Part shown: positions 1 through 64,000 of the stretch, in pieces | How the letters are laid out: each line of letters begins with the position of its first letter | Position numbering within the stretch: the first letter of the stretch is position 1 | Origin: an uncultured Hormoscilla sp. | GTDB taxonomy: Bacteria > Cyanobacteriota > Cyanobacteriia > Cyanobacteriales > Desertifilaceae | Direction: 5' to 3' | NCBI GenBank assembly: GCA_963921275.4 | Contig: OZ001293.3 | Location: 4,992,001 to 5,056,000 of the forward strand | DNA length: 64,000 nt | The notes under the pieces: generated by a model | The model's database searches: none | Seen by the model: only the letters and a program-made list of their open reading frames with translations | What the model was told of the DNA's origin: nothing | Made by a program: the position numbers and the translations under genes

Positions 1-4
1 CCAA

Positions 5-1603
5 TTGCTAGCCAAGGCGATCGCTCTATTTGAGCAAGAGGCCCAGGGTCTGCTGAGGTTGGAGTCTCATCCCCAAATCCCTCTGCTGTTAGATTTCTTT
101 GAGGAAGACAACCAGCGCTATCTGGTGCAGGAGTTTGTGGAAGGACAGAACCTCTGGCAGGAGTTGCAACAGCAGGGGGCTTTTAAGGAAGCACAGATCC
201 GAGAACTGTTGCTGGATCTGTTACCCGTACTCCAGTTTATCCACGATCGCCAGATCGTTCACCGAGACATTAAACCTGCCAATATCATGCGTCGTCAGCC
301 CGACGGTAAGTTGGTGCTGATTGATTTTGGCATTTCTAAGCAACTGGCCCAAACGGTGATGACCAAAACGGGCACGGCAGCTATTGGCACCCAGGGCTAT
401 GCCCCGATCGAACAAATGCTTACTGGTAAAGTTTATCCTGCTAGCGATATCTACAGCTTGGGCGTTACCTGCATTCATCTGCTTACAGCTGCTGCTCCCG
501 AGAGACTTTATCGGCCCCGAGAGGGAAATTGGTTCTGGCGAGATTATCTGTCCCAGGGGATGTACGTGAGCGAAAATCTAAGGGCGATCTTGGATAAGAT
601 GATCGAGCTGATGATGCACGAACGCTATCAATCAGCGGATGAAGTCCTGATTGATTTACAGTCTGCTTCTGCCAAGTCAGCTTCGGTCCCATCAAACCCG
701 ATCTTATTAGATTTGATTGGAGATATTAATAATGACCTGGGCATCACTAGGGCGCCAACCCTGACTGTGGCGAAACTCGGTCCTGCTGACTATAGAACTA
801 TTAGTGAGGCGATCGCCAACGCCTTCTATGATACGATCATACGGGTGTGTGCTGGTTTCTACTCAGAAAGTCTCGTAATTGATAAGCCGCTACAAATTGT
901 CGGGGATGGGGCTAGGGAAGACGCGATCGTCGAGAGTACATTCTCGCCCTGCCTACAGATGCGGACAGACCGCGCTGCAATTAGAGGCATAACCCTGCGT
1001 CATCGGGATGTGACCAAAAATGCTGACCCTATCGGCCGCTTTATCAGTCAGCCCCTGCTGAAACCCTATGCTATTGATATCCCCCAAGGAGAGTTAATTC
1101 TGGAGGACTGCGATATCGCCTCCACGGGTATTGCTTGCATATATATTCACGGCGCTGCTGTATCCTCATGTCTTCGCCGCTGTCAAATCTATGGAGGGGC
1201 AAAATATGGAATTTTGGTCGGCCAAAAGGTCCGGGTAAAGGTAGAATCATGCAATATTTACGGCCATGGGATCGGAATATATGTCCTCAAAGGTAGCAAC
1301 CCGCATTTGCTGCGCTGCCAAATTCACGACATGGCAGCAGATGGAATATTGGTAACCAATAAAGGTGAGGTAAGGGTAGAGGACTGCGATATCTTCGACA
1401 ATGCTGGGGTGGGGATAAAGGTTAAAAAAACTTGCAATCTCACTGTCCGAGGCTGCAATATCTACGGGAATAAACAGCAGGGCCTGCATGTGGAGTCGAA
1501 CGGCGCTGGCCCGATCGACAACTGCGATTTGAGAGGTAATGATGGGGGTGCCTGGTATATTGCCCCCCGCTGTGCGGTGCGCCGCAGCTGCAATTTGGAA
1601 TAG
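5..1603 (+). CDS. Ser/Thr protein kinase with C-terminal right-handed beta-helix (pectin-lyase-like) domain; 5' end lies before the window
   Basis: HRDIKPAN, LIDFG and GTQGYAPIEQ kinase motifs, then TISEAIANA...G(F)YSESLVIDKPL and repeated C-x-I-x-x-N-x-x-x-G beta-helix units. Confidence 0.9.
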   Translation: MLAKAIALFEQEAQGLLRLESHPQIPLLLDFFEEDNQRYLVQEFVEGQNLWQELQQQGAFKEAQIRELLLDLLPVLQFIHDRQIVHRDIKPANIMRRQPDGKLVLIDFGISKQLAQTVMTKTGTAAIGTQGYAPIEQMLTGKVYPASDIYSLGVTCIHLLTAAAPERLYRPREGNWFWRDYLSQGMYVSENLRAILDKMIELMMHERYQSADEVLIDLQSASAKSASVPSNPILLDLIGDINNDLGITRAPTLTVAKLGPADYRTISEAIANAFYDTIIRVCAGFYSESLVIDKPLQIVGDGAREDAIVESTFSPCLQMRTDRAAIRGITLRHRDVTKNADPIGRFISQPLLKPYAIDIPQGELILEDCDIASTGIACIYIHGAAVSSCLRRCQIYGGAKYGILVGQKVRVKVESCNIYGHGIGIYVLKGSNPHLLRCQIHDMAADGILVTNKGEVRVEDCDIFDNAGVGIKVKKTCNLTVRGCNIYGNKQQGLHVESNGAGPIDNCDLRGNDGGAWYIAPRCAVRRSCNLE

Positions 1604-1636
1604 TCGCTAAATTCAAAATTCATGCAGGGGGAAACC

Positions 1637-1815
1637 CTTTGAACCCTCATAACGAGTTGTGGGTTTTACCCCACCTGACTATCCTGGACGTGGTGCCCAG
1701 TTACGCCAGAACGAATCGCACCTACAAGTTATTACCGTTATTTCCAGGGGGAAACCGGTCTTAGCCATCCAAATCACCGGTGATACTGATGAAGTTTCGG
1801 CTAAACGAATCGCAC
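1637..1815 (-). mobile_element. Two nested 5' fragments of group II introns (twintron remnant)
   Basis: GTGCGATTCGTTTAG starts at 1815 and GTGCGATTCGTTCTGG at 1721 on the minus strand, matching the 5' ends of the other introns here; no DV/DVI follows. Confidence 0.75.
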
Positions 1816-1817
1816 AA

Positions 1818-2725
<908 letters not shown>

Positions 2726-2994
2726 AAGTCGTCATATCTTTAGTTTACCCCAAGATTGACAGTTACCGTCCCTTAAGCAAAGATAAAACTGGTTGCGCCT
2801 TGGGTGAGAATTACGTTAAATTATATTAAGATTCTGGCTCTTGGGCTTAAAAATTCTCTATAGCTAGCTGCTGAAGGAGAAGGGCCGCTACTGGCAGTCA
2901 GGAAAAAGCGTCTGTTAAAGACAAAAAATTGGGGCAAACACCCAAGACATTCGATCGCACTGTTGTAAGCCATATATAGACATCACCGAAACAG

Positions 2995-4881
2995 ATGAAA
3001 ATTTCGTGGAAAGTAATACTGCTGTGGATATTACCCGCTTTAGTGATCGGGTTCTTTCTGTGGCAGGGAGCCTGGGGCTCCTCTGGAATTGAGATCGGTC
3101 AGAATACTGCCAGTACCCGCATGACCTATGGTCGCTTCTTAGAATATTTGGATAACGATCGCGTGAGAACCGTAGACCTCTATGAGAATGGCAGGACTGC
3201 AATAGTCGCAGCAGTAGATCCCCAGTTAAACAACCAGCTCCTGCAATGGCGCGTGGATCTGCCAGCTAATTCTCCGGAACTGATCTCTAAGCTCAGAGAA
3301 GCAAAAGTCAGCTTTGATATCCACCCCCCTCGCAATGAGGGCGCTATCTGGGGACTGCTGGGGAATCTCATTTTTCCGGTGCTGTTAATAGCTGGGCTGT
3401 TTTTGCTGTTCCGGCGTTCCAGCAACGTGCCTGGTAGCCCAGGCCAAGCAATGAATTTTGCCAAGTCAAAAGCTCGTTTCCAGATGGAAGCGAAAACTGG
3501 CGTGATGTTTGATGATGTCGCCGGTATTGAGGAAGCGAAAGAAGAACTGCAAGAAGTGGTGACGTTCCTGAAAAAGCCCGAACGCTTTACCGCAGTGGGG
3601 GCGCGGATCCCCAAGGGGGTACTCTTGATCGGACCTCCCGGTACTGGGAAAACTCTCTTGGCAAAGGCGATCGCGGGAGAAGCGGGAGTACCGTTCTTCA
3701 GCATCTCGGGTTCGGAATTTGTGGAAATGTTCGTGGGTGTGGGGGCCTCTCGGGTGCGGGACCTGTTCAAGAAAGCGAAAGAAAACGCCCCTTGCATCAT
3801 CTTTATCGATGAAATTGATGCGGTAGGACGCCAGCGGGGTGCTGGCATTGGCGGGGGTAATGACGAACGGGAGCAAACTCTCAACCAACTGCTGACCGAA
3901 ATGGATGGGTTTGAGGGCAATGCCGGGATTATCATTATTGCGGCCACTAACCGACCAGATGTACTAGACTCGGCCTTACTGCGACCGGGTCGCTTCGATC
4001 GCCAGGTAACGGTGGACGCTCCGGATATCAAGGGACGCCTGGAAATCCTGGACGTCCATGCCCGGAATAAAAAGCTGGCTCCCGAAATTTCCCTAAAGAC
4101 GATCGCCCGTCGGACACCGGGATTTACGGGGGCAGATTTGTCCAACTTGCTGAACGAAGCGGCTATTTTAACAGCCCGGCGTCGCAAGGAGGCGATCACC
4201 ATGCTAGAAATCAACGATGCTGTAGACCGAGTAGTAGCAGGGATGGAAGGCACGCCCTTGGTAGACTCGAAGAGCAAGCGCCTGATTGCCTATCACGAAC
4301 TGGGACATGCGATCGTCGGTACTCTGCTGAAAGACCACGATTCAGTACAAAAAGTCACCCTGATTCCGCGCGGTCAAGCTCAAGGGTTAACCTGGTTTAC
4401 TCCCAGCGAAGATCACAGTTTAGTATCCAGGGCCCAGTTGATGGCTCGGATTACCGGTGCTCTGGGGGGTCGTGCCGCCGAAGATGCGGTCTTTGGAGAT
4501 GCAGAAGTCACCACAGGTGCTAGTAATGACCTGCAACAGGTGACCGGAATGGCCCGTCAAATGGTAACTCGTTTCGGCATGTCCGATTTAGGCCCCCTGT
4601 CACTGGAAAGCCAAACGAGTGAAGTATTTTTAGGTCGCGACCTGATGAGTCGATCGGAATATTCTGAAGAGATTGCCTCTCGCATCGACGCTCAAGTCCG
4701 CTCCATTGTCGAGCATTGCTACGACGACGCCAAACGGATTATCCGGGAAAACCGAACTGCGATCGATCGCTTAGTTGATTTGCTCATTGACAAGGAAACC
4801 ATTGACGGCGAAGAATTCCGGCAGATCATGGCCGAGTACGCCATTGTACCGGAGAAGGAGGAGTACGTGCCTCATATTTAA
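2995..4881 (+). CDS. ftsH: ATP-dependent zinc metalloprotease FtsH (FtsH2 type)
   Basis: Two TM segments, [18 protein letters not shown] motif, HELGH zinc motif. Confidence 0.97.
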
Positions 4882-4944
4882 CCCTGAGTCGCGATACTGC
4901 TGCGCAGTCGCTGCGCGATACTGCTGCGCAGTCGCTGCGCGAAC

Positions 4945-5680
4945 GTGGTGGCACCGTCGGATGTGCAGCAACGTCTGCTGATGGTGGAAATTCCCCGGTT
5001 GCAGCAGTGGATGTGTACGCGATGTGCTCGCTTTTGTGCGGGTAGCGCGCCCCGAGCACATCGAACCAAACCAAATAGAACTGGGACGAGTTGGCCTGGT
5101 GCTGATTTCACGGGACTGCTACTGACTACCCCCTCAGCTTGGTTGCAAGACCGCTTGCAAGGACAACAGCGATTTCCCACTGGCATTCCCACAATTCTGG
5201 ACGGGGTGGACGATCTGGAAGCCTGGAGCCGCTGGTGAGGGTTTAACGGTAATTTTGATCGGTGACGTGCCCCTGAAGGCTAAGGTGAGTGCAGTGCTCG
5301 CGGCGGACTTTGGCTCTCGGGAGACTTCCCTGGACGATCGCGGCATTTTAGTGACGGGTTGGGAGTTCTGGCGTCAGCATCAGGCCGCTTTACCTCCTCC
5401 CATGCTCCTGGCGATCGCCACTTTACCCATTCCTTCTCTAGAACACCCTCTGGTAGCTGGTCGCGTCGCTTACTATAAACGCAAACGTAAGGATTGGTTT
5501 CGCCAATACCTGTCAACCTGTGGCTCTCAACGAGTTACAGCGGGCGATCGCCCCAGCACGAGAAAGGCTTGGTATCGTCGCCCTGCTGGATAGCCGCATC
5601 ATCCACCGCAGCTATGGGCAGTCGGTGCTTGCAGCCCTAGGCCCCCTGGCACGGATTAATTACTTAGATGTTAGCTAGTT
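4945..5680 (+). pseudogene. Fragmented DinG-like / helicase_C_2 ATP-dependent helicase
   Basis: Pieces in different frames (GIPTILDGVDDLE; ILVTGWEFW...LPIPSLEHPLVAGRVAYYKR; ALLDSRIIHRSYG) with large deletions. Confidence 0.75.
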
Positions 5681-5815
5681 TACCCGATCCAATTACTCTG
5701 TTCGGGATTGATTATATTTTACTCCTAAAAAGCCAAAAAATAAAACAAATTGCGGGCACCCAAGTAAAAACGTTATCATCTATCTGTCAGTTATTGTATG
5801 TGATTATTGCTAATC

Positions 5816-6031
5816 ATGGGTGAAGCTAAGCGTCGGAAAGCAGCACTACTAGACAAATACGGTCAAGAACCCACTATTCTTCCCTGGCTGCCGATTACTA
5901 AGAGCCAAGCGGACAAGTTCATGAAATGGACGACCACAGGAGCTTGGATCGGGATTGGAATTATGATCGCAGTTTGGGTAACAGTGCGATTCATTGGTCC
6001 TGGGTTAGGTTGGTGGGAAGTTAATTTCTGA
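5816..6031 (+). CDS. Small conserved cyanobacterial membrane protein (DUF2839-like)
   Basis: MGEAKRRK start, WLPITK, C-terminal TM helix with RFIGPGLGWW. Confidence 0.85.
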   Translation: MGEAKRRKAALLDKYGQEPTILPWLPITKSQADKFMKWTTTGAWIGIGIMIAVWVTVRFIGPGLGWWEVNF

Positions 6032-6340
6032 GAAGTATTTTCCTGAGCCCGCTGTTGCTTCAACTCCTGGCGGTTCGACGAAGCTCACCGCAAGCGGAGA
6101 AGAAGCAACCGCCACCCCACTGTTATTTATAGGCCATGAGTGATTGTCGTGCTTTATACCTTTGCTTATGAGATAGATTAGCTATGCTAATGCATAGGAT
6201 GTGGCAGTTAATCATTAGATTTTGTAAACTTAATGTTCGGGCAACATCCTATACCTGACGCTTAGGAGGTGTAATTATTAATAAATCTGAAATTATACTC
6301 GACATATCAAAAATCATGTGGTAACAGGAGGAAAAAAAAA

Positions 6341-6694
6341 GTGTTCATCAGACTGGCAGAGCAACACCGGCAATTTGTGCAAGACCTAGTGATGAGCTTG
6401 CAAGCTCTGGCGATCGTGCTGGAGCGTAGGGGATACTTGGCATCTTGCTATACTTGCGGAGGTCAAATGAACAGTGCTTCGTTTATGGTCAGCCTGGGAA
6501 ATAATCATCTGATTAGATTTTTAGTATCCGACTATGGCATCACCTGGACGGAAATGCGGGACGATCGGGAACTGATGAAGCTCGAAGGTGCAGAGGCAAT
6601 TAGTCAGTTGCAGGAGTTGGCGAATTTAATTAAATTCCCCACCCAACTGACCAAAAAAGAGGAGGCCCATGCTGCTGTTGAGTTAATATCTTGA
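6341..6694 (+). CDS. Conserved cyanobacterial protein (DUF1815-like)
   Basis: MFIRLAEQHRQFVQDL...ASCYTCG...RFLVSDYGITWTE; SD GGAGG upstream of GTG. Confidence 0.85.
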   Translation: MFIRLAEQHRQFVQDLVMSLQALAIVLERRGYLASCYTCGGQMNSASFMVSLGNNHLIRFLVSDYGITWTEMRDDRELMKLEGAEAISQLQELANLIKFPTQLTKKEEAHAAVELIS

Positions 6695-6769
6695 TAGGTT
6701 TGTCCGACAAGTCCCTTAACAGCGGCAACTGATGTGACAGCCGAATACTGGCGGGTACATCTCAACAAG

Positions 6770-6842
6770 GCAGGGGCGAAGCATTCTGTAAGATTGCTTA
6801 TAGCTTTTCTTACGTTTACTGTCAGAATGCTTCGCCCCTACT
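6770..6842. repeat. REP-like palindrome between convergent genes (possible terminator)
   Basis: Inverted arms aggggcgaagcattct ... agaatgcttcgccccta. Confidence 0.7.
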
Positions 6843-6871
6843 ATTTGCAAAACCTCATCACTGATTGGTTG

Positions 6872-7981
6872 CTAGAGTTCTAATTCCACTGGCTCTTCAA
6901 CTAACTCTTCTTCTGATTCCATGTCTTCTATCGGTTCTGGGGTTCCTGGAATTCCCCGCAGTTCTCCCATATCCAACTGTTGACGCACCTGTTTTTCAAT
7001 GTCTTGAGTAAATTCCGGGTTTTCTTCCATGTATTTGATGGTATTGTCCCGACCCTGACCGATGTTATCGCCATTGTAGCTATACCAGGAGCCCTTCTTG
7101 GTAATTATGCCAATTTCTTCTGCCAGATCCAGGATACAGCCGAGAGTGGAAATGCCTTTGCCGAAAATGATATCAAATTCAGCGATCCGGAAGGGCGGAG
7201 CCACTTTGTTCTTGGCGACTTTGACTTTGGCCCGGATGCCGTACTCTTCAGAACCCTTTTTCAAGGTTTGAGTGCGGCGAATATCCAGTCGCACTGAGCA
7301 ATAGAATTTGAGGGCGTTGCCTCCTGTTGTTGTTTCTGGACTGCCGTAAATGACGCCGATTTTTTGACGCAACTGGTTGAGGAATATGACCGTGCAGCCG
7401 GATTTGCCAATGTTACCGGTGATTTTCCGTAGGGCTTGGCTCATTAAACGCGCTTGGGCACCCATCGGCGCGTCCCCCATGTCCCCTTCTATTTCTGACC
7501 TCGGCACTAGGGCTGCTACTGAGTCTACCACCACGATGTCTACGGCGGACGATCGCACGAGCTGATCCACCACTTCCAAGGCCATTTCACCGGTATCCGG
7601 TTGGGAAACTAGGAGGTTGGCAATGTCCACTCCTAATGTCGCAGAGTAGGTGGGGTCCAGGGCGTGTTCTGCATCCACGAAGGCAGCGATCCCGCCAGTC
7701 TTTTGCACTTCCGCGATCGCGTGCAGTGCGAGGGTGGTTTTACCGGAACTTTCTGGGCCATAGATTTCAATCACCCGACCTTTGGGCAACCCACCCCCCA
7801 AGGCCAAGTCCAGCGTGAGAGCACCGCTAGGAATGGTTTCCACTTTCATGCGTCCGGCGTCTCCCAGGCGCATAATGGCCCCTTTGCCAAAGTCCTTCTC
7901 AATCTTGTTGAGGACCATCTTCAGGGCCTTTTCTTTCTCGGGATTATCAATGGTTTGTTGCGCGGCCATTTTCTTACTCAT
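6872..7981 (-). CDS. recA: Recombinase RecA
   Basis: [25 protein letters not shown] motifs. Confidence 0.99.
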
Positions 7982-8402
7982 TAGGTATTTCTTGCTAAAT
8001 GTATTCTTAGGACAAGTCTATTTTTGGGTCTGGAAGTCTCCATTTTAGACTGTTCCCGCTGTGGGCGACTGTCCACTTGATTTAATTTAACACATGTTGA
8101 CTTAATCATCAACTTAATCTTCGATCTAATTTTGAAACCAAAGCCTTGGGGTTAATTTTATTGCACAAATCATCAATGAATGGTAAAATTGCGGAAACTG
8201 CGAGAAAATTGGTTCGAGTGCTGGTGGTGGGTCAGGAAACTGCCGGTAGTATAACAGGGGAAAGGGGCGATCAAGCATTGACAGGACCGGCAGCGGGGGG
8301 TAAGATCGCTTAAAGCGATCACGAATGGACAGCATTTAATTAAATGCTAAGATAATCCTATCAGTTTGTTACTGAAAGTTCGCATCACTTAATCAATGAA
8401 CT

Positions 8403-9644
8403 ATGATCGAAAAAGACCATTCTCCTAAATCAGTCCCCCGCATTGAATATCTGAAGGTAAAAAATTATCGTGCCCTGCGGGACTTAGAACTAAAGAATAT
8501 TACACCGTTAACAGTGCTTCTCGGTCCGAATGGCAGTGGCAAGTCCACCATCTTCGATATGTTTGCCTTCCTGTCAGAGTGTTTTTCTGTGGGGTTGCGA
8601 AAAGCCTGGGACAAACGCGGCAAGTTCAGGGAACTGCGCAGCCGTGGTGCTGAAGGGCCAATTGTAATAGAGTTGAAATATCGCGAAACGCCCGAACAAC
8701 CGATAATTACCTATCATTTAGCTATTGATGAAAACGGCAAAGGACCATACGTCGCGGAAGAGTGGCTGCAATGGAGAAGAGGACAAAGAGGGAAGCCATT
8801 CCGGTTTCTTAATTTCAAAGAAGGTGCCGGACAAGTTGTCACTGGCGAGATGCCAGATGAACAGGATGAGAGAATTGAGGAACAGCTAGATTCTTCAGAA
8901 ATGTTGGCAGTCAATACTCTGGGTCAATTTGCTAAGCACCCCCGCGTCAGCGCCCTCCGTCGCTTCATCACTAGCTGGTATTTGTCCTACCTCACCGCTG
9001 ATAATACGCGCAGTCTTCCGGAAGCCGGACCGCAAGAACGGTTATCAGCCACTGGCGACAACCTACCCAACGTGATTCAATACCTCAAAGAACAATACCC
9101 TGATAGACTAGAGCGGATTCTGCAAATCCTATCCCAAAGGGTGCCCCGACTGGAGAAAGTTGAAGCGGAAATGATGCGGGATGGACGGTTGTTATTGCAG
9201 ATTAAAGATGCCCCATTTCCCCAGCCAATTCTCGCCAAGTTTGCCTCAGACGGGACTCTCAAAATGCTGGTATACCTGACGGTTCTTTATGACCCAGAAC
9301 CGCCACAACTCGTCGGCATTGAGGAACCAGAAAATCATCTGCATCCCCGCTTGTTACCAGAACTAGGAGAGGAATGTAGGTTAGGATCTGCCAAGACCCA
9401 ATTGATGGTAACGACTCATTCTCCCTTCTTTATCAATGGTCTCAGATCAGAAGAACTGTGGGTACTGTATCGAGATGAAGAAGGTTATACCCGAGCGAGG
9501 CGAACTGCTGATATGCAAGGCGTTAAGGAATTTCTGGAACATGGTGCCCTCTTAGGAAATCTGTGGATGGAAGATTTCTTTGAAGTTGGCAATCCTCTGG
9601 TGAATACTGGTGGTCCAAAAACTAGAGGCAAGGGCAAGAAATAG
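8403..9644 (+). CDS. ABC/AAA_21-type ATPase paired with DUF4276
   Basis: GPNGSGKS Walker A, ASDGT signature, [11 protein letters not shown]alker B, TTHSP. Confidence 0.9.
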
Positions 9645-9665
9645 TTAACAGCGGAATAAGGAATA

Positions 9666-10286
9666 ATGCACTTTTAATTTTTAGTCGAGGAAATATCTCT
9701 TCAGGTTGCCTTAGACAACCTTTTACCGTCAATATTAAGGGAAGACATAACCTTTAATATTCATCCTTATCAAGGCAAAAATGATCTGCTATTTAAATTG
9801 CCCGATCGCTTTAAAGGTTATAAGCAGTGGTTGCAGTGGTTGCTAGATGATTTCCGCATTGTAGTTCTAATTGACGAAGACCGAGAAGATTGTATCAAAC
9901 TCAAGCAGAAATTGGAGGACATAGCGGTTGATGTTGGCTTAGTAACTAAGACAGCAGCGGGGACAGATCGACCCTTTCAAGTCTTGAACAGATTGGTAAT
10001 TGAAGAATTAGAGGCATGGTTTTTTGGGGATGTAGAAGCTATTTGTGCAGCCTACCCACGCATTTCACCTAGTCTAGCACAGCAGGCGAAGTATCGCAAC
10101 CCTGATGCAGTTAAAGGTGGTACTTGGGAAGCACTGGAACGAGAACTGAAGAAAAAAGGTTATCATCCTGGTGGTTTGAACAAGCTAATGGCTGCGCGGG
10201 AAATCTCCCAACATATGAACCCGGAACGTAACAGTTCTCATAGTTTTCAGGTCTTCCGGGATGCCTTGTTGCGGATGGGAAAGTGA
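9666..10286 (+). pseudogene. DUF4276-like TOPRIM-fold protein with nonsense codon 4
   Basis: ATG CAC TTT TAA TTT TTA GTC GAG GAA is in frame with ORF 9798-10286 (VLIDEDRED, EELEAWFFGD, NSSHSFQVF). Confidence 0.8.
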
Positions 10287-10400
10287 GCGATCGCCTCCTT
10301 AAATTTGCTGACAAAAAATATTTTGGCGACAATCTGATTTTGCCAATTTCAATCTATCATACATCGAAAAAATGGTATGCCGGGGTTATGGGTACTCCTC

Positions 10401-10646
10401 CAATACTTCTCAACTAATAACTTGTCATTGCGAGGGGGCTCAATCACGAGCATTCTTCCGATCGCGCAGCGTGGCGCAGCCATTCCCCGCGCTTAATCCT
10501 CCCCCGGAACGCGCAGCGGCCCGACGCCAGGAGGGCTAGCAATCTCACCGACGACGCCAAAGCACTCTTCCTCTCATACGGGGCGGGGGATTGCTTCGGG
10601 GGGGGTTAACTCAATGACAACCTATATCCTTAACCGAGAGGTATTG
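10401..10646. mobile_element. MITE with CAATACTTCTC-type terminal inverted repeats and 10-bp target duplication
   Basis: Ends caatacttctc / gagaggtattg; ggtactcctc duplicated at 10391-10400 and 10647-10656; internal sequence shared with 32452-32713, 56506-56684, 58483-58600. Confidence 0.85.
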
Positions 10647-10991
10647 GGTACTCCTCGACTTGGACTAAGAAACCCGGTTTCTGGGTACTCGAATGCAAGG
10701 ACTACAATTATAGATAAAGTGTCTTTACTCGATCGCAGTCCGATACCCAGTGGGCGACGCCGGAACCCTAGGTGAAATCTCCCCCAGGAAAGACCCTTGC
10801 ATTTCTACAGGAGGATATCTTAGATTTTATAATAACATAAATTTAGCAATTTTCAACCCTATTTTAATATTTTTTTCACCGGGTTACTGACGCTGAAAAG
10901 CTATTTTTGCGCACCTGTATAAAGGCGATCGGGAGCATTTCACTTTGCGGTCAAACCAGTTGGGTTTTGAAAAGGTTTAATTGCGGACTAT

Positions 10992-11334
10992 TTCACCGGT
11001 TATTCAGGATTTATTCTCTACTAATTCAACTACTTTCGCACCCACGGCTTTTTTAACATCATAATATGCACTGATAATTTGATGATACGCTGGCGCTGTG
11101 CCCCTACATTTAATTTGCCTCCCGCATATCGGGTGGGAAACCTGGTCCTTTCACACAGTTCTTCTTCACCGGTTATTCAGGATTTATTCTCTACTAATTC
11201 AACTACTTTCGCACCCACGGCTTTTTTAACATCATAATATGCACCGATAATTTGATGATACGCTGGCGCTGTGCCCCTACATTTAATTTGCCTCCCGCAT
11301 ATCGGGTGGGAAACCTGGTCCTTTCACACAGTTC
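10992..11334. repeat. Tandem direct duplication of about 173 bp
   Basis: ttcaccggttattcagg...tcacacagttc starts at 10992 and again at 11165; one substitution seen. Confidence 0.9.
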
Positions 11335-11508
11335 ATTAACGATCGGATATCGAACCCAGTATCGCCCTTGGGTTGAGGCACTAAACCAACCTACAATTTC
11401 CCACTATCGCCGATCCTGTTGGCAGGTAACGGCGCAATTCTCACTAGAAAGGTAGAGACGCTAACCCTTGCATCTCTACAGAATTTCCTTTGCTTGTTCC
11501 TATTATTA

Positions 11509-12456
11509 TTATAACCTAATTTCTGAGGTTTGTGCTTTTTTCTGGATGATTTCTTTCCTTTCCTGGCCGTTGGGTGGCATCACTATAAAAATTTCATCGA
11601 AACGTCCCGCCCGAAATAACTCTGGCGGCAGTTTGTCTCTGTCGTTCGATGTGGCGATGAAAAATATCGGATAGTTGTGGTCGTTTAGCCAGGAGAGAAA
11701 TGTGCCAAATTGCCTCGTTGTTACCCCGCTGCTGTCTCCCCCTACTCCCGAAAAGGCTTTCTCGATCTCGTCCATGAATAATATGTTCGGCGCTGATGCT
11801 TCGATCGCTCTTAAGGCTTGATAGGTGTTACTTTCTGATTCTCCTACCCATTTTGATTGCAACCTCGATATTTCAAAGTTGATTTGCGGTACCCGCCATT
11901 CTTGCGCGATCGCCCTGGCGATAAAGGATTTCCCACAGCCGGGAAATCCTTCTAGCAGGATGGCTCGCGGGCGCATGAATGGAGCAACTTCAGTTAGTTG
12001 CAAAGCATCCCGTACCGTTTGGGCATCTAAGAGGTCTTGAGAGATTAAAGCCTCATACTCCGATCGCACGCCAGGAAGTCGGGACCTAAGGGCAGCAACC
12101 TGGCGTTGTTCATCCATTGCTACCGCCTTAATAGCATTATCTGAAGTTCCAGAACCCATCGCCGAAGATTTGGTTTGTGGGGGCAAAGAAACAGAAACCC
12201 TTGCGGGACCAGAACTAGAACGAACCCGGGCCCTCACCTGGGCAATGCGCTGCTGAATTTCCCGTTCCCGTCGTTCAGCAGCCTCCCGTTCCCGGCGCAG
12301 GCGGTCCTGGTAAGATTGCACCGCTTTCACCCCCAAATGGGCGATCGTTCCCGCCGCCCCCACCACCGCACCGGTAGCCAGGATGACCCCTACTGCTGGG
12401 GCGATCGCCGCCCCTACTGCTGCACCGGCAACAGACATTGATTTTGAACCACTCAT
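11509..12456 (-). pseudogene. Chimeric/truncated AAA+ ATPase ORF (TM plus coiled-coil N-terminus fused to an AAA domain)
   Basis: GFPGCGKS, LFMDEIEKAF, ATSN, RAGRFDEIF; abrupt junction at ...LQLTEVAPFMRP and early end. Confidence 0.6.
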
Positions 12457-12599
12457 CTGGCCATATCTCCTTTACTTTCTCAACGACTAACTACGATCGA
12501 ATAGCACCGGTCATTTATCCCTGCTCCTTGGTCAAAACCAGTCGGCCTCCCCTTCTGTGTCCCCCGGTGCAGTTTAGGGGAACGAGTGCTCCTTGTGCT

Positions 12600-12830
12600 T
12601 AACGCGGTGGAGTTGTACTTAATGCGCACGGGTCACTATAGTCTGCCCATAGGTCACTACTCAACGCGCCCATGTGCAATTTTAACGCGCAGGGGTGCAA
12701 ACTTAACCCAACCCAGGTGGAGCGACAACGGGCACGGGTCGCTACTCAACGCGCAGGGGTGGATATCTAACGCCGACCCTTGACTACCCAACGCCGATCC
12801 TTGACTACCCAACGCCGACCCTTGAACCCA
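12600..12830. repeat. Degenerate 21-bp tandem repeats
   Basis: (tgactacccaacgccgaccct)n, best conserved at 12768-12825. Confidence 0.7.
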
Positions 12831-12899
12831 GCGATCGCCAGTACTACGCGAGTACAGTATAAATTTTAGTATATTTACGGCTGACATGTCTAAATAAAA

Positions 12900-13190
12900 G
12901 GCGTTATAGTAAAACTGTATCTGAACGGTAGGCCTAGACTGAACAGTCTCGGCTTTTTCTGCCGGTTTTAAAGAATGAATGCCCCAGTGTTCCGAACTTA
13001 CATAAAATATAATTTCCTGACTCGCACGATCGGATACTGCTTTATGTATAATGGTCACATTTTGACTATTACGCAAATTATTTTTAAGCTGGGTTCCGAT
13101 ACGAAACTGGTAGGTCAGATGCAGCCCTATTATGAAGCCAAAACCAGGGGAAAACAGCAGCTAGGGGATACCCAACGCAGACGAGTCATT
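12900..13190 (-). pseudogene. FkbM-family methyltransferase remnant
   Basis: VFGFxxGLHL, NVTIIHKAVSDR, FYVSSEHWGIHSL fragments. Confidence 0.5.
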
Positions 13191-13506
13191 GTGTCGAACG
13201 CAGTTTATCGGCCCTAACCCAATCTATTCTACTCACAGCCTTCCCACCTTGTCAACCCCGGCGGGTGTGGTCATGCGTCAGTTGGTTGTTGTTGCCCAAA
13301 CCCGCGAATGGTGGGTCGATATATCAGGAGTAGTGCGTAAAGTGCGAGCTGTCCCTGGGCTTTGTGTACATCTCACTTTGGCTGCGGGGAGGGTTTCATC
13401 AGTAGTCCAGAAACCCGGGTTTTACAGAAAACCGGGTTTCTTAATTTGATGATTGCAATTGAACGGGCAGGATGGTATGCTAATAATTGATGTGACACGG
13501 TGAGTT

Positions 13507-15273
13507 ATGGCAAGTAGAGAGAGTTTACGCCAATTGCTGCGAAATCTTGATAATCGCGGCTACAAAGCTTATAAAGAAATTCAGGGACGCTACCAGTTCC
13601 CGGAGTTTACCCTGATAATTGATTGGGTGCAAGCTGACCCCTTTGCTGCCCCGAGTCACTTACTGGTCCAGTTGCCTCATGCGATCGCGGGTTTCCCTCC
13701 TCAATTATATCAGACCCGATCGCGCCAAGTGGCCCTGCGCGATCGCCTCACCCGCGAGTTCGATCTGGTGGCACGGAATATTAGCGATACTGCTGCGCAG
13801 TCGCTGCGCGAAGGGCGAGGGACTGGCAACAGTGGTTTAATTAGCATTGCCAATACCGGGCAAGAAGTGATCGATCGCACGTCGGTGTTAATTACAGATA
13901 AATTTGTGGAGGTGCGGTTTTTTATGGGATTACCGGCCAGCGGTCGCCGGATTTTGGGCTATCAAGCTGTCCAGATGCTATGCGACGATCTGCCGGAAAT
14001 TGTGGACAAAGCTCTCAAATATGGTAATTTGAATCATAAGGAGATCGGGCGTCACGTGGAAACGGCGGAAGATGCTGATTGGCTGCGATCGCAGTTAACA
14101 TCACGAGGACTGGTTGCTTTTGTAGCAGATGGGGCGATTTTGCCCCGGCGGAGTGGGGTAGATCCGCGCCCTCTTGCTGCTGATGCTATCAGTTTCAAGT
14201 CACCAGATTCCCTGCGAGTTGAGTTTAATTGTCCCAATCGGGGTACGATTACCGGAATGGGGATCCCTGTGGGGATAACTTTAATCGTGGGTGGGGGCTA
14301 TCATGGCAAGTCTACCTTATTGAGAGCGATCGAATTAGGGGTTTACAATCACATCCCTGGTGATGGACGGGAGTTTGTGGTCACAAATTCGGCAGCGGTG
14401 AAAATTCGGGCTGAAGATGGACGCAGTGTGGCCGGGGTAGATATTTCGCCTTTTATCAATCATCTGCCCCAGTCCCGCCAAACAACAAATTTCTCTACTA
14501 CCAATGCTAGCGGGAGTACCTCACAAGCGGCCAATATTATTGAGGCTTTGGAAGCCGGTGCTGGGGTGCTGCTGGTGGATGAGGATACGGCGGCAACTAA
14601 TTTTATGATTCGCGATCGCCGGATGCAAGCCCTGATCGCTAAGGACAAAGAACCTATTACTCCCTTTATCGATAAGGTGGGTCAGTTGTCACGAGATGCA
14701 GGGGTGTCAACGATTATGGTAATGGGAGGTAGTGGGGATTATTTTGATGTGGCAGATACAGCGATCGCCATGGATAATTTTCAACCCCAGGAGGTGACGG
14801 CCCAGGCGAAGGCGATCGCGCGGGAATATGCGACCTCGCGGACGGCGGAAGGAGGTAAGTCCTTTGGCAAGATTACAGCCCGAGTGCCCTTATCGGAAAG
14901 TTTAGACCCTAGCATAGGGAATAAATCGGTGAAATTGAAAGTCCGAGATGTGGATGGGGTAGTGTTTGGCAATGAGAATATAGATTTGTCGGCGGTAGAA
15001 CAGATCGTAGAGGTGGGACAGTTGCGAGCGATCGCGGAGGCAATCGTATATGCTAAGGAGAAATATCTGGATGGAAAACATACGGTGGCCCAGATGCTAG
15101 ATGGGACGATCGCAGACATTTCCAAAGGTGGTTTGGATGTGCTGACGCGGTTTCCTACCCTGTCTCCTGGGAGCACTACCCAAAAGGCACGGCAAGGAGA
15201 TTTAGCGGAGTTCCGCCGCTTTGAGTTAGCTGCTGCTATTAACCGCCTGCGCACTCTGGAGGTCAAGTCTTAA
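13507..15273 (+). CDS. Predicted ABC-class ATPase (ABC_ATPase family), with apparent in-frame micro-insertions
   Basis: QADPFAAPS, GGGYHGKST, ASGSTSQA, LLVDEDTAATNFM, FELAAAINRLR. Confidence 0.9.
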   Translation: MASRESLRQLLRNLDNRGYKAYKEIQGRYQFPEFTLIIDWVQADPFAAPSHLLVQLPHAIAGFPPQLYQTRSRQVALRDRLTREFDLVARNISDTAAQSLREGRGTGNSGLISIANTGQEVIDRTSVLITDKFVEVRFFMGLPASGRRILGYQAVQMLCDDLPEIVDKALKYGNLNHKEIGRHVETAEDADWLRSQLTSRGLVAFVADGAILPRRSGVDPRPLAADAISFKSPDSLRVEFNCPNRGTITGMGIPVGITLIVGGGYHGKSTLLRAIELGVYNHIPGDGREFVVTNSAAVKIRAEDGRSVAGVDISPFINHLPQSRQTTNFSTTNASGSTSQAANIIEALEAGAGVLLVDEDTAATNFMIRDRRMQALIAKDKEPITPFIDKVGQLSRDAGVSTIMVMGGSGDYFDVADTAIAMDNFQPQEVTAQAKAIAREYATSRTAEGGKSFGKITARVPLSESLDPSIGNKSVKLKVRDVDGVVFGNENIDLSAVEQIVEVGQLRAIAEAIVYAKEKYLDGKHTVAQMLDGTIADISKGGLDVLTRFPTLSPGSTTQKARQGDLAEFRRFELAAAINRLRTLEVKS

Positions 15274-15287
15274 GGATCCTGGGAGGG

Positions 15288-15590
15288 GCGATCGCCTCAG
15301 TTTGGGCAGCCAACTGATAAGTTTCCCGGTGCAGCACCGCAGTTTTAGCAGGGTCGGGATAGCCAACACCCATGCCAAAAGTAGCAAATACCAAAGGAGG
15401 CAAACCCAGTAGGGCCGCCACCTCCTCTATACACCATTCCCAAACCCTTCGACATGGCCAGTTCTGACAACTTCGCCTTCCGTTCTGCATCTTCTACAGC
15501 TACCACACTCCAAGTCTGAAGATTAGATGAACTAGATGCAGATTGAGCCGCTGCTACCATTAATTCTCGAGTTTGGGGCGGCAAGCGATT
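15288..15590 (-). pseudogene. NfsA-like nitroreductase remnant
   Basis: AAQSASSSSNLQTWSVVAV and LLGLPPLVFATFGMGVGYP in different frames with deletions. Confidence 0.75.
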
Positions 15591-15942
15591 GAACGGGCAG
15601 ATAAGTAGTATGACAAAATTAATTACACATAATTGATGGGCTCAAACCAGATACTGCAAGAAAGTAATGTGTAAATATTTCTGTCCATGTACTTAAGCCC
15701 GGATCGATCTATGTGTCAGAATTGTCTTCAGGCACTCATTCCACTCATACTCTAGCTCAAACGGCTTTGTCCCGTAGCGCGATCGCTGCGCGAAAAATCG
15801 GAGTAGTTCAGTTAAGTTAGTCATAGGTATCACCTTGTCAGGTGGGCGATGCCCACCCACCCTACTATATCACATATAGCTATAGCGAGTTGAAATTATC
15901 CGATTTTTACCGAACGGTAAGCTATGTATCATTTGGCAAAAC

Positions 15943-16798
15943 CTAAAAAGGCTGATTGTTACTTTCCCATGTTATCATATCTAAATATAGTCGCGTTTTC
16001 TGAAAATACACTTCCTCGTAAGCAAGTCGTAAATTCTGTTCCAGACTATGGGGTTCAACATCAGCAGCTTTATTGGAACCAATTGCTTTCCGTAAGCCAA
16101 GAGACAGAATTTCTACTAAGTGGTGACCGCAGCAGACTTGCCAGCGATCGTGACTGTTGCTTCTTTTGTTCGTTAGTCGTTGTTGCAGTTCTTCGTCTTT
16201 CAAGGATAAGGCTTGGGATTTATTCTTAACTTCTCGAATTAGCTTTAATTCATCAATTTGCAGGGTTCGATCGTCAACGAAATTGCTGAATTTTATCCCA
16301 TCAAAGGTCAGATTTAATCCATCACACTGAGAAACCCAAAGCAGATAACCAACCCACATCCCCGCTTCAAGTAATGCTGTTCTCACATCTCGATTAAACT
16401 TAGCAATTTTCTCCTGGGATCCGAATTCAGTAATCACCTTATCGAGGGCGGGCGAGTCTAACAGCATGGTTTCCAAGTCATGACTGTCTGTATACAGTAG
16501 GTTAAGACTGTTAGGTGGTGAAGTTTCCAAACGATCGAAATCAGCATCAACAATTGCCAAAACTCCCTGAAAGCTTGATTTCTCTAAAATTTCCAGAACG
16601 GCAATAACACGTAGCTTGCTAGAAGGTTTTCCCGAAACACAGACCAATTGACAAGCATGCTCGTCAACAAAGCGCTGGTAGAAAATTTTGTCTAAACTAC
16701 CTTCTACCAACAATAAAGTCCCTGAAAAAGTGCTTCTTCATAATCTGATGTAATCTGATTTTGTTCGCATCACGGTCATCCGAAAGAAATTCTCTCAC
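15943..16798 (-). pseudogene. DUF4435-like TOPRIM protein (PARIS AriB-like), 5' end disrupted
   Basis: GTG start overlapping the ATPase stop at 16798; 10-nt duplication at 16741-16760 plus a stop break the frame; LVEG..D and IVDADFD motifs; TDSHDLETML. Confidence 0.7.
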
Positions 16799-18165
16799 TT
16801 TTTTGGTCCTTTCAGTTCAACAGTCAAATCCCAGCGGTCTTGAATAATATCTGGAGAATGGGTTGCCATGAGAATATCTAAGTTTGCCAGCTTTGTTATT
16901 TCTTGTAAATCCCTTAAAAACTCAACCTGCCATCCTACGTGAAGAGATAGTTCTGGTTCATTAATCAAGACTAGGGAGTCAGGTTTAACCTTAAATAGTA
17001 GTTCATAGAAAAGAACCAACTCATGTTGTTCGCCCGATGATAAATCAGTTGGCGAAAGTTCTTTAGGATCGGAGGGTGAGGAGGGATGATAACAGCTTGT
17101 TAAAACAAATTCTTTCTTCTTGCTAAAATTCATCTCTTTATAGGAATAAGCAATTTTTTTGTTAATTATTCTCCTTAACAACTCAAGTCTTTTTTCTATG
17201 TCACTAAAAACATTCAATTTGTTTTTCATATCCTCAAGATATACTAATAATATCTTTCTGGTCGTTTCATCTATAGCTTCAGGCTGGAACTGAAAGTCTC
17301 GGTTTTCATCCTTATTCAATAGACCCACTTCTATCAGGAGATCGCGCGTCTTATCAAGTTCATTTAGTTGATGACGAAGTTCTTCATTTGTCCAATTTTT
17401 TGATGACTGCTGCTTTACCACTCTTACTGGAAACGTTCTATCAAGAGATTGAGATATTGTACCATATTCAGTAAACTTGTCTCGCATAAGTTTTGCGATC
17501 TGTTTAGAATATGCCAACACAGTTGGCAACATCGAACCTGTTGCATTATAGGATTGGGAAGAACGATTACGAACAAAGTTGACCAGGCGTTGTGTTTTTA
17601 TGAGACGAACATCAATCTCTCTCTTCAGATTTTTTAGCCACTCAGGTTCCTTTTCTAACCTTGTCATCTCTGGGGGCAGGGGCAAGAAATCTTCAAAACG
17701 ATCTAGTACATCTGCTAAAGAAAGAATCTCTCCAGTGGTCCTATCCCTCCATTTTCTAGTACCTACTCGGAAAAGCGTAGGTTTTATATCCTCCAAAAGA
17801 TATTCCAAAGTATCAAGTTCATAAGCATCCATTCTCCTCGTCTTTGGACTAAAATCAACCGTCTTTGAATCTGTCTCGAATTTAAAATTTATATTATTTT
17901 TCTTATCTGGATTTTCTCTGTTGTTAGATATGTTGGCTATCTCAACACTACTACCATTATCAAACTCAACTCTGAACTTGCTAAATGGAATATTCCGAAA
18001 CACTGAGTATCGGGATTTAAAAAATCCATCGATCATCTTCAGTATTACTGTTTTCCCAAAGCCATTCGGACCATGCATGATAGTGACCCGATCGTCCATA
18101 TTTAACGGAATCACATGGTCAAAAATTTCAAATAAGCCGCTGACTGAAATTTGCTGAATTCGCAT
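16795..18165 (-). CDS. ABC/AAA_21-type ATPase (AriA-like); Walker B reads INEPE
   Basis: HGPNGFGKT, LSSGEQHELVL, INEPELSLH, ATHSP; likely start MRIQQI at 18165. Confidence 0.85.
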   Translation of the reverse strand: MRIQQISVSGLFEIFDHVIPLNMDDRVTIMHGPNGFGKTVILKMIDGFFKSRYSVFRNIPFSKFRVEFDNGSSVEIANISNNRENPDKKNNINFKFETDSKTVDFSPKTRRMDAYELDTLEYLLEDIKPTLFRVGTRKWRDRTTGEILSLADVLDRFEDFLPLPPEMTRLEKEPEWLKNLKREIDVRLIKTQRLVNFVRNRSSQSYNATGSMLPTVLAYSKQIAKLMRDKFTEYGTISQSLDRTFPVRVVKQQSSKNWTNEELRHQLNELDKTRDLLIEVGLLNKDENRDFQFQPEAIDETTRKILLVYLEDMKNKLNVFSDIEKRLELLRRIINKKIAYSYKEMNFSKKKEFVLTSCYHPSSPSDPKELSPTDLSSGEQHELVLFYELLFKVKPDSLVLINEPELSLHVGWQVEFLRDLQEITKLANLDILMATHSPDIIQDRWDLTVELKGPKK

Positions 18166-18264
18166 AGTCCTCGATCTCCATAATGGTAGGGCAAGGTGGG
18201 CGATGCCCACCCTACTTTATCCTGCGACCGCCTCATAAGGTGGTGGGCGATGCCCACCCTACAG

Positions 18265-19944
18265 TTATACGGCTGCGATTTTTCGGACCGTCCGCGGGCC
18301 GATCGCCTCAACCGCTTGTTCGTATTGAGGATGCAGGCGATCGCCCGTTTGCTGGGTCGTATACAAGCGATTCAGGGCATTGACATAAGCCTGGGCGGAA
18401 GCTACGATTATATCCGTATGGGCAGCATGACCGGAAAACACTTGTTCTTCATGCTTCAATCGGATCGTTACTTCTCCGATCGCATCTATACCCGCCGTCA
18501 CCGACTGCACTGAAAACTCAATCAACTGATTCGGCACATTTACCACGCGGTTAATCGCCTTGTAAATCGCATCTACAGGACCAGTCCCGATCGCTGCATC
18601 TGTAAGTTCCTCCCCTGCGGGGGTGCGGACAGTGACAGTGGCCGTCGGATGGGAATGGTCGCCGCAGGAAACCTGCACCAAATTCAAGCGGAACATTTCC
18701 GGGACTTGCTGGAATTCATTATTAACGATCGCCTCCAAATCCCAGTCAGTAATTTCCTTCTTCTTATCCGCCAAAATTTTGAACTTGAGAAACGCATGAT
18801 TAACATCCGTCTCCGAAAGTTCAAATCCCAATTCCCGCAAGCGAGTGCCAAAAGCATTCCGACCCGAATGCTTGCCCAGGATAATCTGATTATCATTCAA
18901 ACCGATCGACTGAGCATCCATAATCTCATAAGTCAGCTTATGCTTGAGCACCCCATCTTGGTGGATACCCGACTCGTGGGCAAAAGCATTCGCCCCCACG
19001 ATCGCCTTATTTGGTTGCACCAGCATCCCCGTCAGGTTAGAAACCAAGCGAGAAGTCTTGTAAATTTCCCGGGTATTAATCTGAGTCAGGGGTTCCGCAG
19101 ACTCGGCTGGGCGTCCAAAGAAAGGATTATAATAGGAACGCCGCACGTGCAAAGCCATCACCAACTCTTCCAGGGCGGCATTTCCGGCCCGTTCTCCAAT
19201 CCCATTAATCGTGCATTCCAACTGTCGGACCCCATTTTCCACCGCCGCCAAGAAATTGGCCACCGCCAAGCCCAAATCATTGTGACCGTGGACCGAAATT
19301 ATCGCCCGATCGATATTCGGGACATTTTCTCTTATCCCTCTAATCAAACCCCCAAACTCCCCAGGGGTAGTATAGCCCACAGTATCCGGGATATTCACCG
19401 TCGTTGCCCCAGCCGCGATCGCCCTTTCGAGAACCTCATACAGAAATTCTGGGTCCGATCGGCCCGCATCTTCCGGAGAGAATTCCACATCCTCCACAAA
19501 GGACTTAGCATATGCTACCATTTCTGAAGTAATTGCCAACACCTCAGCCCTTGACTTTCTCAGCTTATACTGCAAGTGGATGTCAGAGGTCGCAATAAAC
19601 GTATGAATGCGGGGGCGTGCCGCAGGTTTTACCGCCTCACCAGCAGCCTTAATATCTTGCTCCGTAGCTCTGGCCAACCCGCAGATCGTCGGGCCATCGG
19701 GAGTCCCCACCTGGGAGGCAATCCTTTGCACCGCTGCAAAATCCCCTTTACTGGCATAAGGGAAGCCTGCCTCAATCACATCCACACCCAGTCGTGCCAG
19801 TTGCCGGGCGATCGCCAGCTTCTCATCCACATTCAGAGTGGCCCCGGGACATTGTTCTCCATCCCGGAGGGTCGTATCGAAGATAATGATGCGGTCTGCC
19901 ATGGAGTCAATTTTACTTTTCATTCTATCACAACAAGTTAACAT
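18265..19944 (-). CDS. leuA: 2-isopropylmalate synthase
   Basis: [36 protein letters not shown] and C-terminal regulatory domain. Confidence 0.97.
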
Positions 19945-20022
19945 GGGAAGTAGATAAGATTATTGTAACTCCTACATTGACTTTGATGAAATATACTACC
20001 CTGCTAGGCGCTGCCAGCAGTA

Positions 20023-21069
20023 GTGCCGCAGCATCTGGAGATCGCCCTCGAAATCTACGCGATCGTGGTAGTCGGACTGCTGATAGTCAAAGCCCAGAAG
20101 CCGATCGTCGATAGCTTAGATGCCCTCAGCGAGAAATATGCTAGCAATGAGATCCTACTCCAGTTATACGCACAACTAAGACCCCTTGTCCCCTTGCTCA
20201 AGCGATGTCTGGAGTACGCGATCTATGCCCAAATGCTGGCCCTGGCGATCGAGCGGGTGGAGCCCTTCGCCTTCTTGGCCACCTACGGCCCGATCGCAGT
20301 CAAGCTCATCGGCATCCTTTTCCTCAGCCGCGTCTCCATCGAAGTCACTAAACTGGCGATCTCCGAGATGCTGCTCCACGACCTGGATATGACTGACTTC
20401 CAGAGACGGCAGACCTTCGTCCCGCTAGTCGAGAGTTTCCTGAAATACCTGATTTACTTCGGTGCGGGCATCGTCATCCTTTATACCATCAATGTCGATC
20501 CTGCTCCCATCCTCGCTGGTGCGGGCATCGTCGGTTTGGCAGTCGGTTTGGGTACCCAGAACCTGCTCAACGATCTGGTTTGTGGATTCTTTATCCTCTT
20601 TGAAAACTACTACTTGGTAGGAGACTATATCAACCTTGGGGAAGTTGAGGGCACTGTCGAAGCGATCGAACTGAGAACCACCCGCATCCGACATCAGAAC
20701 GGTCAACTGTGCATTATTCGGAACGGGAAAATTAACAATGTGATTAACTACTCTAAGGATTATGTTTACGCTGAAGTCACAGTTGGTGTGGTTTATGATG
20801 AGCAGCTCGATCTCGTCTACAAAATTATTGAGTCGATCGGATTGCTGTTAAAAGAGAATAACCCAAACGTGCTCGAACCTACTATAGTGGAGGGACTCGA
20901 AGAGTTCGGAAATTTTCATTTGTTAGTCCGCACCATCACCAAGGTAAAGCCCGGAAAGCACCTCCAGATCCAGCGACGGATCCGTCAGATGATTAAAGAA
21001 GCCTTTGAACGGGAGGGGATTCAAATTCCCTTTGGCCAGCGCGTGTGGCTTTTGAAGAATAAAAAATAG
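20023..21069 (+). CDS. MscS-family mechanosensitive channel (N-terminally truncated paralog)
   Basis: LAGAGIVGLAVGLG, GFFILFE, VGDYI, GTVEAIELRTTRIR; lacks the N-terminal part present in the next paralog. Confidence 0.75.
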   Translation: MPQHLEIALEIYAIVVVGLLIVKAQKPIVDSLDALSEKYASNEILLQLYAQLRPLVPLLKRCLEYAIYAQMLALAIERVEPFAFLATYGPIAVKLIGILFLSRVSIEVTKLAISEMLLHDLDMTDFQRRQTFVPLVESFLKYLIYFGAGIVILYTINVDPAPILAGAGIVGLAVGLGTQNLLNDLVCGFFILFENYYLVGDYINLGEVEGTVEAIELRTTRIRHQNGQLCIIRNGKINNVINYSKDYVYAEVTVGVVYDEQLDLVYKIIESIGLLLKENNPNVLEPTIVEGLEEFGNFHLLVRTITKVKPGKHLQIQRRIRQMIKEAFEREGIQIPFGQRVWLLKNKK

Positions 21070-21278
21070 AGCGATCGCTCTTAATTTTAGCGACCTCGGA
21101 GTCAGGGGCATCTTCTTGAGGATAAAGACTTGCGGTTTATTAATGTATTCTGTGCTATTTCTTGAGTACAGCTTGTTTGACTGGTACTTGATTGTTACGG
21201 AAGTCCCATAACTCGGAAAAAGAACAAAAATCAAATGGTATAGTATCATAACAATTGCATTTAATGGGGTAGACTAGT

Positions 21279-22896
21279 ATGCCAGACTGGAACCTCTTAA
21301 TTATCAACATCTTAACGCTCTTGGCTGAAGTCAGCCTCATCATCATTGTTTTGTATCTGCTTAACTGGGTCAGTAGCAAACTCCTCAAGCAGATGGGCAA
21401 GATTTCTCAGCTCAATTTGGGGAACAATGCCAAGAGTCTGCATGGAAAAATCAAGAAGACTTCGATCCTCATTGGTTTAGTGCTATGCGTCCTCGTGGTG
21501 GGTGCCAATGGCTGGCCGATCTATCAAGGGGAAAATATTCAGGAATACACCATCGCCTTGATGGGCCGACTGCCAGCTTCATTCTGGGTAAACCTAGGTA
21601 CTATAGTCGCCAAAAGCATTGTCACAGTGACTTTGGCTGCTGTCTCTATCCGACCTCTACACAGTTTATTAGACGATGGGAAGGTCCGCGCCCAACAATT
21701 GAATGACATTACTGCCAACGATTTCCCCATTGAAATCTGGTTTGACTTCCTGAAAAAACATCTGACTAACTGCATCTGGCTGTTGGTAGTGTTGGGGTGT
21801 AGCCAGTTTCTGGGACTGCCCGCAATAGTAGTTCAATATCTGTCCATTTTTCTGAAGATCTACGCGATCGTTGCTGCCGGGTTGCTCGCAGTCAAGGCCC
21901 AGGACCCGATCGTCGACAGCTTAGAGGCCCTCAGTAATAAATACGCCAGTTCTGACAGCCTGCTGCGGTTCTACTCCGATCTCAGACACCTAGTTCTCTT
22001 ACTAAAACGATGTCTGGAATATGCCATCTATGCTTCAATGGCGACCCTGGCGATCGAGCAGGTGGAGCCGATCGCTTTTTTAGCAGCCGTAGGCCAGATC
22101 GCCGTCAAGATCACCGGCATCATTTTCCTGTCCCGTGTCTTCATCCAGGTGGGTAACCTGGCAGTCTCCGAATTACTCCTTCATAACCAGGTTCTAACTG
22201 AAACACAGAGACAGAAACGCCTGACCATCATCCCGCTGATCCAGAGTGCTCTCAAATACCTGATCTACTTTGGTGCTGGACTTTGGTGCTGGGATTGGCA
22301 TGCTCAAAACAATCAACATCGATCCTACTCCCATCCTTGCCGGTGCTGGCATCATCGGTCTAGCTGTCGGTTTGGGGACCCAAAACCTGGTCAACGATCT
22401 GGTTTCTGGTTTCTTTATTCTGTTTGACAACTACTATTTAGTGGGTGACGAGGTGGAAATTGACGATATTGAGGGGGAGGTGGAGGCGATCGACCTGAGA
22501 ACTACTCGCATTCGCCATGACGATGGTCAACTCTGCATTCTCCGCAACGGCGAGATCAATAACGTCATCAACTACTCCAAAGAGTATGTCTATGCGGTAG
22601 TGGAAGTTGGCGTCGCCTATGACTCCAATTTAGATCGTGTCTACCAAGTTATTCAGGCGATCGGAAAGCAGTTAAAAGAAAAATACTCCGAAGTGTTAGA
22701 ACCCACCCATGTGGATGGGTTAGAGAGTTTCCGGGAGTATGACCTGTTGATCCGCACTATCACCAAGGTCAAACCCGGAACCCACGAATAGATCCAGCGC
22801 ATCCTTCGCAAGATGATTAAGGAAACCTTTGACCAAGAGGGGATTGAAATTCCCTTTGCCCGTCACCTCTTACTTTTTCAGGATAAAGAAGAATAG
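21279..22896 (+). pseudogene. MscS-family channel, frameshifted and with internal stop
   Basis: 13-nt duplication near 22268-22292 shifts the frame; TAG at 22789-22791; homologous tail ends at 22896. Confidence 0.85.
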
Positions 22897-22989
22897 ATAG
22901 TTAATGGTTGGCCGTGTACTGAGAAACTGGGTTTCTCGATCCCTGTTCTGGTTTATTTATACCTGCCTACTTATCAACTATCAACCATC

Positions 22990-23508
22990 TTAAAATTCAA
23001 CTTTTTCGATAGTATTCCGAATGTCGTTCAAATCAATGTACCGGTCGGTAGCATTGCGTAACTCTCTGGCGATCATCCCCTCTGTTGACACCACAGTAAT
23101 GTGAGTGTTCTTAGATCGTAATAGTTCAATTGCCCGTTCAAAATCTCCATCCCCGCTGAACAGTATCACTCGGTCATACTGTTCTACCGTATTAAACATA
23201 TCGATCACGATTTCGATGTCTAAATTAGCCTTTTGAGAGAAGCGACCTGAACTGTCATCATAATACTCTTTGAGGATTTTCGTCCGCACAGTGTAACCCA
23301 GGCTAATCAATGCATCTCGAAATCCCCTTTGGTCTTGAGTATCTTTTATTCCCGTGTACCAAAAGGCATTAACTAAATCTACTGTTGGATCTGATGTGAA
23401 ATATTGCAGCACTCGCTTCGGGTCGAAAAACCAGCCATTTTTTTGCTGGGCATAGAACATATTGTTCCCGTCTACAAATATAGAAACACGGTTCTTCAAT
23501 GATACCAT
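22990..23508 (-). CDS. LabA/DUF88-family NYN domain protein
   Basis: IFVDGNNMFYAQ, KANLDIEIVIDM, FSGDGDF. Confidence 0.92.
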   Translation of the reverse strand: MVSLKNRVSIFVDGNNMFYAQQKNGWFFDPKRVLQYFTSDPTVDLVNAFWYTGIKDTQDQRGFRDALISLGYTVRTKILKEYYDDSSGRFSQKANLDIEIVIDMFNTVEQYDRVILFSGDGDFERAIELLRSKNTHITVVSTEGMIARELRNATDRYIDLNDIRNTIEKVEF

Positions 23509-23777
23509 AGTAGGTGTAACCTAAACTTTCGATGTTGATAACTTAAACAGAGCAATCAAGTACACTTGTGGAGGACAAGTTGCTAGACAAAGTGCGTGAC
23601 CGAGTCGCGCCGATCTCCAAATATCCTATGATTTCCCAAGTGAGAGTTGCTTTTCTTACCAGATTGGTTGACTCAGACTCTAAATTTATATAGCAGCTAA
23701 TGCAAGTCTTCACTGCCTGCTGAAATCCTATGGGGTACTAAGGTTGCGTAACTATTGCTATCTACATTACAAGGAAG

Positions 23778-24260
23778 TTAATATCTTAAACTAAATCTAT
23801 AGCTGAGGAAATCAGCAGTCGGAGGTAAGGGCAGTCGGCTGCTCTTACCTGGGCTTTTTTGTCTATTACGACATAAATTTAGGAGTTCTGTGAGAGCGCG
23901 GTCGATAATTGCGCTACTCCCGTGCGAGTCAGGAAGTTCGGCAATTTCTTCCATCAATAGAGCGATCGCCCTCAAGGTCGGCTGATTAGTTTCGTCCTTC
24001 GAGACCCCGAGGGCTTCCAACTTAGACGCTAATTCATTTGGGTTGGGCAAGGGGTGACGTCCTCCATGATTGCTGACTGGGCTAGATAAATCTTTGTTTA
24101 AGTCCAGATAGTAGGCACCGGGAATATGACCAGTCTCATACTGCTTTTGTCCCTCATCTGGGTCTGCTAGGGAAAAACGACAATCTATAATTACTACCTG
24201 GGGATCTTCTAGATGTTCCTTGAGCCAAGCAGCAGAAACAATTTCATCAGTCTCAATCAT
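23778..24260 (-). pseudogene. Truncated rhodanese/sulfurtransferase fused to unrelated sequence at a HIP1 site
   Basis: VSAAWL, IIDCRFSL, GHIPGA, GGRHPLP; homology ends near 23965 at GCGATCGC. Confidence 0.75.
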
Positions 24261-25210
24261 TTGTCAATATCTAGATGTAAGAGCGATCGCTTTATACCAC
24301 AACCAACGGCTGATGGGTCGTTTACCTTCTTCTGTGAGGAGTTTGACGAGTTTTTTCTTGTCTTAGCTGGGGCGCGTCAAGAAGCGATACAGAAGTTTGT
24401 AGTGCCCACCCGGCTGATAGCAGTAGCCAGACAACCAAAAGTGCGGTTGTTAGATATTTGTTATGGTCTGGGCTATAATACCGCCGCAGCTTTAGAGCAG
24501 ATTTGGACAGTTAATCGGAACTGCCTAGTGGAATGGGTGGGACTGGAGTTAAATCCAACTGTACCCCAAAGAGCGATCGACCATCATCTTCTCGATAGCT
24601 GGCAGTCCCCCATCCCGGAATTGCTCGCCCAGCTAGCCACCACTCACCTGTTGCAAACAGAACGCTCTCCAGCTCAGTTGCATATCGCCGATGCCCGCCA
24701 AACCATTGTACAAGTTTACAACAGGGGCTTCCGATTTTTCCAGAACGGTGCCGATGCCATTTTTCTCGACCCCTTTTCCCCGCCCCACTGTCCTGGACTT
24801 TGGACTGTGGAGTTTCTGGATCTGGTGGCCAAATGTCTGGGGGCCTAGGAGCAAGCTTGCCACCTATTCAAGTGCCGCAGCAGTCAGAAAGGCGCTGCTG
24901 TTGGCCGGGTTAAAGATTGGTTCGGTCCCGCCGGTAGGCAGGCGATCGTCCAGTACCGTTGCCAGCAGGATCGATAAGCATCTGCCCCCACTATCACCTC
25001 AAGAACGGCGCCTTCCGCGTGCTCTTGTCCTGAAGGACGCGGCAACGCTCCAGGCACCGCGAGAACATTTGCTTACCCGTGCCGCTATTCCCTACCGAGA
25101 CCCCAACCTGAGTGACAGTGCAGAGGTCATTATACAGCGACAGCGAAGCGTGTAGGGAACAGGAAGCATCTACCCTAGAGATCACCACTCAATGGCGAAA
25201 ACGTTGGTTA
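24260..25210 (+). pseudogene. MnmC/MnmD-like SAM methyltransferase, disrupted
   Basis: TADGSFTF, LDICYGLGYN, DAIFLDPFSP, LATYS..AAVR, AAIPYRDP; frameshift near 24845, stop near 25153, two foreign inserts. Confidence 0.8.
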
Positions 25211-26128
25211 AAGTCCTAGCTTTTGCAGCACTGGTTTTGTGGAAACAACATGCTTGTCTAACCCCAGCTGTTTGGGACTAATTCCCAGGGCCAGAACCAC
25301 CAGTTGCGGGAGGTGCAGCACTGGTAGGCCCAACTTACGTGCAATTACCCCTTCCACTTCCGGTTGACGGGAGTCTAAATTCAAATGGCACAGGGGACAA
25401 GGAGTTACTATGCAATCAGCACCAGCGGCGATCGCCTCTTGAATATGCATCCCCGCCATCTGAAAAGACTGGGTGGTAGCATAGCTAGAAATTGGCCAGC
25501 CACAGCATTGAGTCCTTCCCCGATAATAAATTGGCTCTGCCCCAACTGCCCGGAAGACATTCTCCATTGACTCTGGTTGGTTTGGGTCATCATAGGGCAT
25601 ATGGGTTTGGGCCCGCAGTAGATAACAGCCATAAAATGCCGCGCATTTGAGACCTGTCAGCTGGCGAGTTACTTTTGCTTGTATAGCCTCTAGACCATAA
25701 TCTGCCACCAAGGCCCACAGTATATGTTTAACCTCCGTACTGCCTCGATAGGGGGAACAGCCCTCTTTTGTAAGTAAGCCGTTAATCTGTTCTACATAGG
25801 TGGGGTCTGTCTGTTGGCATTCCTTGAGGCGCTCGTCTACGTGACCGATAACCCCCTGACAAGTACTGCAATGAGTCAGCAAGGGTAGATTGAGTTCCTC
25901 TGCTAGGGCAATATTACGGGCATTGACAGCATCTTCCAGCAGTTGGGAATCCTCCTTAAAGGTGCCCGAACCACAACAGGCCGCCCGTTTCAGCTCAATC
26001 AGTTCAATCCCCAAAGCTTGGGTGAGGGCCCCAGTAGACATGTATAGTTCCCGGCAAGCTCCTTGAGCAACGCAACCGGGAAAATAAGCATATTTTCGGG
26101 TCACTACCGTGCCGGAAAAATCGGACAT
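25208..26128 (-). CDS. hdrB: Heterodisulfide reductase subunit B-like CCG-domain protein
   Basis: YAYFPGC, ACCGSG, HCSTC, FYGCYL, QCCGW, TPCPLC. Confidence 0.9.
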   Translation of the reverse strand: MSDFSGTVVTRKYAYFPGCVAQGACRELYMSTGALTQALGIELIELKRAACCGSGTFKEDSQLLEDAVNARNIALAEELNLPLLTHCSTCQGVIGHVDERLKECQQTDPTYVEQINGLLTKEGCSPYRGSTEVKHILWALVADYGLEAIQAKVTRQLTGLKCAAFYGCYLLRAQTHMPYDDPNQPESMENVFRAVGAEPIYYRGRTQCCGWPISSYATTQSFQMAGMHIQEAIAAGADCIVTPCPLCHLNLDSRQPEVEGVIARKLGLPVLHLPQLVVLALGISPKQLGLDKHVVSTKPVLQKLGL

Positions 26129-26357
26129 GATATTATCTCCTAGTTGTGAGTGGTTACTGGTCGCTGGTCGCTGATCATCGATCCCATGCCTACCGTACCA
26201 TCACAGCCATTACAGGGACAAATTTGAGGATCAGGATCCCTTTCCGATAAGATTGCGCTGCGCGCACGCTACGCGATCGAAAAATGCTTTAGAATTGTAC
26301 GGCCCGTAGTCGGTAACCCGTCGCGGACTAGGTTGATATATTACCCCCGAAGAGGTT

Positions 26358-26609
26358 ATGAGCCAAGAAACAACTTTAGAGAGAGTCCAAAAAATTGTAG
26401 TGGATCAACTGAGTGTGGATGCTAGCGAAGTCAAACCAGAAGCCAGTTTTACTGAGGATCTGGGGGCAGACTCCCTGGATACGGTGGAACTGGTGATGGC
26501 CCTAGAAGAAGAGTTTGGGATTGAAATCCCTGACGAAGTCGCCGAAAAAATAGACACGGTTGGCAAGGCTGTCGAGCATATTAATGAAAAAGTGCAAGCT
26601 CCAGCCTGA
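26358..26609 (+). CDS. acpP: Acyl carrier protein
   Basis: [20 protein letters not shown]. Confidence 0.98.
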
Positions 26610-26710
26610 TCGCGCAGCAGCGACCGCGCCATCGGTAGATCGCTGCTAGTCCTGATTCCGATTTTTCCGGAACGGTAGAGGGATAACGAATAATTGATGA
26701 TTTTTGACAA

Positions 26711-27961
26711 ATGACTTCACGAAAACAAGTTGTAGTCACCGGTCTCGGCGCGATTACGCCAATAGGCAATACTCTCGCCGAGTATTGGGAAGGATTATTG
26801 AGCGGGCGCAATGGTATTGGCAAGATCACCTTGTTCACGGCAGACGAGCATAAATGTAGAATTGCTGGTGAGGTCAAGGATTACGATCCCCTCGACTACA
26901 TGACTGAGAAAGAAGCAAAGCGCATGAGTCGCTTTGCCCAGTTTGCAGTTTCAGCCAGCAAGCAAGCCATATCTGATGCGGAGTTCGTGATTAATGACTT
27001 GAACGCCGAACAGGTGGGTGTCATTATTGGCTCGGGGGTGGGTGGTCTGAAGGTTCTCGAAGAGCAGCAAGAGATTTACCTGAACAAGGGCCCTTCTCGC
27101 TGTAGCCCCTTCATGATTCCGATGATGATTGCAAATATGGCTGCAGGTTGGACGGCCATTACGACGGGGGCGAAAGGACCTAATACTTGCCCGGTAACGG
27201 CCTGTGCCGCTGGCTCTCATGCGGTGGGAGATGCCTTTCGCTTGATTCAAGCAGGTTTGGCTCAGGCGATGATTTGTGGGGGGACGGAAGCTGCTGTTAC
27301 GCCTTTGTCGGTGGCGGGTTTCGCCAGCGCTAAGGCCCTATCCATTCGCAATGATGACCCCGGCCATGCCAGTCGTCCTTTCGATCGCGATCGGGATGGC
27401 TTTGTCCTGGGTGAGGGGACCGGCATCCTGTTGCTGGAAGCGCTAGAACATGCCCGTCAGCGCAATGCCAAGATCTATGCGGAAATTGTCGGCTATGGCA
27501 TGACTTGCGATGCCTATCACATGACGGCCCCAGTCCCTGGTGGCCAGGGAGCTGCTCGGGCCATAGCGCTAGCGTTGAAGGATGCTAGTTTAACTCCGGA
27601 CATGGTAAGTTATATCAATGCTCACGGGACTAGTACCCCAGCAAATGACAGCACGGAAACGGCTGCGATTAAAAGTGTTTTGGGTGAAAGTGCCTACCAG
27701 GTGGCGATTAGCTCTACTAAGTCCATGACTGGTCATCTATTAGGGGGCTCCGGCGGCATAGAAGCTGTGGCTACGGTGATGGCGATCACCCATGATAAAG
27801 TACCGCCGACGATTAATTTAGAGAACCCAGATCCAGAGTGCGATTTGGATTATGTCCCCAAGGAGTACCGGGAAATGCCAGTAGAAGTGGCTCTGTCCAA
27901 TTCCTTCGGATTTGGGGGTCACAACGTTACCCTAGCATTCAAAAAGTACCGCGAACTCTGA
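26711..27961 (+). CDS. fabF: Beta-ketoacyl-ACP synthase II
   Basis: TACAAG, INAHGTST, KSMTGHLLG, NSFGFGGHN. Confidence 0.98.
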   Translation: MTSRKQVVVTGLGAITPIGNTLAEYWEGLLSGRNGIGKITLFTADEHKCRIAGEVKDYDPLDYMTEKEAKRMSRFAQFAVSASKQAISDAEFVINDLNAEQVGVIIGSGVGGLKVLEEQQEIYLNKGPSRCSPFMIPMMIANMAAGWTAITTGAKGPNTCPVTACAAGSHAVGDAFRLIQAGLAQAMICGGTEAAVTPLSVAGFASAKALSIRNDDPGHASRPFDRDRDGFVLGEGTGILLLEALEHARQRNAKIYAEIVGYGMTCDAYHMTAPVPGGQGAARAIALALKDASLTPDMVSYINAHGTSTPANDSTETAAIKSVLGESAYQVAISSTKSMTGHLLGGSGGIEAVATVMAITHDKVPPTINLENPDPECDLDYVPKEYREMPVEVALSNSFGFGGHNVTLAFKKYREL

Positions 27962-28196
27962 TGGCGCTGCGCTGGGGGCGCAGCCATGTATGCAAGGGTA
28001 TATATGAAGAGTTGAGATTGGGAAAATAGATAGCAGATAAAAAGCAATTTGTCAAGCTTTGTAATTCCCAATCTCAAAAAAAATGCTTTGCCCCATGCAG
28101 CACCTAATGGGAAGATGGAGAGGGTAGCGAGGGTAGGGTCGCTCCCAAATAGAAGTTCACCCCAGACGCTAAATCATTGTCAAGAAGAGAGAAATT

Positions 28197-30206
28197 ATGG
28201 CCGTAGCAACCCAATCACTCGAAGAAATCTGTATTAACTCCATCCGCTTTCTGGCGATCGATGCTGTAGAGAAAGCAAATTCCGGTCACCCAGGGCTGCC
28301 AATGGGGGCGGCACCGATGGCATACGTGCTATGGGACCGGTTTATGCGGTATAATCCCAAAAATCCCAAGTGGTTTAACCGCGATCGCTTCGTGCTGTCA
28401 GCGGGTCACGGCTGTATGTTACAGTACGCCATGCTCTACCTGACAGGTTACGATAGCGTCACGATTGACGATATCAAGCAGTTCCGTCAGTGGGAGTCGA
28501 AAACCCCCGGTCATCCCGAAAATTTCATGACTGAAGGGGTAGAGTTGACCACTGGACCCCTGGGACAAGGAATTGCTAATGGGGTCGGGTTGGCTCTGGC
28601 TGAAGCTCACCTGGGGGCCAAGTTTAATAAGCCTGATGCTAAGATTGTAGACCATTACACCTATGTGATCCTGGGTGATGGTTGCAATATGGAAGGTGTT
28701 TCGGGTGAAGCTTGTTCTTTGGCAGGACACTGGGGACTGGGCAAGCTGATTGCTCTGTATGATGACAATCATATCTCGATCGATGGTCATACGGATATAG
28801 CATTTACTGAAGATGTAGGTAAGCGCTTTGAAGCCTACGGGTGGCACGTGATCGTTGTAGATAATCCTAATCTGGATGAAGACACGAACTTACAAGCGTT
28901 GACCGATGCGATCGAAGCAGCAAAGAAGGTGACGGATAAGCCTTCGATGATTAAGGTCCGCACGATCATTGGTTACGGTTCCCCCAATAAAAAAGATACC
29001 CACGGCGTTCACGGTGCGGCTTTGGGCGCTAGCGAAGAGGAAGCGACTCGCAAAAATATGGGTTGGGGATACGAACCTTTTGTGGTTCCCGATGACGCCC
29101 TGAAGTATTTCCGCACGGCTGTAGAACGCGGTGCTTCTTACGAAGCAGAGTGGAATCAAACCTTTGCTACTTACAAAACTAAGTATCCTGAAGAAGCGAA
29201 GGAATTTGAACGCATCACCAGCGGGACATTGCCCGCAGGATGGGAGAAAGTGCTGCCCACCTATAGCCCGGATAAGGGAACTGCAACTCGCAAGCATTCT
29301 CAAGCAACTCTGAATGCGCTAGCTCCAGTTCTGCCCGAACTAATTGGCGGTTCGGCTGATTTGGCTCCCTCAAATTTGACTTTGTTGAAGGTATCGGGAG
29401 ATTTCCAAAAGGGACAATACGAGAACCGCAATCTGCGCTTTGGGGTGCGGGAACATGGTATGGGCGCGATCTGTAATGGTATTGCTTTACATGGTTCGGG
29501 CTTGATTCCCTATGGTGCGACTTTCCTGATCTTTACTGATTATATGCGGGCAGCCATTCGTCTATCAGCTCTTTCCCAAGCTGGGACGATCTGGGTGATG
29601 ACTCATGATTCGATCGCCCTGGGGGAAGATGGCCCAACTCACCAACCCGTGGAAACTATCGCCTCTCTGCGGGCTATTCCGAATCTGTTGGTGATCCGCC
29701 CTGCGGATGGAAATGAAACTTCTGGGGGCTATAAGGTGGCGATCGAAAACCGGAACCGCCCCACTCTGCTGGCCTTCACCCGTCAAAATGTACCGAACTT
29801 GGCCGGAACCTCGATTGAAGGTGTCGCGAAGGGGGGTTATATTGTTTCGGACAGCGATGGCACTCCTGACTTGATTCTGATCGCTACGGGTAGCGAACTC
29901 CACCTCTGTACGGAAGCGGCTGAGAAATTGCGTGCAGAAGGCAAGAAAGTCCGCGTGGTTTCCCTGGTTTGCTGGGAACTGTTTGCAGAGCAAGATGCTG
30001 CTTATCAGGAGTCCGTGTTGCCTACAGATGTCACCAAGCGCTTGGCCGTAGAAGCTGGTTCTACCTTTGGTTGGAGTAAATACGTTGGCACTGAAGGTGC
30101 TACTATCGGTATCGATCGGTTTGGCGTTTCCGCTCCTGGCGGCTTGGTGATGGAGAAGTTTGGCTTCACGGTTGATAATGTGGTGGCCAAGGCTAAGGCA
30201 CTCTAA
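28197..30206 (+). CDS. tkt: Transketolase
   Basis: [33 protein letters not shown]. Confidence 0.98.
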
Positions 30207-30401
30207 CTATTACCTGGGCTGCACTCACCCTCAAGGATGGGGCCACCAGAACTTAGCCCTTGATGTCTCGGGAGTAGTGCGAATAGCGCTCTCCCGAGAC
30301 ATCGAAGCAGGCGGGCTTGACACAGGACATTTAAATTAGCTATAATAAAGAGGCTTTCTATTGCTAGAGAGTCTCTTTGTTTGTCAAGTAGGGAGGAGGT
30401 T

Positions 30402-30695
30402 ATGACTCAAGTAGATCGGGAGTATAAGATAGTTTTTTCGCGCATACCAGAGATTGTTGCTGATTTGCTTAGGGGCGATCGCATGTTTGAAAGGCTAGAA
30501 AAAGATGAAATGATTGAGTGCATTTCTGTGACCCTGAAAAAGTATTTGTCTCCTGAAGAAATCCTCGCTATTGATGAAGTAGAACTCACGCGCCGAATTG
30601 ACAAATTGTTGGCGATCGAGGTAATGTATAGGCTGTTAGATGATTTAGAACCAGAACAAATTGAAATGTTTGATGCGGCAGTGTCAGGGAGATGA
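30402..30695 (+). CDS. Putative antitoxin upstream of a PIN toxin
   Basis: SD GGAGG; acidic small protein ending EMFDAAVSGR directly upstream of a VapC; paralogs at 39682 and 41652. Confidence 0.7.
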   Translation: MTQVDREYKIVFSRIPEIVADLLRGDRMFERLEKDEMIECISVTLKKYLSPEEILAIDEVELTRRIDKLLAIEVMYRLLDDLEPEQIEMFDAAVSGR

Positions 30696-30698
30696 ATC

Positions 30699-31112
30699 TT
30701 GATGAGTTATCTGTTAGATACAAATATAATCACAGCCATTGTTAAGAAGAATGAAATAATCACGGAAAAGTTACGGGAGGTAGAATCTCGCGGACAGGAA
30801 TTATTTATCAGTGGTATTAAATATTATGAGGTAAAAAGAGGACTACTGGCAGTAAATGCTACAAGGCAGCTATCTCAATTTAATCGACTATGCAGAAAGT
30901 ATAGAGTTTTATCTGTTTTGGATGAGAGAGAAATTCTCGATCGGGCATCAGAGATATACGCTGATTTAAAACAAAGGGGTAGAACGATCCAAGATACCGA
31001 TATATTAATAGCGGCGACGGCAATTACACAAGGCTTAACTTTGGTATCGGCAGATTCTGATATGCAGAGAATTCAGGGAATTACGGTAGAGAATTGGCTT
31101 GTTGATGGATAA
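30699..31112 (+). CDS. vapC: VapC/PIN-domain toxin
   Basis: YLLDTNII, YYEVKRGL, DILIAATA, LVSADSD. Confidence 0.9.
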   Translation: MMSYLLDTNIITAIVKKNEIITEKLREVESRGQELFISGIKYYEVKRGLLAVNATRQLSQFNRLCRKYRVLSVLDEREILDRASEIYADLKQRGRTIQDTDILIAATAITQGLTLVSADSDMQRIQGITVENWLVDG

Positions 31113-31181
31113 AATAAAATGGGCGATCGCGATCTACCTGTGTTATACTAGAACTAAACCCCTCATTTTTACGTACAGCTC

Positions 31182-31760
31182 ATGGTATATTTACAATCGC
31201 CTCTGAAATTAGAACTGCAACTCACGGAGGAGCAATTTTTTGAGCTTTGTCACAAGCATCGGAACTTGAAATTCGAGCGGACTGCAACTGGAGATTTAAT
31301 CATTATGTCACCAACGGGAGGAATAACTAGCGACCGCAACTCGGATATTAATTTTCAACTCAGGGCCTGGAATCGCGATCGAAAACTGGGAAAAGTTTTT
31401 GACTCATCCGGCGGATTTAAGTTACCCAATGGGGCCGAACGCTCTCCCGATGCCTCTTGGGTTAAACTGCAACGATGGAAGGCTTTAACATTAGAAGAGC
31501 AAAAAAGATTAGTGCCGTTATGCCCAGATTTTGTGGTGGAATTGCGCTCTCCTTCTGATGCCTTAAGCAAGGTTCAGGAAAAGATGCGTGAATACAGAGA
31601 AAATGGGGCAGAATTGGGATGGTTGATTGACCCGCAACGGCAAGTGGTTGAGGTTTATCGGCCCTCGCGGGAGGTGGAACTGTTGCAGTCGCCCAAGACT
31701 GTATCGGGAGAAACGGTACTACCGGGCTTTGTTTTGGACTTGGCGGAAATTTTCTCTTAA
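31182..31760 (+). CDS. Uma2/DUF820-family endonuclease-like protein
   Basis: FDSSGGFKLPNGAERSPDASW, CPDFVVELRSPSD, LGWLIDP. Confidence 0.92.
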   Translation: MVYLQSPLKLELQLTEEQFFELCHKHRNLKFERTATGDLIIMSPTGGITSDRNSDINFQLRAWNRDRKLGKVFDSSGGFKLPNGAERSPDASWVKLQRWKALTLEEQKRLVPLCPDFVVELRSPSDALSKVQEKMREYRENGAELGWLIDPQRQVVEVYRPSREVELLQSPKTVSGETVLPGFVLDLAEIFS

Positions 31761-32451
31761 GGTAACATCATATAGTAATCCCAAATGATATATGAAGGCT
31801 TCCAAACCCGGTAAGGGAGGAGAAACCGGGTTGATGGCAGGGTATATAGTTGACAAAGAAAATCCCGACGATAATGGTGGGCCGGAAGATTGCTTACGGT
31901 TGTACTATCGCACTGTGGACCTGACTCCAAGGACCCCGATCGCCCCGCCTGTTTTTCCAGCGTAGCATGTAATGGGCAACTTCACCGCCAGCGGAATTCT
32001 CATGCTTGACAACATAAGGACTGGCGCTAGGAACATCCAAAAGCAGGTATTCTTTGGGGTTTTTGGACTTAGGGTTACCCCCCAGCCAAAGAGCAAATTT
32101 CGCAACCGGTTACCCCAGAGGGTTTGCCACGACGGTTGGGGGTTGCTTCGTCCATAAAGTGAATGGTGTGTTGCAGTCGCTGACCCATTTTTATCCTTGC
32201 CATCGGTCGAGTTGTCGGTGGGTCAACCCGGGTGCGACCTACCGTTCCGGAAAAATCGGTCGGTACATTCATCAAGGGATGGTAGGGGGCGTGAGTCAGC
32301 AGGATCGAGGGTGATAGCGGGACTTTGAGATTTTCTCAGGCAAAAAACGGCTTCTTAGCTTACGGGGTGTGGATTTTACGTCGAAGGGGTGAATCGGCAG
32401 CAAACCCGCTCGCCTGGGTCGAGCTCGACCAGCTCGACCCCACTGTGGCTC

Positions 32452-32713
32452 CAATACTTCAAGGGCATTTTATTTGTCATTGCGAGGGGGGGGTACCGTG
32501 GCGATTAACTTATGCTCAAGCGAGTTAACCCCCCCCGAAGCAATCCCCCTCGCCCTGTATGAGATGAAGATCATGCGCGGCGTCGTCGGTGAGATTGCTA
32601 GCCCTCCTGGCGTCGGGCCGCTGCGAAGGCCGGGGGGATCATCGCTTGGAGCCCTAAAATGTCAGTTTTAATTTCCCCCTGGCTCCGGACAGATTGTTAA
32701 CCGAGAAGTATTG
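32452..32713. mobile_element. MITE, same family as 10401-10646, with 10-bp target duplication
   Basis: Ends caatacttc / gaagtattg; actgtggctc at 32442-32451 and 32714-32723. Confidence 0.85.
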
Positions 32714-33165
32714 ACTGTGGCTCTGTGAAAGGGTTTGATGCCATTTTACGCCTATTTTTTCTCAAAGTCCCAATAGACTGATCCATGAGGTGATACGACT
32801 CTTCCGTTCCTCTTCACGACTCATCCGTGAGCGATACGACTCATCCGTGAGCGAGTACAACTCTTCCGTTTCTATGAGCATTCTGGGTGGAGCAGTCGGA
32901 GATATTACTGGTGTTCCGGACTGTAGATGGCTTCTCGCTCTGACCCTATATGGATATGACTCCGGTAGATGTAGACGTGGTGCCGCGGTGATATCAGGCT
33001 GGGCAATTTTTGCCAACTAAGTTTTAACCGTTTTCTTGCTTCACTTTCCACTCTTTCAATTGGAAAGCGAAGATTTCGGACATCGTCATCCCATAATACT
33101 TCCGGAGCCAGATATTCTAACACCCCCAAGGAGTCTAGCAATTCGATGCGCTTGGTTAATTTGAC

Positions 33166-33920
33166 CTAGCTCTTGGGATCGCGCCCGTAGATATGTTGCT
33201 TCATCCGGTCTTCGATCAGTGACATTGTACCAGTCTGTTGGGATAACTGAAAATAATCACTGTCAATCAGTTCCGCACTGCGATCGCGCAATTCCTGAAG
33301 CAAAGTATCTACTTCGGTATCTGACCTCCCCTGCCATGCTAATATTGCTTTCAGTTTGGCGACTGTTCTCAGATATGCCTCTGTATTGCGATAGGGTTCA
33401 ATCCCCTTAATGAAATCATAGCTTAAACCTGCCTCGTTAAACAAGAACAAAAAGCTGATTTTCCGATTAAAGAAGTCTAACTGACTCTGCCATCCTTGGA
33501 CTGCTAAATACTCCCGACTCCCAAAAATCTGTACAGCAAGTTTAGCCTCTTCTGTGCCAACCTGCTGAGCGAACTTTTACCTGATTGTTGCTAAACTTGC
33601 TGTCTGTCACTTCAAATGGAGGATCCTCGAACAATATCTCGATGCTTTTTTGGTGCAACTCCTGTAGTAATACTTCCACTTCTGGCAGTTGTAAGCCACC
33701 TTTTTTTAACTCCTGTTCTAGGGTCTCTACTGTTTTCACATAGTCCTTTTGGCGAGTCTGACGCGATCGAGTCCAGTAGCTCTGGGCCTGCAGATAAACT
33801 GGACGGGCTTTCACATAAGTGATGTCAAACACCACTAAGCCCACATTGTTCTACTTCATACACCAGGTATTCTGCAAAGCTAATGCTCTTGGGCAAATTC
33901 TCAACGGTCGAATGTACCAT
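33166..33920 (-). pseudogene. Fragmented hypothetical gene(s) with an internally repeated domain, fused to a Uma2 5' stub
   Basis: Two similar segments (YLRTVAKLKAIL...LLQELR and YVKTVETLEQEL...LLQELH); 33920-33850 resembles the Uma2 starts at 34887 and 35874. Confidence 0.45.
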
Positions 33921-34095
33921 ATCTTTTTTCCCTCTTTTCTTCGATCTGATTATAACATATTAATTCAGGTGGCAGAGCTTCTATATTCTCGCGGGCGAAT
34001 TTCTGTCCCAGGCAGAACCTGGAAACGAGGCTTTGCGCTCTTACCAGTGCCCGATCGCCAGGGAAGCGATCGCCTGTCCAAGGGGACGCAAGACA

Positions 34096-34887
34096 TCAGT
34101 TAATTGTATCAGGATTTATCCCCAGGGCCCGTAACCGTTGAGCTAATTGTTCGGCACGTTGACGTTCGGCATTCCTTTGCTGTTCAATTTGTTGTCGCAG
34201 TTCTTGTTCGGCCTCAGCACGTTCACTTTCCCCCTCAGCACGTTGATTTGCTGCCTCAGCACGTTGACGTTCCTCCTCAGCACGTTGATGTTCCTCATCA
34301 GCACGCTGTTCCAGTTGTTGTCGCAGTTCTTGTTCTTCTTGGAACAACTCTTCTACAACGGGTGGAGATAGTACTTGATTTACAGGTAAAGTAAATCCTG
34401 GAAACTGTACAGATTGGACATCATCTCCTGGTAAAAAATCCCTCACGGAATAAATTTCTTCACCTGAAAATTTACTACACAGCCTGATCCTAGACTGGTT
34501 CGGGTCTACTATCCAATACTCAGGAATATTAATCCTATCGTATTCTGCCCTTTTGTTGAAGTAGTCCTGACGCCAATTTTGACTGGTCACTTCTACCACT
34601 TTCCAGAGACTGTGAGTACAAACCACTACATCTGGAATTCTCGATGTCTTCTCTTCTGTTCTTACTCCCGTAAAGGCTTTTGCTATTAATCTCATTTTTT
34701 GAGAGCTAAAGTAGCGACGAAACTGATCGCTTAAAAATTCACAAATATTGGTGTGTAAACCTGTTGTTGCCATTTCGATCAACTGACCGCGATAAAGTTC
34801 GTATCTTACACCATGTTCTACTTCATAAACCAGGTATTCTGCAAAGCTAAGGGTCTTGGGCGAACTTTCAACGGTCGAATCTACCAT
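34096..34887 (-). pseudogene. Uma2-family protein with coiled-coil tail, internal deletion
   Basis: RIPDVVV, VEVTS, IPEYWIVDP; segment present in the paralog (CARKGAAVLDFDEKPLL) is missing; ERQRAE repeats. Confidence 0.75.
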
Positions 34888-35065
34888 ATCTTTTTCCATC
34901 TTTTCTGCGATCTGATTATAACATATTAATTCAGGTGGCAGAGCTTCAATATTCTCGCGATCGGGCAAATTTTATTTCCAGATTCTGCCTGGAAACGAGG
35001 CGTTGCGCTAGAGACAGATCCTGATCGCGAGGCAAGCGATCGCCGGTCCCAGGGGAGGCAAGACA

Positions 35066-35874
35066 TCAGTTAATTGTATCAGGATCTATCCCCAGGGCCT
35101 GTAACCATTGCGCTAATTGTTCTGCACGTTGACGTTCGGCATCAGCACGTTGACGTTCGGCATTCATTTGCTGTTCGAGTTGTTGTCGCAGTGCTTGTTC
35201 GGCATCAGCACGTTGACGTTCGGCATCAGCACGTTGTTCGAGTTGTTGTCGCAGTTCTTGTTCCTCTCGGATCAACTCTTCTACAACCGGTGGAGATAGC
35301 ACTTGATTTACAGGTAAAGTCAATCCCGAAAACTGTACAGATTGAACATTATCTCCTGGTAAAAAATCCCTCACTGAGTAATTTTCTTCACCTAAAAATT
35401 TACTACACAGCCGAATCCTAGACTGTTCTGGGTCTACGATCCAATACTCGGGAATATCAATTTGATCGTATTCTGCCCGTTTGCTGGTGTAGTCCTGACG
35501 CCAATTTTGACTGGTTACTTCTACCACCAAGAGCGGTTTTTCATCAAAGTCTAGCACTGCTGCGCCTTTTCGAGCACAAACTTTTTTCCAGAGACTCTGA
35601 GTACAAACAACTACATCGGGAATTCTCGATGTATTCTCTTCTGTTCTTACTCCAGTAAAGTATTTTGCTACTAAGTTCAGGTTTTGAGACCCAAAGTAGC
35701 GACGAAACTGCTCCGTTAAAAATTCACAAATATTGGTGTGTAAACCTGTCGTTGTGGCATTTCGATCAACTGACCGCGATAAAGTTCGTACCGAACACCC
35801 GGTTCTCCTTCATAAACCAAGTATTCTGCAAAGCTAAGGGTCTTGGAAGAAATCTCAACTGGAGACTGTACCAT
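35066..35874 (-). pseudogene. Uma2-family paralog, frameshifted
   Basis: Tandem paralog of 34096-34887; frame breaks after IEMP. Confidence 0.75.
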
Positions 35875-35949
35875 ATCTTTTTCCCTCTTTTCTCTAATTT
35901 GATTATAACATAGTAATTCATGTGTTAGAGCCCTGGGAGGGGCGACATT

Positions 35950-36105
35950 CTCCTGACTAGGCTTTGCCTCTAGATTCTCGTGACTAGGCTCTGCCTGGTC
36001 ACGGATTTTGGGAGGCAGAGCCTCCAGGCTTAACTAGAGGCTCTGCCTGGTGTAATTTCATTCCCAGGCAGAGCCTGGGAACGAGGAAAGAGCCTGGGAA
36101 CGAGG
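35950..36105. repeat. Cluster of AGGCAGAGCCT / CTCGTTCCCAGGC REP-like palindromes
   Basis: Repeated aggctctgcct / aggcagagcct and gggaacgag arms; related copies at about 38100-38150, 40010-40100 and 41205-41250. Confidence 0.7.
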
Positions 36106-36144
36106 GAAATCACGCCTGTCCAGTGATACTTGAGCGGGCTACAA

Positions 36145-37782
<1,638 letters not shown>

Positions 37783-37900
37783 TTAGCAGTAAAGCAAAAA
37801 TCTGACGTCCAGCATTTCCTGGCCGATCGCCTGGAAATGCTAACTGCCTAGGATTATCTTACCTGCACGACTCAACGTCCAGCAACGTGATTTCGTAGTT

Positions 37901-38175
37901 CTGACATCTTGCACCATTCTCGATTAGCCTCATGGCCCGCCTTCGGTGTATCGTGGTCGCTCGATGTCTCCGGGAGCGCGCACTACCCGGGGGACATTGT
38001 ACTCGCACTACCCACGATACACCGAGGGTTCAAACCCACGGCTAATAGCTAAAGTCGGTTGAAAACCGACTGAAAGCCTTGTGGATAAAGTGTTTTTTAC
38101 CCTCGTTCCCCGGCGGAGCCAGGGAACGAGCGACCCGAGGCAGAGCCTCTAGTTGAGAATGGTGCAAGATATGAG
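37901..38175. mobile_element. MITE with CT(G/C)A(C/T)ATCTTGCACCATTCTC inverted ends, carrying REP-like cargo
   Basis: ctgacatcttgcaccattctc at 37901 and gagaatggtgcaagatatgag ending 38175; tagtt flanks both sides. Confidence 0.75.
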
Positions 38176-38373
38176 TAGTTCGTAGTTCTCCGTTAGGATA
38201 CTTCTGACTCCATCATGCGGGTTTGAGGCTTTTCGATCGACAAGACCTTAATCTCAGGAGAGAGTAACTGTCGAACTGACGTCCAGCAAGTTGGCTCCCG
38301 GTTGCGTACAGACCAGAAACCGGGTTGGGAGCGGAGATTTTCGCCTTCCCACCGAGCTCGTCAAAGAAACCCG

Positions 38374-38535
38374 GGCGTTGCACAATCACGGGATGATGAG
38401 CATAGTTGCAAAAGTTTTAAACTTAGGCGTTGCACAATCACGGGATGATGAGCATAGTTGCAGAAGTTTTAAACTTAGACTACAAGCTATTTTCAGTTAT
38501 GTGCAAAAAATAGTATCATCCCCAAAATGTGCAAC
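38374..38535. mobile_element. IS1-end-derived MITE with a duplicated left part
   Basis: ggcgttgcac...gggatga at 38374 and 38426, inverted end tcatccccaaaatgtgcaac; homologous to 39328-39441. Confidence 0.65.
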
Positions 38536-38999
38536 AATTATTGGTTTGTATCATCCTCAACACGAGCAAGGCCGGGTTTTTATGGAAGTGTTTTTCAAGT
38601 AAGTTTTTGAGTGAGGGGAACGCTGCGCGAAAAATAGAACTGTGCGGCTGACAACGGTCGCTCCTTTTTTCGCTTTTATCACATGAGTGATATAGTCCCC
38701 AAGATGGCGAAAGTAGTTCTTCCTACCATTAGCTAATCGAGTTCGATATGGGTAAATAATGCTTTAAATTATTACATGAAAAGGGTTTGAGCGAATCGGC
38801 AGCCACGGAAACTTACCAGCAGCAGTGGAAGTCACCTGCTGCATATGCTTGTGGCCCCGAAGACAAACCTGCTTGGTGGAGAATGGGTATGCTTTTCTCA
38901 CATGAATTAAGCAACATTTTCCTGGTTAAACTCACGTGAATGATATTTTGCGGCCACATATATCTAGATTAAAGTCACATTGATTGAGAAAATAGTCAC

Positions 39000-39260
39000 A
39001 TGACTCTATGACAAAGTCACATGAAGTGAGAGCTTTTTCACGTGACTCTATGGCAAAGTTGCGTTACTCTATGGCAAAGTAACGCAACTTAAACGCAGAG
39101 TTGCGCAACTTTATTGCAGAGTCATGCAATTTAAACGCAGAGTTGCGCAACTCTATTGCAGAGTTACGCAACTTAAACGCAGAGTCACGCAACTTAAACG
39201 CAGAATCACGCAACTTAAACGCAGAGTCACGCAACTTAAACGCAGAGTCACGTTACTTAA
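39000..39260. repeat. 21-bp tandem repeat array (heptad SRNLNAE if translated)
   Basis: (gtcacgcaacttaaacgcaga)n with degenerate flanking units. Confidence 0.85.
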
Positions 39261-39327
39261 TATACTGGTCATGTGACTTTTACGCAGATGATCCGATAAC
39301 AGTTGCTCAAAACCTCATGTAAGGGTT

Positions 39328-39512
39328 GGTGTTGCACTTCGGACGGGATGATGAGCATCGTTGCAGAAGTTTTAAACGTAGACTACAAGCCACTTTCAGT
39401 TATATGCCAAAAATGGCATCATCCCCAAAATGTGCAACGCCAAAAAAGATTTGGATCTGGACGGTCGTTGACCACTTTCAACCTGGTATTCTCGGATGGG
39501 TAGTGGGAGACC
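39328..39512 (+). mobile_element. IS1-type MITE (39328-39441) followed by an IS1 transposase fragment
   Basis: Inverted ends ggtgttgcac / gtgcaacgcc; next 70 nt read KKIWIWTVVDHFQPGILGWVVGD. Confidence 0.7.
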
Positions 39513-39681
39513 AGTTACAGCATTAGCCCTAAATCGGGAAAGAGTTATTCCTATCCGTGAGGCAGACAAAGCATTAGGGCGGCATCCACCACTAGGCGAT
39601 TTAATTCAGTCCGACAATTGACAATCAGGTACGATATCGCCGTGACTATATTTGTATCGAGCAGGTAACTCATGTTGCCAA

Positions 39682-39975
39682 CTATCTCCCTTCTACTGCT
39701 GCCTCGAAGATTTCCATTTGCTCTGGCGTGAGCAGGTTTAATGTTCCAGAAACAGCCTCTATCACCATTATTCTATCCACCCTTACTGTCAGTTCGTCAT
39801 GGTCTAGATAGAGCAGTTTTTCTGGAGAAACCCGTTCTAACAGATTTGAGAAAACTTGCATTATTTCGTCTTTGTCTAATCGCTCCCGGAATAGATACTC
39901 CCTTTGCATCAACTTATCCACTATCTCCGAAATTCGGCTTATGACTGTATCCTTGGTCGTAGAAAATTGGGTCAT
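39682..39975 (-). CDS. Putative antitoxin paralog; downstream PIN toxin truncated
   Basis: Similar to 30402-30695; followed by MSYLLDTNIVTA stub from 39673. Confidence 0.7.
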   Translation of the reverse strand: MTQFSTTKDTVISRISEIVDKLMQREYLFRERLDKDEIMQVFSNLLERVSPEKLLYLDHDELTVRVDRIMVIEAVSGTLNLLTPEQMEIFEAAVEGR

Positions 39976-40304
39976 AATTTCCTCTTTGTCAAGTTGACAC
40001 TAAAAATTTTCTCGTTCCCTGACTCCGGCAGGGAACGCCCCTCTTGAGGCTCTGCCTCCTGAGAATAAAGGGAGGCGGGAGCCTCCCTATACCCGTTCCC
40101 AGCGAGGACGCGCTCGATCGACGATACATGACCGTGTAGATATCGCCTCCGAGGCTTTTGTCCGATCGGCGTTGGCAATAAAAGCTGCTGCTGCGACTGA
40201 CTAGGAGTCCGCCATTAAAGAAATAGTAAACTCCAGCCCCAGCTATTGCCAGCAAAGCAATTACCGTTGCAACGACAACTGAGTTGAGTCCGTTTCTTGA
40301 GCTT

Positions 40305-41199
40305 GTTAAACTAAGCCAGGGTGTTGCCACCCCGTCTCGTCTTCAGAACCGGACGATCTGCTTTTCATCTCATCCGGCTCCTCAGTAATGCCATCCCTGT
40401 CATGGATACGGCGACTACCATCGCTGGCAGTTTTTTTTTACATCGTAGCAGTTGTCGCCACGTTGTGCCGCTCTGTAAATTCTCAGAAGCAAAAGACTTT
40501 CCTTTCCAGCTTTCGCCAGGGGGGGTTGTCCTCCATTCATTCATCGGTTTGATTACCGTGCTCATAAGGTTTTTACTGCTACTTACAACTTCACATTTGA
40601 CATTACCGTGGTCGGCTTATCCTGTCCATTACAGATAGGCGTTTGCTTCTCCACGAAATCCTTCCTAATCATGACCTGCCTGATGAAGGCAGAGGTTGCG
40701 CCTTTGGTGGCTACTCTCTCTATCGACTCGATAGAGAGTACATGATCAGGTTACTTCGTTCCTACAGATGATTAGTTGTAGCTAAGGATGGATTCCTTAC
40801 GCCGAATTTGTTGTCGGTGCTTACTGGTCGGTGAGCAGAACCGCCAGCGACCTGTATCCTTTCCCTTTTGGGCCGTCAGCCTTATTTCACTGGTTTTATG
40901 TTACGACGCTGCAAATCTTTGCTTTATGCTCATCATGGCTACTTGCTTGGCTTCGATGCCTGAGGGATGCAAGGCAGGCAACCCCTCAGGCATCGGACCG
41001 GTGTAGGCTACCAGTCGCCTTTCATTCCCGCTTTACGGATTGATACCATCGCTACCGTCGGGAATGTGCTGTCACTCCTACACCTGGAGGGGTGGGCTTT
41101 CACCACCATCATCTGTAAGTTGTCAGGGTTTTGTGTTACCCTGCTAGCGGTCCCTTTTACCGGTTATCACCGGTGGAATTTACGCTAAACGAATCGCAC
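40305..41199 (-). mobile_element. Group II intron (895 nt) with internally deleted IEP
   Basis: 5' GTGCGATTCGTTTAG, 3' GGCTTAGTTTAAC; ribozyme collinear with the 59772-62161 intron; IEP stub MSTVIKPMNEW at 40565; EBS1 CTGCT matches exon end TAGCAG. Confidence 0.92.
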
Positions 41200-41311
41200 C
41201 TGCTACCCCTGCCAAAGTCAGGGAACGCATTTTTGAGGCAAAGCCTCCAGCCCTTGACAATTATGGCATATTGAGTATACTAAAGTTCGTACTTGTTCCT
41301 AGAAGATAGCG

Positions 41312-41584
41312 ATGAATATTTTGCTGACACCAGAACTAGAGCAATTTGTCAATGAACGGGTAGAAAAGGGTGAATATCAAGATGCGCTGTCGGTTATTAG
41401 TGCCAGGTTGCGGCTGTTGTCAGAACGGGAACGCATCTATAAAGGACGCTTTGCTGAACTGAAACGGGATGTGATGATTGGAAAAGAACAGCTTGAACGT
41501 GGCGAGGTAATTGATGGAGAAGCTGTGTTTGATGAAATGGAAGAAGATATTTGGCTTCTAGAATCCGTTCGTAGGTTGGGTTGA
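41312..41584 (+). CDS. ParD-like ribbon-helix-helix antitoxin, no adjacent toxin
   Basis: MNILLTPELEQFVNERVEKGEY...G.EQLERGEVIDGE.VF. Confidence 0.8.
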   Translation: MNILLTPELEQFVNERVEKGEYQDALSVISARLRLLSERERIYKGRFAELKRDVMIGKEQLERGEVIDGEAVFDEMEEDIWLLESVRRLG

Positions 41585-41651
41585 CGCCAGGAAACCCAAC
41601 AAAAATCCCATAGCCGTGACTATATTTGTATCGGGTAAATCATGTCGCAAA

Positions 41652-41945
41652 CTATCTCCCTTCTACTGCTGCATCGAAGATATCCATTTGCTCTGTCGTG
41701 AGCTGGTTTAATGTTCCAGAAACGGCCTCTATCACCATTATCCTATCCACCCTTGCTGTCAGTTCGTCATCCTCTAGATAGAGCAATTTGTCTGGAGAAA
41801 CCCGTTCTAACAGATTTGAGAAAACTTGCATTACTTCGTCTTTGTCTAATCGCTCCTGGAATAGATACTCGCTTTGCATCAACCTATCCACTATATCCGA
41901 GATCCGATTAATGACTGTATCTTTGGTCGTATAAATTTGGGTCAT
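41652..41945 (-). CDS. Putative antitoxin paralog; downstream PIN toxin truncated
   Basis: Near-copy of 39682-39975; ATG at 41945 with GGAGG SD; toxin stub at 41643-41615. Confidence 0.7.
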   Translation of the reverse strand: MTQIYTTKDTVINRISDIVDRLMQSEYLFQERLDKDEVMQVFSNLLERVSPDKLLYLEDDELTARVDRIMVIEAVSGTLNQLTTEQMDIFDAAVEGR

Positions 41946-42036
41946 AATGTCCTCCTTGTTCAGTAGGTTCGTAGGTGGGGTTGACGCCAGGAAACCCCAA
42001 CAAAGATCGCAGTAACACGGGTTGGGTTGAGGAACG

Positions 42037-42907
42037 GGATGGGGTCGAGCCGGGAATCGCTTCCCGACCCTCCCTTGAGGAACCGGACTTGCGATTTTCA
42101 CCGCATCCGGCTACTGGGTACTAGGCCCTTTTCATAGGTAGACTTAATAGGAATTACTTCCGTTAGCCCTTGCCGCCTGTCTTTTCTTCCCTTTCCTGGT
42201 TTAGCGAGTGGTTGTTCTGATAACCGTTAGTATCACCATTTTCAAGTCAGTTTTACCAGTTATCCATACCTTATCCTCCACTTGCGTTTCGGATTAGTTC
42301 CGTGGCTTTTTAGGATTACTCATTCCAGCAGCTTCCTAGTATCACCGACCCACGTCAGCGCTGGCTACCCAGCATCATCTACATTACTGTAGATGTTATC
42401 CCAGGAATTACCCCGGGCATTCGCTTCTTGGGCCATCCCTCCCCCCGTGGCTTGCGCTTAACATCTAACTTGTCCTGATGGACAGCACACGAGAGGTTAC
42501 TTCGTTCCCTAACAACATTTCGCGATACCTTTAGGTCCACACTATACCCCGGGAGCTATTTGAGTACTATATTAGCCAGAGTCTAAAACTAATACTAGCT
42601 ACCATTTCCTTTTTAGGCCAGCGCATATAGCCTTATTTCGCTGGTTCCTTATAACGAGGCTTGCACATGTTTGCCTGCTCTAACCTTGGATATCTTTCCT
42701 AGCGGCGTCACCGGCTTAGGCTGCCAGTTATCCTACATTTGAGTCCTCGCTTAGCACCACGATGATGTCGCTTCGTAGCACCGAGGACCGGTGTCACCCC
42801 CGTACCTGGGGGGAGGGGAATTTAACCCCCATGCGGTCAGAGTTCCCGGCTAATGAAACCGGGCTAGCGTTCCGTGTTTGACCACGTTAGGCTAGAACGA
42901 ATCGCAC
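42037..42907 (-). mobile_element. ORF-less group II intron (871 nt) inserted in a REP-like repeat
   Basis: 5' GTGCGATTCGTTCTAG; DV GTAGCCGGATGCGGTGAAAATCGCAAGTCCGGTTC; empty copy of the target (gaggaacg|aaacccaacc) at about 43174-43191. Confidence 0.95.
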
Positions 42908-42994
42908 AAACCCAACCTACAGCCATTAGCCATTCGCAATTAGCAATTAGACCATTTTGTCAAAATGTGGTTACAATTTTTAACCATTATCCTA

Positions 42995-43204
42995 TTAGTC
43001 GGTTTTAACCGACTTTAGCTATTAGCCGGGGGTTTGAACCCCCGGCGGGCTGACGGCGGGCTGACGGCAGGCTGACAGCGAAGTGAGTAAGTTCGGTTGA
43101 CGCCAGTTTTTAGTTCGTAGGTTGGGTTGACGCCAGGAAACCCAACAAAGATCGCAGTAACACGGGTTTGCTTGAGGAACGAAACCCAACCTACAGCCAT
43201 TAGC
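42995..43204. repeat. Stack of REP-like repeats (AGTCGGTTTTAACCGACT family and GTAGGTTGGGTTGA...AAACCCAAC family)
   Basis: Palindromic units also at 38030-38072, 41570-41600, 41965-42036, 46765-46890. Confidence 0.75.
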
Positions 43205-43347
43205 TAAAGTGCTTACTACAAACCTTCGGAAGCACTAAAGTGCTTACTACAAACCTTCGGAAGCACTAAAGTGCTTACTACAAACCTTCGGAAGCACTAA
43301 AGTGCTTACTACAAACTGCAAACAAAGGTTCGTAGTAAGCACTTTAG
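43204..43347. repeat. 31-bp tandem repeat (3 full units plus a partial) closed by an inverted arm
   Basis: ctaaagtgcttactacaaaccttcggaagca at 43204, 43235, 43266 and partial at 43297; inverted gtagtaagcactttag at about 43332. Confidence 0.9.
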
Positions 43348-43362
43348 TCCTTCTTAATAAGG

Positions 43363-45775
43363 TCACTTCCACTCCCGCACTTCGGGCATATCCTGACCGT
43401 GCTTTGCGATATAATGCTTGTGTTCGATCAGCCGATCGCGGATATTCTGTTTAGCATAAGCAGCAGCATATCCCAATTGGGGCACCCGATCGATCGCATC
43501 CGCCGCTAGGTGAAAGCGATCAAGGTCATTGCGGACGACCATATCAAAGGGAGTAGTAGTAGTACCCTCTTCCTTATAGCCTCGGACATGGAGATTTTGG
43601 TGGTTAGTCCGGCGATAGGTAAGGCGATGGATCAGCCAGGGATAGCCGTGATAGACGAAGACGATCGGTTTATCAGTAGTAAAGATAGTATCGAAGTCTC
43701 GATCGGACAGACCGTGGGGATGTTCGCTTTGAGGTTGCAGGGTCATCAAGTCAACCACATTCACCACGCGGATCTTCAGTTCCTGAAATTGTTGACGGAG
43801 AAAGTCCACTGCTGCTAGAGTTTCCAAGGTAGGAACATCCCCAGCGCAAGCCATCACCACATCGGGTTCCGAACCCTGGTCGTTACTGGCCCATTCCCAA
43901 ATGCCAATTCCAGCAGTACAATGCTCCATCGCCGCCTTCATGTCCAGGTATTGTAAGGAGGGTTGCTTACCCGCGACAATTACATTCACATAGTTGCGGC
44001 TCCGCAGACAATGGTCGGTCACGGACAGGAGAGTATTAGTATCAGGGGGTAGGTAAACCCGAATCACGTCCGCCTTCTTGTTGATTACGTGATCGATAAA
44101 GCCAGGGTCTTGGTGGGAAAAGCCATTGTGGTCTTGTCGCCAGACATGGGAAGTCAGCAGGTAGTTCAGAGAGGCGATCGGGCGACGCCAAGGAATTTCG
44201 TTGCGAGTAGTTTTCAGCCACTTAGCATGTTGGTTAAACATGGAGTCGATCAGGTGAATGAACGCCTCGTAGCAGGAGAAGAAGCCGTGGCGACCGGTGA
44301 GGAGATAGCCTTCCAGCCAGCCTTGGCAGGTATGTTCGCTGAGAATTTCCATCACCCGACCGTTGCTAGCCAGGTGGTCGTCTTCGGGGAGAAAATCAGC
44401 TACCCAGGTGCGATCGGTGGCTTCAAACAGGGCGCTGAGACGGTTAGAAGCAGTTTCGTCGGGACCGAACACCCGGAAGTTGGTCATGTTTTGCTTCATC
44501 ACGTTCCGCATAAAACCTCCCATGACTCGGATGGCTATGGCTGCGCCACGCTGCGCGATCGGCGAAGGTGGTGGCTGGTTTGGAGACTTCGATCCCATAG
44601 TCCCGGAAGTCGGGCATTTTCAAGTCCCTCAGCAGGATGCCACCGTTAGCGTGGGGGTTGGCACCCATGCGCCGACCGCCCTTGGGTGCCAGTTCTGCCA
44701 ATTCTGGAATTAATGTGCCATTCTCGTCAAAGAGTTCTTCGGGTTTGTAACTCTTCATCCAGTCTTCCAGCAGTTGGACGTTTACTGGTTTCGTTGCCAT
44801 TTCCGAGAACGGTACTTGGTGACTGCGCCAGTAATCTTCCGTTTTCTTGCCATCCACTTCCTTGGGACCTGTCCAACCCTTGGGCGATCGCAAGACAATC
44901 ATCGGCCATTGGGGGCGCTGGGTAAAGCCCTTGCGGCGGGCATCCTGCTGAATGGCTTTGATATCTGCGATCGCCCGTTCCAGGGTGGCCGCCATCAACT
45001 GGTGCATAGTTTCCGGGTCGGACCCCTCAACAAAATAGGGTTTATAACCGTAACCGACAAACAAGCTTTCCAACTCTGAATGGGAGATCCGGGCCAAAAC
45101 CGTAGGATTAGCAATTTTATAGCCATTCAGGTGTAAAATGGGCAGGACCGCACCATCATGAACCGGGTTAAGGAACTTATTAGAATGCCAACTGGTAGCC
45201 AGGGGACCAGTTTCCGCCTCCCCGTCACCAACAACGCAAGCAACGATCAAGTCCGGGTTATCGAAAGCAGCGCCATAAGCATGAGAAAGAGCATAACCCA
45301 GTTCGCCCCCCTCGTGGATAGAACCCGGGGTTTCCGGGGCTACGTGACTGGGGATCCCGCCGGGGAAAGAGAACTGCTTGAAAAGTTTCTTCATCCCCTC
45401 AGCATCCTGGGAAATATTCGGGTAAACTTCAGTGTAAGTACCCTCCAGGTAAGTATTAGCAACCAACCCGGGACCGCCATGACCCGGACCTGCAATATAG
45501 ATAATATTCAGGTCTAGAGCCTTAATCATCCGGTTGAGGTGAACGTAGATAAAATTAAGACCTGGAGTAGTGCCCCAATGTCCCAACAGCCGAGGTTTAA
45601 CATGTTCTAGTTTCAGAGATTCTTTGAGCAGGGGGTTGTCAAACAGATAAATTTGTCCCACCGAAAGGTAGTTCGCCGCCCGCCAGTAAGCATTCATCGA
45701 GCGCAACTCTTCTGGGGCGAGGGTTTTTTCTGAAGTTATCGCCGTAGCTATGGGTCTTTCCGTTGTAACTGTCAT
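43363..45775 (-). pseudogene. xfp: Phosphoketolase, frameshifted by a 22-nt insertion
   Basis: [38 protein letters not shown]; removing 44537-44558 restores TFAEAIRVMG and joins the two ORFs. Confidence 0.92.
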
Positions 45776-46043
45776 ATTCCTACTCTAAGCTATTGGTCAT
45801 TATTCTCCAACTTAAAGGCTGCTGCCATGAAGTGAATAATAATTTTAGTATCTTTTAACTTTAACTCAGACTTAACCTAAAATTAAGTAAATGTTGAGAT
45901 ATAAAAAGAAGGGGAGATAAAAGAAAAATGTTGTATAATCAAAAAAACGCGATCACTCTAGGATGGTGGGGCGAGAGGATGTGAGGATGGTCCGATCGCC
46001 TGTCTAGACAAGGAAACAGATAGAGGTTAAGAAAAGGATAACC

Positions 46044-46704
46044 ATGAGCTTAAAATTGTATTTTATCCGACATGGGGAAACGGTTTACAGCCAGAAAGGG
46101 GGCTACTGCGGCTCCCTAGATCCGGAGTTAACCAGCGTGGGGATAAAAATGGCAGAATAGTTTGCCGCAGCCTATCATTCTCTCCCCTGGGTAGCAGCCT
46201 ATGTAAGTCCCATGCAGCGGACGATCGCGACGGCGAAACCCTTTATGTGCAGCAGTGGGACTGGAAATGCAACTGCGGGAGGGCTTAAAAGAGATAGCCT
46301 ATGGGAAGTGGGAAGGTCAGTTACCAGAAACGGTAAATAGAGATTTCCACGATGACTACGTCCGCTGGTTAACGGATCGGGTTGGAATGCACCGACAGGG
46401 GGGGAAAGAGGAGTAGATATCGCCCGTCGTTCCGTTCGCGCAGCGTGGCGCAGCCATAGCAGTGATTCACGAGATATGCGAGAATTATCAAACAGGCAAT
46501 GTTTTGGTAGTCTCCCACAAGGCAACTATTAGAATAATGCTATGTAACCTATTGGGAATAGATGTGGGACGCTTCCGCGATCGCATAGCCATGCCAGTTG
46601 GGGGAGTCAGCCTGGTGGAGTTAGGAGTTCACGGTCCTCTGATGCATGCATTGGCAGACCGCAGCTATCTGGAGGAAAACCTGTGATCTTTACCTGGTCA
46701 TTAA
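46044..46704 (+). pseudogene. Histidine phosphatase family protein, multiple lesions
   Basis: IRHGET, VSPMQRT, VSHKATIR; in-frame stops, frameshifts and a 22-nt insert at 46436-46457. Confidence 0.85.
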
Positions 46705-46932
46705 TATATTGATAGTTACGCGATAAAAATCGAGGCGGGCCATGAGAATAAGAGACAATATTTGTAGTCGGTTAAAACCGACTATAGCTATGACGCGGGG
46801 GTTTGATCCCCCGCCGGGTCAGGAGGCTAAGAGACAATATTTGTAGTCGGTTTTAACCGACTTCAGCTATTAGCCGGGGGTTTGAACTGCGGGCCAGGAG
46901 GCTAAGAGACTGTTTAGTTGGGAAGAAATGGG

Positions 46933-48149
46933 ATGAAAATATTGGTACTAAACGCGGGTTCGGTTCTCAGAAAAGTTGTCTGTATGAAATAGCTGAGAAG
47001 ACATTACCCCAACAACCTCCCAAACCACTTTGGGAAGCGAATATAGACTGGAGTGGAACGCTGCGCGAAAAATCGACAGATTTTGGAGAAATGAAGGTTA
47101 AAGCTAAAGGAGTTAAGCTAGAAGTTAAACTGCCAGGGCGAGAAGGGGCAATCGCCCAAATGCTAGAGACTCTCAGTCAGGAAAAAACCCAGGTATTGCA
47201 GCAGTTATCAGAAATAGATATCGTCGGACATCGGGTGGTACATGGAGGTGCAGAATATACGAGGGCTACCTTCATTACTCCCGAAGTTAAAGAGGCGATC
47301 GCCCGCCTAGTACCCCTAGCACCCAGTCACAACCCAGCCCATTTAGAGGGAATAGAAGCGATCGAGGAAGTATTAGGCAAGGTGCCCCAGGTAGCAGTAT
47401 TTGATACAGCCTTTCACAGCCAGATGCCGAAAGCCGCTGTAGTGTATCCGATCCCCTACGAGTGGTTTGAGCAAGGCATCCGTCGCTATGGGTTTCACGG
47501 CACGAGTCATAAATATGCATCAGGAAGGGCGGCCCAAATACTGGGAAAATCCCTAGGAGAACTGCGACTGATTACTTGTCATTTGGGCAATGGCTGCTCC
47601 TTGACAGCCGTCAAGAATGGAGTAAGTATTGATACAACAATGGGGTTCACGCCCCTGGAAGGGTTAATGATGGGAACTCGCAGTGGTTCCATCGACCCAG
47701 CAATCATAATCTACTTGATGCGCCAGCATAATTACGACGTCGATAAATTAGATCGAATGCTGAACAAGGCTTCGGGGTTAAAAGGAATTATGGGAAAATC
47801 CGGAGATATGCGCCATGTTTTGCAGGCGATCGCCGAGGGTGACGAACAGGCGCAACTGGCCTTTGACATGTACGTGCATCGCCTGCGTGCAAGCATAGGA
47901 TCTATGGTTGCGAGTCTGGGCGGTTTAGAGGCGATAGTCTTTACCGCAGGCGTTGGCGAAAATGCAGCAGCAGTAAGGGAGGCCACTTGCGCCGGGTTTG
48001 AGTTCCTGGGGTTGAAACTGGACAAAGAAAAAAATCTCTCATCCCCAAAAGACATAGATATTGCTACCCTAGACTCAGCGGTGCGCGTGTTGGTGGTGCA
48101 GACAGCAGAAGATTGGGCGATCGCCTGCGAATGTTGGTATCTTGGTTAA
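46933..48149 (+). pseudogene. ackA: Acetate kinase with 5' frameshift
   Basis: MKILVLNAGS then a 1-nt loss (SSQKSCLY continues in another frame); GHRVVHGG, FDTAFH, HLGNG, FTAGVGEN intact in ORF 47091-48149. Confidence 0.85.
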
Positions 48150-48323
48150 TGGCTAATGGCTAATATAATAACTAATGGCTAATGGGACTTGGGGAAAAAC
48201 GTCGGGCGGGCGGATCGCCTGCCCGAGGTTCAGTTGGCGCAGTTGGGTTTCGTGCTCGGGACTCAACCTACAGTTGCTAACTGGGGATGGGAGAGCGTTA
48301 GTAGTTAAATGGAGGAAAAACGA

Positions 48324-50485
48324 ATGCAGAACAAAATCCGAGAGCGAGCACTCAGTTACATTGAGATCTTGGGTGCATCTCAGTTAGGCGATGAGTATAT
48401 TTACTCAGCAAAAGTGGATTTACTGAGTCTGATTAGGCAACTAATGCGCCATTCAGGTAGGCACAGCGATGCTTCAACACCTACGGTCCGCGGACGGCCC
48501 GAAAAATCGGCACATTCTCGGCTCGCCATTGTGCCCCCGGTAATTTCACCCTTAACCCAATTTGTTTCACCAGGGACTCAACCCGACCAGAGCCAATCGA
48601 GTGCCGAGCTGCCTGCCCGTTCGCGCAGCGGCCCGACGCCAGGAGGGCTAGCCTGGTAGTCAATGATGCGCGTCTGATGGTGCTTCAAGTAGTTGATCAA
48701 CCCTGTGGCTCCCCGACATTGCTGTTGGCGCAGATAACTAATCGCCCTCTGGGTCTCCCCTCGCCACAGGAGTGCACGGTCCGCGGACGGCCCGAAAAAT
48801 CGGATCTGCACGGTCCGCGGACGGCCCGAAAAATCGGATTGAGCCGGTGTCCCTTGCACCTTATTGGCATTTTCCATTAGGTGATACCAATCGAGCACTT
48901 CGATACGTTGTTCTGGTGTCCCGATACCACTGAAAATGTTCCACACCCCATCATGACCATCTCCGAGACCGGTGAACTGCGCCCCGAGGGGCTGGGCATT
49001 CACCCACTCAAGCAGCCCTTGATTATCCTTGAAGAAAGCCACACTGCCTTGCTCATGGACATTTAAGGCTTTGTATTCTCGCCACTCACCAGGTTGACCC
49101 TCCACGGTCCGCGGACGGCCCGAAAAATCGGTACGAAGGCGAATCATGCCGCCATCCAAGCTGAGCTCCTGAATCGGTTCAGCTATCTCTACCTCAGACC
49201 AGTCCTCTCGTTGAACAAAGCGTTGGAGCGTACTGTGGGAGATGCTCACCCCAGTCAGCATCGCGAGATCTTGTACGGTCCGCGGACGGCCCGAAAAATC
49301 GGCTCTCTGGTAAGAGGCATTGGCACTGACGACCCAACAACATTTTTCCACATACGGACTCCAACGAGTTCCCGGTTTAACTTGCAGTTGTTGGGCTTGA
49401 GCAGTGGTGAGGGTTAGTTTGCCCAGGATACTGGTCAGGGTGCGCTGTTTTCCGGTGCGGCGGGAAGTCGCCGTGTTGATAAAAAAATTCCTAGTTGAGG
49501 CCAGACGTGTTCTTGGGCAAGCGCACGAACGTTTTTCTCAATGCCTTCAAGGGTGGTGAGTTCAGTGGGGTCGGCTTCCTGGTAGAGAATCGCGGCAATC
49601 GCGTCAAGATGTTGCTGGAGTTCAGCCTGCTTTTGGGAGTTCATGGGTCAAGGGTGGTCAACAGTGCCTAAATTATGTACCGTTTTGAGGGAGACAAGCA
49701 CTATGTATAATTACTCATTGCCTAACTGAGATGTACCCGAGATCTTCGGCACTGGGTTTGAGATTTTCAAAGACAACATTACCACGATTGCAGCGATCAC
49801 GCTAGCTGTCACCATTCCCTTTAGTCTGATTGATGAGATCATTATGGGATCGCTATTTCGTCCTCTTGCCGAACTGGATGCTGGGGGCCGTGAACCCGAA
49901 TTAGAGGAAATACTTGTTGCGTTTTCTCAAGTTCCCATGAAGGATTGGATCGTCTATAGCGGATTTACCATTGTGTGGGTAGTCGCCATTATTCTCATAA
50001 ATATGGCAATTTGCTACGTTGTCGAGCAATCCATTTTAAGGCGATCGGTCAGTTGGCAAGATGCCTTGAAACATTCCTTTTCTCGGTTGGGAAGTGCCAT
50101 TGGCACCTGCTTTTTAGTGGTCGCTTTCATTGCCCTGTGGTCGTTTCTGTTCATCGTCGGGGCGCTAATTCCCCTATTTTACTATCAATATGCCATCTAT
50201 GTGGTGGCACTGCGGGGTAAGGGAGGCGGAAATGCGTTAAAACACAGCAGCGATTTCGTTAAAAAGCGATCAGGAACCATATTTATAGTTCTACTGACGA
50301 TTGTTATTGCAAATATAATTGTCTGGAACGTTCTATCGAACTTGATGCAACCGCCGGTTTGGAAAACTGATTGGAACGGATTTGTTTTGGCCATTATGTC
50401 CGATTTACTTATGGCATTTCACATCACCATTGAAACCGTTTTGTTTTTGAATATAGATTACTCGCACGATGGCGAAACAGTCTAA
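48324..50485 (+). pseudogene. Membrane protein gene interrupted by an IS
   Basis: MQNKIRERALSYIEI continues as FGTGFEIFKDN...MGSLFRP once the IS and one target copy are removed. Confidence 0.8.
48371..49738 (-). mobile_element. ISKra4-family insertion sequence, inactivated by micro-insertions
   Basis: TIRs gggtgcatctcagttaggc / gcctaactgagatgtaccc; 8-bp TSD gagatctt (48363-48370, 49739-49746); SLDGGMIRLR, GDGHDGVWN, LDWYHL, IGSG.VES.VKQI motifs. Confidence 0.9.
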
Positions 50486-50722
50486 TCTTAACAGCAAGCA
50501 AGGTGCGAGCGTCGCTCTATTGTTGACAAAGGAACGCATGAGGAAGAGCGATCGCACTGAGGCCCTGCTGCTGCGATCGCTTCCATTTTAATCGGTTTGC
50601 TAATATAATCTCCATAGCATCAGTCTTGAAGAAAAGAGCATGAATGTTCAGGAAATGGGCATTGATGATTCATGTGATATGGTTAAAGGATGATAGTTAT
50701 CGTAATTAGCACATAGCAATAT

Positions 50723-51400
50723 ATGCTACTACTGCAATTTAGTACCTCTCACTATTGTCGCAAAGCAAGACTAGTCCTGGGCTACAAAAAAATTGCCTAC
50801 CAGATAGAAAACCTCACTCCTAGTCTGCATGTCCTGAAGCTGAAACCCCTCACCGGACTGACGACAGTGCCAGTGCTATTACCCCAATTAGAAGGTCAAC
50901 CCCAGGCGATCGCCGACTCGACCAGAATATGGCAATATCTAGAAAGCTACAGCCCCGATCCGCCCTTAACTTTACCCGAGGCGCAACTACAACAGGAAGC
51001 CCAGATGCTAGAAGACTGGTTAGATGAAAGCATCGGTACTGCCACTCGCTTTGTTTACTATCACTTCCGCGCCGGTGCCGGTAAAGACATCGACCCCTCT
51101 TGGTTTAGTCAGCTCGTGATTCAGGTGGTGATTCGTCAATACTCGATTACACCAGCAGCAGTGGAATTAGCCCGATCGCGCCTCAATTTAGCAATGGACG
51201 TGCTAAAATCCCGATGGCAAGACAGCCCCTATCTGGTAGGATCCAATCTCAGCCTAGCAGATATCGCCGCTGCGGCCCTGCTGAGTCCCCTAGCCCTGAT
51301 AGAGGACTACCGCCAATCATATCCCTGGCTGTTCTCACGCATTGCCCAGGTACACAAAACTTGCCGCGAACCCTTGCCCCCAGGACTTGCTGAAGGATAA
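50723..51400 (+). CDS. Glutathione S-transferase family protein
   Basis: STSHYCRKAR, TVPVL, IADSTRI, SLADIAAA. Confidence 0.9.
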   Translation: MLLLQFSTSHYCRKARLVLGYKKIAYQIENLTPSLHVLKLKPLTGLTTVPVLLPQLEGQPQAIADSTRIWQYLESYSPDPPLTLPEAQLQQEAQMLEDWLDESIGTATRFVYYHFRAGAGKDIDPSWFSQLVIQVVIRQYSITPAAVELARSRLNLAMDVLKSRWQDSPYLVGSNLSLADIAAAALLSPLALIEDYRQSYPWLFSRIAQVHKTCREPLPPGLAEG

Positions 51401-51403
51401 TCA

Positions 51404-51685
51404 ATGTATAAATATACTCCCCTGGCCCTGCTTTGGGCGATCTGTACCCTTTCTCTCGCTAGGGCCTTACCGCCACCCTCCGATGTCTCCGAAGAAATCT
51501 TGCGCACCGAGATCCTTACCGAAGCCCGATCGCCAGTTGACGGTAAACCCCTGACCGCCGCCGAGTACGTCCTCTTGCAAGGGAGGCTACAGTCGGAACC
51601 ATCCCCCAAGATCGACCCCCAAATCGAGGAACTGATTTTTCTCCTGCGCATACGTCGTGCCATCCGTACCATCATACCCTTCTGA
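51404..51685 (+). CDS. Conserved small secreted cyanobacterial protein
   Basis: Signal-peptide-like start, EEILRTEILTEARSPVDGKPLTAAEY. Confidence 0.8.
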   Translation: MYKYTPLALLWAICTLSLARALPPPSDVSEEILRTEILTEARSPVDGKPLTAAEYVLLQGRLQSEPSPKIDPQIEELIFLLRIRRAIRTIIPF

Positions 51686-51690
51686 TGTCA

Positions 51691-52562
51691 GTGCGATTCG
51701 TTCTAGCCTAACGTGGTCAAACACGGAACGCTAGCCCGGTTTCATTAGCCGGGAACTCTGACCGCATGGGGGTTAAATTCCCCTCCCCCCAGGTACGGGG
51801 GTGACACCGGTCCTCGGTGCTACGAAGCGACATCATCGTGGTGCTAAGCGAGGACTCAAATGTAGGGATAACTGGCAGCCTAAGCCGGTGACGCCGCTAG
51901 GAAAGATATCCAAGGTTAGAGCAGGCAAACATGTGCAAGCCTCGTTATAAGGAACCAGCGAAATAAGGCTATATGCGCTGGCCTAAAAAGGAAATGGTAG
52001 CTAGTATTAGTTTTAGACTCTGGCTAATATAGTACTCAAATAGCTCCCGGGGTATAGTGTGGACCTAAAGGTATCGCGAAATGTTGTTAGGGAACGAAGT
52101 AACCTCTCGTGTGCTGTCCATCAGGACAAGTTAGATGTTAAGCGCAAGCCACGGGGGGAGGGATGGCCCAAGAAGCGAATGCCCGGGGTAATTCCTGGGA
52201 TAACATCTACAGTAATGTAGATGATGCTGGGTAGCCAGCGCTGACGTGGGTCGGTGATACTAGGAAGCTGCTGGAATGAGTAATCCTAAAAAGCCACGGA
52301 ACTAATCCGAAACGCAAGTGGAGGATAAGGTATGGATAACTGGTAAAACTGACTTGAAAATGGTGATACTAACGGTTATCAGAACAACCACTCGCTAAAC
52401 CAGGAAAGGGAAGAAAAGACAGGCGGCAAGGGCTAACGGAAGTAATTCCTATTAAGTCTACCTATGAAAAGGGCCTAGTACCCAGTAGCCGGATGCGGTG
52501 AAAATCGCAAGTCCGGTTCCTCAAGGGAGGGTCGGGAAGCGATTCCCGGCTCGACCCCATCC
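51691..52562 (+). mobile_element. ORF-less group II intron (872 nt), near-identical to 42037-42907
   Basis: GTGCGATTCG start, DV at about 52485-52519, end CGACCCCATCC shared with the other copy before the flanks diverge. Confidence 0.95.
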
Positions 52563-52721
52563 AAAGAGGGCTGTTGTGGCTCAAGGTGTATTGATTTGCC
52601 TCAGAATGTTAAAATATATGTATAAAAATAAAGAAACATAAATCAAACCACAGCTCATCCTAGACGGTGGATAATTCTGTAACTTGTTCAGTAATTTCAT
52701 GGAGATAGGTAGGATAGCCTC

Positions 52722-55022
52722 ATGTCAACGACCATTGCCCCCGATCAAATAGACCGGATTGTCTGGAATCAGCATCACGACCCATTTGAGGTTCTCGGAG
52801 CCCACAGAATTGAAAATAATGGTAAAATCAGCTGGGTAGTACGAGCCTATCAACCGACAGCAGAGGCCGTCTGGGTAGTCTGCCCGGACTCACGGACTGA
52901 GTACCCGATGCAGTCGGTACATAATCGGCACTTCTTTGAATGTACCATTGAGAAGCCGGAACTGGCCAACTATCAGTTGCGGATTAAGGAAGGGGAACAC
53001 GAACGGGTAATCTACGACCCCTACGCCTTTCGTTCTCCCAAGCTAACAGACCTTGACATTCACCTGTTCGCCGAAGGTAACCATCACCGCATCTATGAGA
53101 AACTAGGTGCCCACCCCATGAAACTGGGCGGCGTCCAAGGAGTTTACTTTGCTGTCTGGGCACCCAATGCCCGCAACGTCTCAGTGCTGGGGGATTTTAA
53201 CCAGTGGGATGGTCGCAAGCACCAGATGCGGAAAACAGGTAACGGTGTCTGGGAATTGTTTATTCCCGACTTGGATGTGGGCGAACATTATAAATACGAA
53301 GTGAAAAACTACGAGGGGCATATTTACGAGAAGTCCGACCCCTACGGGTTTCAGCAGGAAGTCCGGCCCAAAACCGCGTCCATTGTCACCGACTTAGATT
53401 CCTATAGCTGGAATGACGATGAATGGATGGAACGCCGTCGCCACACTGATGTCCTGAAAGAGCCGATCTCTGTCTATGAGGTGCATTTGGGTTCCTGGAT
53501 GCATGCAGATGCATCACAACTTGCCCAGCTTGATAATGGTGAAACAGAGCTAGTAGTAGTGGTCTCGGATTATAAACCCTATGCGCGCTTCCTGACATAC
53601 CGAGAACTGGCGGCAAAGCTAATTCCCTATGTCAAGGAACTGGGATTTACTCATATTGAGTTGATGCCTATAGCAGAGCATCCCTTTGATGGTAGCTGGG
53701 GTTATCAGGTGACGGGGTACTATGCTTGCACCTCTCGTTATGGAACGCCACAAGATTTCATGTATTTTATGGACCAATGTCACCAAAATGGTATTGGGGT
53801 GATTGTAGACTGGGTTCCGGCCCACTTCCCCAAGGACGGTCACGGTTTGGCATTCTTTGATGGCACCCATCTTTACGAACATGCGGACCCCCGCAAAGGC
53901 GAACATAAGGAATGGGGCACCCTGGTGTTCAACTATTCCCGCAATGAGGTGCGGAATTTCTTGGTGGCCAACGTGCTGTTCTGGTTCGACAAGTACCATA
54001 TCGATGGCATCCGGGTAGATGCGGTGGCGTCCATGCTTTACCTGGACTACGCCCGCAAGGATGGAGAATGGGTAGCAAATCAGTACGGAGGCCGGGAAAA
54101 TATTGAAGCGGCTAATTTCCTGCGTCAGGTGAATCATCTGTTGTTTAGCTATTTCCCTGGTACCATGTCGATCGCGGAGGAGTCCACAGACTGGGCGATG
54201 GTATCCTGGCCCACCTATGTGGGGGGTTTGGGCTTTAACCAGAAATGGAATATGGGCTGGATGCACGATATGCTGGACTACTTCAGTATGGACCCGTGGT
54301 TTCGGCAGTTCCACCAGAATAACGTGACTTTCAGTATGTGGTATCACCACTCTGAGAACTATATGCTAGCCCTATCTCACGATGAGGTGGTCCATGGTAA
54401 AAGCCCTCTGATTGGCAAGATGCCCGGGGATGAGTGGCAGAAATATGCTAACGTGCGCAGCTTGCTAGCCTATATGTTCGCCCACCCAGGCAAAAAGACT
54501 CTGTTTATGAGCATGGAGTTTGGCCAGTGGAGTGAGTGGAATGTCTGGGGGGATCTGGAGTGGCATTTACTGCAGTATGGGCCTCATCAGCAACTGAGGC
54601 AGTTTATGAGTGATTTGAATAAACTATATCGCAGCCAACCAGCCCTTTATACCCGAGATTTTGAGCAAGAAGGGTTTACCTGGATTGATTGTACCGACAA
54701 TCGCCATAGCGTGGTGTCCTTTATCCGCCGCGCCAAAGATCCGAATGATTTTGTGGTAACGGTTTGCAATTTCACTCCCCAGCCTCATTCCCATTATCGC
54801 ATTGGAGTGCCAGAACCGGGATTCTACACGGAGTTATTTAATAGCGATGCTAATCAGTATGGTGGCAGCAATATGGGGAATTTGGGCGGCCAGTGGACTG
54901 ATGAGTGGTGGTTCCACAATTATCCTAATTCCTTGGATTTGTGTTTGCCCCCCTTGAGCGTGCTGATCTTGAAGCTCGATCGCCAAAAGACCCAGGCGGT
55001 GATCGCATCTTCCGATGATTAA
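52722..55022 (+). CDS. glgB: 1,4-alpha-glucan branching enzyme
   Basis: [42 protein letters not shown]. Confidence 0.98.
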
Positions 55023-55554
55023 TTTAGCCCGTTCGTAGTAAGCGCTAAAGCGCTTGCCGTCGGGAGAATCTCAATGCAAGACTTAATCAACCAGGTTTTG
55101 ATAAAAAACCTGATTTCTGGGCTACTTGCGGTGAGCGAAAAAGAAACCAGGTTTTGACAAAAACCTGATTTCTGGGCTACTTGCGGTGAGCGAAAAAGCA
55201 CTCTTGCCGTCTTACTGGGTTGATTGAAACTGGCTTAATAACCACGACTTCTCCTTGATTCATTCTGCGAGTCCGCTGCAATGCTTCCGAGATCGCTGAA
55301 ATAGCTAATCCTGGTAATAGCTGAGATTCAGGAATCCGCTGACTGCCTTTGGGTAGGGCTATGGGGTCGGGAGACACCGACATCTCTGTCCTACTGTCGC
55401 GATCGCGGCGTTGCATTTGGGTACCTTATCTCTCTTTTATCCAGATATACGATCGCCCAAATGCGAGAGCCTTTACAGCTTCGCTAAGGACTAAAGTCCT
55501 GACTACGAAGGGCGATGATGGTAAAGACTTAAGTCCTTACTACGAACGACGATA

Positions 55555-56505
55555 TTAGGACTGTTTAATCGGAATATCGATGACAAACTTCGTCCCTTGT
55601 CCTGGTGTAGAAAAGCATTCCATCTGACCGCAGTGCTTGTCCACAACGATTTGGTAGCTGATGGATAATCCCAAACCAGTACCCTTACCCACGGGTTTGG
55701 TGGTAAAGAAGGGGTCAAAGAGTCGCTGCTTGACGCTTTCAGGTATGCCAGGGCTATTGTCAGCAATCCGAATCTGGACCCGCGAGCCTGCTCGTGCTGT
55801 GTGAATCTGAATCTGGGGATTGCGGATATTTTCCCGAAAACAGGAGATATCGAAGCCATGCTGACAGTCTTCCAGGGCATCAATAGCATTAGCGAGGATG
55901 TTCATAAACACCTGATTTAGTTGTCCCGCATAACATTCAACTTGGGGTAAATTGCCATAGTTTTTGACAACCTCAATGCCGGGATGATTGGGCTGAGCTT
56001 TTAAGCGGTTATGAAGAATCATTAAGGTGCTATCTATGCCATCATGGAGATCGATGTTTTTCACCTCCGCTTCATCCAGACGAGAGAAAGTCCGCAGGGA
56101 TTTGACAATCTCGCGAATCCTTTCGGCACCCACTTTCATCGATTTCAGCAAATTGGGCAAGTCTTCTCTCACGAAATCCAACTCCATCTCCTCGATTTCG
56201 GCAGCGATATCTGGGTGAGGTTGGGGGTAGTGACGATCGTACAGCCCGATTATTTCTAACAGATTCTTGATATACTCTTCGGCGTGGGTAAGGTTGCCGT
56301 AAATAAAGTTAACAGGGTTGTTAATTTCGTGGGCAACCATCTGGCCGAGAGAAGACATTTTTTCAGCTTGAATTAGCTGTAACAGGGTGCGTTTTAAGTC
56401 CCCCAGAGTCTGTCTGAGCTGCTTATTTTTCTGTTTCAGCAGTTCTCCCGATCGCCGTCGGGCCTCTTCTGCCCGTTTCCGCTCGGTAATATCGCGTCCT
56501 TCTGC
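55555..56505 (-). pseudogene. Sensor histidine kinase, C-terminal part only (5' end replaced by a MITE)
   Basis: AHEINNP, NQVFMNILANA, FDPFFTTK, GTGLGL; G1 box reads DNSPG; upstream GRDITERKRAEE abuts the MITE. Confidence 0.8.
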
Positions 56506-56684
56506 GCTGGAGGGCTAGCAATCTCACCGACGACGCCGATCGCGTAGCGTGGCGCAGCCATAGCGCTCTTTCTCTCATACGGGGCGGGGGGATTGCTTCG
56601 GGGGGGTTAACTCAATTTAGCATGAGTTAATCGCTCCGTACCCCCCTCGCAATGACAACCTATATCTTTAACCGAGAAGTATTG
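56506..56684. mobile_element. Partial MITE of the 10401-10646 family
   Basis: ggagggctagcaatctcaccgacgacg core and right end taaccgagaagtattg. Confidence 0.75.
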
Positions 56685-57039
56685 TAGCGGCTCCCCCCGA
56701 AGCAATCTCCAGGTGCTGAGCGTCCAGATTGCTTCGGGGGGGAATTACTCCTACTGAAAAAGGATCTCTCAATTATCCCCTCCCTCGCAATGATATGATT
56801 TACTGCCCCAAAAAACGCAGTTTCTGACCGTTCGCAGTATGTCAAAATACTGAGCTGAAAGCTAAAATTGATACTATCAAACCAAGTAACCGGTGTGAAA
56901 GGGTTAGGGAGGCTTGGGGAGGCGATCACCCACACGTAGGAGCAGAGGGCTGCCGGTGGTAGGCTCGGGAAATTACCTCACAAATCTTGGTAAAGTTCTC
57001 TCATAATAGTGGTGCTACCCAACAACCGAAAATAATTTC

Positions 57040-58018
57040 TATGACTTTAATCCGCGTACCAAAATCCTGGGAAATTCCCGAACGGGAGGCAACGCCCCAA
57101 GAGGCTTTTTTCAACCGACGCCGGTTTATGAAATCCTTGCTTGGCGCTGGTTTGACTGGCAGTATCTTGCCCGTAGCAGGCTGTGGCCAGTCTCCGGTAT
57201 CATCGACGGAAAGCTCCTATGAGTCCTATCCTAATCTAGTGCGCAATCCGGCTTTTGCCAAGGTCGATCGACCGATTACCGCCGAGGAGTTGGCAGCGAA
57301 GTACAACAACTTCTATGAATTCGGCAGCGGGAAATCGATTTGGAAGGCCGCACAGGCATTGCCAACGGCAGACTGGAAAGTGGAAGTCGGGGGTTTGGTG
57401 AACAAGCCCCGAGTGTATGATTTGGATGATATCCATAAAAGGTTTCCCATAGAGGAACGGGTTTATCGCTTCCGCTGCGTGGAAGCTTGGGCCATGGTGG
57501 TACCCTGGGTAGGATTTCCCATGAGGTTGCTAGTAGAAGATGTAGAACCGACCTCTAAGGCGAAGTTCGTGCGTTTTACCTCCTGGTACGACGCCAAGAT
57601 TAGCTTAGGAGGATATGGGTTACCTTTTGCCAGATATCCCTGGCCCTACAAGGAAAGTCTGCGCCTGGATGAAATGATGAATGAGTTGGCGTTTTTTGCT
57701 ACGGGTATCTATGGTCACACCCTGCCGAAGCAGCATGGTGCGCCAATTCGAGAGGTGGTTCCCTGGAAGTATGGGTTCAAGGGCGCTAAGTCGATCGTGA
57801 AGATTGAGTTTTTGGAGTCACAACCAGCAACTTTCTGGAATACCCTAGTGCCAAATGAGTATGATTTCGAGGCGAATGTGAATCCGAAGAAACCTCATCC
57901 GAGATGGTCCCAGGCGACGGAACGGCTTATTACTTCTGGTTCGCCTTTTTCCTGGCCCAGACGCCCGACTTTGCCTTATAACGGCTATGGCGAGTATGTG
58001 GCGCAGCTTTACATTTAA
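57040..58018 (+). CDS. msrP: Periplasmic methionine sulfoxide reductase catalytic subunit (molybdoenzyme, Tat signal)
   Basis: NRRRFM Tat motif, YNNFYEF, RFRCVEAW, HGAPIR, WKYGFKGAKSI. Confidence 0.93.
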
Positions 58019-58197
58019 GCAGCTACCACCGCCGCCCTCACCCTAAGGGGCTACACGAACAAAGCCCGCCTGCGCGGGCTAGATTACTTGCATCGAGATG
58101 TTCCCCTAGGATTCGTTTTTCAGAGTATATCCCTGAACTTCGATATCAGGTCGCAATTTCACTTCAATTCGAGTTCTAGTCTGCTCAATATCAGGTG

Positions 58198-58470
58198 CTA
58201 CGACAAAGCAAATTGTCCTCGATCGAAATCGATGATTTCAATAGCATCAACTAACTCAAAGCTGAGAGTTACTAGGGATAAACCAGAAACTTTTAGGTCA
58301 ATCTGAACGGACTCCTGAATTACATCCATGCAAAAACGGATGACCCTACCGGCATCATCTGTAGCTTCGTAACACCAATAACCATATTCATGATTGGCAA
58401 TTTTGGGTTCGGACCAAAACAGTTCTAGTAAAGTCAGTTCGTCAATTTTTTCGCGTAGTTTCATTTGCAT
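58198..58470 (-). CDS. Hypothetical acidic protein, probably truncated
   Basis: Coding-like ORF; family not recognised. Confidence 0.4.
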   Translation of the reverse strand: MQMKLREKIDELTLLELFWSEPKIANHEYGYWCYEATDDAGRVIRFCMDVIQESVQIDLKVSGLSLVTLSFELVDAIEIIDFDRGQFALS

Positions 58471-58874
58471 TATGCTCAATTAAGTTAACCCCCCCGTAGC
58501 GCTGCGCGCACTTCGTAAAAGCGCAGCGGCCCGACGCTAGGAGGGCTAGCAATCTCACCGACGAAGCAGGAGCGCTCTTGATCTAATACGGGGCGGGGGG
58601 ATGGTGGGCGGTGCCCTACATCTATTTGCTCTTTCCTCGATATGCGATCGCCATGCTCGTGGGCGGTGCCTACATCTAATTGCACTTTTCCCGAGATCCG
58701 ATCGCGATGCAGTCTCGCCCCATTACATTATCAAAGAATGCGACAAAATTCCGATCGTATTTGCTCTCCCTCCCCAGATTACCCTGGAATAACAGGTAAA
58801 TTATTATACTTTTACACCCAATTGCCTCAAAATAAAGTCAAATCAAAATAGCGCTCAATCTAGGAGAGATAATT

Positions 58875-59110
58875 ATGAGTAAGGAATCTGCGATCGCCAG
58901 ACTACTGGGAACCAGATGTCAGTAATTTCATCACGGAGGATGATACTCCTGTAGATTTAGCCTCGGGGAAACAAGAAAGATTATTGGTAAGCTCAATTTA
59001 CAGTTCTCCACCAAGGCAGACTTTTGTCGCTGCAGCAAATGTAGGTATATTTCATACAGCATCCCAACCAGCGATCGTGCCAATTGCATTTCAGCCCTCT
59101 GACAGCTAGG
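58875..59110 (+). pseudogene. Uma2-family 5' remnant
   Basis: PDVSNFITEDDTPVD, KQERLL, AAANVGIF...PAIVP fragments. Confidence 0.65.
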
Positions 59111-59157
59111 AGTCCTCGCAAAACCTTGAGGTATTGACGCGGTTTCTGGCTCCTGGC

Positions 59158-59560
59158 GCGATCGCCCCTCCGACCGGAAGACCAAGAAACCGGGTTAGAG
59201 CGATAATTTGGGCTCCTGACGCCAGATTTGGTAAAAGAAACAAAGGTGATGGCTTCTGGCGCGATCGCCTCTCTGACCCGAAGACCAAGAAACCGGGTTT
59301 CACCTGATAATTTGGGCTCCTGGCGACAGATTTGATAAAAGAAACAAAGGTGATGGCAAGACCGTGATCGCCTCTCCGACCCGAAGACCAAGAAACCGGG
59401 TTTTACCCGATAATTTTGGCTCGGCAGATTTGATAAAAGAAACAAAGGTGATGGCAAGACCGCGATCGCCCCTCCGACCCGAAGACCAAGAAACTGGGTT
59501 AGAGCGATAATTTTGGATCCTGGCGACAGATTTGATAAAAGAAACAAAGGTGATGGCAAG
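59158..59560. repeat. About 101-bp tandem repeat x4, each unit starting at a HIP1-like site
   Basis: Units start at about 59158, 59261, 59363 and 59462: gcgatcgcc...gaagaccaagaaaccggg...gataaaagaaacaaaggtgatggc. Confidence 0.9.
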
Positions 59561-59771
59561 GTAACAGCAGGACTTAGGAAACAAATTAGTTATTCGACTA
59601 AAGCATGTTTCTACTTGTTTTCTAGTTACGTTATGTACATATTGAACCCGCGTTCTTTTACGCAAAGGTTTGAACATTATATTCATTGATTCTTTTAGTA
59701 AATCTTCTAATTGATAATTGTTATAAATTTTGTCTCCATAAACTTTTGATGGCAAATCAAAGCAATTGGAG

Positions 59772-62161
59772 ATTAAACTAAGCCAGTCCGTCACCGGACC
59801 GACTCGTCTTCAGAACCGGACGTGAGACTTTCACCTCATCCGACTCCTCGGCAACATCACCCTTGTCATGGGTACGGCTGTTTTTGCTGCCACCGTTGAC
59901 AGTCTTTGAGTCGTGGCAATGCTTGTGCAGTAATTGTAGGTTGTCATACCGGTCCTTACCTCCTAATGAAAGGGGCTTGATCTGGTCAACTTCCCATTTG
60001 TCACTGTCCTTGAATGTTAGTCCGCAGTGTTGGCATTTTCCTTTTTGCTTCTTAAGTAGCGTTGCTACCCTCTTACTCAATTCGGGGTTTTTGCCTAACC
60101 TTGTACTCCAATATGTAAGGTTCCCGTCATATGGGCTTGCTATTCCTTTCACTTTTACGTGTCTGACTATCTCAGTTTCGGAGTGTTTGCGCAGCGTTAT
60201 CTCTCCCTCTCCTGTCTTACATCGGAATCGCCATTTACCATCCTGGTCTACGGACCAGTACTTACGGGCTATCCAGTGACTTGACTTATTAGGGTGCCTC
60301 CTTTTGGCCCATTGCCATAGGATGTTCCATAGGTATTTATCCATATCGTTGTAAGTTTCCTTACTTACCACTGTCCTGTAATAGTTTGACCATCCCCGTA
60401 TTATTGGGTTTAGCCTACTTATCAAGGCCTCTTGCGGTATTGTTTTATGGCTAGTTACCACTTCTGATAACCGTTCTTTATGTTTCCCTATGGACTTTTT
60501 ACTGGGTTTGATTAGGGTTTTGTAGCCTAGGGGTGTTCCCTGAGTTGATTTGCCGGTTCTGTGTTTTCCCACCTGATGTTGCCTTACGTTGAATCCTAGG
60601 AAATCAAACCCCGGGTTTTCTTCGATTAGTGTGTGGGCTATCTTTGTCTTTTCGGCTTTCAGCTCTAACCCCATTCCTTTTAGCCACTCTGCTACCACTG
60701 TCTGCGCTCTGTCTATCATCTCCCTATCCTCGTGCATTATCACAAAGTCGTCTGCATATCTAACTACTGTTAGCTTCTGCTTTTCCCTTTGTGTCATAGC
60801 GAGTTTCTTTACTGCCTCCTCTAACCCGTGGAGGGCTATGTTGGCTAGCAGTGGGGATATGACACCCCCTTGGGGCGTTCCCGCCTCGGTTGCGTGCCAC
60901 TCCCCTTTGTCCATCACACCGGCTTTTAACCATGCCCGTATTTGTCTAGGAATGGGTGATGTTGTATTCAGTTTTTCCAGTAGCGCCCTGTGGTCTATCT
61001 TGTCAAAACATTTTGCAATATCAGCATCCAATACCCACTTTGATTTTTGTTTGATGCTTCCGAATATTGCCTGTATTGCATCGTGACATCCCCTACCCGG
61101 TCTGAAACCATAGGAGTTTCCTTCCATATGCGCCTCCCATTCGGGTTCAAGCGCAATTTTGAGGAGTCCTTGTGTCGCCCGGTCGTACATCGTTGGTATT
61201 CCTAGTGGACGCTTTTCGTCTCTCCCTGGTTTTGGTATCCATACACGACGTGTAGGTTTGGCCTTGTTTGAGATTTCAATTTGTCCTACCAGTTCTAAGC
61301 GTTGCTTTGGGGTCAGTGCTTTTACACCGTCCACTCCCGCTGTCTTCTTTCCCTGGTTGTCTTGAGTTACCTGTCGTACCGCTAGACTTTTGGCAGCCCG
61401 GGATTTTACCAGTAACCTTTGGAGTCTGCGAACCGTTCGCTTATTGCCTTCCATTGCCGCTCTGTAAATTCGTTTTTGCAACTTAAAGACTACCCGATCC
61501 AACTTTCGCCAGGGGGTATCCTTCCATTCATTCATCGATTCGGAGATCGTGCTCATGACGTATGCATTGCTACTTACAACTTCACAATTGACGTTACCGT
61601 GAGGGCGTCAGCATATCCCGTCCATTACAGAAGGGCGTTAGCTTCTCCACGAAATCTCTCCCAGATACAACCTGCCAAATAAAAGCAGATGTTGCGCCTG
61701 TGGTGGCTACTCAACCTATCGACCTGTGGTTGAGAGTATGTACCTGGTTTACTTCGTTCCTCTAGATGATTGGTCGTAGTTTTAGGTGGACTTTCTATGC
61801 CGGGTTTATTGTCAGTGCTTATTGGTCGGAAAAACAACCGCCAATGACCTGTATCCTTTCCCTTTTGGGCCAGCGCATCAGCCTTTTCGCTGGTTCAATG
61901 TAACGACACTTATATGAGTCTTTGCTTTCGCTCACCATGACTACTTGCTTGGCGGTAACTGGTTCAGGCTACCAGTTATTGCGCCTTTCTTACCCGCTTT
62001 ACGGATTGATGCCATCGCTACCGTCGGGTAAGTGCTGTCACTCCTGCACCTGGAGGGGTGGACTTTCACCACCATCATCTAGAAGTTGTCAGGGCTGATG
62101 GAACCCTGCCAGTGGTCCCCCATCGACTTATCGCCGGTGGTTTACACTAAACGAATCGCAC
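59772..62161 (-). mobile_element. Full-length group II intron (2390 nt, chloroplast-like class) with IEP
   Basis: 5' GTGCGATTCGTTTAG at 62161, DV GAGTCGGATGAGGTGAAAGTCTCACGTCCGGTTC, 3' GGCTTAGTTTAAT. Confidence 0.95.
59778..61556 (-). CDS. ltrA: Group II intron reverse transcriptase/maturase with C-terminal HNH-like domain
   Basis: RPLGIPT, SYGFRPGR, GTPQGGVISPLL, VRYADDF, FDFLGF, LNPIIRGWSNYY, CQHC...HKHCH. Confidence 0.96.
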   Translation of the reverse strand: MSTISESMNEWKDTPWRKLDRVVFKLQKRIYRAAMEGNKRTVRRLQRLLVKSRAAKSLAVRQVTQDNQGKKTAGVDGVKALTPKQRLELVGQIEISNKAKPTRRVWIPKPGRDEKRPLGIPTMYDRATQGLLKIALEPEWEAHMEGNSYGFRPGRGCHDAIQAIFGSIKQKSKWVLDADIAKCFDKIDHRALLEKLNTTSPIPRQIRAWLKAGVMDKGEWHATEAGTPQGGVISPLLANIALHGLEEAVKKLAMTQREKQKLTVVRYADDFVIMHEDREMIDRAQTVVAEWLKGMGLELKAEKTKIAHTLIEENPGFDFLGFNVRQHQVGKHRTGKSTQGTPLGYKTLIKPSKKSIGKHKERLSEVVTSHKTIPQEALISRLNPIIRGWSNYYRTVVSKETYNDMDKYLWNILWQWAKRRHPNKSSHWIARKYWSVDQDGKWRFRCKTGEGEITLRKHSETEIVRHVKVKGIASPYDGNLTYWSTRLGKNPELSKRVATLLKKQKGKCQHCGLTFKDSDKWEVDQIKPLSLGGKDRYDNLQLLHKHCHDSKTVNGGSKNSRTHDKGDVAEESDEVKVSRPVLKTSRSGDGLA

Positions 62162-62800
62162 AATTTTCGCATCATTACAACTACCAGGAGCAAAATAAAA
62201 TTGGTTTACCAGTTTTGTTGACTAACATATGAACTCTCAATAAAAATAACGTTTTTTGCTGGCGATATATCCTCTATATTCTTCTTCTGTATAAATTTTA
62301 CATCGCTCGTGTTGTCACATCCTGGCACAGGGAAACTATCGATAATATATTCTTGACCCGGATTTAGCGAATGATTGAGCCATTGCTTGAAATAAACTCC
62401 CATACAATTGTTTCATCAATCTTATGTTTTCGACGATTAAACCTACTTTTACTTAACAGATTTTTGATCTAGTTATGTTCTGCCATAAATTGACGAGCTC
62501 TATCGCCCTCCCAAAAAATAAGCAGCAACTAATCCTACTGTCATCACCTCCGCACTATTCATTTTTACTTGTGGATCTTCTTTGATATTGAGTGCTTTTA
62601 GCAGTTCATCGCCAAGAACAAAAATTGTTATAATCATATTTTCCATAATCTACCGCAATCAACTGTTATTTTAGTACATTATAACCTATAAACAGGGATG
62701 GCTACTGATAGCATAAAAATAATATATTTCTGTATCCTACCAAAAATATCGGAAATCTCTAAGTGGGTAATCCATTTTTTTTAATAGGTAGCAACTTGAG

Positions 62801-63736
62801 TTATATATAAAAGGTTGTTCTGAACTCCTGCACCCTCTGCCACACTATTTCTAATAAATTAGGACTATCCGCATCAAACCATTCAATCTGCGGATCAGCC
62901 CGAAACCAGGTCCGCTGTCGCTTGGCAAATTGCCGCGTGTGCAACGCCGTTAATTCTTTCGCTTCGAGCAACTCAATATCTCCGGCCAGATATTGTTTGA
63001 TTTCCTGATAACCTAGGGTATCTAACAGGGGCAAATCAGCTCCATATTTCTGACAGAGATATTCTACTTCCTCGACAAACCCAGCCCCTAGCATTTGTTC
63101 TGTCCGCTGGGCAATTCTCTGTGTCAGTCTGTCAGCATCTGCACATTCTAAACCAATTTGCAGAATGGGATAGTTGGGCGGATCGGTCCCTTGCTGTTGG
63201 GAAATGGGAATTCCAGTGACATAAAATACTTCTAATGCTCGTAATGTACGCACAGCATCATTGGCGTGAATCTTCCTGGCTGCCCCTGGATCTACTTGTT
63301 GCAGCATCCCGTAACATTGACTTTGCGATAGTTCGGACAACTGCGCTCGCAACTCTGTCTGGGGTGCGACTCGGGGAATCTTCATTCCTTGCACTACGGA
63401 ACGGATGTATAATCCAGTACCTCCCACCAAGAGGGGAATGCACCCTCCTGGTTGGAAAGATGCGATCGCCCCTTGGGCCTGCTGCTGGTAATCTGCTAAA
63501 GTCAGAGTTTCCCTCGGATCGCAGATATCAATCAGGTAATGGGGCACCAGCAGGCGATCGGCCCTTGTGGGCTTGGCCGTACCAATGTTAAACTCTCGGT
63601 ACACCTGTCGGGAGTCAGCACTCAGAATTATTGTCTCCAGTCGCTGGGCCAAAGTCAAAGCCAGCCCCGACTTACCGGTAGCCGTGGCCCCACAGATTGT
63701 AATCAAACCGTAACCGCCTCCATATGGTGGGTGCAT
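62801..63736 (-). CDS. miaA: tRNA dimethylallyltransferase
   Basis: GATATGKS, SADSRQVY, IGTAKP, VGGTGLY, TRQFAKRQRTWF. Confidence 0.96.
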   Translation of the reverse strand: MHPPYGGGYGLITICGATATGKSGLALTLAQRLETIILSADSRQVYREFNIGTAKPTRADRLLVPHYLIDICDPRETLTLADYQQQAQGAIASFQPGGCIPLLVGGTGLYIRSVVQGMKIPRVAPQTELRAQLSELSQSQCYGMLQQVDPGAARKIHANDAVRTLRALEVFYVTGIPISQQQGTDPPNYPILQIGLECADADRLTQRIAQRTEQMLGAGFVEEVEYLCQKYGADLPLLDTLGYQEIKQYLAGDIELLEAKELTALHTRQFAKRQRTWFRADPQIEWFDADSPNLLEIVWQRVQEFRTTFYI

Positions 63737-63797
63737 CCCCTAAATAAATTTGCCCCGATCCTGCCCTGAGATTGTCTCAGACCCTTTGATGTTATAA

Positions 63798-64000
<203 letters not shown>

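What the first reader, a model, noticed from the sequence alone, without database searches (positions are those of the whole stretch)
18279..47072. Modular CGA^TTTTTC micro-element family (15/18/24 nt) adding peptides in frame to proteins
Seen: 15-mers TTTTTCC(A/G)G(A/C)ACGGT after CCGA at 24735-24749 (GFR-FFQNG-ADAIFLDPF), 26106-26120 (hdrB codon 3), 26662-26676 and 32241-32255. An 18-mer TTTTTCGCGCAGCGTTCC lies at 47055-47072 (ackA), with relatives near 38618 and 15775. A 24-mer at 18279-18302 splits a HIP1 site GCGA^TCGC in the leuA tail (EAIAAV becomes [14 protein letters not shown]). All share the left motif and create CGAT at the junction; lengths are multiples of 3. Inference: a common integration mechanism recognising CGA, possibly tied to HIP1/CGATCG methylation or to RT-templated repair, acting as a source of protein loop insertions.
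Basis: partly seen in the sequence, partly recalled or inferred. Interest (0 to 1): 0.72.

Follow-up and report, generated by a model that had tools for sequence, protein, structure and literature searches.

The report
Tiny mobile inserts landing after CGA
A cyanobacterial genus (Hormoscilla) carries hundreds of copies of 15- and 24-base DNA modules that have recently inserted, cleanly and in frame, right after the letters CGA in genes and between genes, a little-known kind of ultra-small mobile DNA so far described only in Nostoc relatives.

Summary
The window holds 14 copies of three families: 24 nt (6 copies), 15 nt ending CGGAACGGT (5) and 15 nt ending GCGCAGCGT (3). The genome holds about 380 copies.

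All families share one plan: five T, a short C...G stem-loop, then a final T or A. A fourth family of 50 nt has the same head.

In 23 filled/empty comparisons with four congeners the extra DNA is always exactly 15 or 24 nt. No target duplication is needed, and it lies directly 3' of CGA; 17 of 23 empty sites already carry CGA.

Targets differ by family. One 15-mer prefers TTCCGA|RG. The 24-mer and the other 15-mer prefer CGA|TCG, the core of HIP1.

Copies sit in coding sequence about as often as random positions do. None has a stop codon in any frame, and the frames they occupy are strongly biased.

The families were found in all 5 Hormoscilla genomes (53 to about 380 copies). They were absent from sister genera, and the 24-mer from 400 other sampled genomes of the phylum.

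Closest known are the small dispersed repeats (SDR5) of Nostocaceae. The enzyme is unknown: no tyrosine-transposase gene tracks the elements, but copy number follows group II intron load. I rate it a new variant of a known kind.

The parts
15783..15797 (-). 15-nt element, GCGCAGCG family (A-ending), in a CGA|TCGCGC site, intergenic
   Evidence: absent from G001, G002 and G004 at the orthologous place
15904..15918 (+). degenerate 15-nt element of the CGGAACGGT family (2 substitutions) after CCGA
18279..18302 (+). 24-nt element (A-ending variant) splitting a HIP1 octamer in the leuA tail; adds GPRTVRKI
   Evidence: four congeners have the intact octamer and no insert
18265..19944 (-). leuA (2-isopropylmalate synthase), host gene
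   Evidence: Pfam HMGL-like, HCS_D2, LeuA_dimer
24735..24749 (+). 15-nt element (1 substitution) in the MnmC2-like methyltransferase gene; adds FFQNG
   Evidence: absent in G001, G002 and G004
26106..26120 (-). 15-nt element (C variant) after codon 2 of the hdrB-like gene; adds DFSGT
   Evidence: absent in G001-G004; the junction is unambiguous and has no duplication
25208..26128 (-). HdrB-like CCG-domain protein, host gene
   Evidence: Pfam CCG, NCBIfam TIGR03288-like
26662..26676 (+). 15-nt element after TTCCGA, upstream of fabF
26720..26725 (+). empty CGA|AAA site in fabF codons 4-5; G001 carries a 15-nt GCGCAGCG-family element here
   Evidence: row 26723
32241..32255 (-). 15-nt element after ACCGA, no annotated family at the site
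38620..38634 (-). 15-nt GCGCAGCG-family element, left flank CTA instead of CGA
47058..47072 (-). 15-nt GCGCAGCG-family element in ackA (antisense to the gene); net +5 residues
   Evidence: G002, G003 and G004 lack 15 nt
48483..48506 (-). 24-nt element (T-ending), copy 5 in the insertion sequence
   Evidence: same position in 12 copies of the IS
48776..48799 (-). 24-nt element, copy 4 in the IS
48810..48833 (-). 24-nt element, copy 3 in the IS, 10 nt from copy 4
49104..49127 (-). 24-nt element, copy 2 in the IS; read as DFSGRPRTV
   Evidence: the homologue in G018 has a gap here
49275..49298 (-). 24-nt element, copy 1 in the IS; read as DFSGRPRTV
   Evidence: the homologue in G018 has a gap here
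48371..49738 (-). ISKra4-family insertion sequence (about 1368 nt, about 12 copies in the genome) carrying five 24-nt elements

Best explanation
These are families of ultra-small, non-autonomous mobile DNA modules of the 'small dispersed repeat' type.

Each module is five T, a stem-loop that opens with C and closes with G, and one final base (T, or A in CGA|TCG sites). The stem-loops are 9 nt in the two 15-mers, 18 nt in the 24-mer and 44 nt in the 50-mer.

A machinery encoded elsewhere in the genome places a copy directly 3' of CGA without duplicating the target. Each family has its own wider target.

The families found in genes are multiples of 3 nt long and have no stop codon in any of the six frames. 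Insertions into genes are therefore often tolerated. Selection then keeps mainly those read in mild, loop-like frames such as DFSGT or TVPEK, so the elements become a steady source of 5- and 8-residue additions to proteins.

Shown: the architecture, precise insertion, the target rule, recent activity, restriction to one genus, gene tolerance and the frame bias.

Inferred: the mechanism. I commit to a DNA-level, sequence-specific cut-and-insert by a trans-acting enzyme, working like the single-strand HUH tyrosine transposases of IS200/IS605 and REP elements. Those also insert 3' of a short motif, make no duplication and rely on a hairpin cue. I put about 0.3 on that enzyme class and about 0.85 on 'mobile micro-element' as such.
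For: Architecture:
- The T-run is exactly 5 in 199 of 211 and 71 of 73 cores.
- A common head is followed by different stem-loops.

Precision:
- 23 of 23 filled/empty comparisons differ by exactly 15 or 24 nt, with no duplication beyond a 1-4 nt incidental ambiguity.
- The hdrB junction is unambiguous.

Target:
- CGA is the left flank at 84-93% of distinct sites and is present in 17 of 23 empty sites.
- The CGGAACGGT 15-mer has T at -5 in 56% of sites against 23% at unoccupied CCGA. It has a purine at +1 in 92% against 43%.
- The 24-mer's last base is A with TCG next in 15 of 17 cases; when the last base is T, TCG never follows (0 of 11).

Recency:
- Of 24 elements in congeners' loci alignable to this genome, 14 are empty here, 6 shared and 4 unclear.
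- Copy numbers range from 53 to about 380 among five species.

Restriction:
- All three families are absent from a sister-genus genome (24-mer: G007; the two 15-mers: G005).
- The 24-mer occurs in 0 of 400 other genomes of the phylum.
- All 80 listed hits of a scan of 185,579 species genomes are Hormoscilla.

Gene tolerance:
- Coding fraction is 12 of 21, 89 of 157 and 36 of 67, against 0.61 at random positions.
- Four copies lie inside one still-open transposase frame, where a 37%-identical homologue has gaps.

Frame filter:
- Same-strand copies occupy one frame in 38 of 45 cases against 58% expected. Antisense copies do so in 31 of 44 against 34%.
Against: - No enzyme was identified.
- The two Y1-transposase-like genes of the genome have no element within 1.5 kb.
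- The RAYT-like gene was found in only 1 of 4 congeners. The IS200-like gene also occurs in a sister genus that has no elements.
- Element orientation does not switch between replichores, as it usually does for IS200/IS605. The GC skew here is weak, so this test is weak too.
- The 15-mers fold no better than shuffled sequence: -1.9 to -3.0 kcal/mol against -1.0 to -1.9. A hairpin cue is therefore doubtful for them.
- In 6 of 23 comparisons the empty site has AGA, TGA or TAA where the filled site has CGA. Part of the left flank may therefore be rewritten at insertion.
Confidence: 0.6

Rival explanations
1. Reverse-transcriptase route. A short RNA (A, stem-loop, AAAAA on the complementary strand) is copied into DNA at a nick after CGA, with the target's 3' end priming on the A5. 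The work is done by the reverse transcriptases of the group II introns that crowd these genomes.
For: - Read on the other strand, every element is A, a stem-loop, then AAAAA.
- One 15-mer sits at a fixed place in about 15 diverged intron copies.
Against: - The A/T run is fixed at 5 and not variable like a tail.
- No truncated copies were seen among 78 cores of the 24-mer.
- G001 keeps 53 copies with only 2 introns.
- Related genomes are not independent, and relaxed selection in symbionts could raise both loads.
Confidence: 0.17
2. No dedicated enzyme. Copies spread by microhomology-guided template switching or short-patch gene conversion from existing copies. This would use the recurrent flanks (CGA...TCGC of HIP1-like sites, TTCCGA...RG) as tiny homology arms.
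For: - Many 24-mer and GCGCAGCG copies lie between the two halves of HIP1-like sites, which are abundant: 4,754 octamers.
- In 4 comparisons the bases just left of the insert differ between filled and empty alleles, as a conversion tract would give: 15783, ackA, and two loci.
- The preferred flank TTCCG can pair with CGGAA inside the 15-mer.
Against: - Ends are exact in 23 of 23 comparisons.
- Similarity to other copies fades to background beyond -6 and +3.
- 17 of 23 empty sites match the filled flank exactly.
- Arms of 4-6 nt are far below what homologous recombination uses.
Confidence: 0.12
3. Not mobile at all: a conserved peptide or DNA motif, or a compositional bias of CGAT-rich genomes.
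For: One other genome of the order (G041) has a 9-fold excess of CGATTTTTC without any repeated element behind it. The nonamer alone can therefore be compositional.
Against: - In this genome 368 of 518 nonamers are followed by one of four fixed bodies.
- Orthologues lack the segments.
Confidence: 0.01

Closest known systems
Small dispersed repeats SDR4/5/6 of Nostocaceae (Elhai, Kato, Cousins, Lindblad, Costa 2008, Genome Res 18:1484). I could not read the paper. What I use comes from passages of citing papers: PMC4390886, PMC5861425 and PMC13756078.
   Same: - Very small, dispersed repeats of about 21-27 nt.
- SDR5 is said to insert precisely between the 3rd and 4th base of HIP1. The 24-mer in leuA fits that placement within its 4-nt junction ambiguity.
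- The mechanism is unknown in both cases.
   Different: - The host is Hormoscilla, not Nostocaceae. PMC5861425 states that no SDR was found outside that family.
- Two of the families are only 15 nt.
- The commonest family targets TTCCGA|RG, not HIP1.
- Sequence likeness to SDR5 could not be tested.
IS200/IS605 elements and their miniature derivatives (HUH Y1 transposase TnpA); features recalled from the literature, not from a call
   Same: - Insertion directly 3' of a short specific motif.
- No target duplication.
- Hairpin-bearing ends.
- A target that differs between families.
   Different: - Those elements need a hairpin at each end and are over 100 nt.
- They show strand bias with replication, which is not seen here.
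- No matching transposase gene tracks the elements.
REP elements and their RAYT transposase (passages of PMC3733652 and PMC3116915)
   Same: Short palindromic repeats in hundreds of copies, thought to be moved in trans by a single-copy enzyme.
   Different: - REPs are extragenic and carry a GTAG or CGTC tag.
- These elements lie in genes as often as outside, and their head is five T after CGA.
- The RAYT-like gene is missing from 3 of 4 congeners with this query.
Rickettsia palindromic elements (Ogata et al. 2000); recalled, not seen in a call
   Same: Selfish palindromic DNA inserted in frame in many protein-coding genes, adding peptide segments.
   Different: About 100-150 bp, a different phylum, and no CGA rule.

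Membership tests
SDR-type small dispersed repeats (Elhai 2008) | Very small (about 21-27 nt) repeat dispersed in many copies | tested here: met
   15, 15 and 24 nt; 199, 99 and 71 exact copies. The 15-mers are below the published size range.
SDR-type small dispersed repeats (Elhai 2008) | Mobility shown by presence or absence at orthologous sites of relatives | tested here: met
   23 filled/empty comparisons; 14 of 24 elements of congeners are empty here.
SDR-type small dispersed repeats (Elhai 2008) | SDR5: insertion inside HIP1 between its 3rd and 4th base (as summarised in PMC4390886) | tested here: inconclusive
   The 24-mer splits HIP1-like CGA|TCG at 16 of 28 distinct sites. The junction is ambiguous over 3-4 nt, so the published placement fits but is not proven. 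The main 15-mer does not use HIP1.
SDR-type small dispersed repeats (Elhai 2008) | Sequence likeness to SDR4/5/6 | not testable with these tools
   Paper not held. A search for 21-nt inserts in HIP1 of one large genome of another family showed no recurrent insert in the 100 rows listed.
SDR-type small dispersed repeats (Elhai 2008) | Host in Nostocaceae | tested here: not met
   All 80 listed record titles are Hormoscilla.
IS200/IS605-derived miniature elements | Insertion 3' of a fixed short motif without target duplication | tested here: met
IS200/IS605-derived miniature elements | Cognate Y1 transposase in the genome, sharing the element's ends | tested here: not met
   Two PF01797 hits, neither with an element within 1.5 kb. 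Neither tracks the elements among relatives.
IS200/IS605-derived miniature elements | Orientation bias with the direction of replication | tested here: inconclusive
   No switch along the chromosome, but the GC skew is weak.
REP/RAYT | Extragenic location | tested here: not met
   54-57% of single-copy-context sites lie in coding-like ORFs, against 61% of random positions.
REP/RAYT | GTAG or CGTC tag beside the hairpin | tested here: not met
   The head is TTTTT after CGA.

The most novel reading that the evidence does not exclude
These would be the smallest self-defined mobile units yet seen. A 15-nt module (five T, a 9-nt stem-loop, one T) is recognised and copied by a trans-acting enzyme of a class not yet linked to transposition, possibly the reverse transcriptase of the group II intron swarm. 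Its target would be read partly by base pairing between TTCCG in the flank and CGGAA in the element. The same head would accept any stem-loop as cargo, so the system works as a general 'micro-insertion' engine that edits protein loops and termini across a genus.
Probability: 0.2. Interest if true: 0.85.

Novelty: new variant of a known kind. Interest (0 to 1): 0.6.

Why it matters
It extends a barely studied class of mobile DNA, elements too small to encode anything or even to hold two transposase-binding ends. The extension is to a new cyanobacterial lineage, to a new size (15 nt) and to a non-HIP1 target.

It also supplies clean material for finding the mechanism:
- exact ends;
- a family-specific target of about 9 nt;
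- 23 empty sites;
- a 7-fold range of copy number among five sister genomes;
- a sister genus with none.

The elements have added 5 or 8 residues to at least 137 coding-like ORFs in one genome. That makes this a visible route of protein length evolution.

In practice, short-read contigs break at these copies. In addition, proteins of these symbionts will show lineage-specific 'loops' that are selfish DNA, not adaptations.

Tried and rejected
1. The original SDR paper could not be read. Citing papers give only short statements.

2. Y1/RAYT transposase as the mover. Genes exist, but they are not next to elements and do not track them among relatives.

3. Replication-strand bias: none seen.

4. 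A shared head in other lineages. One genome of another family (G041) has 254 CGATTTTTC against 27 for the control. However, the 30 distinct sites read in the sampled loci are all followed by unrelated sequence, so this is composition and not an element.

5. A longer autonomous element starting with the same head. The multi-copy repeats that contain the nonamer all have conserved left flanks, so the nonamer is internal to them.

6. Within-sample polymorphism. Contigs of three runs that hold the stretch are identical to the window, and one sponge-metagenome run behaves like a congener. Contigs drop rare variants, and the runs may be the source sample, so nothing follows.

7. Placing the ackA insert on a solved structure. 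Alignments to PDB acetate kinases start only after the insert, so its structural position was not determined.

8. Finding SDR5 itself by scanning HIP1 split by 21 nt in one large genome of another family. No recurrent insert appeared in the 100 rows listed.

9. Literature. No held paper contains the element strings. The Hormoscilla genome paper PMC6520454 has no passage on such repeats, transposases, pseudogenes or insertions. Its supplements were not looked at.


Full report
**What is there**

The word CGATTTTTC occurs 12 times in the window, where 0.92 is expected; 0 of 100 shuffles reach 12. In the 7.03-Mb genome it occurs 518 times, against about 63 expected from base composition and 62 for the reversed word.

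Reading what follows the word sorts 368 of the 518 into four fixed bodies:
- a 24-mer, TTTTTCGGGCCGTCCGCGGACCGT, with a variant TTTTTCGGACCGTCCGCGGGCCGA;
- a 15-mer, TTTTTCCGGAACGGT;
- a 15-mer, TTTTTCGCGCAGCGT;
- a 50-mer whose body is a perfect 20-bp hairpin.

A relaxed search finds 14 copies in the window: six 24-mers, five of the first 15-mer and three of the second. Three corrections apply. The '18-mer' is 15 nt. The copy near 38618 follows CTA. Five 24-mers at 48483-49298 and a decayed 15-mer at 15904 were missed.

**Common plan**

Every family is five T, a stem-loop opening with C and closing with G, and one last base. The stem-loops are CCG-GAA-CGG, CGC-GCA-GCG, a 7-bp stem with one mismatch and loop TCCG, and the 44-nt hairpin.

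The T-run is exactly five in 199 of 211 and 71 of 73 cores.

As DNA, the 24-mer folds at -7 to -11 kcal/mol against about -4 for shuffles, and the 50-mer at -25 against -4. The 15-mers fold no better than chance.

None of the three short families has a stop codon in any of the six frames (read directly from the sequences). The 50-mer does.

**They are insertions**

- leuA (Pfam) ends EAIAAV, EAMAAV or EAIAGV in four congeners. In this genome it ends [14 protein letters not shown]. The congeners have an intact HIP1 octamer where this genome has 24 extra bases.
- The hdrB-like gene of four congeners reads ATGTCCGA (or ATGTCCGC) and runs straight on. Here 15 bases lie between. The junction is unambiguous and nothing is duplicated.
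- ackA of three congeners lacks 15 nt.
- The MnmC2-like gene of three congeners lacks 15 nt.
- The intergenic copy at 15783 is missing in three congeners.
- Conversely, G001 carries a 15-mer in codons 4-5 of fabF where this genome has the empty CGA|AAA.
- Loci fetched around elements of the congeners gave 17 more pairs against this genome.

In all 23 comparisons the difference is exactly 15 or 24 nt. An empty allele already has CGA in 17, TGA in 3, AGA in 2 and TAA in 1.

Of 24 elements in congeners' loci that align to this genome, 14 are empty here, 6 are shared and 4 are unclear.

**Target**

CGA is the left flank at 24 of 28, 151 of 180, 80 of 86 and 10 of 12 distinct sites. Beyond CGA the families differ:
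- The CGGAACGGT 15-mer has C at -4 in 95% of sites. It has T at -5 in 56% against 23% at the 50,485 unoccupied CCGA sites. It has a purine at +1 in 92% against 43%, and never C at +1.
- The GCGCAGCG 15-mer and the 24-mer favour CGA|TCG: 30 of 86 and 16 of 28 sites, against 14% of all CGA.
- In the 24-mer the last base goes with the target: A with TCG next in 15 of 17, T with TCG next in 0 of 11.

**In genes**

I classed sites with a rough codon-usage score. Coding-like ORFs hold 12 of 21, 89 of 157 and 36 of 67 single-copy-context sites, against 61% of random positions.

Orientation to the gene is even for the first 15-mer (45 same strand, 44 antisense).

The frame is not even. 38 of 45 same-strand copies are read as DFSGT, where 58% is expected from the frames of free CCGA sites. 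31 of 44 antisense copies are read as TVPEK, where 34% is expected. By my arithmetic these are about 3.6 and 5 standard deviations above expectation.

An ISKra4-family insertion sequence (NF033572, E 1e-42, below the curated cut-off) carries five 24-mers in each of about 12 copies. A 37%-identical homologue in another genus has alignment gaps at each of the four that lie in the ORF, and the frame stays open. About 53 of the 85 24-mers in the genome are therefore passengers of this IS.

**Where else**

- The 24-mer: 83 copies here; 12, 36, 203 and 78 in the four congeners; 0 in a sister genus; 0 in 400 other genomes sampled over the phylum.
- The two 15-mers: 22/119/127/105 and 19/19/39/32 copies in the congeners, and 0 in a sister genus.
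All 80 listed titles are Hormoscilla.

The host is thus an oscillatorian sponge-symbiont genus, not a Nostocaceae.

**Mechanism**

The signature is insertion 3' of a short motif, no duplication, exact ends, a stem-loop and a family-specific target. It is closest to single-strand HUH transposition (IS200/IS605, REP/RAYT).

The expected supports are missing:
- The two Y1-like genes are not flanked by elements and do not track them among relatives.
- There is no replichore bias.
- The 15-mers hardly fold.

A reverse-transcriptase route is a live rival. On the other strand each element reads A, stem-loop, A5. Group II intron counts (151, 144, 143, 111 against 2 in G001 and 0-5 in sister genera, capped near 150) follow element load. 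Against it, the fixed run of five, the lack of truncated copies and the non-independence of related genomes weigh.

Microhomology-guided copying would explain the few rewritten left flanks. It fits poorly with 23 of 23 exact ends.

**Known or new**

Citing papers say three things about SDR5: it inserts between the 3rd and 4th base of HIP1 (PMC4390886, passage); it is 21 nt (PMC13756078, passage); and no SDR was found outside Nostocaceae (PMC5861425, passage). I could not read the 2008 paper itself.

Earlier notes of this scan report 24-nt HIP1-splitting elements in other non-Nostocaceae, so the kind has been seen before on other DNA.

No held paper contains these element strings. A term search of the Hormoscilla genome paper's text for repeats, transposases, pseudogenes or insertions found no passage on such elements.

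I therefore file it as a new variant of a known kind. It has a new host lineage, a new minimal size, a shared head with exchangeable stem-loops, and a second target that is not HIP1.

Noticed in passing
window 46934-46975: ackA has a 1-nt deletion relative to G002 just after the codons for MKILVLNAGS. The N-terminal ATP-binding motif is therefore out of frame with the rest of the gene (frame open from 46857). This is either a pseudogene or an assembly error.
   Followed up: partly
window 24840-24855: The MnmC2-like methyltransferase gene (24213-25155) is split into two frames by a 1-nt insertion relative to G002. Short-read contigs of three runs agree with the window here, but they may come from the source sample.
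   Followed up: partly
window 13784-13807, 25006-25059; G004 at the place matching window 24608: Other in-frame extra segments of 24, 54 and 45 nt separate this genome from its congeners. The 45-nt one in G004 is a hairpin. They do not carry the five-T head and may be further micro-element families.
   Followed up: no
window about 49189; G000:C1:3483535-3484462 and three other IS copies: Four copies of the ISKra4-family IS carry a 927-nt insert at one position. Earlier notes on this genome describe 927-nt ORF-less group II introns.
   Followed up: no
G000:C1:403488 (L047 about 1489) and about 14 other places: The GCGCAGCG 15-mer sits at the same position in about 15 diverged copies of a group II intron, upstream of its domain 5/6. 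It is either an old passenger or a native part of the intron.
   Followed up: partly
G000:C1, row 'cggcggtgtcttccgcggaagacgccggaacggt': A CGGAACGGT 15-mer is interrupted by another small hairpin, so the elements nest in one another. Tandem copies also occur where an A-ending copy recreates CGA.
   Followed up: no
G041 (another family of the same order): CGATTTTTC occurs 254 times against 27 for the reversed word, with no repeated sequence behind it in the 30 distinct sites read in the sampled loci. This word bias is unexplained.
   Followed up: partly
G001 versus G000, G002, G003, G004: Group II intron domain 5/6 matches number 2 in G001 against 111-151 in the other four Hormoscilla genomes. 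G001 also has the fewest micro-elements.
   Followed up: partly
window 18278-18303, 25015-25040, 26254-26278: Short-read contigs of public runs end at or beside micro-elements and other small repeats, so these copies fragment assemblies.
   Followed up: no

Follow-up and report, generated by a model that had tools for sequence, protein, structure and literature searches.

In Thermosynechococcus elongatus, 'driver' intron-encoded proteins (IEPs) mobilise group II introns that have no open reading frame (ORF) of their own, and copies at poorly matched sites are read, in the parts of the study drawn on here, as products of retrotransposition (PMC2882425). The TeI3 introns of this species, for which TeI4 introns act as drivers, form families with different exon-binding sites (EBS), some copies of which are poorly paired; the same parts describe these introns as close kin of their helpers, with the N- and C-terminal ends of the ORF still recognisable on either side of a single common deletion (Mohr, Ghanem and Lambowitz 2010, PMC2882425). 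Trichodesmium erythraeum, a filamentous cyanobacterium like the source of the present sequence, is rich in introns without an ORF: 10 of the 17 that are spliced lack one and are thought, in the sections cited, to rely on trans-encoded maturases (Pfreundt and Hess 2015, PMC4649490). The initial annotation of the DNA analysed here had named both organisms as precedents for mobilisation in trans, which is documented for Thermosynechococcus (PMC2882425), whereas the cited sections on Trichodesmium concern trans-aided splicing and not mobility (PMC4649490).

The 64-kb stretch of DNA that we analysed (the window) holds ORF-less introns of the TeI3-like kind, whose hitch-hiking behaviour is known in other cyanobacteria. 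As with TeI3, near-identical copies (two in the window) occupy different sites with exact boundaries and no target duplication, families differ in their EBS, some copies pair poorly, and the window encodes an IEP of broadly similar type. Unlike TeI3, the family carries no ORF remnant and shares just 54.5-57% identity with the nearest IEP-bearing ribozyme. The Trichodesmium introns, in the sections cited, interrupt protein-coding genes and are discussed for splicing (PMC4649490), whereas both copies described here are intergenic and bear on movement. The elements concerned are as follows.

42037..42907, minus strand: copy A, an 871-nt ORF-less group II intron, recognised by near-identity to copy B and an RF00029 match
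42907 and 42037, minus strand: ends of copy A, 5' GTGCG at 42907 and 3' ...CCCCATCC at 42037
42647-42651 and 42579-42584, minus strand: EBS2 (TAAGG) and EBS1 (AGACTC) of copy A
51691..52562, plus strand: copy B, 872 nt, ORF-less, the same as A but for one additional G
51948-51952, 52015-52020 and 52484-52562, plus strand: EBS2 (TAAGG), EBS1 (AGACTC) and DV/DVI of copy B
1853..2687, minus strand: intron splitting a tRNA-Arg(UCU) gene (exons 2688-2725 and 1818-1852), with its own EBS1 (TTAGAA) and EBS2 (CCCTT)

Alignment of A with B matches 871 of 872 nucleotides, with no substitution and a single indel, the GG of A being GGG in B (51865-51867); the arms on either side of the indel, 697 nt and 176 nt long, are each 100% identical. 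The copies are mutually inverted and lie about 8.8 kb apart. Their flanks show no relation to one another, and blastn found no second copy of the B flanks within the 64-kb window. Copy B begins 5 nt past the stop codon of ORF 51404-51685, which has no Pfam match, and ends 159 nt upstream of the GlgB gene (766 aa, 52722-55022). Because A, the tRNA intron and three Hormoscilla relatives all have GG at the variable position, A, or a sequence identical to it, is on this comparison the ancestral state, and the extra G of B is derived. The initial annotation had described copies that match except for one G near 51865, that sit at unrelated sites and of which one stands between a small gene and glgB, and each of these points is borne out.

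The insertion of A can be compared directly with an unoccupied counterpart of its site.

43113..43204, minus strand: empty paralog of the intergenic repeat of about 100 nt that hosts copy A, with the insertion point at 43182|43181

This repeat, 275 bp from copy A, aligns flush to both flanks of the intron, matching the 5' flank at 23 of 23 nt and the 3' flank at about 94% over 70 nt, and it corresponds to the empty version that had been placed about 270 bp away. Since the flanks of A meet exactly at 43182|43181, with neither overlap nor gap, copy A is, as far as the paralog records the original site, a precise insertion without target duplication. A DNA transposon or MITE was also considered and rejected, there being no duplicated bases at the empty-site junction and the ends, GTGCGATTCG... 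and ...GACCCCATCC, not being inverted repeats by inspection.

To see how these sites relate to the intron's own recognition elements, we scored EBS pairing at seven junctions. Four of them reach 10-11 of 11 pairs: the tRNA intron (11/11) and the Hormoscilla loci L003 (11/11), L013 (10/11) and L058 (10/11). Because of these four, the EBS register is validated at the level of sequence, and the EBS1 and EBS2 motifs and coordinates first assigned to copy B agree with ours. The three remaining junctions, A, B and L038 (6/11), fall below this range. Copy A pairs 6/6 at EBS1 (two of them G-U pairs) and 2/5 at EBS2, 8/11 in total, whereas copy B pairs 3/6 at EBS1 and 4/5 at EBS2, 7/11 in total. The EBS1 fit of A recurs at 165 of 127,920 window positions (0.13%), but that of B is equalled or bettered by 2.6% of positions, so EBS pairing hardly accounts for where B lies. 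At least 28 unoccupied positions in the window would allow 10-11 of 11 pairs, two of them in the repeat family that hosts A. A good EBS1 match combined with poor EBS2 pairing is typical of ectopic retrotransposition sites of Ll.LtrB. The loose pairing noted at the outset, through EBS1 with two wobbles at one site and chiefly through EBS2 at the other, stands as described; with a family norm of 10-11/11, 'ectopic insertion' describes A and B better than the accompanying phrase 'relaxed specificity'.

Both copies keep the features expected of a group II ribozyme. RF00029 (Rfam) matches DV/DVI at 42039-42115 in A and 52484-52560 in B with 44.4 bits, against a gathering score of 40, and the 5' end, GTGCG at 42907 (minus) and 51691 (plus), fits the group II GUGYG. 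An RNAalifold consensus from a small sample (n=5 members) contains 211 pairs, of which 97 show compensatory change, and copy B makes 206 of the 211. Tblastn with the IEP detected no IEP remnant in the tRNA intron, nor at E<=10 in either copy, and no ORF inside A or B exceeds 53 aa, the length of the largest in B, in keeping with the initial description of the elements as ORF-less. From these features, A and B are complete group II ribozymes, as judged from predicted structure, without a reverse-transcriptase gene. At relaxed thresholds the only additional Rfam match was a sub-threshold one to D1-D4-2 (22.6 bits vs 36), and the RNA class may be called 'IIB/chloroplast-like' at most, a label taken from the best match of the window's IEP. 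A column search for EBS3, by covariation with the first base of the 3' exon, returned stem columns only.

The predicted 3' splice site departs from the usual pattern. Rfam sets it 2 nt earlier, at 52560 in B and 42039 in A, where it would be of the AY type, whereas the family's end, 4 nt beyond CGACCCC (ATCC), reads CC instead of AY and leaves an unpaired A at -9, compared with a branch A expected 7-8 nt upstream of the 3' end. We prefer 52562 and 42037, the element ends first proposed, on which eight Hormoscilla copies, the structure of the tRNA and the unoccupied repeat all agree. The CC end is a departure in detail, not in fold.

A contig search with a 32-nt DV motif returned at least 87 loci, none of those listed being from the source genome; the motif was rejected as a family marker, being present also in introns of Actinomycetota, Chloroflexota, Pseudomonadota and others. 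Among the matches listed, relatives of the family occur in three Hormoscilla genomes, where they are likewise ORF-less and multi-copy, and 14 of 14 related Hormoscilla loci have no ORF. The six loci with intron sequence present upstream of DV (L003, L013, L025, L038, L039 and L058) gave no IEP match at E<=1e-5, and the search for an A/B-lineage intron with an IEP found none in the window or among the at least 87 loci listed. Family members are 61-75% identical in DI-DIII. Three cyanobacterial introns carry the identical DV 32-mer, namely L005, L041 and L069 (the last ORF-less), and their DI-DIII identity to B, 41-44%, lies at the baseline (41.0 +/- 2.0% in shuffles). In Hormoscilla SP12CHS1, eight copies share the family 3' end and then each run into different sequence. 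No match to copy B was found in a plasmid collection (blastn, distant mode), and joining the exons revealed no sense-strand protein gene split by A, B, L058, L013 or L003.

Taken as a whole, the observations favour, at a probability of about 0.72, recent insertion at both loci of the same ORF-less, and hence non-autonomous, group II intron. By the mechanism established for group II introns in general, an intron copy would be transcribed, a reverse transcriptase/maturase from another intron would bind the intron RNA and aid its splicing, and the excised lariat RNP would reverse-splice into DNA at a site set mainly by EBS1/EBS2 pairing, after which the inserted RNA would be copied to DNA. Because both sites pair poorly with the EBS of the intron, A and B look like products of ectopic retrotransposition. 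According to the parts of the T. elongatus study used here, good splicing is not to be expected of copies with poor pairing (PMC2882425), so A and B may both be inactive as sources; the source would probably be a master copy outside the window, where the target (approximately CCTTA-NN-GAGTCT) fits its EBS well. Several observations weigh against this reading: the weak fit of B to its site, the well-matched positions left unoccupied, the poor splicing expected of A and B, the distance of the candidate helper's ribozyme, the lack of an A/B-lineage intron with an IEP in the window and among the loci listed, and the CC end.

The near-identity of A and B would not date their insertion if two members had inserted independently long ago and had since been made identical by gene conversion, the EBS mismatches then resulting from overwriting. 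Intrachromosomal conversion is plausible at about 8.8 kb, the copies are inverted at that distance, and A fits well by EBS1 only and B by EBS2 only, as overwriting of one EBS could bring about. Conversion would, however, have had to carry identity to the first and last nucleotide, though positions 7-16 and the final 4 nt vary within the family and the flanks offer no homology in which a tract could start; the EBS2 fit of B is just 4/5, its combined fit being of the common kind noted above; and the many Hormoscilla copies with different flanks indicate that the family transposes. We regard conversion as improbable, and still less credible is a mis-join or a doubly placed repeat, by which one copy would exist in the assembly only. 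Sequences repeated over some 870 nt often cause assembly errors, and six SP12CHS1 loci (L046, L048, L067, L078, L079 and L080) start or stop inside the family DV, but each copy has unique sequence on both sides, the junctions coincide exactly with the intron ends, one base differs between the copies, and the flanks of A rebuild an intact repeat unit.

If A and B are recent insertions of a non-autonomous intron, a further matter is which protein served them, and the window contains one candidate source.

59771..62161, minus strand: IEP-bearing group II intron, candidate helper, with an ORF at 59778-61556 (592 aa; RVT_N, RVT_1, GIIM and HNH)

This intact RT-maturase-HNH intron lies 7.2 kb from copy B and carries the sole reverse-transcriptase gene in the window. 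The best solved relative of its protein is 6ME0 chain C ('Maturase reverse transcriptase', E 4.5e-113), which we take to be the T. elongatus T.el4h protein. Among the ribozymes compared it is the nearest IEP-bearing relative of B, with 54.5% identity overall, 57% in DI-DIII (shuffle baseline as above) and 76% over 62 nt of DV/DVI, and in the Hormoscilla locus L048 a family copy is adjoined by part of an IEP of this type (67% over 120 aa). The check proposed at the outset, a search for an IEP-bearing intron with the same DV/DVI, thus yielded an intact IEP-bearing intron in the window, but one whose DV/DVI differs. Because of this difference and the low DI-DIII identity, we treat protein 59778-61556 as the nearest candidate helper, its lineage being distinct, and the helper could equally lie outside the window. 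It is quite possible, if less likely than not, that the neighbouring IEP is not the mobiliser and that another IEP, a free-standing maturase or reverse transcriptase elsewhere, or protein-free reverse splicing was responsible. The divergence of the ribozymes speaks for such a source, as does the family's own conserved DIV of about 230 nt; no DIVa hairpin common to B, the tRNA intron and IEP-type introns was found in single-sequence folds (z -1.2 to +1.4 vs shuffles), and the ORF-less Trichodesmium introns are described, in the sections cited, as reliant on trans-encoded maturases (PMC4649490). Against it stand the position of the IEP gene as the only RT gene in the window, that of its intron as the closest IEP-bearing ribozyme among those compared, and the association of this IEP type with the family in L048; T. 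elongatus also has, in the parts of the study cited, certain IEPs that serve several families of introns (PMC2882425).

The tRNA-Arg intron sits, like L003, at a fully paired site. It is 73% identical to B over its full length and has an RF00029 match at 1854-1931, and the shared blocks quoted initially were recovered, so that its homology to A and B, with different EBS, holds. Its EBS-IBS pairing is 11/11 Watson-Crick, a score reached at only 3 of 127,920 window positions. ARAGORN accepts both candidate 3' sites; 1853 was chosen by the 7-nt anticodon loop together with the family 3' ends. Literature searches returned no free-living cyanobacterium reported to have a tRNA gene split by a group II intron. 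In plastids, group II introns interrupt trnK, trnV, trnG and other tRNA genes (see also PMC13578239). Like those introns, the tRNA-Arg member sits at an anticodon-loop position, has no ORF and would require a trans factor; unlike them, it lies in a bacterial chromosome, in an Arg(UCU) gene, and has sister copies that are probably still moving.

A broader reading, which we consider unlikely although less so than gene conversion, is that the family is a long-lived, SINE-like lineage that lost its ORF before the split from the Hormoscilla copies, borrows the protein of another lineage and is still transposing. The early ORF loss is suggested by the 61-75% DI-DIII identity among members combined with a structure kept by compensatory changes. 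If this were so, one member would be fixed in a presumably needed tRNA-Arg(UCU) gene and would offer a living model for the origin of plastid trn introns; if only the recent-insertion reading is true, the locus is a further example of the Thermosynechococcus pattern.

The window also contains an ORF-less intron of a second kind.

40305..41199, minus strand: decayed, ORF-deleted derivative of the IEP-type intron, outside the A/B family

This element has no RF00029 match at the gathering score, is 79.5% identical to the ribozyme of the IEP intron and retains N- and C-terminal IEP remnants; it, and not A or B, is the TeI3-like case in the window. Three states thus stand together: an intact IEP intron, its decayed ORF-deleted copy, and a distinct lineage without an ORF, which preserves its fold, has probably moved very recently and is found in a tRNA gene as well. 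The window is accordingly a compact system for the persistence of non-autonomous introns, the reach of IEP specificity and dependence on a common splicing factor. As a minor observation, the intron start GTGCGATTCGTT has eight occurrences in the window with <=1 mismatch, where chance would give 0.24.

Alignment of the two introns that the initial annotation had described as near-identical copies at unrelated sites bears out that description:

42037-42907 (-): copy A, ORF-less group II intron
51691-52562 (+): copy B, ORF-less group II intron

The copies align with zero substitutions, the sole difference being one G more in B (GGG at 51865-51867, GG in A), and repeat analysis of the window returns them as inverted repeats with arms 697 nt and 176 nt long, each 100% identical. 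Because A, the tRNA intron (a diverged family member) and three Hormoscilla relatives all carry GG, the extra G of B is derived. The likeness ends sharply at both intron termini and the flanks of A and B are unrelated. Both copies begin with GTGCG, and in each the Rfam model of group II domain V/VI scores above gathering (44.4 bits each); further such matches in the window lie at 1854-1931 (-) and 59772-59848 (-). Rfam ends the element at ...CCCCAT, but three independent lines agree in placing the actual end 2 nt beyond, at ...CCCCATCC. One comes from the repeat that hosts A:

41567-41602, 41945-42036 and 43113-43204 (-): intergenic repeat family, two hairpins of the GGTTGGGTT...AACCCAACC type

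The unoccupied paralog at 43113-43204 (-) matches the 5' flank of A at 23/23 nt and runs straight on into its 3' flank, in register at junction 43182|43181, with zero gap, overlap or duplicated bases. For the anticodon loop to be 7 nt long, the tRNA intron must end 4 nt past the shared CGACCCC motif, and eight copies from Hormoscilla sp. SP12CHS1, among the matches listed, share sequence up to ...CCCCTAAC and diverge beyond. These lines back the intron ends originally assigned, and with its 3' end past that of Rfam the family lacks the usual AY terminus.

The A/B element is a complete ribozyme with no protein gene. Its largest internal ORF is 53 aa, and even at E<=10 a tblastn search with the intron-encoded protein (IEP) of the window gave no match within either copy, in keeping with its earlier classification as ORF-less. 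Aligning three complete Hormoscilla relatives with B and the tRNA intron (five members in all) gives a consensus fold of 211 pairs, 97 of them with compensatory double changes, and B forms 206/211. The RNA fold is thus under selection, and it is intact in A and B.

The exon-binding sites proposed for B, EBS1 (AGACTC, 52015-52020) and EBS2 (TAAGG, 51948-51952), occupy a terminal loop and an unpaired stretch, positions at which relatives carry other sequences; these pair, in the same register, with the 5' exon of the intron concerned.

Pairing of EBS1/EBS2 with each intron's own 5' exon (L numbers, loci in Hormoscilla assemblies)
tRNA intron: 11/11, Watson-Crick throughout
L003: 11/11
L013: 10/11
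L058: 10/11
A: 8/11 (EBS1 6/6 including two G-U pairs, EBS2 2/5)
B: 7/11 (EBS1 3/6, EBS2 4/5)
L038: 6/11

The tRNA intron's score is attained at just 3/127,920 window positions, which validates the EBS1/EBS2 assignment, and the other three well-matched relatives uphold the register. The loose pairing reported for A and B also stands: an EBS1 fit as good as A's occurs at 0.13% of window positions and a combined fit as good as B's at 2.6%. At least 28 positions with 10-11/11 pairs are unoccupied. Two units of A's host repeat family fit at 11/11 yet are empty, the occupied site apart. The insertion sites of A, B and the tRNA intron fall in predicted hairpin loops (3/3; for the tRNA, the anticodon loop).

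Of the junctions examined, 4/7 are well matched and A, B and L038 are not, so that the relaxed specificity first suggested for the family is better described as ectopic insertion. A Thermosynechococcus study interprets copies at such poorly matched sites as the outcome of rare retrotransposition, with poor splicing expected (PMC2882425), and we therefore think that A and B are ectopic products, probably of a master copy at a matched site beyond the window. If two older copies had undergone gene conversion, identity together with mismatched EBS could also result, but this would leave unexplained why, with no homology in the flanks, the identity reaches the last nucleotide at each end. Given unique flanks on 4/4 sides and the one-base difference between the copies, the pair is unlikely to reflect an assembly error.

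One well-matched member interrupts a tRNA gene:

1818-2725 (-): tRNA-Arg(UCU) gene, anticodon loop interrupted by an ORF-less group II intron (1853-2687, 835 nt)

ARAGORN detects this gene only after in silico joining of the exons, and full-text searches of open-access literature turned up no cyanobacterial tRNA gene described as carrying a group II intron. Directly past it, at 1625-1815 (-), two tandem pieces of ~95 nt each open with the intron 5' end GTGCGATTCGTT (1804-1815, 1710-1721) and contain GGTTTCCCCCTG; they resemble intron starts lacking their 3' part, or a small derived repeat.

A scan of genome contigs with the DV motif returned at least 87 loci. Likeness to the family beyond the 32-nt motif was seen in 14 of the 87 matches listed, all from three Hormoscilla assemblies, and the judgeable Hormoscilla loci are ORF-less (L058, L013 and L003 complete, L039 contiguous over its 3' half). 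Six SP12CHS1 loci among the matches listed start or end within the element's DV, as is typical of a high-copy repeat. Nested or clustered insertions seem common in that genome, since at L038 the 5' half of a family intron runs into the 3' end of an oppositely oriented copy and at L048 a family copy and a heavily deleted IEP-type intron are no more than 2 kb apart. The plasmid collection searched gave no match to B, and full-text searches of open-access literature brought up no paper on Hormoscilla group II introns.

A candidate helper lies within the window:

59771-62161 (-): intact IEP-type group II intron encoding a 592-aa RT-maturase-HNH protein
59778-61556 (-): the IEP, 592 aa, with RVT_N, RVT_1, GIIM and HNH domains
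40305-41199 (-): ORF-deleted copy of the IEP-type intron, an element separate from A/B

This IEP is the one intact example in the window; among solved structures it is closest to PDB 6ME0 chain C (named 'Maturase reverse transcriptase'; E 4.5e-113), which we take to be the T. elongatus T.el4h protein. The first 12 nt of the IEP-type intron and a number of its core blocks also occur in A/B. Identity is 54.5% overall and 57% in DI-DIII, the latter clearly above a shuffle baseline of 41.0 +/- 2.0%, yet this is far from a parent-offspring relation. No IEP-bearing intron of the A/B lineage turned up in the window or among the matches listed, and three further cyanobacterial introns that share the DV 32-mer exactly are at baseline against B in DI-DIII. 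We looked for a DIVa hairpin shared between the family and IEP-type introns and found none. Because of its DI-DIII identity, the baseline values of the other DV-sharing introns and the IEP-type fragment adjoining a family copy at L048, the neighboring IEP is the best available candidate helper, and no more. The DV of its intron also scores above gathering for RF04357, the plastid ndhA/ndhB domain-V family (58.5 bits). The element at 40305-41199 (-) is 79.5% identical to the IEP-type intron, retains N- and C-terminal IEP remnants, has no Rfam DV match and carries an extra ~40-nt hairpin in domain I; it is the true ORF-deletion derivative of that intron, and appears to be a dead, TeI3-like one.

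Bacterial group II introns that lack an ORF are described as uncommon and as found, in almost every case, together with a related IEP-bearing intron (PMC4424553). 'Driver' IEPs mobilize ORF-less introns in Thermosynechococcus, where EBS diverge into families and ectopic insertion is occasional (PMC2882425), and 10/17 spliced introns in Trichodesmium are ORF-less (PMC4649490). The A/B case plausibly works like these systems; it differs from them in that its family has no ORF remnant, stands far from the closest intron with an IEP and lacks an ORF across two genera. The initial observation is confirmed, and its reading as a non-autonomous, recently mobile family is supported, with ectopic insertion and the candidate helper as refinements. 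Its wider interest would grow only if long-lived cross-lineage parasitism and tRNA-Arg insertion prove general.

The window holds several other features. A duplicated 97-aa ORF (39664-39975 and 41634-41945 (-), 91% identical over 300 nt, zero Pfam matches) carries intron copy A in the leader of one of its two copies; a 21-nt tandem array of ~10 units occupies 39003-39296, and perfect 31-nt tandem repeats (43204-43316) adjoin the empty repeat unit. A single Rfam CRISPR-DR28 match at 58058-58081 (+) (36.6 bits, threshold 35), with no array seen around it, lies close to ~100-nt repeats at 59157-59557. The phosphoketolase gene at 43363-45775 (-) is apparently split into overlapping ORFs (43363-44598 and 44444-45775), with the XFP and XFP_C domains within 43363-44598, possibly through a frameshift, pseudogene formation or sequencing error.

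Follow-up and report, generated by a model that had tools for sequence, protein, structure and literature searches.

The window analysed here is a stretch of 64,000 nucleotides from the 6.88-Mb chromosome of a Hormoscilla genome (G000), which was compared with four congeners. It contains an insertion sequence (IS) that bears five exact copies, all on the minus strand, of the 24-nucleotide sequence TTTTTCGGGCCGTCCGCGGACCGT, referred to below as the 24-mer. The comparison draws on G004:C39 and G004:C3, both of them relatives of this IS and both from one congener, and on contigs of other runs, among them the unrelated run X12. T-type and A-type denote two subfamilies of the 24-mer, and a slash marks the point of insertion. 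The features of the IS, all on the minus strand, are as follows.

49739..49746, minus strand: left target duplication AAGATCTC, 8 bp, flanking this IS copy
48371..49738, minus strand: the host element, a 1368-bp ISKra4-family IS with terminal inverted repeats GGGTACATCTCAGTTAGGC...
49480..49487, minus strand: T7 run with the heptamer T_TTT_TTA in the phase of the upstream ORF, a short way downstream of the place where one nt is deleted by comparison with G004:C39
49275..49298, minus strand: insert 1, T-type 24-mer between GCCGA and ACAAG, read DFSGRPRT; site empty in G004:C39, G004:C3 and the run X12 contig, filled in a run X6 contig
49104..49127, minus strand: insert 2, T-type 24-mer between ACCGA and GGAGG, just past the conserved transposase block LDGGMIRLRT
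48810..48833, minus strand: insert 3, T-type 24-mer 3' of TCCGA, where the empty relatives have GGAGA
48776..48799, minus strand: insert 4, T-type 24-mer between TCCGA and GCACT, 10 nt downstream of insert 3, read FFGPSADR
48619..48649, minus strand: 31-nt insert of a second, unrelated GC-rich micro-repeat family, which shifts the frame and removes the transposase C-terminus
48483..48506, minus strand: insert 5, T-type 24-mer between GCCGA and AGGTG, within ENVP/KVLKHRCAYLNG, read IFRAVRGP
48363..48370, minus strand: right target duplication AAGATCTC, 8 bp, flanking this IS copy

The host transposase matches the family model NCBIfam NF033572 (E 7.8e-32, 110.9 bits), though fragmentation of the gene keeps the score under the 205-bit cut-off, and its closest named homolog, 67% identical, carries the name 'ISKra4 family transposase'. 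Twelve copies with both ends are present in the genome, about 99% identical among themselves, and the element behaves as an IS should, having inverted ends, multiple copies and its own 7-8-bp direct repeat at each of the twelve. The same five inserts are common to all 12 copies, one of which (C1:3072071) has lost 9 nt from insert 4. Taken together with the separate target duplications, this means that the laden IS has transposed at least 11 times; the five inserts were gained once, in an ancestral IS copy, and the IS kept transposing afterwards, which is why every copy shares them. A 926-bp element nested in four of the IS copies was considered as a group II intron on account of its GTGCG start, a candidate that was dropped as it gave no Rfam match at E <=0.01.

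The earlier note had described five identical 24-mers in a transposase gene, each preceded by CCGA and all in a single orientation, and exact matching bears this out; in 100 dinucleotide-preserving shuffles the sequence never occurred (mean 0, maximum 0). The insert-free relative G004:C39 reads GCCGA/ACAAG, ACCGA/GGAGG, TCCGA/GCACT and GCCGA/AGGTG at the corresponding places and thereby fixes the insert boundaries exactly as that note had drawn them. All three codon phases are used, as had also been claimed, inserts 1-3 being read DFSGRPRT, insert 4 FFGPSADR and insert 5 IFRAVRGP. Its reconstruction of the ancestral protein after removal of the inserts needs one correction, at site 3, for which it had proposed Q-S-E-Q (from CAATCCGA): both G004:C39 and the run X12 contig have CAAGGAGA/GCAG there, that is, Q-G-E-Q. 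As the same note had remarked, some CCGA sites of the IS are unoccupied, namely three of the eight on the sense strand. When only CCGA/R sites present before insertion are counted, 5 of 6 are occupied on the sense strand and 0 of 3 on the antisense strand, a one-strand pattern that is statistically weak (Fisher ~0.05, by hand arithmetic).

Could the inserts be errors of assembly, or an ancestral peptide repeat native to this transposase family? The alignment of empty and filled sites that had been suggested as a check answers this directly, since empty relatives were found in a congener and in run X12: G004:C39 lacks the insert at all five sites, G004:C3 at sites 1 and 5, and a 978-nt contig of X12 at sites 1-4. 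The homologs agree, as the extra peptides occur in none of 11 aligned homologous transposases (45-81% identity), in all of which the place of insert 2 is an 8-residue gap, and the place of insert 5 is occupied by an uninterrupted ENVPKVLKHRCAYLNG. There is read support for the inserts as well. Junctions between insert and flank are present in contigs of run X4, probably the run behind the source assembly's own study, and in run X6, which belongs to a different study, a contig of 302 bases crosses insert 1 with zero differences; runs X5 and X12 cover the stretch in part. With independent junctions, insert-free relatives, peptide-free homologs and the occurrence of the 24-mer in four other genomes all speaking against it, an artefact or a native peptide repeat is ruled out for practical purposes.

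The 24-mer is eight codons long and contains zero stop codons in all six frames, and it lengthens proteins rather than breaking them. Outside the IS, 15 of 31 copies in G000 lie within ORFs of at least 200 codons, and the genes that hold copies in frame include housekeeping genes (coaBC-like, miaB-like, trigger factor, leuA-like, coxB-like and queC); in a congener, polA holds copies. Elements of this kind can thus add eight residues to essential proteins. The breaks in the IS reading frame have other causes, the 1-nt deletion and the 31-nt insert of the other repeat. The deleted form is found in 12 of 12 genomic IS copies, whereas a continuous homolog (P0004) reads LPQLGGFFIN across the place of the T7 run; to judge from the sequence, a -1 slip at T_TTT_TTA would bring the N-terminal ORF back into one frame with the main ORF. 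The 31-nt insert is missing from G004:C39, its parent repeat has about 20 other copies in the genome, and contigs of three runs have loose ends around it, at 48616-48652.

These observations bear on the suggestion, made in the earlier note, that the host or the micro-element strikes this IS on purpose in order to silence it. The IS is indeed hit with extraordinary density, 5 of 6 of its sense-strand CCGA/R sites being filled against only ~8 T-type copies at the 21,478 CCGAR sites of the genome outside it, and the same IS has also been struck by the second micro-repeat family. However, at least 11 new insertions were made by the IS in its laden state, the reading frame survives each 24-mer, and the inserts fall outside the invariant blocks of the alignment. 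Genus-wide, moreover, most copies of the element sit in ordinary genes and spacers rather than in IS, and no genomic IS copy acquired a sixth insert after the burst. Since the 24-mers are eight stop-free codons and the frame breaks come from other lesions, targeted silencing is unsupported and we regard it as very improbable; the case shows instead that an insertion sequence can bear six micro-insertions and still spread. The clustering of one variant on which the suggestion had rested is real in that five copies in 1.25 kb are a huge excess, but it is not peculiar to this locus, all 12 IS copies having the same five inserts. Copy-in-cis spreading, the other suggestion of the earlier note, may have a part in it: kilobase-scale clustering of the 24-mer is moderately above chance in three genomes, and IS copies with further inserts gained since the burst were not seen.

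The small dispersed repeats (SDRs) described in Nostocales, which are reportedly 21-27 nt long, had been named as a possible parallel from the outset. The SDR-like character of the micro-insertions, 24 nt long with precise empty and filled sites and with one subfamily splitting the HIP1 core, has been confirmed; the setting in Nostocales has not, the congeners being Hormoscilla, of the order Gomontiellales. G000 contains 84 matches to the 24-mer at <=4 mismatches, 53 of them exact, and 53 of the 84 belong to the five fixed insert positions of IS copies. In a count across genomes, the five Hormoscilla genomes hold 83, 12, 34, 181 and 67 copies, while 36 genomes of 29 other genera hold none; viral contigs and JGI metagenome contigs gave 0 matches each, and a scan of a genome collection gave at least 80 matches, all of them Hormoscilla among the matches listed. 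The 24-mer is a very small mobile repeat, confined in this survey to Hormoscilla. Its mobility shows at 113 sites filled in the four congeners, of which 55 have flanks that are colinear in G000. G000 has a copy of its own at four of the 55, and the remainder correspond to 45 distinct exact empty sites. A further copy in the window, outside the IS, illustrates the second subfamily.

18279..18302, plus strand: A-type copy with 3 mismatches, G/A-swapped and ending in A, which splits a full HIP1 octamer, GCGA/TCGC

A leuA-like gene (ORF 18268-19959, minus strand; Pfam HMGL-like and LeuA_dimer) holds this copy at a distance of 11 nt from its stop, and all four congeners have the site unfilled.

The two subfamilies differ in their last base and have targets of their own: the A-type splits CGA/TCG, the HIP1 core, and the T-type enters C-Y-G-A/R. 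The five IS inserts are T-type and do not lie in HIP1. In 46 T-type and 86 A-type flanks, some of which represent repeated contexts and are not fully independent, the T-type positions are C 46, Y 45, G 45 and A 46 before the insert and R 44 after it, with CYGA/ in 45 of 46 and an exact right boundary at 46 of 46 sites; the A-type positions are C 83, G 84 and A 86, then T 83, C 81 and G 75. A-type copies lie in CGA/TCG at 74 of 86 sites, although just 14% of genomic CGA is followed by TCG. The full HIP1 octamer, occupied in 15 of the 74, is not preferred. What is preferred is CCGA, the C at -4 being three-fold enriched, G depleted and A absent (0 of 74 versus 11% background). The T-run side of the A-type faces this CCGA, and at asymmetric CCGATCGC sites the orientation with C at -4 prevails 31:1. 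Target duplication and terminal inverted repeats are absent at the 45 empty sites and at the five IS sites, for which the earlier note's statement to this effect stands against the insert-free G004:C39. The end of the 24-mer remains CCGW beside flanks reading GCGA, TCGA or CTGA, and this constancy means that it is not a target duplication.

Folding with DNA parameters gives filled HIP1 sites a continuous hairpin (-11 to -12.6 kcal/mol versus -5 to -7 +/- 1.8 for shuffles), the 24-mer alone a weak 7-bp hairpin with a central G.A mismatch (-7.2 versus -3.7 +/- 1.6 kcal/mol) and T-type sites a value only about 2 sd below shuffles. The swap of G9/A20 to A9/G20 between variants is not a Watson-Crick compensation. 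Covariation of guide variants (TTTTTAGG, TTTCT) with their targets was also considered and rejected, as the variants are post-insertion mutations at ordinary sites. The cumulative GC skew of the G000 chromosome is flat and irregular and marks no replication origin, against which a strand bias of the 24-mer would be read. A separate survey looked for other short sequences enclosed by CGA and TCG. Of its six top candidates examined, five proved to be parts of larger repeats with fixed flanks, and the sixth is a second 24-mer that is truly dispersed.

With good confidence we conclude that T-type 24-mers, an element found here in Hormoscilla only, entered an ancestral ISKra4-family IS exactly 3' of sense-strand CCGA and without duplication, that this IS, with its inserts, afterwards transposed 11 times or more, and that the element is an 8-codon stop-free unit with two subfamilies, each with its own targets. 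How the 24-mer finds these targets may be read from its own bases. The flank C-Y-G-A is complementary to the TCGG at bases 5-8 of the 24-mer, if a G.T wobble is allowed at Y, and the 3' end of the 24-mer, CCGA or CCGT, could pair with the same TCGG. As TCGG is complementary both to the flank and to the end of the element, we favour target choice by single-strand base-pairing, of DNA or of RNA, with the odds for pairing-based recognition at about even.

The chemistry would be supplied by a host enzyme acting in trans, and our leading guess, a tentative one, is a single-strand 'peel and paste' enzyme of the IS200/IS605 or REP-associated tyrosine-transposase (RAYT) type. The Y1 transposase family (PF01797) occurs in 38 of the 41 genomes searched and the 24-mer in 5 of 41; being nearly ubiquitous, the Y1 genes do not track the 24-mer. 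In G000 the Y1 (RAYT-like) gene, at C1:241795, has other repeats on its flanks, with no 24-mer within ~1 kb; for G002 and G004, the listed Y1 loci have none up to a distance of 10 kb. A link to a particular RAYT/IS200 gene was accordingly rejected, the family being nearly ubiquitous and not adjacent to the 24-mer.

If the pairing partner were RNA, a small structured RNA containing the 24-mer could be copied into DNA at pairing sites, for example by a group II intron reverse transcriptase, of which the genome has many. The wobble-tolerant Y at -3 and R at +1 fit G.U pairing, and there are four matches to group II intron domain V/VI within the window alone. RNA intermediates have reportedly been favoured for the SDR elements of Nostocaceae. 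Single-stranded DNA, however, also allows a G.T wobble, the targets have no A-rich or primer-like feature, and no source RNA gene was found. A sense-strand bias in genes is likewise absent genus-wide (T-type 10 sense/17 antisense, A-type 14/23). We judge this route unlikely, though worth keeping in mind.

A route without a dedicated enzyme would instead begin with breaks at CGATCG or CCGA. Their repair would copy the 24-mer across short homologies from a site already filled elsewhere, through template switching or gene conversion, and the 24-mer would spread as a by-product. It suits the A-type context CGA...CGA/TCG, which gives both junctions 3-4 nt of homology with every other filled site. 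At IS site 3 and at two other loci (L106 and L133), filled and empty versions differ at 2-3 neighbouring bases, a change that produces the YCGA flank, and the 31-nt insert, which comes from the other repeat family, has GCT and GG microhomologies at its borders. Yet the T-type has no homology on its right side (only R), and its right boundary is nevertheless exact at 46 of 46 sites; partial or sliding junctions were not seen. There is also no general conversion tract, mismatches amounting to 7.2% and 6.1% beside the insert against 5.8% further off, and the excess mismatch at -3 and +3 is a C/T change at CpG. A conversion tract as a general rule was therefore rejected, with flanking mismatch rates not above background, and three odd sites remain. 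On balance, repair of this kind is improbable.

Single-strand DNA pairing leads to a more specific proposal, which is speculative and which we rate as unlikely. The 24-mer would be the cargo of a base-pairing-guided insertion of single-stranded DNA, its own guide TCGG reading both CYGA and its own 3' end; the last-base change from A to T would have retargeted it from the HIP1 core to CYGA/R, and the T form might have nearly saturated one strand of one IS, perhaps since transposing IS DNA is exposed single-stranded. If true, no smaller self-guiding mobile DNA than the 24-mer would be known; as a natural 8-codon 'writer' free of stops, it would also provide a handle on why HIP1 palindromes attract insertions.

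Among known systems, miniature inverted-repeat elements (MITEs) resemble the 24-mer in being small, non-autonomous and multicopy and in travelling within other mobile elements. They measure at least 100 bp and bear both terminal inverted repeats and a target duplication, whereas the 24-mer has neither. The palindromic elements of Rickettsia are selfish elements of ~100-150 bp that lie in frame in protein genes, including housekeeping genes, where they add stop-free peptides, and they are not known to have a fixed tetranucleotide target. Stop-free in-frame insertion is common to them and the 24-mer; phylum, size and targeting differ.

REP/REPIN repeats and their RAYT genes provide a nearer likeness, being short GC-rich hairpin repeats of high copy number and lineage-specific occurrence with presumed mobilisation in trans, and are described as extragenic palindromes with a conserved 5' GT[AG]G that flank their RAYT gene (PMC3116915, PMC6006769). 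The 24-mer, in contrast, is not extragenic (15 of 31 copies in long ORFs), has no GTAG head and does not form inverted doublets as a rule, and the RAYT-like gene of G000 is flanked by repeats other than the 24-mer. The IS200/IS605 elements (IS608, ISDra2; Y1 HUH 'peel and paste'; background in PMC6006769) and their small non-autonomous derivatives share with it the insertion 3' of a fixed tetranucleotide in one orientation without duplication or inverted ends, as well as a 3' end that resembles the target and a short internal sequence complementary to both. They differ in having hundreds of bases and two subterminal hairpins, bound by TnpA, where the 24-mer has 24 nt and one weak hairpin. The 24-mer also has no linked tnpA gene, and its A-type needs a right-flank TCG, which the IS608 model does not predict.

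The 24-mer is closest to SDR5 of Nostocaceae, as compared by description. With the SDRs it shares the length class, dispersed near-identical copies, precise insertion polymorphism and restriction to one narrow lineage. SDR5 lies within HIP1 (GCGATCGC), separating its third nucleotide from its fourth, according to PMC4390886, and this is compatible with the A-type insertion bond within the 4-5-nt ambiguity of the boundary. The A-type 24-mer prefers CCGA rather than full HIP1, however, and the one-base T-type variant has left HIP1 for CYGA/R and piled up in an IS. The hosts differ too, Hormoscilla (Gomontiellales) here and Nostocaceae there, and SDR-like repeats were not found outside Nostocaceae according to PMC5861425; the open-access literature searched contains no description of such elements outside that family. 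The 24-mer thus extends this kind of element to a second, unrelated lineage beyond the one cyanobacterial lineage with published SDRs, and does so with unusually clean data: dozens of exact empty/filled pairs and a one-base subfamily difference paired with a change of target. With a target that is the complement of an internal tetranucleotide and an orientation rule of 31:1, the question of mechanism, which the SDRs share, becomes testable with oligonucleotides and candidate nucleases.

The five-insert observation is real and provides a clear case of mobile DNA at an ultra-small scale. The 24-mer TTTTTCGGGCCGTCCGCGGACCGT has five exact matches in the window, all on the minus strand, directly preceded by CCGA in every case and inserted in three codon phases, as the earlier note had described. 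The inserts read DFSGRPRT (three of them), FFGPSADR and IFRAVRGP, and 100 dinucleotide-preserving shuffles yielded no copy.

Host element and 24-mer copies in the window
48371-49738, minus strand: host insertion sequence (IS), 1368 bp, with inverted ends and an 8-bp target duplication AAGATCTC
48483-48506, 48776-48799, 48810-48833, 49104-49127 and 49275-49298, minus strand: the five 24-mers
18279-18302: A-type variant (ending in A) with three mismatches, in a leuA-like gene

The site of the leuA-like-gene copy is empty in 4/4 congeners, which hold an intact GCGATCGC there. For the five inserts, the boundaries proposed earlier and the lack of target duplication agree with the comparison to empty relatives. 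One IS relative in a congener (G004:C39), itself interrupted by a 2-kb insertion of unrelated sequence, has none of the five 24-mers, its empty sites being GCCGA/ACAAG, ACCGA/GGAGG, TCCGA/GCACT and GCCGA/AGGTG; a second one (G004:C3), with an internal deletion, has no insert at sites 1 and 5, and a 978-nt contig about 96% identical to the IS, from an unrelated sediment RNA library (X12) in which DNA carry-over is possible, is empty at sites 1-4. The extra peptides, whose presence in all homologs the earlier note had named as evidence against insertion, are absent from all 11 homologous transposases in the alignment (45-81% identity), where the gaps measure exactly 8, 8 and 16 residues. At site 3 the insert itself stands, while the ancestral sequence proposed for it does not, both empty relatives reading GGAGA instead of TCCGA, so that three adjacent changes create the target.

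The main open reading frame of the host IS matches the ISKra4 transposase model (E 7.8e-32), the fragmentation of the gene keeping the score under the curated cut-off, and the most similar homolog that has a name, with 67% identity, is called 'ISKra4 family transposase'. ISKra4 forms a group among the Mutator-type DDE transposases, with a sister group that uses a -1 frameshift (PMC3942029). In all 12 both-ended IS copies (49480-49510, minus strand, in the copy of the window), a 1-nt deletion is closely followed by a T_TTT_TTA heptamer whose phase would allow a -1 slip, and ribosomal slippage there would restore the frame of the continuous, intact homologs. A 31-nt insert (48619-48649, minus strand) shifts the frame and truncates the transposase C-terminus, and no relative above 48% amino-acid identity, as a possible source of transposase in trans, was found in the genome.

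In the whole genome (G000, 7.03 Mb), where the window spans C1:4992001-5056000, the 24-mer occurs 84 times with up to four mismatches, 42 per strand, and 53 of these copies fall in 13 loci of the host IS, always at the same five positions. Twelve of these loci have both ends (three being internally deleted) and one is a fragment. Each both-ended copy has its own 7-8-bp direct repeat and they share the same lesions; therefore the five inserts, the 31-nt insert and the 1-nt deletion predate at least 11 transpositions. This later burst of the laden IS contradicts the suggestion that the inserts served to silence it. Four IS copies also contain, at IS position 552/553, a nested 926-bp non-coding repeat starting with GTGCG (e.g., G000:C1:3483536-3484461), which has hundreds of genomic copies, 80-99% identical, and no match in Rfam.

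Copies ending in T (T-type) or in A (A-type) have target preferences far beyond chance. With flanks made non-redundant across five genomes, some still from repeated contexts, 46 T-type copies follow C (46), Y (45; C 36, T 9), G (45) and A (46) and precede R (44), and 86 A-type copies follow C (83), G (84) and A (86) and precede T (83), C (81), G (75) and C (59); in the genomic background TCG follows 14% of CGA and a purine 44% of CYGA. The A-type preference is not simply for HIP1, the palindrome with core CGATCG: at position -4, C is three-fold enriched, G is depleted and A is found in 0/74 (background 11%). At asymmetric CCGATCGC sites the T-run of the element points toward CCGA 31 times and the reverse way once. 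The 3' CCGW remains unchanged beside the left flanks GCGA, TCGA and CTGA, which makes it part of the element rather than a duplicated target. A variant with G9 and A20 exchanged accounts for 31/86 A-type and 1/46 T-type copies.

Within the IS, 5/6 CCGA/R sites are filled on the sense strand and 0/3 on the antisense strand (Fisher about 0.05, by hand arithmetic), leaving unoccupied sites as previously noted; every genomic IS copy has a free CCGAG at IS position 1220, and none has a sixth 24-mer. Genome-wide, a T-type copy occupies about 8 of 21,478 CCGA/R sites. The IS exceeds this by about three orders of magnitude, more than relaxed selection by itself accounts for. Pairs within 2 kb number 8 against 1.3 expected in G004 and 2 against 0.24 in G000, and another congener (G002) has 6 pairs within 10 kb against 1.75, at least one of the clustered pairs being duplicated context. 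The element thus clusters at the kilobase scale, and local spread, as in the proposed copying in cis, is possible.

With a 23-base pattern and one mismatch allowed, five Hormoscilla genomes hold 83, 12, 34, 181 and 67 copies, whereas none occurs in 36 genomes that represent 29 other genera from the same order. Hormoscilla is a member of Gomontiellales and not of Nostocales. Scanning the genomes of about 185,000 species gave at least 107 loci, with 80/80 among the matches listed being Hormoscilla records, and viral and JGI metagenome collections gave zero copies. Of 113 copies with enough flank in four congeners, 55 have colinear flanks in G000. Four of these are also filled in G000; merging the remainder leaves 45 distinct sites, base-exactly empty in G000, and thus most insertions are more recent than the divergence of roughly 6% that separates these Hormoscilla species. 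Two loci on contigs of the Hormoscilla MAG SP12CHS1 (L092 and L069) hold a 'double-ended' element, T5 left and A5 right of the core; the G000 ortholog of L092 is plain CGA/TCG within a longer palindrome.

Read directly, the 24-mer is free of stop codons in all six frames, and 15 of 31 non-IS copies in G000 lie within ORFs of at least 200 codons, with hosts including CoaBC, MiaB-like radical-SAM, trigger factor, LeuA, cytochrome oxidase II, QueC and DNA methylase domains; polA of a congener has two copies. Two T-type copies lie 393 bp apart (G000:C1:5085017 and 5085410), one in an unassigned 233-codon ORF and the second, also present in a congener, at the 3' end of an N6/N4 DNA methylase gene.

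Other repeats in the window
10512-10533, minus strand: second micro-repeat family
32604-32625, plus strand: second micro-repeat family
58522-58543, minus strand: second micro-repeat family
26253-26276, plus strand: third family, a dispersed 24-mer
1854-1931, minus strand: group II intron domain V/VI match
42039-42115, minus strand: group II intron domain V/VI match
52484-52560, plus strand: group II intron domain V/VI match
59772-59848, minus strand: group II intron domain V/VI match
58058-58081, plus strand: CRISPR-DR28 match

The second, GC-rich family (…GATTGCTAGCCCTCCTGGCGTCGGGCCGCTGCGCTAACGGGGGG…) has about 20 copies outside the IS in G000 and many in congeners; its 31-nt piece in the IS sits between GCT and GG microhomologies. 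The third, ATGCGCTGCGCGCACGCTACGCGA, has 51 copies genome-wide; most lie between xCGA and TCG, and 42 different left flanks occur. It is like the A-type element in length and insertion bond.

The target CYGA is the complement of element bases T5-C6-G7-G8, with a G.T wobble at Y, and the 3' end of the element itself would pair with these four bases too. Under DNA parameters, filled A-type sites are predicted to fold into one hairpin of -11 to -12.6 kcal/mol (shuffles, -5 to -7 +/- 1.8), with the HIP1 halves paired, T1-T4 bulged, a T5-A24 pair, CGG-G-CCG/CGG-A-CCG and a TCCG loop, T-type sites retaining the inner hairpin alone. Two alternatives to single-strand transposition are spread through RNA, against which the lack of sense-strand bias within genes speaks, and copying from short homologies during repair, which is at odds with the exact T-type right boundary and the lack of a general conversion tract. 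GC skew, examined for replication-strand bias of copies, is flat.

The 24-mer has a fixed 5'-side tetranucleotide, a single orientation, no target duplication and a target-like 3' end, four properties of single-strand transposition of the IS200/IS605 type, which it resembles without membership in that class; the A-type need for TCG on the right side is unlike IS200/IS605 expectation. To our knowledge, a 24-nt circle is physically possible solely as a single strand. Y1 transposase genes, present in 38/41 genomes, do not track the 24-mer, and a RAYT-like one (G000:C1:241795-242139) is flanked by its own hairpin repeats and a tandem array of ~70-nt units. Small dispersed repeats (SDR) of 21-27 nt were reportedly described in Nostocaceae by Elhai et al. 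in 2008. One study puts the SDR5 insertion point between the third and fourth bases of HIP1 (PMC4390886), another states that no SDR-like repeat was found outside Nostocaceae (PMC5861425), and among the open-access papers searched none describes such repeats from another lineage. The 24-mer is a repeat of the SDR kind and, relative to the known SDRs, is new in its lineage, in having a non-HIP1 subfamily and in being carried by a still-mobile IS.
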